A stretch of 63,863 bases of DNA, the filler included, from Psammoneis japonica (Eukaryota): the NCBI GenBank assembly GCA_008632985.1. It is 3 parts of 3 records of this genome, joined end to end, with 100 filler letters (N's around TTAATTAATTAA, not from the genome) between each part and the next. Parts side by side here need not be neighbours in the genome. Positions count along the whole stretch, not along the records: positions 1 to 29,847 come from QPGO01000411.1; 2 more parts are not named here. One strand, given 5' to 3'. Below the pieces are notes generated by a model that did no database searches, had not been told where the DNA came from, and saw only the letters and a program-made list of their open reading frames with translations. Shown here one piece after another: positions 1 through 63,863 of this stretch (positions within the stretch are counted from its first letter, which is position 1; each line of letters opens with the position of its first letter). The position numbers were made by a program, and so were the translations under genes.

Positions 1-283
1 AATCATTTTTTGGCATGCTCTTTGTGAGCCATTCTCATCACTTTGATTTGTTGATGAAGTCCATTGCAACACCAGACCAACAACAAAGATGCAGCAGTGG
101 CACCATCAGTGCAGTGCTGGGTGAGTGCACTGGTGGTGCATCAAAGTCCTCATTGGGTGCAAAATTGTGGGCAAGACCCAGTGGATTCTCAGGATCAAAG
201 AAGGGATGGGCAGTTGGTGGCCAAGTTGTCACCAACAGGAGGAGGGGATGTGGCATCTGCTGGACATGACATCAAAGATGCAT

Positions 284-446
284 CAAGCCACTCAGCTCAG
301 AAGAACAATGATAGTAGCACCAACATCATGACACAAGTCTTTTGGGCTCCTGTGATGGCATCTGCATGAACACTCATCTGCTGTTTGGCAGACAGCAGCA
401 ACAAGTCATTGTTTTCTTTCAATTGCTTCATCTTCATTTTTTGTCA
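284..446 (+). mobile_element. Degenerate partial CoDi LTR
   Basis: Aligns by eye to the 3' two-thirds of the LTR at 8438-8683 (caagccac...ctcatctgctg...cttcattttttgtca), heavily mutated. Confidence 0.65.
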
Positions 447-2473
447 CCAAGCATGGCACCAGCAAGTCCAATTCAGGCAAGGCCTCTTCCAAAGTGAAGA
501 AACCCAGTGTTGCTGCAATGCCCTCCCCCATTTGGTGATAAAGGGTTGACCCACAGGGAGCACAGCCCTCACAAAAGGGGCAGGAAGGAAGGTTGACATC
601 ACACTCCATGAACTTGCCAACCATGAGCTGACAAAGAAGTCACATGATGATGTTGATGCTCCAAACCAGGATGGCATGCACATGGATGATGACACACGTG
701 ACAGCAATGATGTTGACAAACTTGCATCAGACAACCACCTGGGTGAAGTGGACATTTCTGACAACAAAGGTGTCTCATCCAATGAGTCCAACATGGCAAC
801 CCCCTGTGAGTGCACTAAGAAGCACTTGTCCAAGCATCAGTGCAAGAAACTGGCTGCGTGCATGGACAAAGCAGCTTCAGCTGCATGCACTGACAAGCAT
901 GTGTCTCACCCAGCCAAACCACTGGACAAATTAACTGTGGCCCCTGAGTCATTTTTCAACTTTCTCTTTAGTTCAGAGGAACATCTTCAGAGCTCCCCCA
1001 CGTGGACAAAAGTCATGAATCTTGACAATGGCATGTCCTTGACAAAAGACTTCACCCAAGTGCATTCAACAATTTCATGTGTCTTGCAAACCTGCTGTGG
1101 GACAGACACCCCCAGACCACCAAATGCAGCAATGACCAGACATCCATGCATTTTGCGCAATGCATGCTCAATGCCCCCCACTTGCAGCCCCTCATGTGTG
1201 ACAAAGAGTTACATCAGGTGATTGCATTGGACAAAAACATCATGGAACATTTTTACAAGGATGGAGCAGTGCACTTCTGCTGTGGCTTTAAGAAGCTCTT
1301 TCAGTTTCCTCAGATGCATGTGTTGACCACATTCATTGACAATTGTGACAGCAATGTCAATGCCTGCATGCTTAAGATCAAGCAGCACCTCTGCACGATG
1401 ACATGCTCAAGGGCACCCTTGTTGAGAAAGCTTTCAATGAGCTTCAAACTGTCTCTGGCAAGTTGTTTGCAACCAAGACCAATTGGACATGCGCTTGAAG
1501 CACCTTGGGTGGACCATTGAGACCCCATTCAAGGAGGCCAACTGCCTCCAGATGGGTGTCAAAGCTTGCTTCCTCACTTTCCAGAGCTCCCTCCAGCAGA
1601 GCTTCCATCTTGAACATTGTGACCATTGCAATTGCCATGGACATCAAGGTTGTGGACTTGTTTGTGAACACAGTCATGGCAACCCTCGTGGCTGCACACC
1701 TTGCCATGGATCTTCACTGTTCTTGAGCATTGAACCTGAGAAAAAGAAACAAGAAAAGGAGTGGGAAGAAAAGACTTGGTGTTGGTGTGACACTTGCATG
1801 ATGTGCTCCACTGGCCACGGCACTGGCACCCATGATGAGCACATTGCCTCCAGCCCAAATCTGGACTTGATTCTAAGCATCATTCCAAGATCCAGTTGGA
1901 CATGGATGAGTTGCAGAAAATTGCTGCCAACTTGTCTCTGTCCCAATCCAATGCCTCTCTTGAACAAAAAAGGAGAGGAGGCAACTAGAAACTTCCAACA
2001 TGCCAAACAACTGGGGATCCAGTTTCATTCCATCTTTTTTCCTGGATTGGTCAAAATGAAAGTAAAAGTGTGAAACTGTCACCACAAATTATAAAGTTGC
2101 ACCAACAAAGACATGGTGTGGTGGGAGAGATCATTGACAATGCTTGTAGATTGGAGACAGCTTTTCAAAACCAAGGATGATTCAACTGTGGCAGCCATGT
2201 GCAAGCCAAACCACACTTGATGTCTGTTTTCATTGACCAACCAGACATGGCTCAGCTGGCAAGGTGTGTGAGACCACTGTTGCCAGGATTCCTGAAGAAA
2301 ACAAGGAGTTGCCAAATGTCCCAGCAGAAGGTGCTGCATGCTTGGCAGATGAGGTGCCTGCCCTCACGTCCAATGAGATGCATGATCTGATCATTGACTC
2401 AGGCACATCTGTCACAATTGCAAACAATGAAGATGAAAAAAACACCAAACCCAATTTAAAGTGATGTTGCACC
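447..2473 (+). pseudogene. Decayed gag-protease region of a Copia-like LTR retrotransposon
   Basis: Fragments KTWCWCDTC...GHGTGTH (gag Cys/His knuckle-like) and LIIDSGTSVTI (aspartic protease DSG motif); many stops and frameshifts; TpA/CpG depleted. Confidence 0.45.
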
Positions 2474-4090
2474 TGACAGAAATTGAAGATGACTGAGTGG
2501 AAGAAAACAACAACTCCTTGCTGCTGTCTAAATGGCAGATGAGTCTCCATGCAGAGACCATCACAGGAGCTGAAAGACTGGTGTCATGACATCGGTGCTG
2601 CTGTTGTCATTCTTGTGAGCCGTGTGGCTTGAAAGCAAACTACATTGTGCATCACGAGTGGAACTAAGAGCACACATAATCATGTGTGATAAACTAAAAT
2701 CTTGTTCAAATCCTGTTTTGAGGTCAGATTGGTTGAAAGCCTTGGGATTGAAGTTCCAAAACATTAGAGGACGAAGGAGGTTCCAGACCTGGGAGTAGCC
2801 CCAGTGCTTGCTGAGGATGTCAGCTGGGTTGCGGGAACCTTCAATGAAATGAAACTTGAGGAAACTGGAGGCAATTGCCTTGTGTGCACAGTGGAACAAG
2901 AGGGTGGTGTGTCGCTTGTGTAACTTAGAGTGTGGGATGGCAGCACCATCCACAACCCACTTGTTGTCCCCAAACATGTAACATGCTTCACGAATTGGGA
3001 TGCCAAGGCAAGGTAAAGTGATGCACAGATCAATGATCTGCTCAACACATGTCCTTGCAGCAACAAACTCAGATCCACACGTGGCAGTCTCGATTGTTGC
3101 TTGTTTCTTGGAGAACCAATCAGCCGGAAACTTGTTGAGGAAATGAATGATGCCCATAACAGAATGTCTGGTGAGCATGCAATGGAACAAGTTTGTGTCG
3201 ACGTAGTGAGTCATGGTGACAAACTTGCCAAGTGCCTCGGGTGCATCTTGTGGGAGCAGCTCTTATGCCTCCCCATACACAGATTGAGCCCAGTCATGCA
3301 TGGGCTTGGGGAGGTCCGAACAGTCTGGTTCCTTGGTGTGCACTTGGAGGGCACCATGTTGCATCTTGGAGAGGAATCCGCAGACACATTTTGCACGGTC
3401 TAGGTGGCCTTGACGGGGTGCTGCATGGAAGCTAGACAGGGACATGATGGCCGCAGCAATGTCAATGCAGCCAAGGGACACAGCCCATTGCAGGGAGCCA
3501 TTCAAGGATTGGAATTGGTGGATGCCATCCGGTCCAAGTAATTCAGAGGTGTCGAGCTCAGGGTGGTCTCCCTTGTCAAGAGGTGAAAGCACGTCAGTAT
3601 GGGGCTTCTCAAGAGGCATGCACAGTTGTCAACCATGCGCTCAATGCACTTGTAAGGAGCAAGGCGCAGGGTGCCATCTGGATCACAGGTGAAGTCGCAA
3701 CCAAGATGGAACTCCAATGGTCCAGTGCCCTTTAGCTTGAACTTGCATTTCTCCATGAGAGTGTCTACAAAAGCCTGGGGGTTCTTCATGGTGAAGGCCA
3801 GGTCATCCACACATGCTGCCACGCACTTACAGTGGTCACCATTCCCACACAGCCAGATGTCGGGTTCGGCTTTGCACGGGAAGAAAAGCAATCGGCAAAG
3901 AGCTCCGGCCTCAGTCTCAAGGTCTGTTGCATCTCCCCACTTGCAGTGGCCATTGCACTCATCAGGGGCCAAGGAGTGCCTGCAATCTTGTGGCACTTCA
4001 TGCCCACACTTGCATTGTGGTGCAGTGCAAAATGAGCACAGCTTGGCTTGGATGGTCATGCAGAATGGCTTCTTCTGGTGCAGAGCTATA
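2474..4090 (-). mobile_element. CoDi (family A) 3' fragment: RT/RNase H remnant plus 3' LTR (2474-2716)
   Basis: Reverse-complement match to about 13650-15723; motifs ACVDDLAF (from YVDD) and NPADILSKHWG; internal deletions remove part of RT and the PPT. Confidence 0.9.
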
Positions 4091-4182
4091 GTCCAGAAGT
4101 GTTTTTACAATTCTGTGTGCATTCCAATTGAAAGTACCTGCATGTTTTCAATGCCAGGTTCCCCGTAGAACAGCCAACCACC

Positions 4183-5949
4183 ATGGCATCTTCTTCCGTC
4201 ACTGACGGCAGCCATTCCCCACCCCGTTGTGATGGTGTGACTATGGCCGATGACATTGCTGCCGACCAATCATCCATCAAGCCTTCTTCCAAACCAACAG
4301 AGCGTCAGTTTGAGGAACTAACCCTTCGTTTTGATGTCAGTGGTCCAGAAGCGTTGTGCAAGCCGATGACTCTTGTTGCCGCTCATTTGCAGGTCCTTCA
4401 ACAAATTCTCTTCACCCACTGCAAGGACGTGAAGATCATGGACAATAACAACAACCAAATTACACACGTCAACGTGGCCGAATGGGTGTCTTCTCTTCAA
4501 CACGAACGACATTTCGTTATTTCAACGACTTGCAAAGGTGAAAAGCGCCCTGTGACTCACCGCTCATGCCACCGGATCTTTACAAAAATTCCTCTTCGTG
4601 ACATTTGCTCTCATCCTCACGTCCAGAGCATTTTGGATTCTAACAACATGGGTATGAAACGTCATTTTTGGAACGAATCAGATGTCGAAACGGCCTCCCC
4701 AGCATACTACATTGCTGCCGCGACTAAACATACTCCCGTCGACGAAGCTACAAAAATGTTTCTCCGAGATCTTGGGAAATGCCAGACAAAAATGCCAAAG
4801 TTTAGGTTGGTGCCCACCTCTATTCGTGCCGATAACAAAGGTCTTGCTCCTCCCCTCCGTGCTGCTGCCTTCGCCATTGAGGTGTTAATGGAGGACTGTC
4901 GCTCTGCCGGAAAGGCCTTGCTTTATGCGCCAGAAAAGTTCCCGACACACATCGTTATGGCCAAGACCCGGCACATCTCCCCTCTCGCCTTTTATAACGC
5001 GGTCAAAATCCAGGCTCATTGGAACGAAGATACTTTCGTCGTTCCGCTGTTGAACACTACTCTGGACATCATGTTTTACTTTGAGAATCAACTCAAGGCA
5101 CTAAAAGACATGAAAGCAATCTTCCCATCAAGCACCACTGCCGGCCAACACAATATCCTCGTCAACCGTCTCGAGTTCAAGTCTGCCAGGGCTGCCATTT
5201 CTACATGCGTCATGAACCTTATCCCAACAATTTCGAAAGAAGCCTACCCCACTCCACTCTTTAGGGATCCTCCTCAAGTCTCTGGCATGCTAGAGGAGAT
5301 GTCGGACACTAGCAAGTCCATTGTATCGGCTAGCATCCGCAGCCTAGAATCTCTTACCTTTTCCGACGTTTCGCCTTTGACAGACAACCAAGCTTCAGGA
5401 ACTCACCAACAACCACCACCGTTAAAATCGGCGGGCCGCGGTTGCGCTGGCAGAGGTCGAGGTTTCCCAGGCCGTGGTGCTCAACAAGGCTCAGCTGTTC
5501 CTCCCCACATCTATGCCCTCTGCTCCCAGAACTCGCCCTCGCTGCCCGGGTATCCCAGTTACCCCGGCATGATTTCTCCTCTGCACTCGTACGCACAGGC
5601 CACCCAGTCGACCGCCAGTTCCATTGCCTCCGTACAGCTGGCTGACGTCCAACGAAACATGTCTCAGATGCAAGAGAAAACCGAGAAAGCCTGGGAGGAT
5701 CTACGTTCACAACACTCACGAGACAATGAGGCGATTAACAATGCATTCACGCAACAACATGCGCAGGACATCGCTGCGTTACAGGCTCAGTGCTCTCAAC
5801 AACTTGCGGGTATGCAGGACCAGATGAATCAGATAGTGCAACTGCTCCAAGCGAATCAACCAGCCCAAACATCAGCAAGGAAACGTCCAAATCACATGGA
5901 CACACCGGATCATTCGGCTGATTCACGAGACAAGGAGAAGGATTTTTAG
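4183..5949 (+). CDS. ORF1 of Ambal-like non-LTR retrotransposon
   Basis: Uninterrupted 588-aa ORF with RGG stretch and Gln-rich coiled-coil C-terminus, directly upstream of an APE-RT ORF2. Confidence 0.7.
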   Translation: MASSSVTDGSHSPPRCDGVTMADDIAADQSSIKPSSKPTERQFEELTLRFDVSGPEALCKPMTLVAAHLQVLQQILFTHCKDVKIMDNNNNQITHVNVAEWVSSLQHERHFVISTTCKGEKRPVTHRSCHRIFTKIPLRDICSHPHVQSILDSNNMGMKRHFWNESDVETASPAYYIAAATKHTPVDEATKMFLRDLGKCQTKMPKFRLVPTSIRADNKGLAPPLRAAAFAIEVLMEDCRSAGKALLYAPEKFPTHIVMAKTRHISPLAFYNAVKIQAHWNEDTFVVPLLNTTLDIMFYFENQLKALKDMKAIFPSSTTAGQHNILVNRLEFKSARAAISTCVMNLIPTISKEAYPTPLFRDPPQVSGMLEEMSDTSKSIVSASIRSLESLTFSDVSPLTDNQASGTHQQPPPLKSAGRGCAGRGRGFPGRGAQQGSAVPPHIYALCSQNSPSLPGYPSYPGMISPLHSYAQATQSTASSIASVQLADVQRNMSQMQEKTEKAWEDLRSQHSRDNEAINNAFTQQHAQDIAALQAQCSQQLAGMQDQMNQIVQLLQANQPAQTSARKRPNHMDTPDHSADSRDKEKDF

Positions 5950-6249
5950 ACAGGGGTTGGACTTCGCCGCCTCCACCCCCTCAGACCATCAGGCATCCAC
6001 CTGACATCTCATCTCCTCCAAATGACTCCCTCACCATCTCCCATTTATTCCGCCGCACTGCCAAGCACCGCAAATTCTCCTACAATGCAGCATCACCCGA
6101 TAGTCAGAGCTCTTAGCCCCAGTCTTCTCCTTGGAGGAGCATGGCCCCAACATGAGTAGTGACTCCTTTAGTGCATCCTACATTAACGAATGGCAATCAC
6201 TCCTGAATGGCACCAGCAATGCAGCGTCAAGCACTTGAAGCATTGATTT

Positions 6250-8437
6250 TTCTCGGCTAACATCCAACGATCCTGTCGGAGATGACCTTCGTCCGAAGTT
6301 ACCTCTCATCATACTCGACTATACGCATTCAACGCCAACGGTTGTGAATTCGACAAAAGAGGTGGTGACATTCGCGAGTGTTGTCAAATAGCAAACGAGA
6401 TCCAAGCAGACGTCGTGGGCATTTCGGAAGTCTGTCTAGACACTATGCAGTATGATGTTCTCTCAGTGTGTCGATCTACTGTACACAATACAATTTCTAA
6501 CGGATGTGGCACCTTCTCATGCAGCTCTACCCCCTTTACTACTCAGTACAAACCTGGTGGTACGGCCCTCTTGTCGGGGAACTACATCTTGGCACGATGC
6601 CGAAGCCAAGAATCAGATCCACTGAGCCGTTGGTCTATTCAGATCTTCGACGGTCGCAATGGTAAGCAAGTCATGTTTATTTCGTGCTACAGAGTTTGTG
6701 CGAAAAATCAAAGGACCCCTGGAAAGACTACGGCACATGCACAAGAACAAGCAGCCCTTTTACAACAAAATGGTGGACAGTCTATTGACCCCAGGAAGGC
6801 CTTTTGTACGGATTTATCTCGCCGCCTACAAGAGTTCTTGGTCGACTCAAATCGCGAAGTTATCATTTGCGGAGATTTCAACACTGACTTCTCGGTTGAC
6901 ACGGACACTCTCGCCTCCCTCGCACAGCGTTTTACCCTTTCGGACGTGTCACACAACTTGATGGGCAGCACTGAATTTTCCACATACACGCGAGGACGGA
7001 AACGCCTGGACTTTGTGCTTGCTGCCGGTACCCCCGGTGCCTTGTCTGCAGCCAGGTTCAGTGGATATGAAGCATTCGGTTATCGTATTACTTCAGATCA
7101 CCGCGCTTACTTCGTGGACTTTGACACGATGGCCTTGTTTGGGAATCCCACTGTTGACTTACCCAAGGCCAGTCTTCTTCACAACCCCAAGTGACGACTT
7201 ACTTAGATGCCATCGGACCGATGTTAGCCAGCAGACAAATCTTGGCTCGCTCACAGGCACTACTCGACCAAGACGTCCCCAATCATGAACTAGCAGAAAG
7301 GTTAGATCGAGACATGTTACAGTTCTCCTTGGCTGCTGCTAAGAAGTGTCGGATCCACCAAGAACCAGAGTGGTTGGTCGAACTGTCACAACTGCAGCAC
7401 CAAGTTTATATCCTTAGCCGAGTGGTCTCAATGATGCATGCTCGCCTGGATCAAGTCAGCCATATCCGCACTATCCGAGACAAGCTACAAGGCTCCTTTG
7501 CCATCCCAGACACGCTGGAGGGATGTCTGCTTGCGCCTCGCGCCGCCCAAGCTGAATGTAGACAAGGTGCTGCTGAGAGCGTCGTACACCGTGAAAATGA
7601 AATGGCCGAGAAGATTGCCTCACTAGAACTGGAAGGCACAAAGGAGTCAAAACAGAAAGCAAAGATTATAAGAAATGTCCGCAAGGCCAAAGAAACCAAG
7701 AAACTTTTCTGTAAGATTGAATGCTGCAAACTGGATAGTGACAATGGAGTCAACAGCGTGCAGGTACCCCGGAATCCCACGGTGAATCCCAAAGAGTGTG
7801 AGGACTGGGTTACCATTGATGCCCCAGATGATGTGGCTTCCGCCATCTGCCACCGTAACCAGTGCCATTTCGGTCAAGCACACGGAACTCCTCCTGCTGT
7901 TCCTCCACTGTCCGTCGACCTTGGTTATGAGGCAGACACGATTTTCGCCGATCTAATCTTAGACGGTGAATACGACACCACCCAACTCAATGAGGCCACG
8001 TCTTGCTTTATTCAGCACCTCGAACGTCGTTCCCCGGTTGCCGTCTCCTCTTACCTCACGGCCAATGATTTAGAGGGTAAGTTAAAGTCATGGAAGGAAA
8101 CCACCTCTACGTCCATAAAGTCAGGATTGCACCTCGGTCATTGGAAGGCCATGCATGCTTCCCACGCTCATTCTTGTGCCAAGACAAAGGATGGAGATCC
8201 GTCGGAGGCCTGCATCCACCTAGATAATGTGCAGCAGACCTTGATGCAAATCCGGCTCAATCTGCTCAATTATGCCTTGCACTGGGGACACTCCTACGAC
8301 CGATGGAGGGACATTGTAAATGTGATGATATTCAAGGAAGCCGGCAATAACAAGATCCATTGTTTGCGCGTTGTTCACATCTACGAGGCAGATTTCCAAC
8401 TTATCTCAAGTGTCCTATGGTGTTCGTTGGCTCAGAA
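6250..8437 (+). pseudogene. ORF2 N-half of Ambal-like non-LTR retrotransposon (apurinic endonuclease plus pre-RT), frameshifted and cut by a CoDi insertion
   Basis: APE motifs FNANG, GISE, GGT, IICGDFN, TYTRGRKRLDFV, SDHR; RT-entry motif FKEAGNNKIH.LRVVHIYEAD. Confidence 0.88.
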
Positions 8438-8683
8438 TGACAGGATTTGAACAAGACTTTAGTTTGTCACACACAATTATGTGTGCTCTTAGTTCCGCAT
8501 GCATCGCGCGATGTAGTTTGCTTTCAAGCCACATGGCTCACAAGAATAACAACAGTAGCACCGATATCAAGACACCAGTCTTTCGGCTCCTGTAACGGTC
8601 TCTGCACGGAGACTCATCTGCTATTTAGACAGCAGTAAGGAGTTATTGTTTTCTTCCACCCCAGTCATCTTCATTTTCTGTCA
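8438..8683 (+). repeat. 5' LTR of CoDi-A
   Basis: Direct repeat of 15479-15723 with TG...CA ends. Confidence 0.97.
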
Positions 8684-8700
8684 GATTAACAGTCTCGCTC
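8684..8700 (+). promoter_or_regulatory. Primer-binding site complementary to a tRNA-Asn(GTT) anticodon arm
   Basis: gattaacagtctcgc immediately follows the LTR; reverse complement GCGAGA-CTGTTAA-TC; conserved at 22059-22075 in family B. Confidence 0.65.
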
Positions 8701-9125
8701 ATTCTTACCCATTGAGCGTTCCTCATCGTCATCAAGAAATTTTCAATGATGCGCACCCTTGGCGGTGGAAGTGCGTGTCTACCTTTTTCACTGCTGGACA
8801 CTGGATTAAATCTACACGTTTGGATTTATCCAATGCCTCCCATCGTTGGATATATTTATTCAACGGATATTTTTTGACCAGGAATTCCCGAATTCTCAAG
8901 CATCCGAGATTCCGGATTCCTCACAGCGGATCCTACTAATCCGTCCGCTCGCGTCCACGCGCACACGATATAAACCCTTGACTCTGGCCCTGCTCTACGC
9001 ACGCCAAGTCTACCGCCTTGTATCTACACCGGATTGCTGGTCTTCTACAGTTCTACAAGGTCCACGAGGACAACTGTGAGAGGAAGCAGTTCGTGATTAC
9101 AGCCTACGTTGGGGCGAGGGTGCAT

Positions 9126-9511
9126 GACGCGTTCCAGGTCTAGGTGGGACCTGGTACTACTGAACTGTGACATCGACAGTTTTTTGAATCTCGTCGTATG
9201 TCGCGCACGTAGAATTCTACGTGATTTTTTGACATTTTGTGTCATTTTACGGTACACTTATTGAGCGATCCGTCCAAAAACTTTTGACATTTTTTGTTAC
9301 AGCGCGATTCTATAATGTCTTAGGAATTGCGTAGGGCAGGTGCAATTGCAAAAACGTCGAGTGGTAAGAGGCATAATTGTACCACAAACTTGGCCGTTTA
9401 TTTGATGTTGATAAATATATGCACTAATTAAATTCTCGTACTACGGAGCTCGCACGTAGAATTCTACGGGCCCAATGTCACACGGAGTCCCACCTAGGGC
9501 TGGAACGCGTC
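9126..9511. mobile_element. MITE (386 bp) inserted in the CoDi-A 5' leader
   Basis: TIR gacgcgttccaggtctaggtgggac / gtcccacctagggctggaacgcgtc; 4-bp TSD GCAT; the homologous family-B leader (~21525-21560) has the empty site. Confidence 0.92.
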
Positions 9512-9905
9512 GCATTTCCCACGTTTGTTCGTCCCTCCACAGCGCCAAATTTGGCCGGCCTGATCGGGTTATCCAACCGATATAAAATAAGAACGGTTCG
9601 GAGGTCTTGTCCACCTCTAGTTAGCTTGTCAGCAGGGGTTTTTAACCCATTACTCCGCTATCAGGCAACCCAAAGCGTCACCAGCTGCGGGTTCGGACGT
9701 GCCGGCACAACCCTACGGACCGGATAGGAAGCTTAGCACTTAACTACGAACGGGGTGTCACAGCCTGGCGGCTTCTGACTCTTAAGATCGTTCAAGACAT
9801 CAAGTCAAGATTCAAGTCAAGTTTCAAGTTATTTCAAGTCAAGTTTCAAGTTGTTTCAAGCCCACACTCCGGTTTAGCTAGTTCCGACATCCACCTAGTT
9901 GCAAC

Positions 9906-12900
9906 ATGGTCCTCACCAGGCAACAACAAATCGATGGCCTCGAGCACATTCTAGGCACTGTCCTGAATTAAGCCACAGACAGTCCATTGCGCTCCGCCCT
10001 CAACATTGATGGAACCGATTCGTATCAGGACCTTTTCACTTTTACACCGATGCAATTGGATGCCCTTGTGTACAACGACGGCACCAATCAAATGCCCTTG
10101 CCACGTGGTTACAAAGCACAGATGGCTGCGCTGATTAGCCTTTACATGGTAAAAGCGCGCGGCGGCGCGGATGTTAGCAATGACCCTCAATTGTTCACGC
10201 AAGAGGAGTTCACCAACTATCATCTTAGTCCTGAGTATGTGGCGTCCCTCTCCATGGGTACAGCACCATCTGCTCCCACCCCTGGCTCGTTGCCACCCAA
10301 ACCACATGATCCCGTGCGTGACTTTAAACGAGGCATCAAACGTGACCCGCTCACCTTCGCGCTTCTCAAGTCTGACAAACAGTGGCACACGTGGCACACC
10401 TCCATCATCGCACAGGCCCACTCCCAAGACGTTGCACGCATTCTCGATCCGACGTACAAGCCCTCTACAGCTGAGAACAAGGCCCTGTTTGCTGAACAAC
10501 AGAAGTGCATGTTCACCGCATTTGAACGGATCTTGCAGAATGACAAAGGCAAGGCTCTTGTTCGTCAACATGTTGGCTCCTCTGATGCTCAAGCGGTGTA
10601 TCGTGATCTCTCCAAGTATGCCCTTACTTCCACTCGCGCATCCCTGGAGTCCTCGTCCCTTCTCACGTACCTCACCACTGCTCGCCTCGGTGATGGCACC
10701 TGGAAAGGATCCACTCATGCCTTCATACTCCACTGGCAGGACCAGCTCCGCGAGTGTGAAGCTCTCATCCCGGGTACGGACCATTTCTCTGCTGGCCAGA
10801 AACGTGTCATGCTTGAGAACGCTGTTCATCCTATCGAGGAACTCCGTAGGGTGAAGAATCAGGCCGATCAGTTCCGCATGCAGAATGGAAAGGGGCTCTC
10901 TTACGAAGAGCACTGTGGACTCCTGCTTTCTGCTGCAACACAGTACGACAGCACGTTCACCTCCAAGATGGCTCCTCGCACTCCACGCCGTGCCATCTAC
11001 GAACATGACCTGGTCCCTGACGACCCTGATGATGATGTATTCTTCGACATCCACAGTGATGTTGACATCATCCAAGCTTGTGCTGCATGAACTCGCGGCA
11101 ATTCCCTCACCAAGGAACAATGGCGTCGCATCCCGCCAGACCATCAGCGCATTTGGGACACCTTACCCCAATCCACCAAGGCCATCATTCTTGCCAACTG
11201 CCACGACTCGACGGCGGTCAACATGCACGACCTCCGCATTGGCAGTGATGGCGATGTCAACTTGTCCGCCAACACTCACGATCTTGCGTCAGCCTCCGCA
11301 CAATCCGACGCTACAGCCTATGCAGCCGATGCTAACCCCATTCTGGCTCATCTCACCAGGCGCAAGCCTCTGCCACCCGGCGACTTGCAACGTCTCCTGG
11401 CACCTGAACAGCCTCCTTCCGCCCATTCTGGCGAGAAACTGCCCGGATCCGCACCTGCCGTCTGCCCCGACGCGAAGCCCATTGACACTGACATTGAGAT
11501 CAACGGCCATAAATGCCGTCGCGTCAACAACCACAACGTCGTCTACTCTGCCTCGACCCACAAGTCAACTCGCAAAGGTGCTCTCGTGGATCGTGGTGCA
11601 AACAGTGGTATCGCCGGTGATGATGTTCGTGTCATTGCCTGCACTGGTTGCCAGGTTGACGTCCAAGGTGTCGACGATCATCAACTAGTCGACATTCCTA
11701 TTGTCACTGCCGGTGGTGTCATCCACACGCAACGCGGCCCTGCCATTGCCATCCTTCACCAGTGTGCCTGCACTGGAAAGGGGAAGACGATACACTCTTG
11801 CGGCCAGCTCGAGTGGTACAAACACGATGTCAATGATCGGTCCATCAAGGTTCCCAATGGTCTGCAGCGCATCACCACTGTCGATGGATACGTCATTCCC
11901 ATTGACATTAAAGCCGGCCTCCCGTACATTGCCATACACCCGTACACCGATGCCGAATGGGACACTCTGCCGCATGTCGTCCTCACTGGTGATGACACAT
12001 GGGACCCATCTGTCCTTGACCACCAGTTCACCGATGATGAAAAGTGGCATGATGCCGTGTCTGACCTCCAAGACGACCCGACTACCAACCTCTTCGATGA
12101 GTTCGGTAACACTATCATCACCACCATGTCGTCAACAACGCCATGCTTACAGACTCCGTCCTTGATGATCACCTGCTCCCGACATCTGATTTCTTCTACG
12201 AATGCCATGAGCGCGAACTCAATCCCAAGGATCCCGACTTTGAGTCCCTCCGCCCCCCCCCACTTTGGCTTTCTCCCAAAGGACACTGTCCGCCGCACTT
12301 ATGATTGCACGACGCAGTGCGCCCGCATGCCAGCCAGCACGCACCTGAAAAAGGCGTACAAATCGCCCAACCCGGCTCTCAATGTCCACCGATGTAATGA
12401 ACCCGTTGCTACAGACACGGTCCACTCCGACACCCCTGCTGTTGACTCTGGTTGCACCAGCGCCCAGCTCTTTGTTGGCATGGAATCTCTCGTCACTGAC
12501 GTGTATGGCAAACAAAACTGACAAAGAATTTGTCAACACCCTCGAGGACAACATTCATAACCGCGGTGCCCCGTCCAAGCTCATCAGCGACCGTGCTCAG
12601 GTTGAAATCAGCAACAAGGTTCTTGGCATCCTTTGTGCACTCTTCATCTCTAGTTGGCAAAGTGAGCCTCACCACCAGCATCAGAATTTTGCTGAACGCC
12701 GCTAAAAAACTGTGAAGACCATGGCCAACACCATCATGGATCACTTTGGGTCCCCAGCTTACACCTGGTTGCTCGCCCTGATGTATGTGTGCTTTGTGCT
12801 CAACCACACGGCGTCAGCCAAGCTCCACTGGCGTACCCCCACCGAGGTGCTGTCCGGCTCCACTCCCGACATCAGCCCACTCCTCCGCTTTCAATGGTGG

Positions 12901-15491
12901 GAACCCGTGCACTGCCACCTGGATGATTCTGACTGGCCATCCAAATCCCGTGAATTACGTGGTCGCTTCGGTGGCATCGCCGAACACGTTGGTCACCAAA
13001 TGACGTTCAAGATTCTTTCTGATGACACTCAGAAGATTCTCTGCTGTTCCAACGTGCGCTCCGCCCGTGATCCGTCTGCTCCAAACCTGCGTCTTGATCC
13101 TCCTGATAAGAAATCTGCTGACCCTGTCATTAAATCCTGCCACGACTCCAAGGATTCGCCAGATTCACCAGATGGGGAGGCGATCAGAATGCCCAAAATG
13201 CCGGTCTTTGACCCCGAGGACATCATCGGACGCACCTTCCTCATGAAGCCACAAGAGGATGGTCAACGCCACAGAGCCCGCATCGTCAAAGCCATTGAGG
13301 ACCACGACTGGAAAATTGGAGGCAATCCTGAACTGGTCAATTTCATTTGCTCCGTCAACAATGATGAATACGAGGAAGTCCTAGCCTGCAATGACATCAT
13401 GCACCACATTGAGCAAGAAGACGAGGACACAACCCTCTGGAAGTTCCGACGCATTGTGTTGCACGAAGGACCAATGTGACCCCATGATCCCTCTTGGAAA
13501 GGCTCAAGCTACAACGTCATGCTTGAATGGGAGAATGGGGAGATCACGTCCGAACCCCTTGCCATCATTGCCAAGGACGACCCTGTAACCTGTGCCATCT
13601 ATGTGCGTGAGCACGGCCTTCTAGAAACCGAAGGATGGAGATGTTTTCGCAAGATAGCCCTTTGCCAGAAGAAGCCATTCCGCATGGCCAACCAAGCCAA
13701 GTTATGCTCCTTTTGCACTGCGCCACGATACAAGTACGGGCATGAAGTGCCACGGGACTACAAGCATGCCATGGCCCTTGATGAGCGCAACGGCAACCGC
13801 AAGTGGGGAGATGCAACGGACCTCGAGATGACTCAGCTTGATGAGCACAAGGTCTTCCACGACTGCGGACACCACAAGGACTCCAGTGCTCCATCAGGAC
13901 ACAAGAAGATCCGGGTACACCTCGTCTACGACGTCAAACATGACGGATGGCACAAAGCAAGGCTTGTTGCTGATGGACACCTCACAGACGTGCCCGTCGA
14001 CAGTGTCTGTTCCGGAGTAGTGTCTCTACGTGGCCTGCGAATGATGATCTTCCTGGCCGAACTCAACGAGCTAGAGACATGGGCCACTGACATTGGGAAC
14101 ACCTGCCTTGAAGCTACGACCAAGGAAAAACTGTACATGGTAGCAGGCCCCGAGTTTGGCAACCTGGAAGGACACATCCTTGTCATCCACAAGGCTTTGT
14201 ACAGACTCCGCAGCTCCGGACTCAGATGGCATGAACGCTTTGCCGATTGCTTGCGTGCCGAAGGCTTCTTCCCATGCAAAGCCGAACCTGACATCTGGCT
14301 GCGTAGGAATGGTGACCACTATGAATACGTGGCAGTGTATGTGGACGACCTCGCCTTCGCCATGAAGGACCCCCAGGCTTTTGCAGACACCCTCATGGAG
14401 AAATGCAAGTTCAAGCTCAAAGGCACTGGACCATTGGAGTTCCATCTTGGCTGCGACTTCACCCGTGACCCAGACGGCACCCTGTGCCTTGCTCCCCGCA
14501 AGTACATTGAGCGCATGGTTGACAACTATGCGTGCCTCTTTGGGGAGAAGCCCCGCACTGATGTGCTTTCACCCCTTGACAAGGGTGACCACCCTGAGCT
14601 CGACACCTCCGAATTACTCAAACCGGATGGCATCCACCAATTCCAATCCTTGATTGGATCCCTGCAATGGGCCGCATCTCTAGGTCGCATTGACATTACT
14701 ATGGCTTTCATGTCCCTGTCTGGCTTCCGTGCAGCGCCCCGTCAAGGCCACCTAGACCGTGCCAAACGCATCTGCGGATTCCTCTCCAAGATGCGTCATC
14801 GGGCCCTCCGAGTACGCACCGAGGAGCCCAACTATTCGGACCTCCCTAAGCCCGTGTATGACTGGGCTCAATCTGTGTATGGGGAGGTAGAAGAGCTGCT
14901 CCCGCAAGATGCACCCGAGCCGCTTGGCAAGTTCGTCACCACCACACACTACGTTGATGCGAACTTGTTCCATTGCATGCTCACTGGACGCTCTGTCACC
15001 GGCATCCTCCATTTCCTCAAACATGTTTCCGGCTGATTGGTTCTCTAAGAAACAAGCAACAGGTGAAACCGCCACGTATGGATCCGAGTTTGTTGCCGCA
15101 AGGACGTGCGTTGAGCAGATCATTGATCTGCGCATCACTTTACGTTACCTTGGCGTTCCCATTCGTGAAACATGTTACATGTTTGGGGACAACAAGTCGG
15201 TTTTTTGTGGACAGTGCTACCATCCCGCACTCCAAGTTACACAAGCGACACACCGCCCTCTCGTTCCATCATGTGCATGAGGCGATTGCCTCCAGTTTCC
15301 TCGAGTTTCATTTTATCGAAGGTTCCCACAACCCGGCTGACATCCTCAGCAAGCATTGGGGTTACTCCCAAATCTGGAACCTCCTTCGTCCTCTAATGTT
15401 TTGGAACTTCGATCCCGAGGCTTTCAACCAATCCAACTTCGAATCTATCGCTGTTGACCCCTCAAGCAAACTGGGGAGTGACAGGATTTGA
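9906..15491 (+). pseudogene. CoDi-A gag-pol with stops and frameshifts
   Basis: Gag start MVLTRQQQ; protease LVDRGANSG; integrase VATDTVHSD and LISDRAQVE; RT KARLVADG and YVDDLAF; RNase H YVDANL, GDNKSV, NPADILSK. Confidence 0.95.
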
Positions 15492-15723
15492 ACAAGATTT
15501 TGGTTTATCACACATAATTATGTGTGCTCTTAGTTCCACGCGCATCGCGCGATGTAGTTTGCTTTCGAGCCACACGGCTCACAAGAACAACAACAGTAGT
15601 GCCGACATCACGACACCAGTCTTTCGGCTCCTGTAACGGTCTCTGCACGGAGACTCATCTGCTATTTAGACAGCAGTAAGGAGTTGTTGTTTTCTTCCAC
15701 CCAGTCATCTTCATTTTCTGTCA
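15479..15723 (+). repeat. 3' LTR of CoDi-A
   Basis: Direct repeat of 8438-8683, preceded by a polypurine tract. Confidence 0.97.
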
Positions 15724-16445
15724 CAGAATGTGGAGCACCGCAAATTGTACAACCCAGGCATTTATGGTACGCGTCCTTTCCTGCATGCTAATGTCCCAGT
15801 ATATTTGGAAGAATTGATGTTGGAAATCAGCAGGGTGTCTCGGAAAACGGCTATCCACAGCGACGGTGACTGTGTCTCCTGTTGTGACAGGAATGTTCCT
15901 GCTCTCGTAGTGCTTGAAAGTTGCAGCAATGGTATGCCCCAAGACCGTGACAAAGTCAGCAACATCTGCCCTCCTACAAGCTTGGCACTGGCTAAAAACA
16001 GCCATCGGATTGTCTTTCACCTCATGTTCCCACTCATCGGACTTTCCCATCTATGGCACAGGACAAGGCAGTGGAAACTCTCCACTATGCTGGAACCAGG
16101 TGTGTGTGACAGTTTGTTTAATCTCTTTGACCAAAAAGCTCACATTGCCTTCTTCGAGTCCCCTGATCATTCCGTGTCACTCAAGATCCACAACCGAGGA
16201 TACGTAGACGACACGTCCAAGCAGGTGAACGACTTCACTGCATCTCCTCAGCCTGATGGTTTGGAATTGGCATTTAACATGCAGCAAGACGATCAACTTT
16301 GGTGCGACTTGCTGAACGCAGCAGGACACGAGCTGGAACTTCCAAAGTGCTCCTTTCATGTCATCAAATGGAACTTTACGGAGGATGGCGAACCTTACCT
16401 CCGCACATACAATGATGACATTGTCACTGACATTTCCGTAATGTC
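15724..16445 (+). pseudogene. Continuation of Ambal-like ORF2 (reverse transcriptase), truncated
   Basis: Resumes after the TSD; motifs IYGTGQGSGNSP, GYVDDT, LELPKC. Confidence 0.88.
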
Positions 16446-17007
16446 AGTTACATGTTCGGTGACAACAAGTCGGTTGTAGACAGTGCCACCATCCCGCACT
16501 CCAAGTTACACAAGCGACACACCGCACTGTCATTCCACCGTGTGCGTGAGGCAATTGCCTCTGGTTACCTTGAGTTCCACTTCATCGAAGGCTCCCGCAA
16601 CCCTGCTGACATTCTCAGCAAGCATTGGGGTTGCTCCCAAATCTGGGACCTTCTCCGCCCCCTCATGTTCTGGAACTTCATTCCATCCAAAGTCGAATCT
16701 GTTTCTGTGGCTCCTCAAGCAAACTGGGGAGTGACAGGATTTGAACAGGATTTAGGTGCACGCGAAATGTCGCGCGCTGTTTAGTTTACCGCGCACAGTT
16801 TTGTGTGCTTTAGTTCCGCGCGTTCGCGCGCGATGTAGTTTGCTTTCGAGCCACAAGGCTCACAAGAATGATGACAGTAGCCCGATTGTACCGACTTACA
16901 CGTCTTTCGGCTCCTGCAACGGTCTCTGAGCGGAGACTCATCTGCTGTTTAGACAGCAGTAAGGAGTTGTTGTTTGAATTCTTGCCATTTGCCTTCAATT
17001 TCTGTCA
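16446..17007 (+). mobile_element. 3' fragment of CoDi family B: RNase H tail, PPT and LTR (16732-17007)
   Basis: MFGDNKSVVDSATIPHSKLHKRH...; 276-bp LTR nearly identical to the reverse complement of 18483-18759. Confidence 0.92.
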
Positions 17008-18825
17008 CATGATGTCATTTTGGGTCGAAACTTCTTGGACAAGATTGGTCTCAACCTGAGCTACGATACGAGAAAACTGCGATGGCTAGACCGTGTGATC
17101 CCAATGAAGGAACCTCGTCATTGGTCCAAATCCTACAACTGGTGTGTGGCTTTAGATCGAATGGATGAATTTGATGAAGATCATGAAGACGAGTCGGACT
17201 GTGGATGCGATGATGGGCATGACAGCCATGTGCTCAACGCCAAGCATGAAGCAACGGATCCAGCGGAAGTGGTTCGGAACTTAGATCATCTCATGGAGGA
17301 GCAAAAGAAGAAGCCACTAGCGGCATTGGAAAAACATGTGACCTTGTTTGACGGAACTTTGGGGCACTGTCCTCATGAAAAGGCACACCTCGAAGTGGAT
17401 GAAAATGCCGTTCCACATCACTCAAAACCGTTTCCTGTTGCTCGAGTCAATGAAGAGGCATTCAAAAAGGAATTGAAGCATTTGGTGAATCTCGGCGTAC
17501 TTCGACCATGTGGACCTACGGAATGGGCAGCCGGCACCTTTGTCACTCCGAAAAAGGATGGCCGAGTACGATGGGCATCCGATTTTTGGGAGCTCAATAA
17601 AGTCCTCAAGTGGAAGGTGCATCCTTTGCCAGTTGTTCAAGATGTGCTACAGTGGAGAGCGGGCTACAAGTTCTTCACGAAATTAGATCTCACGATGTTC
17701 TACTGCAGTTTGGAATTGGACAATGAAAGCAAGGAGCTCGCTACGATTGCAACTCCGTACGGAAAGTTTCAGCATTGTCGCATGGCTGTGGGATTGAAAC
17801 CAGCTCCAGATGTTGCTCAGTCCATCATTGAAAAGATCCTGCATGATTTGGATGTTGAAACTTACATTGATGACATTGGCACATTTGACACTGACTTTGA
17901 TTGCCATCTCTCTCGTCTTGACAAGGTGCTGCATCGTCTCGAGGAGAATGGTTTGAAAGTTAACCCGTTGAAATGCGAGTGGTGTGTCCAAGAAACTGAT
18001 TTTCTAGGGCATTGGCTCACTCCAACTGGAATTAAACCGTGGAAAAAGAAGGTCAAGGCGATCCTGCGAATGCAACCTCCACGGGACATTACTCAGCTCC
18101 GGTCGTTTCTCGGTGCAGCAACCTGTTGTCGTAACATGTGGCCTCGCCGTTCTCACCTGCTTGCACCTCTGACTGAATTGACAGGAAAGAGTCAGTTCCA
18201 ATGGACAGAATCATGCCAGAAAGCGTTCAAGGAGATGAAAGCAGTAATCGCGGCGGAAGCGTTGATGGCCTGTCCTAACCATGACCTGCCATTCCATGTC
18301 TACACCGATGCATCAGACTGCCAGATGGGTGTTGCTGTTGTTCAAGATGGTAAACCTGTGGCACATTGGTCTAAGAAGCTCTCGGCGGCTCAACGAAATT
18401 GCTCAAGAATGGAAAAGGAACTCCCAGCCGTCGTCATGTGCTTCAAGGAATTTCGTTGAATGTTGCTCGGTGCCGACATTGCTGACAGAAATTGAAGGCA
18501 AATGGCAAGAATTCAAACAACAACTCCTTACTGCTGTCTAAATAGCAGATGAGTCTCCGCTCAGAGACCGTTGCAGGAGCCGAAAGACGTGTAAGTCGGT
18601 ATAATCGGGCTACTGTTGTTATTCTTGTGAGCCTTGTGGCTCGAAAGCAAACTGCATCGCGCGCGAACGCGCGGAACTAAAAGCACACAAAACTGTGCGC
18701 GGCAAACTAAACAGCGCGCGACATTTCGCGCGCACCTAAATCCTGTTCAAATCCTGTCACTCCCCAGTTTGCTTGAGGAGTCACAGAAACAGATTCGACT
18801 TCGGATTGACTAAAGAACTTTGGAG

Positions 18826-21121
18826 TCAAAGCACCAAAACATGAGGAGACAAGAAAGGATCAAGATCCGAGAGCAATGTTGCATTCTCCAAGTGGGTCAT
18901 CTTGAGATGAGCTGCGTCTCCCCAATTGCAGATGCCGTTGTGCTTTTCAAAGCTCAAGGCACACTTGGGATCTTGTGGGATTCCACATCCGCGCTTGCAA
19001 TGGAAGGAGCAAAGCTTGGTCTGGTTGACAATGTGGAACGGTGGGGCAACATTGCAGGCGGCATGGCGTTTGCACGACTCGGGGAACAGAGCAAGCATCA
19101 GTTCAAAGGCACAAGCGGTGGTCTTGTGTTCCACCAATCCGACTGCATCTCCTGAGAGACTGATCCAATTGGAGAAACGAGTCTCAAGGTGCAAGCCTTC
19201 GGGGATCGGATTGGAGCAAGACATCTTGTGGTGCAAGGCTGCAGATGTCTGATTGGGGCAACCAGTCCCGTGCTGCAAGACTTCTGGGATCCAAAAGGAC
19301 TTGCCAGTGTTGTGACACGAGTCTTCGGGGATCCAATCAGGAGGCCAAGTCTTGAGGTGCGAGACTTGGGGGATCCAATCAGGAGGCCGAGTCTCGTGGC
19401 GCAAGACTTGAGGGATCCAATCCGGAGGCCGAGTCTTGAGGTATGAGACGTGGAGGATCCAATTGGGAGGCCCGGTCTTGAGGCACGAGACGTGGAGAGT
19501 CCAGTTGGGAGGCCTGGTCTCAAGGCACGAGACTTGGGGCATCCGATCAGGAGGCCCAGTCTCGATGTACGACACTTGGGGCATCCAATCAGGAGGCCCA
19601 GTCTCGAGGCACGAGACTTGAGGCATCCAATCAGGAGGCCTAGTCTCGAGGTGCGAGACTTGGGACATCCAATCAGGAGACCTGGTCTCGAGGTACGAGA
19701 CTTGGGGCATCCNAATCAGGAGGCCCAGTCTCGAGGTACGAGACTTGAGGCATCCAATCAGGAGGCCTAATCTCGAGGTACGAGACTTGAGGCATCCAAT
19801 CAGGAGGCCTGGTCTCAAGGTACGAGACTTGAGGCATCCAATCAGGAGGCCTGGTCTTGAGGTACGAGACTTGAGGCATCCAATCAGGAGACCTGGTCTC
19901 GAGGTACGAGACTTGGGGCATCCAATCAGGAGGCCCAGTCTCGAGGTCCGAGACTTGGGGCATCCAATCAGGAGGCCTAGTCTCGAGGTACGAGACTTGA
20001 GGCATCCAATCAGGAGGCCTAGTCTCGAGGTACGAGACTTGAGGCATCCAATCAGGAGACCTGGTCTCGAGGTACGAGACTTGGGGCATCCAATCAGGAG
20101 GCCCAGTCTCGAGGTACGAGACTTGGGGCATCCAATCAGGAGGCCTAGTCTCGAGGTACGAGACTTGAGGCATCCAATCAGGATTCCTGGTCTCGAGGTA
20201 CGAGACTTGAGGCATCCAATCAGGAGGCCCAGTCTCGAGGTACGAGACTTGAGGCATCCAATCAGGAGGCCTGGTCTCATGGTGCGATGCTTGGAGGATC
20301 CGAAGACAACGAAGCTGCTTGGATGTCCTGATCTCCCCATCTGATGAACCGGTTGAACTGTTGTGAACAGATTCAATGACGGGAAAAGGAGGCTCCCCAT
20401 CAGGAGATACGAGAAGCAAGTTGTCACCTCCATCACTTCCCAAACGAAGACTGTGAAGGGTGACAGCGACAGAAGTCGACACGTGGAGGTTGGCAGCACG
20501 TGGTTTGCGGGGTGCAAAGACTGCAGCTTTGGAAGCCATGGGTGGAGTGTCCCAACTGGTCTCGAAGTGCGGGCCTGTGCAAGGGCTGCAATCCTGCACT
20601 GGGCCGAGGTTGCTTGCAGGCGGGTTGGTCAAGACATGCGGGGCGCGACTGACACCACTTCTAGGGGACACCTGAGTGGTGGCACAGTGCAAGGCTGGTG
20701 TCAAAATGGCACTGGGTTCATCTGGTTTGGATGGCAAGGGACTCGGCACAGGTGCGGAGGGTGCTGCGCCAGTGGCTAGAGAGGTCAAGCAGTCCGGACC
20801 AAGGCGGTAGTTGCGAAATTCCTCTGGTGTGAGCAACTGGGGTTCATTGGTCACATCATCACCGTTGCAAACTTTGACAAAGTAGAAGCTGATCAAAGCT
20901 GCTAGGAGGTTTCTGTGGGTCTGTGGCAAAGGCACTACATTGGCGCCGTCTCTGTAAGTGAGGGCGTCAATTTGGGTGGGTAAGAACGTGAACAATTCCT
21001 CGCACGATTCAATCCTGTTGATGGACAGGGCAGAACGAAGAGGGCTGTCATCGTCTTGATTGAGCACAGTGCCTAGAATGTATTTGAAGCTTTCGGTTTG
21101 TTGCTGTTGCGTGAGAACCAT
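18826..21121 (-). CDS. Mosaic Gag-N / linker / 14-aa repeat protein (~764 aa if the single N at 19713 is removed)
   Basis: N-terminus homologous to CoDi-A Gag; ORFs 19673..21121 and 18826..20517 join in the ETRPPDWMPQVSYL frame at an extra N base. Confidence 0.6.
19160..20300. repeat. 42-bp tandem array, about 27 units, each with a hairpin
   Basis: Unit ggcatccaatcaggaggcctagtctcgaggtacgagacttga; stem agtctcg/cgagact; units decay toward 19160. Confidence 0.97.
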
Positions 21122-23488
21122 GACGGAGGACGGTGCAGTAGAAACAAAAGACAGGAACCAATCTAGAGCGCGATCTTGACTCGGAGTTTTGACTTGGAAC
21201 TTGGCTTGAAAAAGACTTGACTTGAGCTAGACTTGACTTGAAATCTTGGACTATCTTAAAATCAGAAGTTGCCGGGCTGTGCTATCCCGTTCGTTGTTAA
21301 ATGCTAAACTTCCTATCCGGTCCGTAGAGTTGTGCCGGCACGTCCGAACCCGCAGCTAGTGGCGCTTTGGGTTGCTTACGAGTGGAGCAGCGGGTTGTAA
21401 ACCCCTGCAGGTAAGCTGACTAGAGGTGGACAAGACCCCCGAACCGTTCTTATTTTATATCGGTTGGATTTCCCGATCAGGCTGGCCAGTTGACGTAGGC
21501 GTTAGGCGCTGTGGACGAACGAACAAACGCGGGAAAACACCCTCGCCCCAACGTAGGCTGTAATCACGGCTACTTGCTCTCACAGTCGTCCTCGTGGACC
21601 TAGTAGAACTGTAGAGCACCAGTAGTCCGGGGTAGATCAGGTATAATGGACTCGGTGTGCTTGTAGAGTGGCAGCAAAACCGTAGTCCGAAGAGTGGGTA
21701 CAAGTTCTTGGCCGTGAAGACATGTACATATATATGTCTTCAGCGACGGAGATCCTTGAATATGTAGGGTTCTTGACCGTGAACCGTTGAATGGGTATAT
21801 CAAGGGATGAGGATCAAGGATAGACTTGGACATGACCGTTGAATGTATGTCTTCAGCGATCAAAGGTAGTATAATCAATCCAGACATCCAGCGGTAAGGA
21901 GACTTGACGGTGACGTTAACTTCCTGCCGATGCCCTGGTATTGAATGCGCGTAGACTTGCCGATGTACGTAGAATATATACGGAGGTCCACGCAGAATTG
22001 AGATAGTGTCGTCGGTAAATCAACAACGACGATGGCGGTTGCTCAATGGGTTGACAATGAGCAAGACTGTTAATCTGACAGAAATTGAAGGCAAATGGCA
22101 AGAATTCAAACAATGGCTCCTTACTGCTGTCTAAATAGCAGATGAGTCTCCGCTCAGAGACCGTCACAGGAGCCGAAAGACGTGTAAGTCGGTATAATCG
22201 GGCTACTGTTATTATTCTTGTGAGCCTTGTGGCTCGAAAGCAAACTACATCGTGCGCGAACGCGCGGAACTAAAAGCACACAAAACTGTGCGCGGTAAAC
22301 TAAACAGCGCGCGACATTTCGCACGCACCTAAATCCTGTTCAAATCCTGTCAATTGCTGTTCATGCTGATCACAAAAATCTCACCTTTCGCACTTTGAAA
22401 ACACAGCGCGTCCTTCATTGGCGACTGTTCCTTGAAGATTTCGCGCCTGCCTTTAAGCATGTCGAAGGCAAGGACAACGTGCTCGCCGATTGTTTTTCTC
22501 GACTCCCACGCACAGATCCGCCTTCGGAGGGGAAGAGCCTTGGGCCAAGTGGCAAACGCAAAGGAAAAATCATTCATTTTGAAAAGTTGGATTCCAAGGA
22601 ACTGAGCAAAGCCGAGGAAGAGGAAGATTTGGAGTTGGGCGCTTGCAGGTTCAAGTGTTGCCGTGCTCCGGTTGATCCTTCTGATGAGTCTCACGCCGCC
22701 TTTTCCTCTCTGCTTGATGAGCCTGAATTGTTTGAGTGCTTTTTGAATTATCCGACGCTGGACGAAATGCCGAATCCCACTGAGACACTAAGGACACAAC
22801 AGTTCCAGTTCGAAGACCTCCAACTGAATCAGCAAAGACAACAAAATCCGCAGCAGTTCGTGGTCAAGATTGTGAATCATCGTCCCTTGATTTGTTGTCG
22901 TTTGCATCTGAATGATCTGCCTGGAGCCTGGAAAATTTGCATTCCTGCTGCGTTGTTGCTAACATCACATGCACTGTGGTTGTCACTAACCCACCTTCAA
23001 ATGTTCAACAGGCCAAGCAGATTGTGGATGATGCCCTTGCTACAGCCTCTTGTGCTTTGTGATGCTCCCACTCAAGGTCTGTGGGTGTTTCAAGTGGAGC
23101 TCTAGTGTTTCAGCGTGATGTGATTTTGGACTCACCAGTTATCGCCGACCTTGCTACGATGCAAGCCAACCGACAAGCATTGTTTGACGAGAATCTACGA
23201 CGACAGAATGTGAAGCGCCATTCCTGCGATTGTCTAGTTGGTCAAGATGCATCAATCAAGTAGGTGGATCCTTCAAAGTTGGAAGAACGAGCCCATGGTC
23301 CGTTTCGAATTGTACAAGTCCATGCCAACGGGACTGTTTCGGTGCTACGAGCACCGCACGTTATTGAGCAAATTAACATTCACCACGTGGTGCCGCATCG
23401 GAGTTGAGGGTTTCTTCCCAACGTCTGGGTTCCCTTCTCCATGCGCATTGGGTTTGAATTGTAGTCGAGTGGCTCCAATGGTGCGCGT

Positions 23489-23884
23489 GACGCATTCCAG
23501 CTCTAGGTGGGACCTCGCACTACTGGACTGTGACATAATTATTTTTTGTCATCCGTCGTATGTTTTGCACGTACATTTCTACGTGTTCTATTGTAAAAAA
23601 TTGTTCCACACTGCCTCTTTTGCGAAGCCAAAGGCTTTCTGTTTTCTACATTTATGACAATAAAAATGCGCTGGGCACATTGTTTAATGTCTAAAGAACA
23701 CACCTGGGCAAACCATAAATGACGTACTTCAAATTTGGAGGAGGAGATACGTTCGTAAAATTGCCTCTATTTCTGTCAGCGATCATTCATATTTTCATTG
23801 CTTAATAATTTTACTATGGAGCTCGCACGTAGAATTCTACGCGCCCAATGTCACAAAAAGTCCCACCTAGGATTGGAACCCGTC
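23489..23884. mobile_element. MITE (396 bp), same family as 9126-9511
   Basis: Related TIRs gacgcattccag..taggtgggac / gtcccacctaggattggaacccgtc; TSD GCGT; empty site seen in the Gypsy-1 copy at ~28660-28680. Confidence 0.9.
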
Positions 23885-24098
23885 GCGTGTTCCTTGCACC
23901 ATGGAGGGGAAGAGTGAATGAGATGGGCACATGCACTTTATGACCAAGTGTGCCCTCTCTGACACATGCACATTAACTGACGTATTAGATGTTCAGGAAG
24001 CCATTAGAAGTGTGTTCTCCGATCAGCGATTGAGTTGATTGGGTCCGTTCTCGGTTCTCCCACAACTTTTATCAAGTCATCTCAAGCTAGATCTTGCA

Positions 24099-27000
24099 GT
24101 TACGATATGGTCATTGGACGTGACATGCTCAAACCTCTAGGTATAGACATTGCATTCTCCGAGCAGGCTATTAAATGGCCTAGAGTTAACGCTGACATTC
24201 CTGTGAGAAGCGTGGACTCTGCCGTTGAAACGTCATTTCACATCAAGGACTCTCCGGAGCTTCGCAGTGAAAGTGAGCGTGTAGCGACCATGCTAGCCAC
24301 TAAGTACGAAAAGGCCGATCTTACCAAGATCGTACACGAGACGAAAGGCCTCGATGACACGTAGCAGAAAGAGCTGCATGCTCTCTTACTCAAGTGTGAA
24401 GCGTCATTTGACGGAACGCTTGGCAGGTGGAACGGAAAACCCCACCATGTGCAACTTAAGGAAGGAGTAAAACCACATCATGCTCGTCCATATACAGTGT
24501 CGAAGAGGTACGAAAGATTAGTGCGTGACGAAGTTGACAGACTGTGCAAGATTGGAGTTCTCAAGAAGGTCAACCGATCGGAATGGGCTGCACCTTCTTT
24601 CGTGATGCCGAAAACCAATCAGACGATTCGGTTTATAAATGACTTCAGAGAACTGAATAAACGCATAGTGCGAATGCCGTATCCTCTGCCAAATATACAA
24701 GATATGTTACTTCGGCTCGAGAACTTCATGTGGGCTGCGTCTCTGGATCTGAACATGGGACATTGCCACGTGCGACTCGACGCGAGTTCTAGACGGCTCT
24801 GTACTCTTATCCTTCCTTGGGGCAAATATGAGATGCAAAGCTTGCCCATGGGACTCTGCAACAGTCCTGATATCTTCCAAGAAAAGATGTCAGACCTCTT
24901 TGCAGATCTGTGGCATGTGAGGACTTACATTGATGATTTGCTCACAATCACAAAGGGCACCTTTGAGGACCACCTAGAAAAGCTAGATAAAGTCTTGGAA
25001 AGACTTCAAAGGCTGGTCTGAAGGTCAATGCTAGGAAGTCTGACTTCTGTCAAGCCCAAATAGAGCACTTGGGCTATCTGGTGAACAGAGACAGCATCAA
25101 ACCAACTCCCAAGAAAATTGCAGCAATTCAAAAGCTTGCTGCTCCCAAGACCAAGAAGCAGCTTAGAAGCTTCATTGGCCTTGTCAACTACTACAGGGAT
25201 GTCTGGATCCGAAGGTCAGACGTTCTAGCACCCCTTGCTAAACTTGCAGGCAAGAACAGCAAGTGGGAATGGACCTCAGTTGAAGAGGAAGCTTTTCAAA
25301 CTATAAAAAAGGTGGTGGCAGAGCAAGTGCTTCTGGCCCACCCTGATTTTTCTAAACCTTTTGAGATTCATACTGATGCATCCAAGCATCAGTTAGGAGC
25401 AGTAATATCTCAAGAGAATAAGCCAATAGCGTTCTATAGTCGCAAACTGACGAGCGCTCAGCTTAACTATACCACGACTGAACGTGAGTTGCTCTCAATC
25501 GTGGAGACGCTGAAGGAGTTCCAGAATATACTCCTTCGTCATCGAATAATTGTATATACTGACCATAAAAATTTGACATATAAAGTATTTAACACCGAGC
25601 GCGTTATGCGCTGGCGACTTCTATGTGAAGAATACGGCCCTGAATTACGATATATCAAGGGCCATTAAAATCTGGTCGCGGATGCGTTAAGTAGACTTGA
25701 ACTTGACCCTCCGTTGCCATCCGAATCTGATATATCCATCTTGGATACTCCCAATATACGGCTGTTAGCCGAAGCATTTGGGACTGATGACGTGGACAAA
25801 GTCACTCGTATTCCTGTCCACTTTAAACAGCTTCAGAAACTTCAAGAAGCTGATAAGTCATTATTACGAAAAGCCCGTAATTCCGACAAATATACAATAC
25901 GTTCTTTCCGTGGAGGAGAAACGTCTTCAAGACAGTTGATATGTTATGAGGACAGAATTGTTGTCCCAAACTCATTACAGGAACCTGAATGGCACCATGT
26001 GATTTCTCGAAAGGAACTACGCTACTTCAGCATCACGCACATCGCATGGGAGTACCGGTACGCGTGATCTTGACTCCAAAATGTCATTCTGAATTCTGAA
26101 TTGGCATGGGAAGGTACAGAATATCTTTGGGCTTGTGCAAAAGGTAAGCATCAAAAACTTTTCCTGTCACAGAAATGGGAAAAGAGAATTTCAAGAAATC
26201 TGTCAGGCACTGCTTGTTGGATGAGGTGTAGTGAAGCACACACGTAAGTTTGCAAAGAGAGCACCATGGTACATCCAGGCTTGCCATGCAACTGACAATG
26301 GACATGTTGAGGACACCAAGAGGGTCCATGAATTTGGACCCACTCCGAACTGAGAGGTCTGTAAGATTTGGACCCGTTGCACTCGACAAGACGCACCGGT
26401 GTGCTGTTGCTTTTGGTTTAAAGTTTGCATCAACAGCATCGCCGAAGGCAATGTTACAATGCTTTGAAGCATTGCAATCAGGCATGAATTTTCGAAATCA
26501 CGCAGCCGCTGTAGATTTTGTACGGGGACAAAGACACAACGGTTGATCTTGCTCACTGTCACCATTTGAGAGCTAATTACATTTTATGCCAGATTACGTA
26601 GAATGCTGCTCCACAAAGCTGCAGCAAAATTCCAGCCATAATCAGTTGTGTCATCCTGGTGAGACTCAGACAGAGCTTGCTGTTGCCCAGCATTTCCATT
26701 GGGCCAGTGTGCTCTCTACGGTGAAGTCCGTATGCTCCAAGTGTGATTCGTGCCAGAGGACAAAACGTCGAACTATTAAATGTGGGAAACTGCCAGAAAA
26801 GCTTGCAGAAATTGTCCCGTGGGAGACCCTGTGAGTAGATTTAATGGGGCCCTACAAAATTGCCCGCAAAGGAAAGCAGACATTAACCCTGTGGGCCACG
26901 ACTATGATCGATCCCGCGACTGGATGGTTCGAGATCGCGGAAGTGCCCACCAAACGCGCTGACGTGGTGGCAAACGTCATTGAACAGAAGTGGCCATGCA

Positions 27001-27950
27001 GATGTCCATGGCCGAGTAAAGTCGTGTTCGACAGAGGTGCTGAGTTTATGGCTGAGTTTAGTCAAATGATTCAAAATGACTGCGGACTCAAGGCCAGACC
27101 CACCACCAAACGCAACCCACAAGCGAACTCCACAGTGGAACTCGCACATCAAACGATTGGCAACATGATGCGCACGTTCTCAGCACAAGACATGGAACTT
27201 GACGAAGACGACCCATGGGCTGGTGTACTTTTTGCCGTAGCCTTTGCTGCATGTGCAACTGTGCACACCACTGCCAGGGCAACCCCAATGCAATTAGTCT
27301 TCGGACGTGATGCGATTTCATCTGTTGCCTGTCGCGCTAAGTGGAGGTGTGTCCAGAGCAGAAAGCAGAAATTGATTTGCTTAAAAAACAAGCGTGAGAA
27401 TTTGAAGAGGAAAGAGTGCCAATGCACAAAGGGACAGCTTGTGCTTGTCAAGCAGGAACAACGGACGAAATTCGGCACTGACAGTCATGCAGGGCCAGCT
27501 ACAGTTGTTCAAGTCAATGACAATGGCACCCTTCGTGTACGAGAAGGTACGCTGGTGGACACATGCAATGTGCGACAAATTGTCCCTTGCCAGCAGTGGG
27601 ACCCTTCTGTCACTCGTACGACCTTGTCATGGGGGCGAGTGCAGCAGGCATCCCTACCGTGGCCGCTGATGATGCCACTTTCCTGCATCTGTGGGCTGTC
27701 CGTAGCGACGCTGATCCCGCAGAAGCGCATTGTAAGAGAACACCACTCCTGGTACGAGACCTGCGACAGGCTACAGGAGTTCCATGCAACCAAGACCGGC
27801 ACGACTGGCCATCGTGCAAGAGACTCGCCTTGCATGAAGGGACTGCGTGGGAGTTGCGCAGTGCCGAGTATGAGCCTTTGGATTGGCTCCGCGTCAACAT
27901 CAACAAATGTCACAAAAGACTTGTGCTTAAGTCTTTCCAATGACTCATCA
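24099..27950 (+). mobile_element. Ty3/Gypsy family 2, 5'-truncated pol (RT-RH-IN) with PPT and probable 3' LTR (27640 to ~27950)
   Basis: Motifs LDLNMG, TYIDDLL, HTDASK, TDHKNL, HPG, DLMGP, FDRGAEF, NPQAN; PPT catgggggcgag; LTR right end uncertain. Confidence 0.9.
25999..26635. mobile_element. Unclassified 637-bp insertion in the Gypsy-2 integrase zinc-finger region
   Basis: Removing it restores EW(Y/H)HNQLCHPGET; flanked by a CCAT direct repeat; no obvious TIR. Confidence 0.6.
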
Positions 27951-28059
27951 TGTGACAAGAATTCTGGTTTCTAAAAAAAGAACACCATCGCGCATTTGTG
28001 CTCTGAGTGAAACAGTCTCATAAAATTTCACAACACACCAAACATCTACCTCAAGTGCT

Positions 28060-28454
28060 TGTGCCCTGTTCCTGCATGGGTCATTCTGCCGTGACCTTTG
28101 CTGTGCAGTGCGTGCAACTGCACAGACCACTGCCAAGGCAAGCAACTCCGATGCAGTTAGTCTTCGGACATGACACAAGTTTATCTGTTGCCTGAAGCAC
28201 CAAGTGGAGGCATGTCTCAGACAGAAATCAGAAAACATTCCACTTAAATGACAAGTGTGAGAATTGAGCATGAACAACGGACAAACAGTGGCACCGATGA
28301 TTTGTCTATGATGCAGTTGTTCAAGTCAATGAAAATGTCATGCTTCGTGTACGAGAAGGCACGCTGGTTTTTTGGACACACCAAAAAATGTCCTTTTCCA
28401 GCAGTGGGACCCTTCTGTCACTCGTGCGACCTTGTCACAGGGGCGAGTGCAGTG
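28060..28454 (+). mobile_element. Decayed second copy of the Gypsy-2 integrase tail and PPT
   Basis: Matches about 27215-27645 (gcagttagtcttcggac; cagcagtgggacccttctgtcactcg). Confidence 0.8.
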
Positions 28455-29847
28455 TGCAAGATCCAGCTTGAGATGACTTGATAAAAGTTGTGGGAGAACG
28501 GAGAAGAGACCCGATCAGTGCAATCGCTGATCAGAACTGACTTCTGACGGCTTCCTGAACATCTAATGCGTTGGTTAATGTGCACACATCAGAGAGGGCA
28601 CACTTGGTCATAAAGTGCATGTGCCCATCTCATTCACTCTTCCCCTCCATGGTGCAAGGAACACGCGCACCATTGGAACCACTTGACTAAAATTCAAACC
28701 CAACACGCACGGAGAAGGGAACCCAGACATTGGGAACAAACCCTCAACTCCGATGCGGCACCACGTGACGAATGTTAATTCACTCAACAACGTGCGGTGC
28801 TCGCAGCACCGAAACAGTCCCGTTGGTGTGGACTTGTGCAATTCGAAACGGACCACAGGCTCGTTCTTCCAACTTTGAAGGATCCACCGACTTGATTGAC
28901 ACATCTTGACCAACTAGATGATCGCAGGAATGGCGCTTCACATTCTGTCATCGTAGATTCTCGTCGATCAATGCTTGTCGGTTGGCTTGTGTCGCAGCAA
29001 GGTCGGAGACAACTGGCAAGTCCAAAATCACATCACGTTGAAACACCAGAGCTCCACTTGAAACACCCATGGACCTTGAGTGGGAGCATCACAAAGCATG
29101 AGAGGCTGCAGCAAGGGCATCGTCCACAATCTGTTTGGCCTGTTGAACATTTAAAGGTGGGCCAGCGACAACCACAGTGCGCAAGATGTCAGCTGCCGTC
29201 TGGTGCATTCGTTCACAAATGGAGTTGGCTGTGGGATTTCGAGACGTCGTTGGCGCATCAGCAACACCCGCTTGATTTAGCAGCATTTGAAACTCCCAAC
29301 CAATGAATTCTCCACCATTGTCATGGATGCATCGATTCGGTCTGGGATGACGAGCCAACCAAAGGTTGCGAAACTTGTCAGTCACACGCTGAGAAGTTTT
29401 GTCATCAATGCACACCAGTTCAGTCAATCCAGTGACAGCATCAATGCAAGTGAGAGCGCTGAATTCAATCTCTTAGACTTGAACAGGCATTTTCCACGGT
29501 CCAATGAGATCAACCGCTACTTCCGTCCACGGAGCCAAGGGTGCTTGACGTTGAGGTAATTCTCCACATCCAGGACCCAGTTGTTTAAATCGTTGACACG
29601 CATCGCAAACAAATTCGTTGCAATGTCGACGCAATGCAGGATGATGCATGTGAGTCCGAATGCTTTCATGCAATTGCACGACTCCACAATGGCCCAATGC
29701 GCGATGGCACCATGCAATGGCACCCGGCAACAACGCAGTGGGAACACAAATTTTCCAGGCTCCAGGTGGATCATTCAGATGCAAACGACAACAAATCAGG
29801 GGGCGATGATTCACAATCTTGACCACGAACTGCTGCGGATTTTGTTG
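28455..29847 (-). mobile_element. Gypsy family 1 second copy: integrase, PPT, 3' LTR (28455-28636); runs into an assembly gap
   Basis: Motifs AVDLIGPW, IHDNGGEF, NPTANSICER; reverse-complement match to 22840-24098. Confidence 0.92.
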
Positions 29848-29947
29848 NNNNNNNNNNNNNNNNNNNNNNNNNNNNNNNNNNNNNNNNNNNNTTAATTAAT
29901 TAANNNNNNNNNNNNNNNNNNNNNNNNNNNNNNNNNNNNNNNNNNNN
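29848..29947. other. Assembly gap with six-frame-stop linker
   Basis: N-run with central TTAATTAATTAA. Confidence 0.98.
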
Positions 29948-29949
29948 CC

Positions 29950-30522
29950 ATGGCTGCTCCCACACCTGCTCTGACGGGAGCATGCTGCACGCCGTTCAGA
30001 CGCAACATGTGCGAAGTTCTCTCCAGTGCAGACTGCGCTCTTGAAGGAGGAGCACACCAGGGAGACAATCAGGCGTGCCAAAGGACACGCTGTCCAAGGC
30101 GTGGAGCTTGCTGCCTTGAAGATGGCGATTGCTTCTTGAGCACCTTGGCTGGTTGCAACAATGGCAAAGTCTTTCAGGGTCGCGGCACTGAATGCCATGA
30201 TGGCACCGGTGCGCCTGTGTGTCCGGCGGCCCCACCCACGGTTGAAGTGGGCCGCTGCTGCCTTCCCAACGGCGATTGCGATGCAACCACCCCCGCAGAA
30301 TGCAATGATCAGTTCGGAGTGTGTCAGGGAGTCGGTGCTGCGTGCGGTGGTTCCGATGATCACTGCAGCGAAACAGGAAGTTGCTGTGTGGATTTCAAGC
30401 CATTCTGTGTTGATGTCAATGTTGTGGTTTGCAAGAAGAAGCGAGGCGACTTCCAGGAAGACACCGCATGCTTTGACACCTGTTGGTGTCCCGGTGAGGC
30501 CTGGGCTTGGAGATGCCAGTGA
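29950..30522 (+). pseudogene. Cys-rich protein fragment with four G[ARS]CC repeats, 5' end in the gap, mutated
   Basis: Repeats GACC..C..C..GGxHQGD..C; likely Tyr sites appear as His/Cys. Confidence 0.6.
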
Positions 30523-31654
30523 CCGAAATCACAACATGTGTTTTAGCGAGGAGACATGTGATGTGAGAACAAGCCAGTGATGTTGTGCCACCATGACACC
30601 TCTGCACAATCGCACCTGTCCGAGCCCCTCCGCAATGAGAAGCAAACAGGGCTTGGGTCCAAGTTAAAAAAAACAGTGTCCATGTTTTGTGAACATTGCA
30701 CAAGCAGTGGGTGTCCGGCAGCAGTTTCAAGGCCTCAAATGTTCATTGGTGGTGACTGACATGTTCTCAGAGACCTCGAACAATCCACTCATGATGACAT
30801 GTGGCATGGTGGAGCATGACAATGCCAATTCAAGACCCCAGAATAATTCTTCCGACTGTCTTGGAAGTCACCATGAGCGGCCGCCGGCCACAAGGGTTGC
30901 GCACTTCCTTCATCCAAAATGACGACCTCGAGACAGCAACAGCCACAAGCGGCAAAAGTCTCCACTTGCTCGAACGCTCTCGTGTGTCGCAATCATGTCC
31001 CAAACAGCACGCAAAAAGTCTTTCGGCCGAATAGTTTGAATGCAATTAATCGGACATGAGCACAAGACAGTGAAAGGAAATCCAAAAACTTCTCCATCAG
31101 GACCACCAGCAGCTTGCCCTGATCAACCGCCAAGGCAACACATCGCATTGGAGCTGAGGAAAAGAAATTTCGGCTAGGACAAACTCGTCATTCACAAATG
31201 GCATGGGAACTAAATTGGAGAGCCTGTGCTCAGCAAGTGCACACAGGTGCTGGTCACTGCATCCGACAATCGCAGAACAGTGTGTGTCCAACCTTCAACA
31301 ACAAGGAAGGCAGAGTGCAGTCTTGAATGAATGGCTGGAACAAACTTGCAACAATGCTCTAAGACAGGTTCGAAATCTGTCCGCATCGCTTGATGAAGAT
31401 CATCTGTCGTCTGCCGTGTCGATGCCTGGCGATTTTGCGTCTGTCATGCAATCATTCAGAAAAGACTGTCGTCCCATGGCACCCCATGGCACCCCTTCAC
31501 AAGTGGAGAATGTGGTTTTAATGTCATGGTGATGTGATGTTCACGTCATGGATTTTTCATGCGTTGTCATGTCACTTGATTTTGCATTTGCACACAAATG
31601 CCAACAGCAACAGGAAAAATCCTGAACCACACTCTTTTCTCCCTGAATCTCAAG

Positions 31655-34600
31655 GACGAGTCGTCTGGAACCGACCACAGGCAAAGTCATTTTTTGACCT
31701 TTCTCGCAACCACGAAAAAAGCACGTGTCACATCGGATCAACCATGATGATGCCTTGCGACTCTTCCCCAATGCCTTCCCAGGACACCGTTCCCACCGGC
31801 ACTGTTGACAACGGCGCTGATGCAACAGGCAATGTCATCACTTCTGTTCTGAGTGGCCTGATGTGTGCAAAACAAGATGCTGCAAACTGACGCTGTTGTC
31901 TCCATGCTCCACTGCCTCCCACAGATGCTGTCACAAATGCCAGCACTGCCCCTGTGTTTCTTTTGACTGGCATGCCCGACACTGTTGCTCACTCCCTCAG
32001 TGCAACAGGTGCTGTTGATGCTGTCATTGTCTTGTGCCAACAACATCTGCTGTCAATTGCTGCAAACTGACACTGCCATTTCCATGCTGCGCTGTCTCCA
32101 ACAGACAATGTTGCAAGTGCCAATGCTGCACCTGCACTTGGCTTCACCAGCATGCCTGACACTGTTGCTCCTGCCATCACTGCATCATGTTGCAGGTGCG
32201 CTGTTGATGCTGATCCACAATCAAGTGCAACCAACTCACACACTGTTTTCCATTCCCGCCCCACTGCCTCCCACAGATGCCATCATGAGCACCAAGATGC
32301 CAACGTCTCCCCCATCATCCCCAACCCCTCCCAATGCTGCTGCACCCCGCATGGGCGGACGGTTGCCCACTTGCTCTGGCAGTTGTCACCCAAATGCAAC
32401 TGCCGTGTGATCCAGAAGACATCATTTTTTTTTCTCCTGATCCCGCGCCTGTTGCGCAGGCTCCAACTTGCAACTGGTCCACTCTGGTTGTCCCCTCTCC
32501 TGAATGCATTCCCTCTGAGCATTTGTGTGTTGTTGTTGAAGGCATGGAAGGGCAGGTTCTCAAGCCATCAGGTTTGCAGCTTTGCACTCAAAACAGAAAA
32601 CAGAAAATCAAGGAAGAGGCAACATTGGAGCTGGACAAATCCACCTTGTTTTCTATTCTTTGAGACCCTGTTGTTGACTCTTCTTTTTCTTCTGGGTCTT
32701 TCTTGCCTCCCAATGTTCCTTCATTGATGAGAGAAATGCAACTCTAAATCACTGTCCAACAACAAGCAAAAGCAAAATGCTTCCAGTGACTCAGCCAAGC
32801 CACCCGTCCCCGTGCAACATCACCTTCAAAAGGATTTTCAGAAAAAGTTGTTCCCTGAAGTTGATTGGGCATTGTTGGATTTGAACCAACTCCTTGCACA
32901 CCATCACAGTCATTTGATTCTGGAGAACATCCTTTGAGTGCCGGTCAGTTCCAAGATTGTTCTTTTGATTTCTTCTTCCCATGACACTTTTGCACTGACG
33001 TGGAAGCCCGTGCTCACTGCCATGTGTGCTGGCTCTCCCTCCATTGCTGTTTGCATTGGCAAGGAATTCTTCTTCATCATTGAAGCAACCATTTCCAGCC
33101 AGGCCCACCAAAAGAAACTGCAAGAAAAAGACTCAACTGCAACAGAACTGGAGCACCTTTGCACTCGCCAAGGCAGTGGTGCTGTTGTTGTTGCACCGGT
33201 GGGCAGTGCATCTGTGTCTTTCGAGGTCAAGCACTGTGACATGTTCCACTCCTGTGCAACGTTGCACATGTGGGCTGCACTCTCCCGCACAACAACCACA
33301 TGCGTTTGCTGCTGGGAAAAGTGAAAAACACAAACCATCATGCTGCAATGCTCAATCGGTGTGTGCAGGAACTGCGGGGCAATGGCCGTGCTGTTCATGT
33401 CCTTTGCCACAATGAGTGTGACCCACTTTTAAAGGACAGCAAGCTGGGTGCTCAGCTGGCCCATTGCAAACAAGGTGGCATTTCTGCAGATTGGATTCGG
33501 CAGTTGTTTGACATTGGCACAAGCAACACCACGTTAAATGACTTTGTTTCATTTGTCAGGGGCTCATGCAAGACTGCCATTTGTTCCTGTTTTGGATGGT
33601 TCATGGCTTTGACCTCCCCAATTCTTGATCAGGCTGCTGTTGTGGCAATCACTTGGCAGTTTTGCAAAACAATGCCATTCCACTGCATTGCATTGAGCAC
33701 TTTGTTGAGCTGCGAGGCAAAGAAAAACCTTTCCACCAAACAACAGCTCCTTCCCATTTGGGATTGGTTTGTTTTGCATGTTTTCATGTCCATCATGCAC
33801 ATCCAAAATTCTCATTCTTTTGCATGATGGTCCTGCCGCAACACTGCTGCCATGTGTGGATCATTGGGCTTGACATCGAGATCAAAGCTTTCTGTGTGTT
33901 TTGGACAAGCGGCAACACAACAAATGCCATTGCAGAAGACACGTTTGTTTGCCAACTGTGCAACTGTCATGGACAATGCAAACAAGTCCTTGATTGCTTC
34001 TGAAACCTTTGGCGCACCCACATTTGACAATTCTCAGGTGCATCTTTGCCCCATTGTCATGCCATTCCACATGTTTTGTTTCTGCATTCATGGCACCAAC
34101 TGTCCATTGATTTCTCATGCTTCTTGAGGTGGTGGAATTGCTTGAGTTTCAGTGCAACCGCCAGTCCTCCAATGTCGCCAAGACCACCTCTTGAATGTTC
34201 ATCAAGCCGCATGTCCAGCCCCTTGCCCAACTTTGCATCTTGTCCAATGGTGATCTCTCCACCTGACTCCATCACTCATGTCAACCAATGCATTCCTTTG
34301 CCATGCGGCATGCCCACATGTGAGTCCAACCCTGCTTTGCTTTGTGCTGATGCATTGATTGCAGCCTTCCAAACCTCCAATGCATTTCTGGAAGCTGCAG
34401 ATTCAACTGGCACCCGTGCAGCCCGGCATGCATCAATTGTGTCTCTTGCAACTGTGGCACACATGCACCGAAACTGTGTTCCTTGGGTTGGCGCTGCTTT
34501 TTCTTTTCAGCCCACCTCTGGTGTAGAATCCATTGATCAGATGCAGGTCCAACAAAAGCTCACACCCAACTGAGCGGCAAAGGGATTCTGCCACTCCTGC

Positions 34601-36500
34601 AATTTCTTCCAATGACACGTGAAACACAGGTTTGGTGTGGCACACCTCCACATGTGTCCATCTTAATTCCTCCAGTTTCCTGTGAGGATGAGACGACAAG
34701 CAAAGGTGCCGGCAAGGTCATGCTTGGTCTGCTTCAGCTGTTTGACATTGTCAAAGCTGTGTTGGCACACAACAAGGTGTCTCGGGAGAATCTGCACAAG
34801 ACGTGGTCCTGTCGGAAGACTGTCAAAAGCATTGGCAGCACAGAGAAAGCAAGGCTGGAATGGCAAATTGGCATGGAGAGAATCAACAAAGGTGGCAATG
34901 TGATGTGCCTTTTGTTCCTTGGTTGGTGTCCCAACAAGAGAAACAATGTCAAACAAATGGAAAGCGTCGCTCCAATCCAACCATGTTGACAAGTTTGCCT
35001 GAAACGTCTCAATTTTGGTTCAGTGGTTTGAGCAGAAAATGCACTTGTCTGCATCAGAACCAGCTGCAAGCAAGGCAGAGAGCATGTTGGAGACAATTGT
35101 GAATGGGCAATCACCACAAATGTCACCAAGAATGACACATGATGATGCCTCATGTCATCAGGTGATGGCCAATGGCAATGGTCAATGTTTCTCCCAATCA
35201 AATTCTCTGTGGACAAGACAATTGGGTGTGTTGCATGTTGCTGTCATGAGAAGCAAGGGAATGGAATGCATTGAGTGCACCCACAAAAGAAAGCAATCAC
35301 GGAGGCCCTGGAATTTGGACCAAAACGACAGGCACAAAAAGATGAATTTTGTGTCCAAAGCAATCATCCAAAGCAAACCATTGTGTAAAATGCCAAGAAG
35401 GAGCTGCAGCAGCACATCATTGGCAACTGTCAACTGAGGCAAGCAAAACAGGAAAACCGTGCCATGCACTGAAGGTGAAAGCTGCCACATCCAGTCAAAG
35501 AACCTTTGCATGTGAGCTGGATTCTTTGAAATCTCATCCAAATGAAAGGCTGAGACAGGTCCATGTGTTGCTGGCCTTGTTTGGCTCACTGCATTGTTTT
35601 GCGGCACTGATCCAAACCAAGGGACAACAGAGGGATAACAGCAAGGATGATGCCTTGAAGACAAACCCCCACAATGTCACGAACAAGGGATTTGCCACCA
35701 CCAGTGGGTCAGACAAGCAAGAAAGGATGGATGTTTTGGTTCTGCGTTGATGCAAGGATGCTGCACCCCATGTTTTGCTGCCAAGCATGAGGGTGCTTGC
35801 CAAAGACATCAACAGAGATGCCAACGTGGGAATTGTGGATGGCATTGACTGGCAGTGCAGGGTTGGCATTGACAGCATCTGTGGGAGGTGGTGGGGCAAG
35901 AATGGAAAGCAGCGTCAGTTGTTGGCACCACTCAATTGTGGATGTTGTTGGCACAACAAAGTGGCAGCATCAACAGCACAACAGCATTGGGCATGCCCAT
36001 GGACCCCAACGCAGGTGCAGCATTGGCATTTGTGACAGCATCTGTGGGAGGCGGTTTGGCAAGGAAACAACAGTGTGAGTTGGCGTCATTTAATTGCAGA
36101 TGTCATTGGCACAAGTCAATGACATGTTGTCAACAGTGCCGGTGACAGCAATGGCATGAGCAACAGCATTGGGCATGCCGGTGGACCCCAATGCAGGTGC
36201 AGCACTGGCATTTGTGACAGTGTCTGTGGGAGGCCGTTTGGTGAGGAAACAACAGCGTGAGTTGGTGGCATCTCGTTTTGCACGCATGAGGCCGTTCAGA
36301 ACAGAAGCAATGATGCTGCCTGTTGTGCCAGTGTCATTTGCAACAGTGTCAGCAAGAATGGTGTCCTGCTGCAAAGGCATTGGGGAAGAATCGTGAGACA
36401 TCAACATGGTCGAGTGGAGTTGACGCGTGCTTTTTTTGTGGTGTGGAAATGGCCGAAAAAGTGTCTTTGGCTGTTCGGTTCCAGGCAACTCCAGATTTGT
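31655..36500. repeat. Long diverged inverted repeat (arms ~31655-32310 and ~35830-36500) built of ~160-180-bp modules
   Basis: Shared translation STM.M..DSSPMP..DT...SVL.GLM.AK.DA.N on opposite strands; recurring module cctcccacagatgctgtcacaaatgcc. Confidence 0.75.
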
Positions 36501-37033
36501 GGGCACCATGGGATGGGAGTTTTTACTTGACGACATGTGCACATTCACAAGAACATGAGCACATCCGACTCAACGCATGTGATGTCACAACACATCGCCC
36601 ACACCCAGCACATCCCATGGGACCACGGGACCATGGGCAGTCACGTGGCGGTCTCCACTTCAGTGCTTCAGAAGTCAAGTCATGATGGCAGCTTTTCTGC
36701 CACAAGAAAAGCATTGCCAGATCGATCAAACCATGGCGGCTCCTCTGTCTGCCATGCAATGCAGCAGTCGGTCCATGTTGTACAGCAGTTGCTTTGTGGC
36801 AGGGCATCGGGCTTGCACTTTGCGCGTACCGGCACGTACGGTGACTACTCTACATACCTACCGGTAGAGAGAGGAGCACGAGGTGCGTGCTGGAGCGCGC
36901 TGCTTCGAAATCGAAGAAAAGTCATCCATCACTCATCACTCTCAACACAACACACCCATGATGAATGATGAGAACGCGAAGCACCAACACAAGACAACAC
37001 ATGTCATTCCATCCTTCTTGTCCATATTTCTTG

Positions 37034-38288
37034 ATGAAAGTCTTCTGTTGTTGGCTAGTTCTAGCTCTGGATCGTGCTGAAGCTGGATTCATCAGTATTT
37101 CCAAAACTGATGCTCGCGGCACGACGTCACCTTTGTTTTCAACCCGAAAGAGAACAAACGCGGTCAAGTCACGTAGAATGGTAACGAGAAAATCGAAAAA
37201 GAAAGAAATGGATTCCATGTTGATGGGTAAGTTCTGAGATTGTTTTTTTTTTTTTTGACGAGAGGTGTATTCTATAATTTTGAATTTCAAAATTGAAAAA
37301 ATTAGCTCACGCGTTCGATCTCCAATCTCCCGTAGACATGGGATTAAAGCCCGTCATCAAGAGTGAAAAAGCAAAAGCCAAGCAGGATCAAAGCAACGTC
37401 AAAATTCCAGTACAAATACAACTGAATTATTCAAGAAATGGGCACTCATGTCTTCGATCCTTGTTGGATCCGGATTTGCTGAAGGAACTGAAAATCGAGT
37501 TACAATCTTACGCCGAGTCCCGAGAATTGCAAGCATGGCAACAAAAGACAGAAGTGACGTTTGGTACAGACTCGTCTAGCTTTTCCGTAAAACAATGTCA
37601 AGATGCGCTTGGTGAAATGGATTTGCCCTTTTTGCAGCATTTCAATACCTGGAAACAACTCAACAGTGTCAAGCAGCTTGCTTGCGACTCAATGCTGCCA
37701 CAATATGCATCCATTCTCATGGATATTCCCAGAGTGCGTCTTTATCAAGATTCGCTCTTTTGGAAACGTTCTAGTGACGGATGCACACCATGGCATGTGG
37801 ATGGGCGCATGATGCCCTTTGATACCTCCAACAGCATTACCTTTTGGATCCCTCTCCAAACCATACCTGCGGACGGCTCTGCCTTGGAGTTTGTCAGCAA
37901 GTCCCATTCCGATTTTGCCTTGGCATTCTGGAATGACTTTGATAGCAGTGAAGAATATCAACGCCTAGAAGAACGATATCGTAACGAGGGCATTGTTCAC
38001 TACATGCCCATGGCGTTGGGCGATGTCACGGTTCATTCGGGATGGACCTTGCATTGTACGTCTGCCGGACAAGAGCGGTTGGCCTTGGCCATTACCTATG
38101 TGGATGCCAATGCGGAAATACGACACGACGCTCAAGTCAAACGTGATACGGATACTCGACAAGGAAGAGGATACGGTGACAACGAAGATTATTGGAGCTA
38201 CAAGGATTGGGTCGATGACGTGACACCTCGACAACCGTTTCAACATGCCGCGGTTCCGACTGTGTGGCCGCCGCCGGCAAATGAGTAG
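37034..38288 (+). CDS. Phytanoyl-CoA dioxygenase (PhyH)-family 2OG-Fe(II) oxygenase, one intron 37227-37335
   Basis: TPWHVD...ITFWIPL...GDVTVHSGWTLH (HxD...H triad); GT-AG intron joins in frame; signal-peptide-like N-terminus; start codon uncertain. Confidence 0.85.
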
Positions 38289-38845
38289 GCGTATTTTGCA
38301 CTAGTGGTGCACGCTGCGTTTCCACCTTTTTCTCTTGGCTTTACAGTAGACTTGGTGTGATCTTCCCTGCTACTATAAGATGTAAAAGCATGACCTCTTC
38401 TTGAACAAGTTAGAGAAGCGCCAGTTCAAACTGCGACACACAAAAAGATACACACCGACAAACTTGACACTTATGTTCTAAGGCGTGGTACTTCGTTTGT
38501 ACTCTTCCCTTCCTATTCTACTTCTATGCTTTTCGGCAAGTCAGAAGCTAGGAATTCACACTACTTTGTTATTACAAGTACTGCAAAGAGTAAAGTAAGA
38601 TCCCAATGGCCAACAGGACGGACGAGAACGGACACGCCACGCAAGTTTGAAGCGATGGATGCATCATCATCGCACACCAGCACAAGCCCAAAGCCATCAA
38701 ACGATAGATACCACCACACAAAGATTTTGGCGCCTGATGGCAGAAAGCCATAAACTGGAGAGGCGATAACCAAGATACTGTATGGAAGTCCAGGGCCGGT
38801 GATACTGCTGCTGCGCAATATGGATAAGCTAAACCGGGTCACACG

Positions 38846-39478
38846 GTGGAATTCCAGGGATTGTCAGGAGCCGCTTATCTCAACGGAACAAAAGGAACTC
38901 TCGTTGAATTCCTCAAGAAAGAGCAAAGATGGAGCGTGAGATGCGAACTCGATAATAAGAAAGTAAACGCGAAACCTGAAAATTTGATCCTCCATTCTCG
39001 CAATAACTCTTCTGAAAAAGACAAGTTTCCGGCACATGGTGATTTCAAGTTGAATCCGAGTCTCGCTCTTCGAAGTGACAAACCTTCGATGGTATCTTCT
39101 AGCGGGGAATCACTAAACTCCGCTGTATTGGCTTCATTTCACGGGCGTCACATGGGTGGCGCAGTGGTGTCGTGCGGTGACAAGTTCATGCTGGCCGTGG
39201 ACTTTTATGGTCCATATGAGCTTGGGGGGGCGGTTGGTGAAATGGTGTACGTGGATAAGAACCCTCAAGCCCAAGCCGTCGTGAAAGGACGTGGGTGCGC
39301 CCGTGCCACGATGTTGGGTACCGCATTTTTGGCCGGGGAGACAGTGGAGTACATTGAGACAGAATCTGAAAGTGCTTTCATGTCGCTTTTGTCGAAATAC
39401 AAACGTGGCTCATCTACGAAGCACCACATTGACCTCAAATCGGGCTTGAGGATTCACAGCATCAAGATTTCAAAGTAG
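38846..39478 (+). CDS. Hypothetical protein with SH3-like LNG...KPENL module; 5' end unresolved
   Basis: 210-codon ORF with normal dinucleotide content; GLSGAAYLNGTKG...RWSV...KPENL. Confidence 0.55.
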   Translation: MEFQGLSGAAYLNGTKGTLVEFLKKEQRWSVRCELDNKKVNAKPENLILHSRNNSSEKDKFPAHGDFKLNPSLALRSDKPSMVSSSGESLNSAVLASFHGRHMGGAVVSCGDKFMLAVDFYGPYELGGAVGEMVYVDKNPQAQAVVKGRGCARATMLGTAFLAGETVEYIETESESAFMSLLSKYKRGSSTKHHIDLKSGLRIHSIKISK

Positions 39479-39639
39479 GTCTTCCGCTTCATTCCCAGCA
39501 TTGGTGTTTTATGGTTGAGGTATAAAGTCTGGAATCCTTTACGCAACGTGCACAGCACCTAGAGCACCTACCAGCAGCAATGGGCCGACTAAATCAAGAG
39601 GGCGATGTACTCAAATGCGACCTTAAGAGCCTAAAATCC

Positions 39640-39806
39640 AGCTCCTTGTTGTCCCTGCGTCTTTGTCACCTCTTCCAACCCTCAAGTCCAGCCCCCCTTC
39701 CCTGCACTCCTTTGTCAAGTTGAAGCTCCTTGTGATCCCTTCGTCTTTCTCGCCTCTTCCAACCCTCAAGTCCAGCCCCCCCTGCCCTGCACTCCTTTGT
39801 CAAGTT
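39640..39806 (+). repeat. Tandem duplication of ~84 bp
   Basis: cctcttccaaccctcaagtccagcccccc...ccctgcactcctttgtcaagtt occurs twice. Confidence 0.85.
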
Positions 39807-41029
39807 GCATCCTCTCTCGAATGTCTGCCATTGGCTGCACCATGGTCACTTCCACCTCCAGCTCAACACTCTCTGCGTGCCAAAATGGTCTTGCAAATGT
39901 TGCACAAGCCCTGCCATCTCCACTTGCAAGTCCACTGCTGCACTCACTGGCATGCTCCATTGAAGGACAATGGTGCCCCTGTGACCAGCTCCACCTCATG
40001 CTGCAGCACAAACTGCATCTCCCAATTTCTCCACATCATTGGCTGACCTCAATCCAGTGTCCTTCCTGTGTGGGACAAGCCAACCCACAAGGCAACCATG
40101 CTTTCTGCCACCACTCCCTTGGGCACAAGTCTGCGCTCTTCAAACAACATCTGAGACAGCCTCTTTGCAACTCTTCAAACTGTCAGCCCCCTCTCCAGCA
40201 TTTGCCATGACTCCTCCAATGTGCACCATGAGCCCGCCAACCTCCTCTCTGCCATTTTCTCACCCCTCAAATGCCCTGCTGATGCTGGGGCACAGCCCAC
40301 CTTGGCAGCCTCTGCTGCCTCTCCCACCTCCTGCCTCGCCATTGATGTTGCCATCCCCCTCCTCTTCCTGCTCCCAGCTTGCCTCCCCCCCCCCCCCCCC
40401 TTGTGTCCCACTGACCAACACACATCACAAGAGCATCAAGAGAAAATTCAACATGGGAGAGCAACACGATGCAATTTGGCCCTGCTGTGATTGCTGACTG
40501 CCCCATCTGTGCTGGCCTTTGCATCCTTCCCTTTGCAATTGGCTGCCACTTTGTGGTGCCTTTGGCTGCTTTGCCTGCAAACTTCTCCTCAGCATCTCAA
40601 ATGACCTTGCCCCATGAGCTCCCTTTTGGACAGCTGGGTTGTCTTTCCAACAACCCCTGGCCTTTGCCTTCTGCTCGTGCACCCTTTTCAGCTGCCTCAC
40701 AAGCACAGCTGCTGCTCTCTGCCTCTGCAGCATGCAAATTGGTCTCCTTCTTCTGATTTGGTGCCACCTGTCATGCTGCCACACACCTTCTCAATGGGCC
40801 TGCAAAGCATCAGCTTTTTCATCACCACAGCTGTGGCAACTCTCACCTCACTGCACCCACAACCTTGACTCCAAACTTGCTGTCCCCTCCTCCCCAACCA
40901 TTCTCCATGCCCCATGTGTGTGACTCACTTTCACCCCCACTCTCCACCTGTCCTGCACACCACCACTCCAGACAACACAACATGTGAGCTGCACTTGCAC
41001 ACACAAGTAAGAAGATGATGTGTGGCAGC

Positions 41030-41960
41030 AGTTGCAACAAGCCATCAAACACCCAACAGCAGAAAGCCATGAGTTGCTGGAGAGCTGCTGACAACCAAGA
41101 TTCTGCACAGATGTCTGGGGCAGCAATGCTGCTGCATGATGGAGCATGGACATGCATGTGGCCAAGCTGGGCCACATGGCAGAGTTCCAGGGACTGTCAG
41201 AAGCTCGTGTCCCAAAAGAACAAAAGGAGCTCTCATTGATTTTCTCAAGAAAGAGCAAAGCAAGACAAAGTCACGAGAGATGCAAATTCAACAAAAAGAA
41301 AGCAAATGCACAAGGTGAAAAGACCTGATGCTTTTGGAAGTGACAAACCTTTGACGACAGCTTCTGGCACCATGAAATCACTCAACTCTGCATGCATTGT
41401 CTTCACTTCAATGTGAGCATCACATGGGTGGTGCAGTGGTGTCATGGGGCAACAAGTTCATGATGGCTGCCCCACACAGATTTTCATCCCACATGGGCAT
41501 GGGAGAGCAGTTTGTGAAATGGCACATGAGATGTGGGCAAAGACAACCCTCAGGCCAAAGCTGTGGATCATGAAAGAATGCAGGTGTGCCTGTGTGCCAC
41601 AATGTTGGGTGCTGCATTTTTGGCTGGGGAGACAGCCAAGTGCAGCAAGACAGAACCTGAAGAATCTTTCTTCATGCTGCTTGTTTTGTCAAGGTGCAAA
41701 AATGTGGCTCATTTGCGAGGCTCTGCAGTGAGCTCAGCTTGGGCTTGAAGATTGCAGCATCAACATTTTCAGCCAAGAAGTGGGTTTTCTTCTGCTTTGT
41801 TGCCAGTGCTGTTGTTTTTAGATTGAGGTGCAAAGTCTGGAACCCTTTCAGCAGCATCTGCAGCACCCGGCACCCACACACCAGTGGAAATGAGTCAAGA
41901 CTCAATTTGAAGAAGGTGACACACTCAACAGCAACCTCAAGAACCTGGACTCAAGCTGGC
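41030..41960 (+). pseudogene. Hypermutated tandem copy of 38680-39645
   Basis: Colinear similarity (EFQGLS, FLKKEQ, ATMLG.AFLAGET, 3' flank gaggt..aaagtctggaa) with CpG and TpA removed. Confidence 0.88.
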
Positions 41961-43095
41961 CAAAGAGAGCACACTCAGAGTGAGGGCAGCAAAGGTGTTG
42001 AGCACACATCTGAGGTGGGCCAAACAACACCACTCAAAAATGTTGGTTCATTGTGTGGCACAAAACTTGTCAACGAAAATTCTTGAAAGCTTGTGCTCAG
42101 AGAGCAGGGTGGGTGATGCAGTGATGAAGAAAAGCACACATGTTCAAAAGTGCAAGGAAGTGCTGCAACTTTTCCTTCCTGTTCTCTTTTCAAAAGTGAC
42201 GCTGTCACTCAGCTTTAAAATCAAACTGTTTGAAAGCCTCTGAGCTGCTGGCTCTTGCTGTTTCATGCTGGCCACACTTTTGCAAACTTTTTTGAGTCTG
42301 ATGACTTGCTCCTGGTGTGTCAACAGAAGATGGTTGTGCCTGTTTTTTCCTGTCTATTTGAGCACCCAGATTGCTCAGTTGGCAGTGCTCTTTGTTTCGG
42401 CACCATCACACAAATTGCACCAAACTTTTTGCTCGAGCAAACTTCTGCGCTGGACCGCCGTTTTGGAAATGCCACACCAAAAACACCTGCTCATCCCAAA
42501 TCAGCAGGCACCATTTGTTCCCTCCAGCTCTTTGCTCGAGCAAGCTTCTGTTCCAGACAACCCATTGGGAATGTCGCCAAACACTTGCTTGTGCCGTTTC
42601 TTGTCACCCCGGCTTTCGCCTTGTTGTTGTTGTTTTAGAAGCGATGTTGCAAGAACACACCCTTCTTCTTGGTGTGCTGCTGGCACTCCTGAGACCACAC
42701 ACAACACTGCGTTGGTTCCCAATGCCTTGCACATCACTGTCATTTTGTTGCATGGCAGCCCGAGAGACACTGTTTTCGGCGGTTGACATCAACACCTGCT
42801 GCCAACGAACAACAACAGCGGTGTGCCACGTCATGCACGCATGGCAGCGACACACACAGCTGCTGGCAGCTGAGTCAGATTTACAACATGCAGCAAGGCA
42901 GCAAACGGAAAGTGAAACAATGCATTTTTGGTGGTCATGATAATGCATTCACCACATGCACTGTATAAGAATCAGAATGAACTACACCGTTAGTTTGGAA
43001 GTTGTGAGTTCTGACAGAAAGCGATAGTCGGAAACCTGAAGTCCGACTAATTTTAGAGCATGAGACCCATAAACCCGTAAATCGTGGCTGCCCTG

Positions 43096-45042
43096 ATGAT
43101 GAATGGTCTTTCACCGGAAGATTCGAAAGCAATGCTCCAACGTGGAGGTGCTGGAGAGAAAAATCGTGAGGAGTTGCCCAGCTTCTTCGAGGAAACTCAG
43201 CAAGTGTCGTCGGAGGCTGTCCAGCGAGGGATAGTCGAAGCGCATTCAGCAGCCGCAGCAGCATCGGAATGTTGCGATGCTTTCATAACCGAAATCAACG
43301 ACAAGGATGTCCTCTTGGGCCGAGGTTCGGGTGCAAATAATCGCAGCGGCAATCGGTATTTTCGTAAGCTTGTAGAGCAGAGAAAGGCCGAATACTTGGC
43401 GGCAGAAACCAAGGACGATAAACGAGAGATTGCCACACAAATTATGAACCAGATTCTTTATCAAGGTGGACGATTTCTTCTCAAAAGTGGAACCGGCAAT
43501 TCGTACGAGAGTGCGGACAAGGTCAAGGTGTTGAAGAAGTGTCTACATGCGCTCCGAGAAAGAAAGAAAAACCGAGCTGTATCTGAGATAGCCGCGATTG
43601 ACCAGGTATGTTTCTTGATTCGTTTTGTACCGACTGCGCTCAGCGTTAACTAATTTTTGTTCAGAACACTCAGACTTCCAGTGTTCATCACACCGGTATG
43701 CCGGCTAGCCATGGTTTGGCGTTTTCTACGTACAATTTCTTCCATGAGCAAGAGATTCCATTTGTAAATGAGGATCCAATGTTTGATCGAAGATTGGGAG
43801 TAAACGACTATACTGACGGTCGTCACTACCACTTGGCTCTCGGAAGAGGCGTGGTAACAAGTTCCTTTCGATTGCAGCAGCAGCAGCAGCAGCAAGATGC
43901 TAGCACTGCTTTGCCGAGTGCTCGAATCAACGAGGGACTGAGTGGCATGTGCGGCAATGCGGTACCAGAAAACCTGCAGTCCTCATCTCGCAACGAAGAA
44001 GATAACGATAGAATGTTGACGGAAAAAGACCAACAAGAGAAAGAAATGGCAGCCGCTTTTGTACTCGATGCCTTAGAAAGTGGCATAGGGGAACGCCCAG
44101 CGATCCACCAGCAGAACAATAAAAAGAAAGGCAAATGATGTCGGAAGATGTGAAACGGGAGGTTCTTTCCGATCTGTTTGGGAAGAATCTTAAACTAGTT
44201 TCCAGCACAGACATGAAAGTTTACCAGGAGCACGAGAACGCTCTCAAGTTGATGCGGCATGAAATAGACCTCATGCCCAACTCGAAGAAAAATGTTCTTC
44301 TCGTAGCACAATCGCTGTGCAGTCCGGTAGAGTTTAGCGATGCGAGGCTAAAATGTTTCCTTCGCTACGTCGATTGGCATCCAAAGGTGAATTTTCATTG
44401 TTTAAGACTTTTTGGGCGCGCCTTCATCTTTTTCTCACGAGAACTGTTCGTATTCTGTCGTGCTCGATACAGCTTGCCGCAGAAAGGTTTGCACACTATT
44501 GGGAATGCCGACAACGCATTTTCGGTGTAGACAAATGTCACCTACCCATGACCGTTGACGGTGCCTTGCAAGACGACAAGGCTGCCCTGGAGACTGGCTT
44601 TAGCTGTGTGCTACCTCATCGTGATGCTTCTGGACGGCAAATAATTTGGGGTAACTTCATATGTCATACTGGCATCGGCTATACAAACGAGAGTCTGGTA
44701 CGTTTTGTCGATCAGTTACTATTGACATCAAGTTTGTGGCCTGTTCTCTTACAAGCTGTTTCCGTCACATGCTCAAAAAATAGAATCGTGTTGTTTGTTT
44801 TTTTTTTTTTTGGTATGTGCATGGATTGCATGAGATTGGCAATGAGGAATGCGGAAGAGATTGGAGCAGCCCTGGCAAAGTTTGGAATGCTACCGGACAT
44901 GCTTCCAAGTGAAGTTGGAGGAAAAGTGAAAATAGATGCCATCGAGTGGGTCGCCAGCAGGCGAAAGGTTGAAAGGGAAGAGCCCTACACCTACCAATTT
45001 ATCTTCTCTGATGATCAGGGTGACGGGACAAGAAGCCTATGA
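43096..45042 (+). CDS. DUF6824-domain protein with partial CRAL-TRIO-like region; introns 43606-43664 and 44387-44472; apparent frameshift near 44120
   Basis: DVLLGRG..N..GN.YFR.LV...GGRFL; FLR...AAERFAHYW..R..IFG; both introns splice in frame. Confidence 0.75.
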
Positions 45043-45612
45043 GCTTACCAAATTTCTGGTTTTTTTTTTTTCAGCAAAATTTTGCGAGAAGATCAGAGAA
45101 AATAGTTTCAGACTAGAGGAGGCTTTTTGCTTGTCAGGGGTTGCTATCCTCGGTTAGAACTATATTAGGCTTTTCAGTGATAATCGCGTCGACCCGAAGA
45201 GCATCGCAGCGCAGGTTCTCAAGTGCCCCAATTGTCTGAACACGGGCTCTCTGAACTATGCCTCTAGCTAACAGCCTAATTCCAGCGAGAGCGAAGAGTT
45301 GGAATCTCTATCTCGCAAGCCACTAGCTGGAGCGCTACCGAGATCAACGCGAAACAAGTGCAGATATTGAGGAGGAGGTAATCGGTATTGTCTACGACAC
45401 CTTCATTCTTTTCTAGAGAGTAGAGATAACATCTGAAACGGACCAACGGGGATTTTTGCATGCTGAAGCGTTTGTGGGTTCGCTGCTTATGGCCTTCAGT
45501 AGCTTCACTATACCGGTATATTTCTTGCTAAAATTCTAAAAGTATCGAGACGATATCCTCGTCTTTTACTTGATTCTAAACGGACGCATACCTACTCGTG
45601 GTAAGAAAGACT

Positions 45613-46824
45613 TTATTGTCCATCGTCCGCCCGTCCTTTCAATAGGATTTCCCATAGTGACATGCGCACGCCGTTTCTCGAGTGACTCGATCCAAGCCTC
45701 CTGGTCGCGTTGCCTGACGATCCAAAGAACTCGGTCGCATTGATTGATGATCCAAAGAAGTCGGTCGCGTTGGTTGACGATCCAAAGAATTCGCTCGCGT
45801 TGAACGACGATCCAGAGAATTCGGTTGAGTTGAACGACGATCCAGAGAATTCGGTTGAGTTGATCGACGATCCAAAGAATTGGGTTGAATTGATCTCCTG
45901 AAGCAAGCGATGAGTCATCTCAACCACAACATCGTCCGTCGAATCTCCTGGATGTTTCACAATTGAGCCTCTGTAAATAATATCCCGTGTCGAACCGTGT
46001 GTATAGGACAACGGAAAGTGCGTAATCTGCCATTCTTCTGCCATGAGCTTGAGCGCCGTCGTCTGGATAGGTGCATCGCCCCAGCGATGGTTGTAAATCC
46101 CACCGCTCTTGTCGATACCATCAAGGTAAGCTTGGACATCCTGACGCTCCCACCAGCTCACCTTGGAGACGAAAAAGTTTGTGAAAAAGATATTGTTCGG
46201 AATAACCAACTGATTCGAGACGCCCTTGTCAAACTGGTACTCGAGCAGCCACTTTCCCATGGTCATGACCGTCTCCAAGTGGTACTCTGGAACAGCCACG
46301 CCATATGCATACACGAGATCATTGTGTGCCATGTAGTGAAACGGATCCGCCGGAAGCTCTTGAACACAAACATCATCGTCCATGCGCATCGCATAATCGT
46401 ATCGGGACAAGGCCTTGAACCAAAGCATGGACATGAAGCGACACATGTGGCGATAGCCCAGCGCGTCATCAGAGAGTTCCTCCATCTCGAGCGAGTTGTC
46501 CATATCTGGAACTCTTCCAAAGCCGTAATCGGAAGCGCTTACCAGGCGAAAACCAGGCGGAAGCTGGTCGGTGGGTGGGGACTGTGCTCCCTCGTAGAAG
46601 ACAATGGTATCAAAGCGCTCTATCTGCCCCGCCTTGTCAAGAGCCTCTTGGAAACATTCGGATCGTTTCTTCACAGCAGTCAAGTCATTTCCTCGAATGA
46701 GAGCAAACACGACATTCGAGACTCCATCTGAAGGGACGATGGGCTCCATCTCTGTTGCAGCCACATTAACAATGGTGGTAAAGAAGATCAACGCGATCGC
46801 AGCAACTGCTTTTCGAACCATCAT
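45613..46824 (-). CDS. GT15 (KRE2/MNT1/KTR-like) alpha-1,2-mannosyltransferase
   Basis: GYRHMCRF, YAMRMDDD, DPF, TNF, IDKSGGIYNHRWGDAPI; N-terminal signal/anchor. Confidence 0.9.
   Translation of the reverse strand: MMVRKAVAAIALIFFTTIVNVAATEMEPIVPSDGVSNVVFALIRGNDLTAVKKRSECFQEALDKAGQIERFDTIVFYEGAQSPPTDQLPPGFRLVSASDYGFGRVPDMDNSLEMEELSDDALGYRHMCRFMSMLWFKALSRYDYAMRMDDDVCVQELPADPFHYMAHNDLVYAYGVAVPEYHLETVMTMGKWLLEYQFDKGVSNQLVIPNNIFFTNFFVSKVSWWERQDVQAYLDGIDKSGGIYNHRWGDAPIQTTALKLMAEEWQITHFPLSYTHGSTRDIIYRGSIVKHPGDSTDDVVVEMTHRLLQEINSTQFFGSSINSTEFSGSSFNSTEFSGSSFNASEFFGSSTNATDFFGSSINATEFFGSSGNATRRLGSSHSRNGVRMSLWEILLKGRADDGQ
45706..45894 (-). repeat. 30-bp coding tandem repeat (about 6.5 units, xNxTEFFGSS)
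   Basis: gacgatccaaagaa... recurs every 30 bp. Confidence 0.92.
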
Positions 46825-47563
46825 GTTGCTGACCCGTTTGTGACTTTGTGACAGGCGCTTTGCAGAGTGCAAAGTTTTGGCGACAATCGCGGCCTGCGGG
46901 CCAGGAAAATGTGATCGTTGTTTATCCCCCTTACATTTACGAATAAAAATAATGTGACAATTTGATCGCTCTTTTATTATGCGTTTGTTAATTGATTCTT
47001 CCTCAGCACTGATAAAAAAGTATTTAAAACAGAAAAACTTTATCCGTTAATCTTGTCCATGTTGGAAATCTAAATACATTATTCAAACCTTATTTAAATG
47101 AATAAGCATGGCCAAATTTAACCTTTTTAATGTTCAAATAAAATTTATTTTTGATTGAGTCGGAGCCATCCTACTTTTAGTCGTGCCAGTAAAATACCTA
47201 TCAAACAGTACCGGGATATCATTGAGACAATCAAATGATCGATCCGAGAGGTCCCAAGTCCCAAGTCTCAGTCCAGCAAGATCCATACTAACATCTATAC
47301 ACTCCTGTTCTATGCAATTGAATGTTATTCTCTCACCTGGTTGTCTCTTGGTGCATTAAGTGCTCCACGCATCAATCACGTGCTTTCTGGTTCCTTCTGC
47401 CTGTGACGTATTGTACGTGAGCTTCGCGCTGCTGCACGAATACAAGAACCGCCTGCGACGAAACAAGCAAAAATAATCTGATTGTTCCAAAGCTCTTTTT
47501 AAAACGCCGCAGAAAAAGTCCCCCCCCCTGTGTATCTCGCTCGGTATTCATCGTTGTGTCATC

Positions 47564-48754
47564 ATGCAACAACACGTGGAGTTTATCGATCGCCTCAAGG
47601 CAGTGTCCACAGTCGGGGTTGTGTTGATTCACTGCCTTCCTCCTTTTTTTGAAAAGCAATATCAATGGGAGCAGTCGCTAGCAACATGGTTAAGTTTCTC
47701 TACCAAGTTTTTCGTTTATTGTTCTGGCTATCTGTTTGCTCAGACACGGCAAGCGCCGTGGAAACGAGTCAAAAGCAGCCTGATTCGAATCCACTTGCCG
47801 TACCTGGTGGCAACATGCTTTGCTTGGATATTCCGGTTGGCAACTCGTGTGCCGAACGACGTTCCAGAAACTCTTTCTGAAGCTCTCAGTGATGTTGCTC
47901 TTGGAAATGCATATGGTCCATACTACTTTCCGATCATGCTGTCACTCCTTACTGCCATGAGTCCTCTACTGGCCCGACTTTCCCATGAAAACAAGCATCT
48001 TGGGATCTATTTTGTTTTCGTACTATCCTTTATTTTACAATTCTGGGAGCATGGAGCTTTAGACGCTGGATTTGCAAGTGTTCTTTGGCCCTTTCGGGTT
48101 GAAAATGCCATGTTTTGGAGGATTCGCAGTCCCTGTTGGTGGGGAGGGTACTACGTGTTTGGCTGGATTTGTTCGACGAGAAGAAAGCTTCAGAAGGACA
48201 CACATCAAGAGACCACTACATCTGTTGGTATGAAGGGGACTCGAATTTCTCTTCTTATGATGAGTTATTTGTTGTTACATTTTGCAAAGGGGCGCTTGGG
48301 TATAATTGCGAACCAAGTGTTCTCCTACACTGTCCTCGAAGCTGTGCCGCGCCTCCTAGCCGACATTTCGCTTCCTGACTTGCTCAATACCGCGGTCTTG
48401 TGGCTAAGCATCAACTCTTACACAGTATATCTCTACCACCTCCCATTTGTCTACGGCTTTGAGACGGTGTTTAAACACAAGAGCACGGGCTTCAATGACA
48501 GTCACGTTTACCAAGAAGCCTTGCCACCCTACCCCTCGTGTTATTACGCAATGCTTCTCACCATGCAGTGGATGCTTGGGCTTGGGGGCGCGACACTTGT
48601 CGCACGGATTGCACCGAGGCTACTGGGTGATAGGGCAGCCTCTCGTCTTTTTGGGTGTCGATCCTTGTCTACTCCTGGAGGACGCGACGACAATACCGTA
48701 GAGGACGTTCAAGGAAAGGAGAGCAGCGTTCTACCCATCCAAGCAAGAGTCTAG
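47564..48754 (+). CDS. Acyltransferase-3 (OafA/YrhL-like) multi-pass membrane O-acyltransferase
   Basis: IDRLKAVSTVGVVLIH, FF..SGYL, RI.LPYL, SYTVYLYH; many hydrophobic helices; no intron. Confidence 0.85.
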   Translation: MQQHVEFIDRLKAVSTVGVVLIHCLPPFFEKQYQWEQSLATWLSFSTKFFVYCSGYLFAQTRQAPWKRVKSSLIRIHLPYLVATCFAWIFRLATRVPNDVPETLSEALSDVALGNAYGPYYFPIMLSLLTAMSPLLARLSHENKHLGIYFVFVLSFILQFWEHGALDAGFASVLWPFRVENAMFWRIRSPCWWGGYYVFGWICSTRRKLQKDTHQETTTSVGMKGTRISLLMMSYLLLHFAKGRLGIIANQVFSYTVLEAVPRLLADISLPDLLNTAVLWLSINSYTVYLYHLPFVYGFETVFKHKSTGFNDSHVYQEALPPYPSCYYAMLLTMQWMLGLGGATLVARIAPRLLGDRAASRLFGCRSLSTPGGRDDNTVEDVQGKESSVLPIQARV

Positions 48755-49193
48755 TGTCCAAACAGACACAAGAAAAAGCGCAGATGATTTCCTCCTCTTG
48801 CGCAATAAGTGAGACGGACCAAACGCCGGGCTCTTTCCACTGGTAGCGGCAGCCGGCGGTACGTCTTAATGACGGTTGTAACATAAACGAGCTTTTTCGA
48901 GCGAATCCCAAGCCCAAGAGATGCTGATGAAGGAAAAAGAGGTTGGTGCTCAACCCACCAAACAGTTAAAAACGGAATGAGAAGAAGGCCTAGACCAGCG
49001 TGCACCTGAAATATCAACTCAGGAGAGTGCGATGAGCACAAGTGGGAACATGCACCGCCATGTATTCGTACACCTTTCCGTCGGGGCCCAACCGCAGGCC
49101 TCACCAGCTACCAACCGTCGTCAATGACCGATGCTAGTACCGGTAAAAGCATATCTATGGAGAAATCAGTGTGCTATGCTTTGTGTATTATAC

Positions 49194-51742
49194 TCATGGA
49201 CTCAGCTTCTCCAGAACCGTCATGGAAAGCTGTCCACGTGTTTCATCAATGCCTTCCACACGTACCCGTACAACGTCTCCTCGAGAAATGTCACTTTCTT
49301 TGTTAGCCTCCCCGAATGCGGCCACCAGCTTGGCGACACCAACAGGGACATGTTCAAGCTCTGGTTGAACGTAGTACCAATCTCCAGTGTTGGATGTAGC
49401 CTTAACGACGCCATCGCATTCCGTGCCTTTCAACTTTGAAATTTGGCTTATTCCGCCCAGCTGAGATATCAATTTAGACTTCTTCTTATCTGCCTCCTTT
49501 CTCTGCTTCATATCTTTTGCCTTTTTGCCTTGAATAGAAGGATCAGTGGTGACCATAAATCGACCAGATTGTTTTGAAACTGACTTGATGTAAACGTCGA
49601 CGTAATCACCAGCATTCACGAACAAGGGTACTCGCGTCGGTGACGGATCTACCTCCTCGACAGCACTATCCTCACTCATTTTCGTATCTTCAGGCCCAAT
49701 TTCTTCCTCCTCATTCTCCTTCTCGTCCACAGCAGCAGCACTTTCACTGTCTTGCATCATTAACTTTGAAATAGCATCAAGGCGTTCTTCAGCTGACATT
49801 CCTGCAAACGCCTGAAAGTCTCCGTCATCGTCGTCTGCCTCGTCTTCGTCAAACGCATCCATCTCCCTGTCCTCGGTATCGCCATCATCTACGAGAAGGA
49901 TCTCTCCGGTTTCAGGGTCTTTATAGGTCAATCCCTCTTCACCCATTGTAAACAAGTCCGTAATATCTTCAACAAGTTCTTCTCCCTCCTCGTCATCTTG
50001 TGCTTCCTGGTGGTCACTTTCCGTGTCATCGGCTGAAATGACGGTTTCAAGTAAACCAGCTTCATCTTCTGAGAGTTCGTCGCGAAAAAGCGCAAGTAAG
50101 TTTCTTAATTCCTCATCAGTTGCATCGTCATCAGCGCTATCGCTTTGGGCAATTATCTCTGCATCTTCTTCCTCCTCTTCTTCGTCATCTTCTACTTGAA
50201 ACAAGTCCGCAATAGAGTCTACGTTCTCACCACTCAGATCTTCCCATTCATCATCACCGCCATCCTCAATCTCAAACAAGTCTTCAATGGTCTTTGCTTC
50301 ATCGGCATCCATTTCAACCACTTCCCTCTCGTACATTGCACTCTGCTTCCTCACAGATGGTCCTCTGCGGCCTCGGCCTTTGACCGGCTTCGTTAAATCT
50401 TCAAATCGAAGCATACCCAAGACTCGTGTCATTCCACCTCCACGTTGCTTTCCCTGCACCCTCCCAACATTGGCATCAACAAATGCTGCGTGACTCTTAG
50501 TCGATACTTTTAATACCTTGGCCTTGAAGGGGCCGTCGCCTACATGCAAGTCTTCCAGATTCTTATCCAGTTTCAGGGACGCCGTTCGACTGACGTGATG
50601 CTGCTCTTGCACCGGCACGAGCCGCTTGAATTGGTATCGAACTTCATTATTATGGTTGTTGCTCAGAGCACAAGTCAAGAGAGGCGATCCACCATCGCCA
50701 GCAGCGTCATACGAAAACACGACGGCTTCCAAGACGGAACCATTCTGAATCCGACCATCATCGACATGATGCTGACCCACACGCAATGCCGCCGACAAGG
50801 ACAAGTGTTTTTGCGCTTTTGTCTTGGGTGATTTGACACGAATCATACCTGTATGCTTCATACGCGGCATTTCCTCCTCCTCCTCGTTGTTGTCTCGCGC
50901 ATCTTCTTTCTGTGATTCTGCTTTAAACTGGACAAGACCAGCTTGCGATGCCATATTACGTGCACGATGCCTTGAAATGGGAAGTATCAGCCAAATGGGA
51001 TTCTTTTCATCTTCTTCCTTATCCAAAGATCGTGCTTTCTGCCAAACACGAAGACCGTATTCCTTTTGAACCTTGCGATGAAACAAATTGCGAAAGAGCG
51101 TTCTAGGTGAATCATATCCCAAGGCTTGTGCGTGCCTCTAAATAGTCGCAGTAATAAGAAACGTGAGAGTTGTATGAAGCATAGAATTTTGTTTTGCAGA
51201 CGAATAGCCAGAACTCACGTTCAAGGACGTTCCCAAATGACTCTTGTAAAAGTTGTTGATTTGGGACAGACTCAACGTGACACCCTTTCCAGTCAAGCCA
51301 ATGGGTTGCTCCTCTCCGCTGAGTTCGTTCAGCGGCTTTCCAAACTTTTCCACAAGATAAAGTATGTTCCATCGCACCATATTTTCACGATCCATATCAA
51401 GAATGCTGCACGGTACCAAGATTGGCGACCCTGACCGACGTCGCTTCTTCCAGGCTTTTCGACCGTGTTCAATGTTGCCCACTTTGACCTTGACGCTTGT
51501 TCCCGGACCTAACGCTGCATACTCGGCACGCATCTTTTGTTCCTGTTTCCCCGACTCGAATCCATCAGTCTAGTATTCAAACATGTTGTAATTTGACGAT
51601 TCCATCCGACTCTACCCAGAGAATAAGGAGATGCAAAGCCCGTCACACTGCGAGAAAGTACCGCAGCCATCAACATCGCGCTGAAACATGCCGAAAAGCC
51701 AACATTCTGCTTTCTTGAAAAATTCAACTGCTCTCTTTTCAA
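49194..51742 (-). CDS. S1 RNA-binding-domain protein with long acidic linker; intron 51138-51218; apparent 1-bp frameshift near 51562; possibly plastid-targeted
   Basis: S1-like motifs KAKVLKV....AFVDANVG, GDYVDVYIKSV, GDVVRVRVEGIDETRGQLSMT; VTG-FAS cleavage-like motif. Confidence 0.75.
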
Positions 51743-52298
51743 AAATTACAACAGTACACTGTCTCTTGCAAACAATATATCAATACAACACAAAGATCAG
51801 GTCTCGGAACACCCACACACACAACAAAGATCCTTCACAATTTCCGTCGTTTTTTCTGTTCTCTGTCGGCTATCATTTTTGATGGCTGCCAACAACGTCA
51901 CGTGTGAGTTTGTCTTTGCGGTGGGTGATCTAACTCATAGAGCACATCAGCCTATTGAGACGTGAAAGCAGGAAAGTTACTTTTCTTAGCTATCTACTCC
52001 TACTCTGAACTCTAGTAGTAGAGTAGCAGATAGAGTTCTCCCTTGAGGCCCTACAGTACGACGATCTCCATTCTTCGCCACTGTGAATTTCCCCAAGATC
52101 TCCTCAACTTCCGTAGGAACCTTCTTGACAGGTGTGGTTTGACCGGCTACTTCCTAGCTAGCTTGGTGTACGATAGGACAGGGTGCTTCAACATGTCATG
52201 CTACACCTACTGAGACGAAACTATTATCCATTGAAAGCAAACGTTGTCCAAGCGCCTTAACAAACTATGTTAGCAATCCCTTGATTCCGTCTTTCACT

Positions 52299-53318
52299 CT
52301 AGCCAACAAAGTACTTGAGTTCTTTCTGTTCGTGCAGCGACACATTACCACTGTACGGCCATGCATCAAAGACGTCAACACCACATTGGGCGAAAAGAGA
52401 CGCTCCAGCACCGCGGTTGGCATGCAAAGCAATGCCACAATAGTTTTCACCGTCGCCATTGCAGTCGTCTTCAATCCACAAGAGAACCTTGTTTCGTCCG
52501 CCGACAAGACTTGGATTCTGACTTGGGCGGTGGCAGTTAGTTGAAGCTTCCAGCACATCCATGGAGATGGAAGTGGTTTGATTGAACTCGTCAATAAACA
52601 TCATTCCATAATCCATCGTACTACGGATCGCCCTCCAGTGGCTATTTTCCGATACGGCAAACTCATCCGGGTACACTGTCTCCCTGACGTTTTTCTTGGG
52701 GTTCTCCCCGCCGCGGTGGTATGCAAAGAGCGCCCATCCGCCTGTAACAGCAACACCATCACGCGTCTGAACTGTAGTGGTTTGGTCGCACCACACCTTG
52801 AATGGCTCGACGCCATTGTTGGGACCGTCCGGGTCAATGCCATAGATTCCATCGTGCGTGAAGCCAGCTTCGTAGTACGCACGGCAGGAGGGAAGAACCG
52901 TGATGTCACCTACATCATCTGATGATTCATCATCGTGACAATCGCAGCGGCCAGGAGGACCAGCCACGTGTCCCACGTTATGCTGGTAGTAGTCACTGTG
53001 GCAATAAAACTCTTGAATGAGATCGCCATATTCATTGACATGAAAGCCTGACGACCTCAGGCATTCATAGTCTTCTTGTAAGCTCTTATACTTTTCTTCC
53101 AAATAGTAGAATCTCTCAAAGAGACCATAACTGCTGTCGGGAGCGAAGCTTTTCAAGTACTGAAGGGTGTCGAAGATGTCGTCGACAGCCCGTTCCAAGC
53201 GCGAGACACGAGCCTTGACGCCAGTTCCGTTTTGAAGCTCACGTTGCGAGGGATCGGTGGTCTCAGTCTCCATGGAGGGGGCAAGGAGAGTAGCCAAGAG
53301 TAAGGATTTTAGAATCAT
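52299..53318 (-). CDS. Secreted protein with coiled coil and fibrinogen-related domain
   Basis: Signal peptide; SC..YYEAG...DGIYGIDPDG...FKVWCD...GGWAL. Confidence 0.8.
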   Translation of the reverse strand: MILKSLLLATLLAPSMETETTDPSQRELQNGTGVKARVSRLERAVDDIFDTLQYLKSFAPDSSYGLFERFYYLEEKYKSLQEDYECLRSSGFHVNEYGDLIQEFYCHSDYYQHNVGHVAGPPGRCDCHDDESSDDVGDITVLPSCRAYYEAGFTHDGIYGIDPDGPNNGVEPFKVWCDQTTTVQTRDGVAVTGGWALFAYHRGGENPKKNVRETVYPDEFAVSENSHWRAIRSTMDYGMMFIDEFNQTTSISMDVLEASTNCHRPSQNPSLVGGRNKVLLWIEDDCNGDGENYCGIALHANRGAGASLFAQCGVDVFDAWPYSGNVSLHEQKELKYFVG

Positions 53319-53746
53319 GGTGGGGGCGAATGTCGTTGTTTACTGTTTTCTGCAGAGCAAAGTGTAGAGGCACACAAAATGTGGTCGAGAGAATTTTATG
53401 AGCACTCTGTTCCTCTCAACTGAGCAACTCACTATGTGCATTGTACTGAAGCCCACAGTGTGTCAGTAGGGCCCCGTAGAATCGACGGAAAAACGGAACA
53501 AAAATAGTTGCTGCCATTGCTGTTGGATTTGATTTTGGATTTTTGTGAAAGTTTCAAAAGTATTTTGCGGTCTGTCCATCGAGCGATAGCGAACCGCAGC
53601 AGGAATAAAAACGACCATAACTTCGCTATCTCTACTGTAGAGAGTAGAGCAACAAGATAGAGCTAGTGCTTTTAGTCATCCGTACATTACTTTTTATGTT
53701 GCTGTGTACTTTTCGCAGAGTCGACAAAGTTTCAACAAGAACTATA

Positions 53747-55433
53747 CTACCAAGATTCCCACGAAGAGAATGGCCGGTTGGAGGTATCCTTGGATTTGGT
53801 CCGTGAGGGTTCGTCGGCGATCATTATTGCGGTCGATGAGCGAAGGAGATCAGTGGAAGACCACGCCATTCGCGAAACAGAAGAAATAGCCTCAGCAGCT
53901 CTTATGCCTCCTGTGATAATCTGCACCGCCACACCCGCCTCTGCAAGACCCATAACTGCAACAGCTCCTCCCAAGACAACGGGAGCAACAATAGTTCCAG
54001 CAACTCCAACCGTAACTGCAGTAGCTAGAGACTTGATTTTGGCTTGTGTTACCTGACGAGGTAGACATGGTTCCAGACACCAGTGTGTGCCCGTATTAGT
54101 ATCATCTTTTACTGTAGAAAGGTTTCCATTTTCTGAACATGACAAATAACGATTGTGGGCTCTGGAAACCAAGCAATGGCCACCGTTTGCCGACTCTTCC
54201 AAAATCCACTTGTGATCATCTTTAGCTTCGTTCTTGTCACGTAAGGGATTAGTACCGTACACCTTACCATTCTCGTTGGATGCCAAGCACTCTGTCGAGC
54301 TTGGGATATCAATAGCACCACTCCAGGCTCGTTGGTGTTTTCAAGTTTCCACTCTTCGGCCTTTTTTCGAAGCGGAAAGCTCGTTGTATAAATATCGGGA
54401 CCACGTACATATGGGCCTTCGGAACCAATGCGCTTTCCATCTCTATCACACAAGAGATAATAAGTTTGCCGATGTGCCGATTCAAACTGCCAAATACAAG
54501 AGTCGTCAAAGAGAAACTTGGTGGTGCTGCTGGTTGAAAACTCGACTCCTTCATACTGAAGAATCCTACTGTGCCTAACGGATTCAATTACAACGCCATG
54601 ATGTCCAGAAGGGGCCTTCTTTATACTCCAGAGAGAATTGTCGTATTCTTCTTCTGACGTGTAGACCTTGCCTGCTTTGTTGGAACAGAGAAATTTTTCA
54701 CCGTGTGCATAAGGTGATATGCGCACGTGGCCACTGTCCGTCTTGGCAATCCGCCATGCTTCCCATCCCTTGTAATTTTTATTCATGGAAAGATTGCCAA
54801 GTATATCGCATCTGATGCGTAAATCAAGAGAAGGAGACGTGATAAAGCAAAGTTCACCACTATTGAACGACACGCGCCAAGTTTCGTTTGGTCCGCCGGT
54901 GGGTTGGTCCGTAGACGGATCGTATTGCTGTCCGGATCACAGACCAATGTCCTGCCAGACATGGCCGATATAAAATAAATCCCACCACTCTGTGCGTCTT
55001 TTACAGCCCACTTGTCGAGCATCTCAAAATGATTCTTTGCCGAGTAAACATTGCCCTTGTCGTCAGAGCAAAAGTACCCGTCATGTTTGGTAGACTGGAG
55101 AACAACCGTGCCGTCACTCTCGGGAATAAGGACAAACTCATCGTTGGCTGATCTGGTGTTTGATAGAAATGCCCCTCCCTTTGAAGTTGTGCATAGTGTC
55201 TTGTTGTTACACGAAAAGACACAGCGAATCGGTTGTTCAGTGCAAGGAAAGTCCATGACTATGCGCCGAACAAAGCTAGAAACGCATTCCACAGTCTGGT
55301 CCTGGTTGTCAACCTTGACTACAGTGACATCTTCTTTCTCTTCCACAGCGATTAGATCCTCTTGCTGCTTCCTAAGTCTACTTGCATCGGGAGGCATGGT
55401 GTTTGGCTCGATCGAAATGTTCTGATCCTCCAT
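53747..55433 (-). CDS. Fascin-like beta-trefoil repeat protein with hydrophobic C-terminus, split over three frames
   Basis: Repeated YL.S...G.V......W.L/I units; frame switches near 54880 and 54290. Confidence 0.65.
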
Positions 55434-55729
55434 GTTTGTTCTTAAGACATGTTGATGTCCCGCGATGCGTTGGATGCGAAAAAGTGAGACAAAATTTTGA
55501 TCAACTTCGACGTCCGTTGAGTCGTATGAAATTTATTCATATTTTAAAATAGTATATATGATTTCAGCTTGACGTACAGTACGTCATCATCCCTGCGCGC
55601 GGTCTCTGTGAAGAGAAAAATAAGAGCTCGACCAAATGTTCCTCACATTTTTTCTTCGTGTTCTTTGTTCCTCACTTTTTGCCGGCACTTTCGCTCGTCC
55701 CGCGACGCCATGGCACAACTGCGTCGACA

Positions 55730-57010
55730 ATGAGAAGGTCAAGCGCTTCTTGCAACGCTCTATCATCGTTAGGAGGTAAAAGCGTCGATATACGAGTAGT
55801 TCCTCCCAAGCGACAGCTTCTTTCCGTTTGTGAATCGTCGCCATGCTTATATCACGAAGGACTACTGTTGGAGCCCACGTCACTGTTTCTTCAAAACAAC
55901 GAAAAACTGCACTTGCCTTCCGAACGACTTGATGAATATTTGCAGAGTATTCCTAGAGTCGCTTCTCGCTCGGAAGAGGTGTTGAAATCAGAAACAAAAG
56001 ATTTGTTGGAGAATGACAAAGTTCGATGCTTGAATGTACTTCAAGGAGAAATTGCTCATGCGACTCGTAAAGAAGCAGACGTCTTGTGCAGTGCTGAAGC
56101 GACGACATGTCATATTGTAGCGTTATACAGTAATTCTGCTTCGCCTTTACAAAACACTTTGCCATTGGCAAGCCTGACCCATGTTGACAAGGTGGGATAC
56201 GATGCTTGTTTACAACGAATGGTACAGGAACACATCAAACATCATAATGCGGATAGCGGTGACGACAATTTCGGCTTTTTCTATGATGAGGAAAGCGAGG
56301 AAGGAACAGAAAACTTTGTGCCGTTAACTGACGTATCTTCTGATGAACCTACAAGGAACGAATCGCCTTCTACAGCGGAAGCGGTGCCATTGATTGAAAT
56401 CGAAATCCATATGCTCGGAGGTTTTCTTGATGACAATGGCAAGTCTCAAGAGCTCTCGACTTCCCTACTCCTTGCGTTTTCCAAACTTGCAAAGAGATTT
56501 GAGGACACGGTCAAGATGAAGATCGTAACTGCTGCCATTTCATGCATGAATTCTTGCGCGGAAACCTTTTCTCCTCTTGGCCGAGGCCTTGGAATAGATG
56601 TTCGAACGGGACATGTCTTTACGGTAAACTCTGTTCCTTCGCAGCTGGCTGGACCTGCACTGCAAGTACGATCTGCACGTATCTTTCGCTCCGACAGGCA
56701 CCGCGAGGAGAAACTTCAAGTCATTCACCATTCCACCTCGAATGGCCAATTGTGTATTGAACCGTTCGATTATGAACACTTTCACCAGCTCGATGCTCTT
56801 GCCAGACTGCCGGATAAAACATTGTTACAACTCACATCAACCTCACCAAATGTGGAAGGAGAGGGATTTTGCGAATCAATACGAAGCACAATTGGGTTCA
56901 TCAAGCGAGTGCCGAGCTGCGAAGTCTTTGGAACTCGCTGTGACGAGCCTCTTCTGTACCGACGAACCAAGAGTAACACTGCACTCAACGATTGGGCCTT
57001 GTGCACATGA
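55730..57010 (+). CDS. NTAN1: Protein N-terminal asparagine amidohydrolase
   Basis: VLQGE.A, S.EATTCHIV, LTHVD, IHMLGGF.D, TSTSP.VE...F; start codon uncertain. Confidence 0.88.
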   Translation: MRRSSASCNALSSLGGKSVDIRVVPPKRQLLSVCESSPCLYHEGLLLEPTSLFLQNNEKLHLPSERLDEYLQSIPRVASRSEEVLKSETKDLLENDKVRCLNVLQGEIAHATRKEADVLCSAEATTCHIVALYSNSASPLQNTLPLASLTHVDKVGYDACLQRMVQEHIKHHNADSGDDNFGFFYDEESEEGTENFVPLTDVSSDEPTRNESPSTAEAVPLIEIEIHMLGGFLDDNGKSQELSTSLLLAFSKLAKRFEDTVKMKIVTAAISCMNSCAETFSPLGRGLGIDVRTGHVFTVNSVPSQLAGPALQVRSARIFRSDRHREEKLQVIHHSTSNGQLCIEPFDYEHFHQLDALARLPDKTLLQLTSTSPNVEGEGFCESIRSTIGFIKRVPSCEVFGTRCDEPLLYRRTKSNTALNDWALCT

Positions 57011-57663
57011 TATCTGTACAGTGAAAGAATTCTCTTGCCTGTTTCCCCGTCCTATTAAAAAGAGGGCGAGTGGCCACCAATTTTGAATATCTGGAAGCTG
57101 AGGATTTTGCTACGAGACTCGGCAGTTTTGACATTTTTAATTTTCCATGCACATAAATGTAATCCGCGTCATGATTATCTCGTGTCCAGAAAGCCATTAG
57201 CTGGCAGCTCAGTCGGACATACGAACGAAAGTTCGAAGAAAGGCCTTCGCTTGCTAGAGTGTTCCTGTGATTTGATGCGGCGTCAGAGCAACCTCTGCCT
57301 GAGCCACTCGAGGCATCGAAAAGTTCACACGAAGCAGCAAAACATGTACTGTTAGATGCGGTACATATTATTCTAGAAGAAGTTGAAACAATGATAGAGA
57401 CAGACATACTGTAGGAAGATGATAGCTAGAGAGCATAGTAGCACAGACGGGCTCAGAGCTGGCTTGGCTGGGCTGGATGGGTTTTGGTGTGGCATAGTAG
57501 CACACGAGACCACTTCCGATGATAACCCCGCTGAGATACCGTACTCCGTACTGGTATTTATTCAGCGATGAGCTTGTTGACTTTCGACAGATATCTAGTC
57601 TAATAGCAGGGCCCCTACATCACACCAAACACCAAGAAGAGGACAAAGAGAAAACAAAACAGC

Positions 57664-59140
57664 ATGCCATTTCTCATTGTTGAGAACCATGAGGGTGAAC
57701 GTGGACGACTTGAAGTGTCTGAGGATGCAACACTTTCTGATGTGCGCGAACAGATTGTTCGGGAAGTGGAACACGACTTTGTTCCAGGAGAGGACTTAAC
57801 TTTTACTTCCGAGACGATGATGACTCTGAAGACGAAAGGCTGGTCCGGATCTTTCGAGACCACGAGAGAAATACAAGGCTTTGGATTTCAAAAAGAAAAA
57901 TCTGACGCTGTTGGGAGCCAAGCGACGCAAGTTGGATGAAGTCAGCGATGATTCGACCCAGGTTGCGGCTGCAATCAAGGTTGAAAACAACGAAGTGGCA
58001 CCACTCGGCGGAAACAAACGGCAACAGTCACTTCACATGAAGAGCAGGATAGCTCTGTCTTTTATGCCGGAGATGGCGTTGATGCGGATGATGACACTGA
58101 AGAAGCAAAGATCAAGGACGAATTTGAAAATGAAACTCCCGATACTACTGTTGCTGGTGGCGGAGACGTAAAAGTCAAGGATGAATTCGAAGAGCGAAAG
58201 AAGCAGCGCAAAGCATTGTACAAGCGATACCAAGACAAACTCTTGCTGCATCGCCACGATCCTATGAGCATTCCAAGATTGGGCGGAGGTGTGCAAGATA
58301 CATTTGTACGCCCAAGAAAGAAGCATCCCAACGTTTTTGACGCACGAGGCAGCTTGAAAAGCACCTACCCAGTTCCAAAGTTCGTGGACGTTGAAGAGTT
58401 TGATGTCACTAAGAAAGACTCCATGCTTCCCTTCACCTACACATGCTACAGTTCCTTGTGGCAACCCAATGGTCCCAAATACGCTGGGCAGCCTAGAGCA
58501 GCTTTGGACGCCATTCCAAAATACTTTGAGGAGAGCGGTGAACCGTTTCCTGTCTTCATGAAACGCAGCTTGACCGAAGGAGATGCTGACAACGAGGGTC
58601 CATTGATAGGCTGGGAGTATGTGGGCAACTACAAGGTTACAAACATTCTTGACGAGGATGATAAGTTCTGGGAAAGCGCTCGTAACTTTTCGAATGCCAG
58701 CAAGAAGGAGATAGCGAAGAAGCATTGTGAATCTACCAGATATGGTCGTGAAAGATTGGNTTGGCGAGCCAGACTAATGGATGAACTTGAAAAGGATCCC
58801 AGTCCAGCAGCTCCTCAACACCTTGTTGAAAGACGCTGCCCAACTGAGATGGAGAGAAACGAGAAACGACCGCCCATGGCAGCACGAGCACGAGCTTTGG
58901 GATTTCAACCCAACATGGACAATGAGGAGTTGTCAAAGCTGCTGGTCGAGTTGGATGAATTCCATGTGCAAGTTCCGGTTGCTTTTGACGAATATGATGA
59001 ACGTATTTATGAATATTGCAACGGGTTTTCAGAGTCTAAATTCTCGCGGAAAAAACGGAAACGGCGGACAACTTCGTCCGGGCGAAGAACCGGCCAAGGC
59101 TGTGGATTGGTACAATTTTGCCGGAGACGAAAGGCTTGAT
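57664..59140 (+). CDS. Hypothetical protein, central domain resembling DUF6697; several frameshifts
   Basis: W.P.GP...GQP, PFPVF, WEYVGNY motifs spread over ORFs 57664, 57881 and 58216. Confidence 0.5.
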
Positions 59141-59394
59141 TACCTATTGAGAACGTAGTGTGTTTATTTGCAGTGAGTTTGTTTTCTGGATTAATCTTAG
59201 CTCAATACTGCAGAGCTTCGTTCTCGAAAATGTATGTACGAGCAAGGTCGTGCAGCGTGTAGGCCCATTTTTTTCGTCGGGGTTCAACCTCAAAACATAA
59301 TACTCGCATCGTACACCAGCATGTAAAGTCCGCCGCCATGTGGCAGCCGCACTTCCCTGCAATCGCGAATGAAATAGGTTGTGGAGTAGGAAAA

Positions 59395-59494
59395 NNNNNN
59401 NNNNNNNNNNNNNNNNNNNNNNNNNNNNNNNNNNNNNNTTAATTAATTAANNNNNNNNNNNNNNNNNNNNNNNNNNNNNNNNNNNNNNNNNNNN
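59395..59494. other. Assembly gap with six-frame-stop linker
   Basis: N-run with central TTAATTAATTAA. Confidence 0.98.
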
Positions 59495-59814
59495 GAGATG
59501 CGCGCAACTCTCGAGTCACACACATTGGTCACCCAACTTGCGGGCCATTGCCTCCGCCCCAACAGCCGAACACACCGTGTTTCTGAGATTGTCAACTTGC
59601 CTTTTTGCCACCTTTTTTGCCCATTCCTCCCAAGTTCCTGACCAATTTGAAGTGTCATGTTGCCACCAGCAATCTGTTTCTGACAAACATTGAGATGCTC
59701 CCATTGCTTGCCAATTCTGACGGGCTGAGAAACTTCACCTGTGGAAAGAGATCATTTCCAGCCACCTTCTCCTCTTCTGGTTTCAGCGCACCATGCGCTG
59801 CCTGCGTGCCCGTT

Positions 59815-60640
59815 CTCTTCAACACTGCCTGAAGTCTCGGGCTGCAGTGCATCCTTGCTCCGAAGAGTGTGCGCCAATGAGGAATGTCCCCATTTGCGTG
59901 GCTGCTGCCATGTGGGTTGATCCAGCCAATGGACAGCCACGCCCACTGCCAGCCCACGAGGCTGTGTTTTTCAGGGAAAGAATGACTGACACCCTGCTGT
60001 GCCCCAGCCAACTGTGAGCAAGTGAGCTGACTGTCCACGACACCCCTCGCCAGTTTGATCCCAACAGCGCGCACTCTGTTGTTTTCCTTGACTTGAAAAT
60101 CAGGGTGCATTTGCGCGCGCAAGGTGTTGCTTTGGTCTTTGACTCACACGAGCTGACTCAGGAGGACATGGAGAACCTCCCTCGGCTGGAACTGACGCCA
60201 TCCCTTGGATGGGAACCTTCTGCTGATACCATGGCGCAAAAGGAGGAAGAGCGCGCATGCGTCAGTGTGTGCCAAGGACCGTCAAAGTCCGGTGGACAGC
60301 TGACAATGATGAGTGCAACCAGGTGCATTGCTTCGGCTTGTTCGTGTCAGACATCCCATCACAATGAGAGCGTCATTGTGGGTGCAAATGACGATGATTC
60401 TCTGCATCGCTGCTTGGCTGCTCAGGCCAGTGCATCTCACAATGACACTGGGGGAGACCGGCCACATGAACGGAACAATCTGGACGTCCACCTGGATTGT
60501 GCCAAGTGGAAAGGGGTGCGTGCACTGTTGACCTTGAGTCGTGCATCGACTGTCACACCGGAGATGCTCTCCAAGAGGTGGAACATTGGTCTGACGGCTG
60601 CCAAGAACACCCTCAGAGTGACGCCCTAGCAGGGGTCCGC
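59815..60640 (+). mobile_element. Decayed Copia-type pol fragment (protease to pre-integrase region), a different family
   Basis: HEAVFF.ERM..TLLCP.QL, VHDTPRQFDP, LELT....WEP, VTPEMLSKRWNIGL.AAK.TL.VT. Confidence 0.75.
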
Positions 60641-60962
60641 AACTTCAAGATCATGGGTTGAGTGAGCACTGGGTGCATGCTCACGGACAGAAGTGTTCGC
60701 GAGCCGGAGGAGTGCTTGGGCACCCAGATCAGAAAGTGCCAGTTGTCTGACTTGGAAAGCAAGGCACGCTGGCCATGTCCTCTGACCTTTGAGTCAAATG
60801 GGCATTGGCTGATGTTGAGTTGGAGCTCAAGCAAATTGACAGGTGTCTTCCGACAAATGCGTCGACGCCCTTGAGCTTGGGAAACAGGCCTGAACTGGAT
60901 GGCTTGAAAGAGTTAAATGCCAAAACGGCCAACTGTCATCAAGGCTTTCTTGGCGTGCTCCA

Positions 60963-61135
60963 AGTTGTTTGTTTTTCTTGAAAAGACATGTTTGTTTTTG
61001 TCAAAAAGACATGTTTGTTTTCCTTGAAACAACGTGTTTGTTTTCCTTCCTTGAAAAGACATGTTTGTTTTCCTTGAAAAGACACATTTGTTTTCTTTGA
61101 AACAACATGTTTGTTCTCCTTTAAACAACATGTTT
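60963..61135. repeat. 23-bp minisatellite block
   Basis: Units ttgaaaagacatgtttgttttcc. Confidence 0.9.
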
Positions 61136-61422
61136 GACGTGTTCCAGGTCCAGGTGGGACCTTGCACTGCTGAACTGTGACATCGACAGGTTTTTGAATC
61201 ACGTCGCATGTCGCGCACGTAGATTTCTACGTGATTTTTTTGACATTTTGTGTCATTTTACGGTGCACTTGTTGAGCGATCCATCCAACAACTTTTGACA
61301 TTTTTTGTCACAGCGCGATTCTACAATGTCTTAAGAATCGTGCAGGGCAGGTGCATTTGCAAAAACGTTGAGTGGCAAGAGGCATGATTGTGCCACAAAC
61401 TTGGCCGTTTGTTTGATGTTGA
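61136..61422. mobile_element. Truncated, hypermutated MITE copy
   Basis: Colinear with 9126-9412; right TIR missing. Confidence 0.9.
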
Positions 61423-61429
61423 AGACAAA

Positions 61430-62785
61430 CACATTGAAAGACCTGATCTGAACCGTCCAATCTGGTGGCTGTTTGTTTTCTTCCTGACATTGTTGTAGAA
61501 TGCCAGAATCGCGCAGGTGTCCGGATTGCAAAAGATTCCACATGTGCGAGCATCTGCCGTTGAAAACCTGTCTCCAACCAACATCCAATTGAGCTCACCA
61601 AAGTTCCTTGCATCAACAGTCCACATTGTTGAAGCACGTCATTTCGTCATCAAACCAGGCTTGAAGCATGTCCAGGAGGAAGTCTCGGAGAGCAGGCACA
61701 GCGTCGATCTTGTTGCAGCAGCATCAAAGACCCTGCAGGAACTTCCTTCTCCACTGTTCATTGTTTGGACACCAAAGCATGTGGTCCCTGTCTTCCATCG
61801 GATGCTCACATGTGATGCGCTGGTGCGGTCGAACTGGGTTGTGTTGATTTGCGATCTTGTCAGTCAGCAGCAAGTCATGGACCAGTTTGACTGTGTCAAC
61901 ATGCTGTTGTGAGTGACGTTTCACCAGAACCGCGTGAGCATTCCAGTCGACAAGGTCAACCACTGAAGGATCCCATTTGTTCCGTTCGACAACATGTTGC
62001 ATCAATTCAGGAGCAGCGGCAGCGCGCCGAATTTGTTTCTTGCAATTCGTTGTGATTGCACCCTCGTCGATCTCCAGATGTGAGAGGCAATGTGGCAGGT
62101 GCTTGACCTGATTTGTGTCGTGCAGGCAATGTCCTTGGCAAGCTCCTGCCAATTTGTCCGCTCGGATGTCAACTCTGGCATTTGACGGCAATGAGTGGAC
62201 GGGAGATTGCCTGTCTTGATGTCCTTTTGCCCATCGCACTGGAGGCAGAGCGAGATTGGCTGCACCCGACAGTTGCGTCAAAGCTTGCTGGGTGTGGAGG
62301 ATCTCATTCAAAATGTCCCAATCTGCAGCAACAGTGTTGGCCCCATGGCAGCGAATGTGAAAGTCGTGTTGCTCGCATGCGTCGTTCTCGGGATCACTCA
62401 CCGGCAGGATGGGAGTCAATTCAGACAAACAGTCAACCAGTGCTTTGTCATCGCAATGAATCACTGCATCCAAAGGAATGGCAACGCGGCAGCATTTGCA
62501 CAGCCGGCAGATGAATCTTGCAATGGATGGAATGCCGCAAGCTTCTGCGTGGTGAGAGGACGGAGTCTTCCCAAAAACTGGCCCTGCACAATCCACTGGT
62601 GGCGTGCCATCCATGGCAATGGTCCACCCAAAGGTGGCTCCTTCTTGGACCGATCCATCACTGCCTGCGGCAAGATGAAACGAAACAAAGTGCAGAACCA
62701 CTGTTCGTGGAGAAACATGAAAGACCAAGTCTTCAAAAGGCACAGATTCCCACTTGTCGAGTCCCTGAAGATGCGACAGAAAGGA
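61430..62785 (-). mobile_element. Ambal-like non-LTR retrotransposon fragment: RNase H and zinc knuckle
   Basis: SDGS...TFGW, SS.(R)AE..G, (Y)CD, DWD, W.KGHQD, N..AD.LA, C....EDRDH..C. Confidence 0.85.
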
Positions 62786-63805
62786 ATGTTTGTTTTCCTT
62801 GAAACGACACGTTTGTTTTCCTTGAAGAGACATGTTTGTTTTCTTTGAAATGACGTGTTTGTTTTTCTTGAAAATGCACGTTTGTTTTCCTTGAAAAGAC
62901 ATGATTGTTTTCCTTGAAACCACATGTTTGTTTTCCCTGAAATGACGCATTTGTTTTCCTTGAAAAGACACGTTTGTTTTCTTTAAAAAACATGTTTGTT
63001 TTCCTTGAAAAGACATGTTTGTTTTCCCTGAAACAACGTGTTTGTTTTCCTTGAAACCACGTGTTTGTTTTCTTTGAAAACAAACTTGAAAACAAACGTG
63101 TCGTTTCAAGGAAAACAAACATGTCGTTTCAAGGAAAACAAATGTGTCGTTTCATGAAAAACAAGCATGTCGTTTCAAGGAAAACAAATGTGTCTTTTCA
63201 AGGAAAACAAACATGTCGTTTCAAAGAAAACAAACGTGTTGTTTCAAGGAAAACAAACATGTCTTTTCAATTGAAACAAACATGTTGTTTCAAGGAAAAC
63301 AAACATTTCATTTCAAGGAAAACAAACATGTCTTTTCAAGGAAAACAAACGTGTCATTTCAAAGAAAACAAACATGTGGTTTCAAGGAAAACAAACATGT
63401 CTTTTCAAGGAAAACAAACATGTCGTTTCAAGGAAAACAAACATGTCGTTTCAAGAAAAACAATCGTGTCATTTCAAGGAAAACAAACATGTCTTTTCAG
63501 GGAAAACAAGCGTGTCTTTTCAATGAAAACAAACATGTCGTTTCAAGGAAAACAGGCATGTCTTGAAAACAAACATGTCTTTTCAAGGAGAACAAACATG
63601 TCGTTTCAAGGAAAACAAACATGTTGTTTCAAGGAAAACAAACATGTGGTTTCAAGGAAAACAAACATGTCTTTTCAAGGAAAACAAACATGTGGTTTCA
63701 AGGAAAACAAACACGTGGTTTCAAGGAAAACAAACATGTGGTTTCAAGGAAAACAAGCATGTCTTTTCAAGGAAAACATGTTTGTTTTCCTTGAAAAGAC
63801 GTGTT
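62786..63805. repeat. 23-bp minisatellite array with orientation switches at ~63080 and ~63778
   Basis: Unit caaggaaaacaaacatgtcgttt and its reverse complement. Confidence 0.95.
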
Positions 63806-63863
63806 CAGTTGGACAAATGCTGTGCGATGATGCTGTGCACAACACATGCCTGAATGTGTGCTG

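Follow-up and report, generated by a model that had tools for sequence, protein, structure and literature searches.

Parts of the DNA analysed here contain almost no TpA steps, which raises the question of whether these steps were lost by mutation and, if so, in which direction, from which targets and by what kind of process. The window, meaning the whole stretch analysed, comprises 63,863 nucleotides (filler included) of the diatom Psammoneis japonica (GCA_008632985.1). All inference is drawn from these 64 kb and from a set of 54 short environmental contigs.

The TpA-poor blocks extend over 2.4 to 7 kb and have TpA observed/expected (O/E) ratios of 0.03–0.10, compared with ∼0.57–0.58 in the neighbouring genes, while their TG/CA ratios are raised to 1.55–2.0 (genes, 1.14–1.16). 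Blocks poor in both TpA and CpG were defined as class I and TpA-poor blocks that retain CpG as class II. Both classes have a TpA O/E of 0.05, and no loss of any other dinucleotide was seen in the blocks, save that of CpG in class I. The scarcity of TpA at 31.5–36.7 and 39.7–42.9 kb, pointed out in a preliminary description of the window, was borne out by counting: 31500–36700 contains 11 TpA (O/E 0.033) and 39700–42900 contains 6 (O/E 0.031), against 573 (O/E 0.58) in the comparison gene stretch 44000–58000. At 1–2400, the O/E values are 0.097 for TpA, 0.067 for CpG, 1.97 for TG and 1.78 for CA; at 60000–63863, they are 0.039 for TpA and 0.70 for CpG. Block edges that adjoin genes are sharp, the final TpA before the pseudogene-containing block lying at 39632 and the following one not until 41008. 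The class II block begins at an assembly gap (59395–59494).

Table 1. Features of the window and their coordinates
Feature	Position	Strand	Details
Class I block	1..2457	.	poor in both TpA and CpG; LTR relic inside, 283-456
Copia copy A	2473..4108	-	LTR 2473-2716, RT relic 3505-4104; partly hypermutated; RVT_2 E 2.4e-4
Copia element B	8435..15723	+	LTRs 8435-8684 and 15476-15723; RT ORF 13480-15033; RVT_2 E 3.7e-26
MITE copy, TpA-rich	9125..9411	+	18 TA
Third family-C LTR copy	16676..17010	-	plus ~55 bp internal sequence; 95.8% identity to 18483-18815
Gypsy RT/RNase H fragment	16978..18456	+	RVT_1, RT_RNaseH_2; TCCR at 18121-18132
Non-autonomous LTR element C	18483..22352	-	LTRs 18483-18759 and 22075-22352; 42-bp array inside, 19317-20278
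Gypsy element	22299..27971	+	Pfam: RT 24365-25018 (GHCH), RNase H 24991-25665 (DASKH), integrase 26835-27971
Partial second gypsy copy	28455..29847	-	TpA-depleted, CpG kept
Largest hypermutated block	29948..36780	.	TpA-poor end to end; CpG-poor core ~32.0-36.0 kb
Unmutated parent gene, conserved in diatoms	38729..39643	+	ORF 38828-39475; TpA O/E 0.45-0.75
Class I block	39633..42900	.	contains pseudogene copy 41048-41957
Pseudogene of 38729-39643	41048-41957		86% R/Y vs ~70% nucleotide identity to parent
Class II block	59495..63863	.	TpA-poor, CpG retained; mutated MITE and 23-bp satellite
23-bp satellite	60966-61136 and 62779-63778		TRF period 23
MITE copy, mutated	61135-61422		within class II block; 5 TA

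Homologous pairs in the window with 85–96% nucleotide identity have 97–100% identity in purine/pyrimidine (R/Y) code, so that almost all of their differences are transitions. Copia copy A and the less mutated element B, which served as the reference, are 85% identical in nucleotides and 97.3% in R/Y code. Their dinucleotide differences (A|B) are TG|CG 28, CA|CG 20, CA|TA 15 and TG|TA 8, with TA|TG 4 and TA|CA 3 in reverse, a TpA asymmetry of 23:7. The LTR pair of element B has 93% nucleotide and 99.2% R/Y identity. The partial second gypsy copy matches 22958–23489 at 90% nucleotide and 98.9% R/Y identity, with differences TA|TG 8 and TA|CA 1 and a single reverse CA|TA. The inverted arms of the largest block (31658–32285 and 35870–36491; 71% nucleotide, 88.8% R/Y identity) show the double differences CA|TG 11 and TG|CA 13, and contig depth on them is 200–850, compared with ∼60 elsewhere; none of the 41 ORFs of this block gave a Pfam match. 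The LTR relic in the first block is visible only in R/Y code, with 92% R/Y identity to 15565–15733.

The direction of change was examined at 20 tyrosine columns conserved across 42 outgroup Copia elements, which fix Tyr as the ancestral residue. Four depleted Copia copies have Cys or His at 45 of 62 conserved-Tyr positions, whereas the outgroup elements do so at 21 of 752 (p = 1.8e-43). Control codons in the same comparison were almost unchanged (Phe>Leu/Ser 0/37, Asn>Asp/Ser 0/19, Lys>Glu/Arg 1/53). Element B already has Cys or His at 5 of the 20 columns. In copy A, Tyr>Cys is found in 8 of the 12 covered columns and Tyr>His in none, with Arg>Cys/His/Gln in 12 of 14. The replacement of YVDD by CVDD claimed near 3810 was located at 3802–3813 on the minus strand, where copy A reads HCKCVAACVDD and its sister HYEYVAVYVDD, and is polarised by both the sister copy and the outgroups. 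The other three motifs for which a loss of Tyr had been proposed are also present (GHCH at 24758–24769, DASKH at 25375–25389 and TCCR), but their original residue is one that we take to be Tyr from the conservation of these motifs.

The same direction was found outside coding sequence. The two MITE copies differ at 25 of 287 aligned bases (identity 0.913); as first described, 13 of these mismatches are TA in the 9125 copy and TG or CA in the 61135 copy, with none in reverse, and 5 are at CpG, although this pair alone is unpolarisable. For element C, the earlier reading of the LTR pair also held: the LTRs differ at 10 positions (96.4% nucleotide, 100% R/Y identity), 6–7 of them at ancestral TpA and 2 at CpG, and TG at 18572–73 lies opposite CA at 22165–66 where the sister LTRs (8593–94 and its partner) still have TA. 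With polarity set by majority rule within the family of six LTRs, changes had occurred at 19/161 TpA site-copies (11.8%), 10/183 CpG (5.5%) and 16/1193 of the remainder (1.3%), giving an odds ratio of 9.8 for TpA against other sites (p = 7e-10). Within the LTRs there were 43 transitions and 2 transversions. A few changes ran in the RIP direction or fell at sites other than TpA and CpG. The internal TA site of the 42-bp array, in 22 units, is TA in 5, TG in 7, CA in 6 and other in 4. In column 43 of the LTR alignment (A2), for example, the majority rule gives a C>T change at CpA, which is the RIP direction, and the taa>tgg change beside it requires a non-TpA step.

A host gene and its pseudogene, 2.3 kb apart, provide a further pair. 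The parent gene has 27 homologues, with full-length matches at 44–55% identity that include Chaetoceros proteins, and an X2 contig covers 39083–39632. Of 34 alignable parental TpA, 10 have become TG and 15 CA in the pseudogene and none is retained; CpG differences are CG|TG 16 and CG|CA 11. No TG/CA>TA change was found in the overlapping alignment 39065/41330. The parent gene is untouched. The direction is thus TA>TG/CA, opposite to fungal RIP, as the preliminary description had held: the Tyr columns, the 13:0 ratio of the MITE and the 25 conversions of the pseudogene all agree. In dead transposons, the satellite-embedded MITE and the pseudogene, nearly every TA has been rewritten to TG or CA, and in the cores of these sequences so has nearly every CG.

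Conversion rates, collapsed over strands, were 37/68 for TAC, 19/43 for TAT, 10/50 for TAG and 11/49 for TAA, with both TG and CA as outcomes. The favoured motif is 5′-TAY, and TTAA is spared. The suggestion that survivors sit in TTA/TAA contexts was confirmed by their enrichment: 16 of the 50 TpA left in the blocks lie in TTAA, compared with 30 of the 657 TpA of genes (p = 7e-9); for the environmental loci the figures are 11/88 and 393/8860.

The environmental set includes three Copia relatives with the same signature (L016, L034 and L036; 3/54). CpG O/E is 0.16 in class I blocks, and is kept at 0.66–0.80 in class II blocks and in these three loci. TpA is lost where CpG is intact, at 29.9–32 kb, at 59.5–63.9 kb and in the three loci, while many environmental Copia relatives (L005, L025, L032 and L049–L052) have normal TpA and are depleted in CpG only. 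The existence of loci of each kind means that two processes are at work and that the decay of CpG can be separated from the loss of TpA, in agreement with the earlier proposal of a mutator besides 5mCpG decay. The TpA-poor domains are also broader than the CpG-poor cores nested in them. DNMT5a-dependent CG methylation has been reported for Phaeodactylum transposable elements (PMC9998398). Decay of methyl-CpG would account for CpG>TpG/CpA in class I blocks and Copia copy A, and it cannot yield TA>TG/CA.

We consider it probable (about 0.85), from the sequence comparisons above, that a locally targeted A:T>G:C mutator specific to 5′-TA-3′ on either strand has acted on this DNA; the figure is for the process as described and excludes the identity of any enzyme. 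Because the LTRs of one element differ and targets other than retroelements are affected, the process is placed at the DNA level, and since TG and CA both result, on both strands; the earlier view of silenced mobile DNA as the target is supported by the LTR elements and the MITE. The mutator would work in defined silent domains (LTR retrotransposons, MITE, satellite-flanked DNA and pseudogene), over time removing nearly all TpA, turning Tyr codons into Cys or His and erasing TAA and TAG stops. Deamination of 5-methyl-CpG would act separately in narrower cores of the same domains, the two together pushing both palindromic YpR steps to TG/CA.

The lesion may be an enzymatic conversion of adenine to hypoxanthine. 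Our best guess, held at somewhat below even odds, is a deaminase acting on DNA, either TadA/ADAT2-like or another polynucleotide deaminase. TadA and ADAT2-3 act on U33-A34 of tRNA, and these enzymes, like those of fungal ADAT-based mRNA editing, ADAR hyperediting and the TadA-derived DNA base editors, give A>G, with a 5′ T/U either needed or favoured. TadA acts natively at U-A-C, and its early base-editor derivatives favoured YAC, a pattern that resembles the order TAC > TAT > TAR seen here. In nature, polynucleotide adenosine deaminases are RNA enzymes, and we know of no DNA-acting adenosine deaminase in diatoms.

Targeting would follow a chromatin or small-RNA mark, and the process would serve in genome defence. 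Given the sharp gene-adjacent edges and the inclusion of the pseudogene, targeting looks domain-directed, as judged from four block edges of which one is the assembly gap. The claim that it is repeat-directed was not supported: the worst-hit DNA is mostly at single-copy contig depth, and the pseudogene has lost all of its parental TpA beside an intact parent. Homology sensing explains this no better than domain targeting, or selection guarding the parent copy.

Four other explanations were weighed. That there was no mutation process here, the pattern being a library or assembly artefact, foreign TA/CG-poor DNA or a RIP-direction gain of TpA in 'normal' copies, would suit the unpolarisable MITE pair and the TpA O/E of 0.95 at 9001–9500, which holds the TpA-rich MITE and exceeds the gene background. 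However, X1 short-read contigs, probably from the assembly's own sample, cover 30/30 bins at a depth of ∼53–62 and reproduce the blocks; pairs within the window are converted site by site, Tyr is ancestral in the outgroups, and it is the copy rich in TpA whose ORF is intact. This explanation is largely refuted, and its chance is very small. Very slim, too, is that of Pol-eta-type WA>WG repair errors near T:G mismatches from 5mC deamination, a model raised in the preliminary description. Such errors would make TpA and CpG loss coincide, as they do in class I blocks, but AA/TT is not depleted (O/E 1.24–1.38 in blocks, 1.14–1.17 in genes), none of the 19 Asn (AAY) codons became Ser or Asp, and the loss of TpA is total even in DNA that retains CpG and extends beyond the CpG-poor cores.

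Transposon transcripts could instead have been A-to-I edited at UA by an ADAR-like or ADAT2/3-like enzyme and fixed by reverse transcription. The one-sided Tyr outcome of copy A and its run of 14 conversions on the same strand (P = 0.04 in this pair and 0.05 after pooling) agree with this, and hint at a single-strand or RNA-stage component. Yet non-retro targets are equally affected (13/18 TpA in the MITE, 0/34 kept in the pseudogene with its flanks, and satellite-adjacent DNA), divergence between the LTRs of one element arose after it had inserted, L034, L036 and L016 each have both outcomes (Tyr to Cys/His 6/9, 8/4 and 6/4), and the 3′ Y preference is unlike that of ADAR. RNA editing is thus improbable; in its ADAR-type form, limited to the sense strand of retroelements, it was rejected, copy A alone being one-sided. 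A small but appreciable chance is left to a modified thymine, in which a TET/JBP-kind oxidase would convert the T of TpA in silenced DNA to 5-hydroxymethyl- or 5-formyl-uracil, a base that is occasionally read or repaired as C, with the mirror motif 5′-RTA. Since TpA is palindromic, every count is equally compatible with T>C and with A>G, and dinoflagellate 5hmU occurs preferentially at TpA/TpC and is tied to transposon silencing. Nothing in the sequence, however, prefers a thymine lesion over deamination, we know of no such modification in diatoms, and deamination is also favoured, likewise without a test, by the authors of the Bigelowiella natans study considered below.

Compared with known systems, the TpA-specific mutator resembles fungal RIP in making irreversible transitions at one dinucleotide in silenced or duplicated DNA and in leaving skewed blocks, a pattern widely read as genome defence. 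RIP, in contrast, makes TpA from CpA, whereas here TpA is destroyed and the attack is on A or T rather than C; the C>T component is confined to CpG and explained by 5mC decay. RIP is triggered by duplication and mutates both copies, while here a single copy of the duplicated gene was hit, although selection on the parent could mask mutation of both. RIP relies on a RID/DNMT4-type enzyme active in a premeiotic stage, and in some basidiomycetes it acts at CpG.

The process is not undescribed, as had been supposed, because a preprint on B. natans reports A:T>G:C hypermutation, at TpA only, in viral DNA that has become integrated (Mettrop et al., bioRxiv 10.64898/2026.01.13.699255). According to its main text, 231 of 302 de novo mutations lay in two viral regions and 230 of these 231 were A>G/T>C, stated to be on TpA; the elevated rate was seen in mutation-accumulation lines and was active only in some. 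TpA-poor, TG+CA-rich clusters and coding sequences enriched for RT and DDE domains are also described, and an ADAT2-like deaminase is proposed. The diatom process is of the same kind: nearly all changes are A>G/T>C (the CpG transitions being a separate, added component), only TpA is affected, TG and CA both result, and the loss is limited to particular foreign, mobile or silent regions and spares neighbouring genes. The systems differ in that B. natans is a rhizarian alga in which mutation was measured in lines, whereas for this stramenopile it is deduced from sequence. In B. natans the process acts on an NCLDV and a virophage insert, in the diatom on LTR elements, a MITE, DNA flanked by satellite and the pseudogene of a host gene, and depletion is far deeper here (O/E 0.03–0.05, against rho 0.45 for the NCLDV region). 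A term search of the preprint's main text gave 0 occurrences each for CpG, flanking bases and diatoms, and relative to that text the present analysis adds the TAY/TTAA rule and the nesting of CpG-poor cores. Our literature search found no report of TpA hypermutation for diatoms; on the published text available, the footprint has so far been reported once only, in an unrelated alga.

It is conceivable, though rather doubtful, that an old defence based on a DNA adenine deaminase and coupled to heterochromatin is common to diatoms and chlorarachniophytes, and possibly to the whole of SAR, with a T-A-Y target that echoes the U33-A34 of its tRNA-deaminase ancestors. Together with 5mC deamination, it would be one arm of a two-armed 'YpR sink' in which any DNA of a silent domain, be it a transposon, a viral insert or a stray copy of a gene, is irreversibly scrambled through the loss of its Tyr codons and its TAA/TAG stops. 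Among the 40 differences listed, of 106 between window and contigs, 5 are TA>TG/CA and 2 the reverse, despite the very few TpA in the blocks, a hint that conversion sites are still polymorphic and the activity ongoing.

We noted that TpA was almost absent from several stretches of the window. In 2-kb bins, its observed/expected (O/E) ratio was 0.01-0.09 at 1-2, 30-36, 40-42 and 60-63.9 kb, with TG and CA raised to 1.6-1.9; the genes gave TpA values of 0.5-0.68. Only TA was lost from these blocks (together with CG in the class I blocks, which are poor in both TpA and CpG) and only TG and CA were gained; AA and TT were not depleted. Direct counting found 11 TpA in 31500-36700 and 6 in 39700-42900, matching the estimate in a preliminary description made from the sequence alone, whose four sequence observations were all confirmed.

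The DNA is of nuclear diatom origin. ORF 55658-57010 is an N-terminal asparagine amidohydrolase whose best named relatives, from Seminavis and Amphora, share 38-40% identity (unnamed relatives reach 66%), and full-length relatives of ORF 38828-39475 occur in Chaetoceros. TpA and CpG are close to normal in the LINE-like unit, whose 605-codon and 430-codon ORFs gave no Pfam match; nor did Pfam match any of the 41 ORFs at 29.9-36.8 kb or the ORFs in the block at 39.7-42.9 kb. The sequence itself and a self-match of its purine/pyrimidine (R/Y) code also showed a tandem repeat of ∼30 bp at 45700-45895, within or adjoining the minus-strand Glyco_transf_15 gene. N-filled stretches lie at 29848-29947 and 59395-59494 (paired 44-N runs), with single Ns at 19713 and 58760.

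Regions, elements and genes of the window
Feature	Position	Strand	Description
Left part	left 43 kb		nested Copia and gypsy LTR elements, LINE-like endonuclease ORF, MITE, unrecognisable relics
Copia copy A	2473-4108	-	partly hypermutated
LINE-like unit	4132-8447		605-codon ORF, Exo_endo_phos endonuclease ORF 6286-7191, 430-codon ORF
Copia element B	8435-15723	+	less mutated reference copy
MITE pair	9125-9411 / 61135-61422		TpA-rich / mutated
Element C	18483-22352	-	non-autonomous LTR element; LTRs 18483-18759 / 22075-22352
Conserved diatom gene, parent copy	38729-39643		uncharacterised, 216 aa, Chaetoceros relatives at 48-53%; intact, covered by a run contig
Pseudogene copy of this gene	41048-41957		inside block 39.6-42.9 kb, fully hypermutated
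Gene region	43-59.4 kb		ordinary genes
Right end	59.5-63.9 kb		satellite-rich

Related copies within the window show how the dinucleotides changed. Recoding to R/Y raised pair identities from 85-96% to 97-100%, so nearly all of the divergence consists of transitions. The two LTRs of element C differ at 10 bases, all transitions; ancestral TpA accounts for 6-7 of them and CpG for 2; the three-way LTR site reading TG, CA and TA, named in the preliminary description, was recovered. Of the 25 mismatches in the MITE pair, 13 are TA to TG or CA, in one direction throughout, and 5 are at CpG. Under a six-LTR majority rule, a deliberately conservative polarisation, changes were seen in 19/161 site-copies at TpA, 10/183 at CpG and 16/1193 elsewhere (odds ratio 9.8, P = 7e-10), and about half of those 16 were mis-polarised TG/CA sites. 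The TpA excess among LTR changes is far beyond chance. Sites at which one aligned copy has CA and the other TG were found in the inverted arms at 31282-32615 and 35284-36617 (11 + 13) and in the Copia pair (9 + 6), the pattern expected from independent hits on a single ancestral TA or CG. In the 22 units of a 42-bp array in element C, an internal TA site reads TA in 5, TG in 7, CA in 6 and otherwise in 4.

The direction of change was given by coding sequence. We retrieved 54 environmental relatives of the Copia reverse transcriptase (RT) and used the 42 with normal TpA to define 20 columns of conserved tyrosine. Cysteine or histidine occupied 45/62 of these positions in four TpA-poor copies (Copia copy A and the environmental loci L016, L034 and L036), compared with 21/752 in the 42 references (P = 1.8e-43). 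In codon terms, TA to TG turns Tyr (TAY) precisely into Cys (TGY), and TA to CA turns it into His (CAY). The same transitions in other contexts were flat: Phe to Leu/Ser, 0/37; Asn to Asp/Ser, 0/19; Lys to Glu/Arg, 1/53. Ile to Val/Thr was slightly raised (11/40), as expected because TpA occurs in ATA codons and at T|AT codon junctions. The tyrosine excess and the flat controls thus rule out the RIP direction for the TpA component and bear out that of the preliminary description, whose four altered peptide motifs (YVDD>CVDD, GYYH>GHCH, TYYR>TCCR and DASKY>DASKH) were located where it had placed them.

The target extends beyond the dinucleotide. TTAA made up 16/50 of the TpA surviving in blocks, compared with 30/657 in genes (P = 7e-9), and no block survivor was found in an ATAT, GTAC or GTAT context. 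In six pairs with one copy clearly mutated, each TpA was counted twice, for the target adenine on each of its strands; hit rates by 3′ neighbour were 37/68 for C, 19/43 for T, 10/50 for G and 11/49 for A (A against C + T, P = 0.001). The target is therefore best written 5′-TAY, or equivalently 5′-RTA if T is attacked. The TTAA enrichment was repeated in depleted environmental loci (11/88 compared with 393/8860, P = 0.002).

CpG decay proved to be a separate, nested process. The CpG O/E ratio was 0.16 in 1-2.4, 32-36 and 39.7-42.4 kb, and 0.66 in 29.9-32 and 59.5-63.9 kb, where TpA was equally gone. At block edges, TpA density changed within a few tens of bases, and CpG recovered several hundred bases deeper inside the block. 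Among the 54 environmental Copia relatives, L016, L034 and L036 had lost TpA only (TpA O/E 0.13-0.31, CpG 0.74-0.80); conversely, L005, L025, L032 and L049-L052 had lost CpG only (0.13-0.30, with normal TpA), so the two decay processes also occur apart from each other in nature. Per site, the LTR rate at TpA was ∼2-fold that at CpG. Loss of TpA is thus independent of CpG deamination, and the preliminary description was right to call for a second mutator beside the decay of methylated CpG. The CpG arm can be accounted for by the CG methylation of diatom transposons, which is reported to be driven by DNMT5a in Phaeodactylum (PMC9998398).

These observations show that transitions at TpA hit both strands of already inserted DNA, within delimited domains, with a TAY preference and independently of CpG decay. 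We propose an enzyme that would deaminate adenine to hypoxanthine in DNA. Transfer RNA adenosine deaminases act in a U33-A34 context and early TadA-derived base editors prefer YAC; the invariant 5′ T and the 3′ C/T preference in the window may be likened to both. Judged by sequence alone, a thymine-modifying route may instead apply. The Pol-eta repair triggered by T:G mismatches that the preliminary description offered is judged wrong, as TpA loss without CpG loss and the intact AA and TT argue against it. RNA editing followed by retrotransposition fails as a general route, since it does not account for the MITE, the pseudogene or the LTR pair, but it could have contributed to Copia copy A, which is one-sided (Tyr to Cys 8, Tyr to His 0) and has a same-strand conversion run (P = 0.04). 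Pooled, strand-coordinated conversion runs gave P = 0.05, with one pair responsible.

The preliminary description had called the process repeat-directed, which is unproven: contigs of a public run (X1) have a depth of ∼60 over most of the worst-hit DNA, the same as over genes, and this DNA is not obviously repetitive at present. The inverted arms have a contig depth of 200-850, compared with ∼60 elsewhere, and so belong to a multi-copy family. In the pseudogene, none of the 34 alignable parental TpA was kept and 25 had become TG or CA; in the overlapping pair 39065/41330, 27 parental CpG are TG or CA in the copy, with 1 site the opposite way. The parent gene has normal composition. Alternatively, purifying selection may have spared the parent, and homology dependence would then be compatible with the data. 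A second run (X2, recorded as ‘DNA?’) behaves like a transcriptome: two of its contigs skip 59 bases (43603-43661) and 86 bases (44385-44470) with GT..AG ends, as in spliced transcripts, and the skips are likely to represent short introns in the DUF6824 gene region and in its neighbour. In block 39.6-42.9 kb, the last TpA on the left, at 39632, coincides with the end of the X2 contig covering the gene; on the right, TpA is dense again from 42882-42941 and the next X2 contig begins at 42899. X2 cover is nil over 30.6-36.6 kb and almost nil over 40.0-42.6 kb, a blank that we do not take as evidence of silence. The left edge of the 59.5-63.9 kb block is the N gap and so cannot be judged. In our reading, silent DNA is targeted domain by domain, and the domain edges lie near the ends of transcripts.

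The blocks are not an assembly artefact, as contigs built independently from X1, which is probably from the same sample as the assembly, cover 30/30 bins of 29948-49947. Among the 40 listed of 106 differences between window and contigs, most are at CpG-type sites (13 TG/CA to CG and 6 CG to TG/CA); 5 are TA to TG/CA and 2 the reverse, which is many given the few TpA left. TpA mutation is possibly still ongoing.

The preliminary description knew of no account of such a process, a statement overtaken by a 2026 preprint on mutation-accumulation lines of Bigelowiella natans (10.64898/2026.01.13.699255). As given in its main text, 231/302 nuclear point mutations lay in integrated NCLDV and virophage DNA; 230 of these 231 were A to G/T to C, stated to fall on TpA, at a rate ∼1000-fold over background and with activity confined to some of the lines. 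RT and DDE domains were overrepresented among TpA-poor coding sequences, and the authors proposed an ADAT2-like deaminase. We regard the process in the window as TpA hypermutation of this type, now in a diatom; the kind of process is already in print. Flanking bases are absent from that main text, and the TAY/TTAA rule comes from the diatom window. Set against the same text, the deeper footprint, the new target classes, the refined motif and the nested relation to CpG decay are new. Within the literature searched, which included a 2025 diatom TE preprint and left subscription journals outside, nothing was found on TpA hypermutation in a diatom.

If this reading is correct, a mutator otherwise described in one preprint on one rhizarian alga is also at work in a major phytoplankton group, where its targets are ordinary transposons and pseudogenes, the process is nearly complete and the footprint extends to environmental contigs. 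It would then be a general genome-defence mechanism rather than a one-strain curiosity. The TAY motif with TTAA spared gives a sharper target for testing candidate deaminases, and a natural DNA adenine deaminase with a defined motif would be of interest to base editing. In such genomes, bias would affect repeat detection, the dating of transposons by LTR divergence and gene prediction, the last because TA-free DNA yields long false ORFs. In hypermutated blocks (e.g. 32000-36000 and 61727-63151), TAA and TAG drop to ∼1-2 per kb and TGA stays at 23-25 per kb; the scarcity of TAA and TAG leaves every frame with many long spurious ORFs, such as one of 475 codons running across the satellite at 61727-63151 on the minus strand.

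Follow-up and report, generated by a model that had tools for sequence, protein, structure and literature searches.

A complete LTR retrotransposon of 3,870 bp occupies positions 18483–22352 of the window, i.e., the whole 63,863-nt stretch of Psammoneis japonica DNA analyzed here, and is read in the minus-strand sense. Its 3′ LTR (18483–18759) and 5′ LTR (22076–22352), both on the minus strand, are 277 nt each and alike at 267 of the 277 sites; every one of the 10 differences is a transition and there is no indel (96% over 278 nt in a pairwise alignment). Both copies have TG..CA termini (TGACAG...CTGTCA), and the 5-bp target site duplication (TSD) ATTGC is found on either flank, at 18478–18482 and 22353–22357. 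Three structural hallmarks of an LTR retrotransposon, namely paired TG..CA LTRs, a TSD and a polypurine tract beside the 3′ LTR, are present, and the intact LTRs and TSD reported in a first-pass annotation of this DNA are confirmed. The insertion struck a Gypsy-like element in its RNase H; the RT/RNase H region of this target lies at 16978–18482 on the plus strand and resumes at 22358. In 16978–18456, Pfam detects RVT_1 (6e-17) and RT_RNaseH_2 (1.9e-22), the latter with a match that breaks off at profile position 90 of 100, and the frame of the target, ...MLLGADIA/VHADHKNLTF, is continuous across the insertion. In sequencing runs, contigs of Gypsy paralogues are joined across the insertion site.

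Sequences adjoining the LTRs are also preserved. A primer binding site (PBS)-like 21-mer, GATTAACAGTCTTGCTCATTG (22055–22075, minus strand), lies beside the 5′ LTR and is identical at 19 of 21 positions to 8684–8704 of a neighboring relative described below; it starts with letters other than TGG, and ARAGORN finds no tRNA genes in the window. A small hairpin with a 10-nt inverted repeat (22039–22064) follows it. The 21-mer may correspond to the anticodon arm of tRNA-Asn, or may serve in self-priming. At the opposite end, the polypurine tract (PPT)-like CAAGCAAACTGGGGAG (18760–18775, minus strand) abuts the 3′ LTR; it is the same in a fragment at 16520–16741 and is conserved at the 3′ end of the neighbor, so that the PPT/LTR boundary, ...AAACTGGGGAG/TG, is conserved across three elements, in line with the earlier claim of an intact PPT. 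The leader (21122–21722, minus strand) has no ATG in 601 nt, against about 13 expected from the window density of 0.022 per nt, and that of the neighbor, its insert set aside, is ATG-free over 680 nt, suggesting that scanning to the gag start is protected in this copia-like family. Within the leader, a block at 21250–21640 is near-identical in the alignment with the neighbor and more conserved than gag (89% identity over 21538–21637, versus 71% for gag). It does not stand out as a structured RNA: the folding z-score is 0.10, 55 of 100 shuffles fold equally well, 2 of 62 pairs are compensatory in a comparison of two sequences, and Rfam gives no match at E ≤ 1 for 8000–23000.

From the ATG at 21121 to the stop at 18826–18828 (minus strand), a frame of 764 codons plus stop is open when a single N at 19713 is dropped, the terminal stop being the sole one. 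As written, the frame is broken at the N, leaving a 482-aa ORF. The first-pass description, a frame of about 764 codons broken by this N alone, is thus accurate. The N is an extra base with respect to the repeat period discussed below (spacing of 127 = 3 × 42 + 1), and the unit containing it reads catccNaatcag, versus catccaatcag in other units. The 442 non-repeat codons contain no stop in frame, versus 10 to 17 in any one of the five alternative frames when N- and C-parts are added up (3–14 per frame in one part), and in simulations of these codons the mean was 10–12 stops, with none of 1000 sequences open under each of two Markov orders. Hence the frame was inherited as coding sequence.

The 764-codon frame is built collinearly from pieces of the neighboring RVT_2-bearing element at 8438–15723 on the plus strand, a decayed full-length relative (“CoDi-A”; RVT_2 3.7e-26, LTRs 93% alike, TSD CAGAA). 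The Gag N-terminal domain (aa 1–136; 20714–21121, minus strand as are all of the pieces) matches 9906–10313 with 57% identity (E 2e-43). A post-gag piece (aa 184–235; 20417–20572) matches 11136–11264 with 44% identity (E 1.5e-5), and a piece from the gag-RT interval (aa 234–263; 20333–20422) matches 13084–13179 with 50% over 32 aa (E 0.007 in a small database); these two are joined at an Asn-Leu common to both. The last of the four (aa 683–752; 18865–19074) matches 13642–13863, immediately upstream of the neighbor's RT domain, with 39% identity (E 1e-10). A remnant of the pol C-terminus with the 3′ untranslated end (18760–18870) has 74% nucleotide identity to 15372–15475 and lies off the ancestral frame: in an alternative frame it reads SRILILSCLLMFWCFD, versus SQIWNLLRPLMFWNFD in the neighbor. 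At the last junction (~18870) the ORF thus departs from the ancestral pol frame, to terminate after 14 further codons. For aa 137–183, aa 264–281 and the repeat unit, blastn-short and tblastx found no significant match within the window, and a word-indexed protein search with aa 1–469 (near, shorter and longer lengths) gave no match at E ≤ 0.001.

No enzyme domain is recognizable: Pfam finds no family in either half of the 764-codon protein, and the Gag core (a GIKRD-type stretch, FRRGIKRD... in relatives) and RT are absent. Having no copia-type RT of its own (Pfam, 0 families), the element is linked to the family only by its homology with the RVT_2-bearing neighbor in LTR, leader, gag N-domain and pol remnants. 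Loss of protease and integrase is likely by position: the gag-RT interval of the neighbor, at 2.4 kb, has the size expected for these enzymes, size being the sole match, and Pfam (E ≤ 10) finds no rve or protease family in its 11091–12518 and 12706–13476 regions, nor is there a PDB sequence match to them. The first-pass annotation had a protein stitched in order from pieces of this relative and free of enzymes. The order and the four pieces stand, and the list gains a fifth, the pol C-terminus homologue in another frame; the absence of enzymes likewise stands as to Pfam domains, RT and Gag core, and is positional as to protease and integrase. Another, closer relative is represented by its 3′ end, an internal part plus LTR at 16447–17007 (plus strand), whose LTR is 95–96% identical to those of the element; 15724–16446 is unrelated to the pol of the neighbor. 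The neighbor itself has three stops and two frame changes, i.e., 5 lesions in 5.6 kb, with an LTR divergence of 6.8%. These observations support the view that the element arose by deletion from the adjacent copia-like family, with which it is collinear, and that it is non-autonomous and enzyme-free, with intact ends and cis signals.

Between the pol pieces lies a tandem array of a 42-nt (14-aa) unit (19144–20278, minus strand) with the consensus peptide ETRPPDWMPQVSYL. TRF reports 22.9 copies of the 42-nt unit at 89% over 19317–20278, and in-frame reading counts 23 clear units (aa 282–603; 19312–20278) and about 4 degenerate ones (19144–19311), which agrees with the approximately 27 repeats counted before. 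The consensus unit is open in two of three sense and two of three antisense frames (4 of 6). The first 18 units show 4 synonymous and 12 nonsynonymous variants and all 23 units show 10 and 23, respectively; this synonymous share of 25–30% compares with about 25% expected under neutrality. Purifying selection leaves no visible trace in the repeat units. A 24-nt repeat-unit pattern and a 35-nt LTR pattern had no matches in metagenome contigs, and neither did the repeat-unit pattern in viral contigs.

The retained Gag domain is better defined. Searches with aa 1–136 gave 91 distant relatives, in 88 of which the match begins within the first 20 residues; the domain heads 91 Gag-like proteins. AF2 models it with a pLDDT of 91, and the first 15 rows of a structure search are all SAM entries (Z 5.5–6.7, rmsd 1.7–3.0, 61–76 residues). 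None has Z ≥ 8, and by the search tool's own caution values below 8, as in the SAM-like matches overall (Z 5–6.7), possibly reflect a common helical arrangement; Foldseek returns no match at E ≤ 0.001 and Pfam no SAM match. The domain is thus predicted to fold confidently, and its SAM-like shape is taken as a lead only. SAM domains are self-associating modules. Three of the 91 relatives have two copies of the domain; one of them, P0005, shows no GIKRD core motif over its full length, and in another, P0007, a GIKHD remnant is kept, suggesting that the domain may exist apart from a capsid. In single-sequence AF2 of aa 1–469, the mean pLDDT is 44.6, with 50–62 in the repeat and below 50 in aa 82–287. 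Structure prediction, which had been proposed as a check, was therefore informative for the N-domain but gave a model of low confidence for the repeat. That both the ATG and the N-domain are intact is an observation that counts against a by-product reading of the frame.

Contigs of four sequencing runs (X1–X4) bear on the element as well. They are DNA contigs of one sample, maybe that of the window's own assembly, and LTR and leader words occur in them at very high summed depth, although summed depths are not copy numbers. A high-depth contig at 18871–19034 (2 differences) stops at the last junction, and contigs from X2–X4 span internal junctions (20311–20467, 20475–20631, 18968–19441, and 19043–19431). 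The N at 19713 is left as is by the run contigs, the sole loose end nearby being a contig that fits two units. ORF-internal variant contigs carry one +12-nt and one −6-nt indel, both multiples of three; the −6-nt variant equals the state of the neighbor and may derive from autonomous relatives. These in-frame variants, together with the fact that the window has no intact helper, the neighbor being decayed, also count against a reading as a trans-mobilized derivative with a by-product frame, and so does the failure of Pfam and PDB sequence searches to detect protease or integrase even in the neighbor.

The open frame was previously taken to imply selection because it had been kept across at least four deletions. 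The array, however, lies between pieces of one ancestral frame and its unit is 42 = 3 × 14, so that no in-frame deletion is needed there. With the array exempt, two clearly in-frame deletions are left, expected by chance about 1 in 9 times, and at the final junction the ancestral pol frame was not kept at all. Furthermore, insertion should have been followed by about 43 substitutions, for which the probability of no stop is about 0.19, falling to 0.05 when mutation is confined to C/G sites, and the decay rate of the neighbor would give about 1.1 lesions in the element, with a probability of none of about 0.34 (by hand). The joint neutral chance of two in-frame deletions and no stop since insertion is a few percent (~0.11 × 0.05–0.48, by hand), in a case chosen for its long frame, which inflates the apparent rarity. 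dN/dS values against the neighbor (0.21 for the N-domain, 0.27 for aa 184–235, and 0.52 for aa 683–752) mostly reflect autonomous ancestors. The argument for selection from the open frame is weak, and we infer that the protein is not under selection: the 764-codon frame has mostly the look of a by-product of inheritance and not of a gene under selection. From the earlier interpretation, the non-autonomous deletion derivative is retained; a need for selection to explain the open frame is not supported by the tests made here.

Probably, then, this is an internally deleted copia-like (RVT_2) element that was mobilized in trans with its cis signals kept, and whose 764-codon frame is mainly inheritance. 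Anatomy, homology, frames and neutral expectations are established here; trans-mobilization, the succession of events and a lack of selection on the protein are what we infer. The LTRs, the PBS-like stretch and its hairpin, the ATG-free leader, 136 gag codons, the PPT and the 3′ end would have been kept for helper action in trans, while the Gag core, the whole gag-RT stretch (the expected site of protease and integrase), RT and RNase H would have been lost. Proteins of an intact relative would have packaged, reverse-transcribed and integrated the RNA of the element, and its landing in the Gypsy-like RNase H would have produced the 5-bp duplication. The 42-nt minisatellite may have expanded afterwards, or already before, within what remains between two of the pol pieces. 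The frame itself would stem from parental coding frames and two deletions that happened to be in frame, and would have persisted through a unit whose length is divisible by three and which reads open in four frames, stop-poor sequence and too little time for decay.

It is unlikely, in our judgment, that the frame encodes a working protein, in which a SAM-like Gag N-domain and a putatively beta-rich 14-aa repeat would join helper Gag via the N-domain and favor packaging of its own RNA or poison assembly. The confident N-domain model and its 15 SAM rows point in this direction, but all at Z < 8 and with nothing from Foldseek at E ≤ 0.001; the low N-domain dN/dS does too, but it comes mostly from autonomous ancestors. 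The position of the domain at the head of 91 Gag-like proteins, its duplication in three of them, the in-frame indel contigs and the two in-frame junctions are also consistent with such a protein, whereas the repeat units show no visible purifying selection, the models of the repeat and aa 82–287 are poor, and the N at 19713 is possibly a real frameshift. A more far-reaching version is slightly harder still to credit: the algal copia-like Gag family would begin with a SAM-like self-association domain, and the satellite would be kept for expressing this domain alone with a beta-strand repeat of about 27 units, a product that may dock on helper Gag and steer particles to satellite RNA or block assembly, as an N-terminal counterpart of Ty1 p22 on a separate satellite.

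Translation itself might be selected, the product being irrelevant, if an open frame averts nonsense-mediated decay or keeps the RNA in the translated pool sampled by helper Gag. The stop only 66 nt ahead of the 3′ LTR and the neutral unit variants, which fit a frame kept regardless of its peptide, are compatible with this idea, and so is the ATG-free leader, but such a leader is inherited from autonomous elements and needed there anyway, and the same neutral expectations for stops and lesions apply. We regard the idea as quite improbable. The least credible explanation, to which we give hardly any weight, is an assembly artefact, a chimeric or collapsed repeat join with the N as the mis-join. 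The N does lie within a near-identical array, where assemblies often collapse, and the true unit number is uncertain for this reason, but the matched LTR pair and the perfect 5-bp TSD restore a continuous RNase H frame of the host element, and the X2–X4 contigs bridge internal junctions, though as contigs of maybe the same sample they are not independent.

As an internally deleted, probably trans-mobilized derivative, the element displays the parts that the family cannot lose, namely the LTRs, the PBS-like stretch, the leader block, the ATG-free leader, the gag N-domain and the PPT, and these retained parts can serve to map candidate cis signals. The element also warns that, in repeat DNA that is poor in stops and depleted in TpA, the great length of a frame does not in itself amount to evidence for a gene. 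If the protein reading were true, the product would represent a novel type of Gag-derived modulator.

In plants, non-autonomous LTR elements have been amply described, and LARD and TRIM elements are described as having no coding capacity. Internal deletion and helper dependence are common to LARD/TRIM elements and the present one, which differs in its long frame with gag and pol remnants. For algal copia-like lineages, non-autonomous derivatives were found in the literature as automatic annotation only; for example, PMC5859163 lists putative TRIM/LARD entries of Phaeodactylum. CoDi elements are diatom Ty1/copia-like elements whose groups are based on the similarity and phylogeny of their RT (Maumus et al., 2009; PMC2806351), and the term “non-autonomous” does not occur in the main text of that paper. 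A copia-type RT (RVT_2) in the adjacent relative, 5-bp TSDs and nesting in LTR elements are shared with CoDi (PMC2806351), whereas the present element has no RT, the feature that defines CoDi groups, and the RT of the relative is matched by Pfam only.

The plant TR-GAG elements are non-autonomous, below 4 kb and endowed with a single gag-derived ORF (Chaparro et al., 2015; PMC4350172). A size below 4 kb (3,870 bp), LTR features, one gag-derived frame (with the N dropped) and the lack of pol enzymes are shared with them; a Gag precursor is encoded there, whereas here only aa 1–136 are left, with no core, and the rest of the frame consists of pol-linker remnants and the 14-aa repeat, in a non-plant element. 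Internal tandem repeats are known from LTR retrotransposons, for example of the Retand lineage (PMC11963269); a minisatellite in the internal region is common to both, but here the array is part of the open frame, with a period divisible by three. The truncated Gag restriction factor p22/p18, encoded by Ty1 itself (PMC4599808; PMC8458377), had been offered as a loose analogy in the first-pass annotation. The likeness may lie in a family-encoded truncated Gag as a candidate actor on helper Gag, but the p22 type is defined by Gag's C-terminal half, for which an internal transcript is the source, and on this point the analogy breaks down, the part retained here being the N-terminal domain, carried by a separate deleted element.

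The element at 18483–22352, which depends on a helper, derives by deletion from a copia-like family and contains a minisatellite in coding phase. As an LTR element it is complete, and its sense runs along the minus strand. Its LTRs (18483–18759 and 22076–22352, minus, 277 nt each) start with TG and end with CA, and the target-site duplication ATTGC is present on both flanks (18478–82 and 22353–57), bearing out the intact LTRs and duplication of the first-pass annotation. When the element and one ATTGC copy are taken out, a host frame, ...MLLGADIAVHADHKNLTF, is restored; its upstream part corresponds to RVT_1 and RT_RNaseH_2 (Pfam), and the RNase H profile is interrupted at position 90 of 100. 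The insertion thus hit a Gypsy-like element within its RNase H. Contigs of Gypsy paralogues run directly across the insertion site (joints 18479>22358 and 18453>22353). The two LTRs differ at 10 of 277 sites, without indels, and all 10 differences are transitions, several at CpG. In the LTR pair of the relative described below (8438–8683 and 15479–15723), transitions are 15 of the 16 substitutions. This divergence fits deamination, which we infer, of methylated cytosines in silenced repeats.

The relative, a full-length neighbour called CoDi-A in the first-pass annotation, lies at 8438–15723 (+), has LTRs 93% alike and is flanked by a 5-bp duplication, CAGAA. Its reverse transcriptase is copia-type (RVT_2 at 3.7e-26 in Pfam), and it is decayed, with three in-frame stops and two frame changes within 9906–15479. 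A closer relative is represented by its 3′ end at 16447–17007 (+), with an LTR 95–96% identical to those of the element. The region between this fragment and the 3′ LTR of CoDi-A (15724–16446) has a 269-aa open frame containing YVDD, with no Pfam match and no relation to the pol of CoDi-A. The leader of CoDi-A harbors an insert of ~390 nt (9122–9513) with terminal inverted repeats, gacgcgttccaggtctaggtgggac and gtcccacctagggctggaacgcgtc, which has a 91% copy at 61135–61422 and pieces at 23485–23593 and 23812–23886, and which looks like a MITE.

Four pieces of the element protein align with CoDi-A in preserved order: aa 1–136 with 9906–10313 (57% identity, E 2e-43), aa 184–235 with 11136–11264 (E 1.5e-5), aa 234–263 with 13084–13179 (50% over 32 aa, E 0.007 in a small database), and aa 683–752 with 13642–13863 (E 1e-10). 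Asn-Leu is found at both parental sites of the join between the second and third pieces, which, to judge from the sequence, looks like a microhomology junction. The collinear mosaic proposed earlier thus stands for these four pieces, but a fifth had not been separated: the final ~110 nt ahead of the 3′ LTR, 74% alike to 15372–15475 of CoDi-A. Its homology is to the C-terminus of pol and the 3′ end, and its frame differs from the ancestral one: translation in the ancestral frame yields SRILILSCLLMFWCFD, where CoDi-A has SQIWNLLRPLMFWNFD, and the ORF of the element yields LSDLDPFLSPHVLVL, then a stop. The protein also agrees with its description as enzyme-free in that Pfam finds no family in either half and the Gag core (FRRGIKRD..., following the N-domain in relatives) is absent; but labels such as “integrase-RT linker” rest on position only, because neither Pfam, even at E ≤ 10, nor a sequence search of the PDB found a protease or integrase family in CoDi-A.

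The frame runs from the ATG at 21121 to the stop at 18826–8 and has 764 codons provided that the N at 19713 is dropped. The N is a surplus base: the unit there reads catccNaatcag against catccaatcag in other units, and the repeat spacing is 127, i.e., 3 × 42 + 1. The frame as written is therefore broken in mid-array, leaving a 482-aa ORF and then a second open stretch, and the single frame of ~764 codons claimed before holds only after this correction. The non-repeat part (442 codons) has no stop in the frame of the element and 10 to 17 in each of the other five frames (3 to 14 within one part), and Markov simulations of the non-repeat codons gave a mean of 10–12 stops and were open in 0 of 1000 in each of two orders. 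This stop-free frame exceeds chance through inheritance, being made of old coding frames. In the array, TRF finds a 42-nt unit repeated 22.9 times at 89%. Twenty-three clear in-frame units (aa 282–603) are accompanied by about four degenerate ones toward the C-terminus, so that the earlier count of ~27 is fair. Within the window, blastn-short and tblastx gave no significant match to the unit. Its consensus lacks stops in four of six frames, two on each strand, so that an open array says nothing in favor of coding. Synonymous changes make up 4 of the 16 distinct variant types in the first 18 units, the other 12 being nonsynonymous, and over all 23 units the ratio is 10 to 23. A neutral model weighted for transitions predicts 25% synonymous, 69% nonsynonymous and 6% stop changes; against it, these unit variants give no sign of purifying selection on the repeat peptide.

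It had been suggested that the product or its translation matters, since the frame was kept across deletions. By the present reading, selection would be needed only for keeping the old frames joined and unbroken. The last junction is out of frame, and the array needs no in-frame deletion because the flanking pieces share one ancestral frame and the unit is 3 × 14 nt; two clearly in-frame deletions remain, with a chance of ~1 in 9. The LTR distance (K2P 0.0375) predicts ~43 substitutions in the frame, where 90 of 2,292 possible transitions make a stop, giving a probability of no stop of 0.19, or, calculated by hand, ~0.05 if mutations are confined to C/G sites. As an empirical control, CoDi-A, whose LTRs have diverged by 6.8%, has accumulated 5 disabling lesions over 5.6 kb; scaled to the element by hand, ~1.1 lesions are expected with a probability of zero of ~0.34, and one is observed if the N at 19713 is a real base. 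Furthermore, the region is poor in stops (0.033 per codon vs 0.047 under equal codon use), TpA observed/expected being 0.27 in the frame and 0.39 across the window, and a further bias arises because the case was chosen for its long frame. Frame survival since insertion is not rare under neutrality, and these tests do not support selection upholding the open frame, which is the less likely reading. Elsewhere in the window, TpA falls to 0.0–0.15 and CpG to 0.10–0.74 in blocks 1–3000, 30001–36000, 39001–42000 and 60001–63863, where TpG and CpA are in excess (1.56–1.96); in the gene-rich 45–58 kb, TpA is 0.56. The depleted blocks look like the result of transition pressure from both dinucleotides toward TG/CA.

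Sister copies were sought in sequencing contigs from four runs (X1–X4) of one sample, possibly the assembly's own source, which contain words of the element and were matched at 85% likeness. In X1, summed word depth, which is not copy number, is 155,000–291,000 in five of six LTR bins, 65,000 in the right-end LTR bin (partly flank), 51,000–122,000 in the leader bins (21261–21965), 3,000–18,000 in the ORF bins, and 938 and 2,452 in two flank bins. A contig of depth 3,385 equals 18871–19034 with 2 differences and terminates at the last junction, which fits an abundant relative running on into the reverse transcriptase there. The inner junctions are spanned by X2 contigs 20311–20467 and 20475–20631, X3 contig 18968–19441 and X4 contig 19043–19431. 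A 12-nt insertion behind 19142 is found in one contig each of X3 and X4 and in none of X1, a 6-nt deletion at 20469, the state of CoDi-A, in two X1 contigs, and two 1-nt deletions within the array in one contig each. Among the 40 differences listed, with 108 more beyond the list, three are substitutions in the ORF (18869 S>L, 18993 R>C and 20721 D>G), and we read all of them as nonsynonymous.

The retained Gag N-domain has a dN/dS of 0.21 against CoDi-A, which owes mostly to autonomous ancestors. A HMMER scan with aa 1–281 over 1.84 billion representatives (E ≤ 0.001) matched 91 proteins of 75–797 aa at 24–39% identity, 2 of them at ≤ 1e-10; all matches are confined to query aa 1–161, and 88 begin in the first 20 residues of the matched protein. 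Pfam at its curated cut-off found no family in the 16 scanned, one of which has a sub-threshold Tugs match (E 0.0017). The 797-aa protein resembles, after the N-domain, the gag of CoDi-A and its following region. Three others (P0005, P0007 and P0015; ~400 aa) have the N-domain twice in tandem: the GIKRD core motif is absent from P0005, a GIKHD remnant is retained between the two copies in P0007, and a GIKRD-type motif is absent from the aligned rows of P0015. These three could represent domesticated genes or elements in decay. AlphaFold2 modeled aa 1–136 from a 28-row alignment with pLDDT 91 and pTM 0.77. Foldseek gave no match to this model at E ≤ 0.001; in an independent structure search the first 15 rows were all SAM-domain entries (Z 5.5–6.7, none ≥ 8; rmsd 1.7–3.0 over 61–76 residues), a likeness that we take as no more than a lead.

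Candidate cis signals are also retained. The PPT of the element recurs unchanged in the closer fragment and is conserved in CoDi-A, in agreement with the intact PPT claimed earlier. The 21 PBS-like nucleotides after the 5′ LTR equal those of CoDi-A at 19 positions and are directly followed by a hairpin with 10-nt arms (22039–22064, minus; 8694–8720 in CoDi-A). In the CoDi-A hairpin, both sides of one pair are changed, T-A to C-G, by our reading. A leader block (21250–21640, minus; counterpart 9022–9122 plus 9514–9800) is conserved beyond gag, at 89% for 21538–21637 vs 71% overall, and much of 21250–21545 is near-identical to CoDi-A. The block contains CCAACCGATATAAAATAAGAACGGTTCGG and sits in an ATG-free stretch. 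It has no Rfam match or folding signal, and a role as packaging signal or internal promoter is a guess. The 601 nt upstream of the ATG of the element contain no other ATG, ~13 being expected from the window density, and in the leader of CoDi-A the ATG-free stretch is 430 nt, lengthening to 680 nt when the inserted element is set aside. All four leader ATGs are located in 21640–22030 (minus), which is unalignable to CoDi-A and has internal repeats and a palindrome, gaagacatatatatgtacatgtcttc; one contig links 21308 to 22062, omitting most of it.

No description of this architecture was found in the open-access literature, and the word “non-autonomous” is absent from the main text of the 2009 CoDi paper (PMC2806351). 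Non-autonomous LTR derivatives are already a known kind, for example, TR-GAG (PMC4350172) and the putative TRIM/LARD elements in a diatom (PMC5859163).
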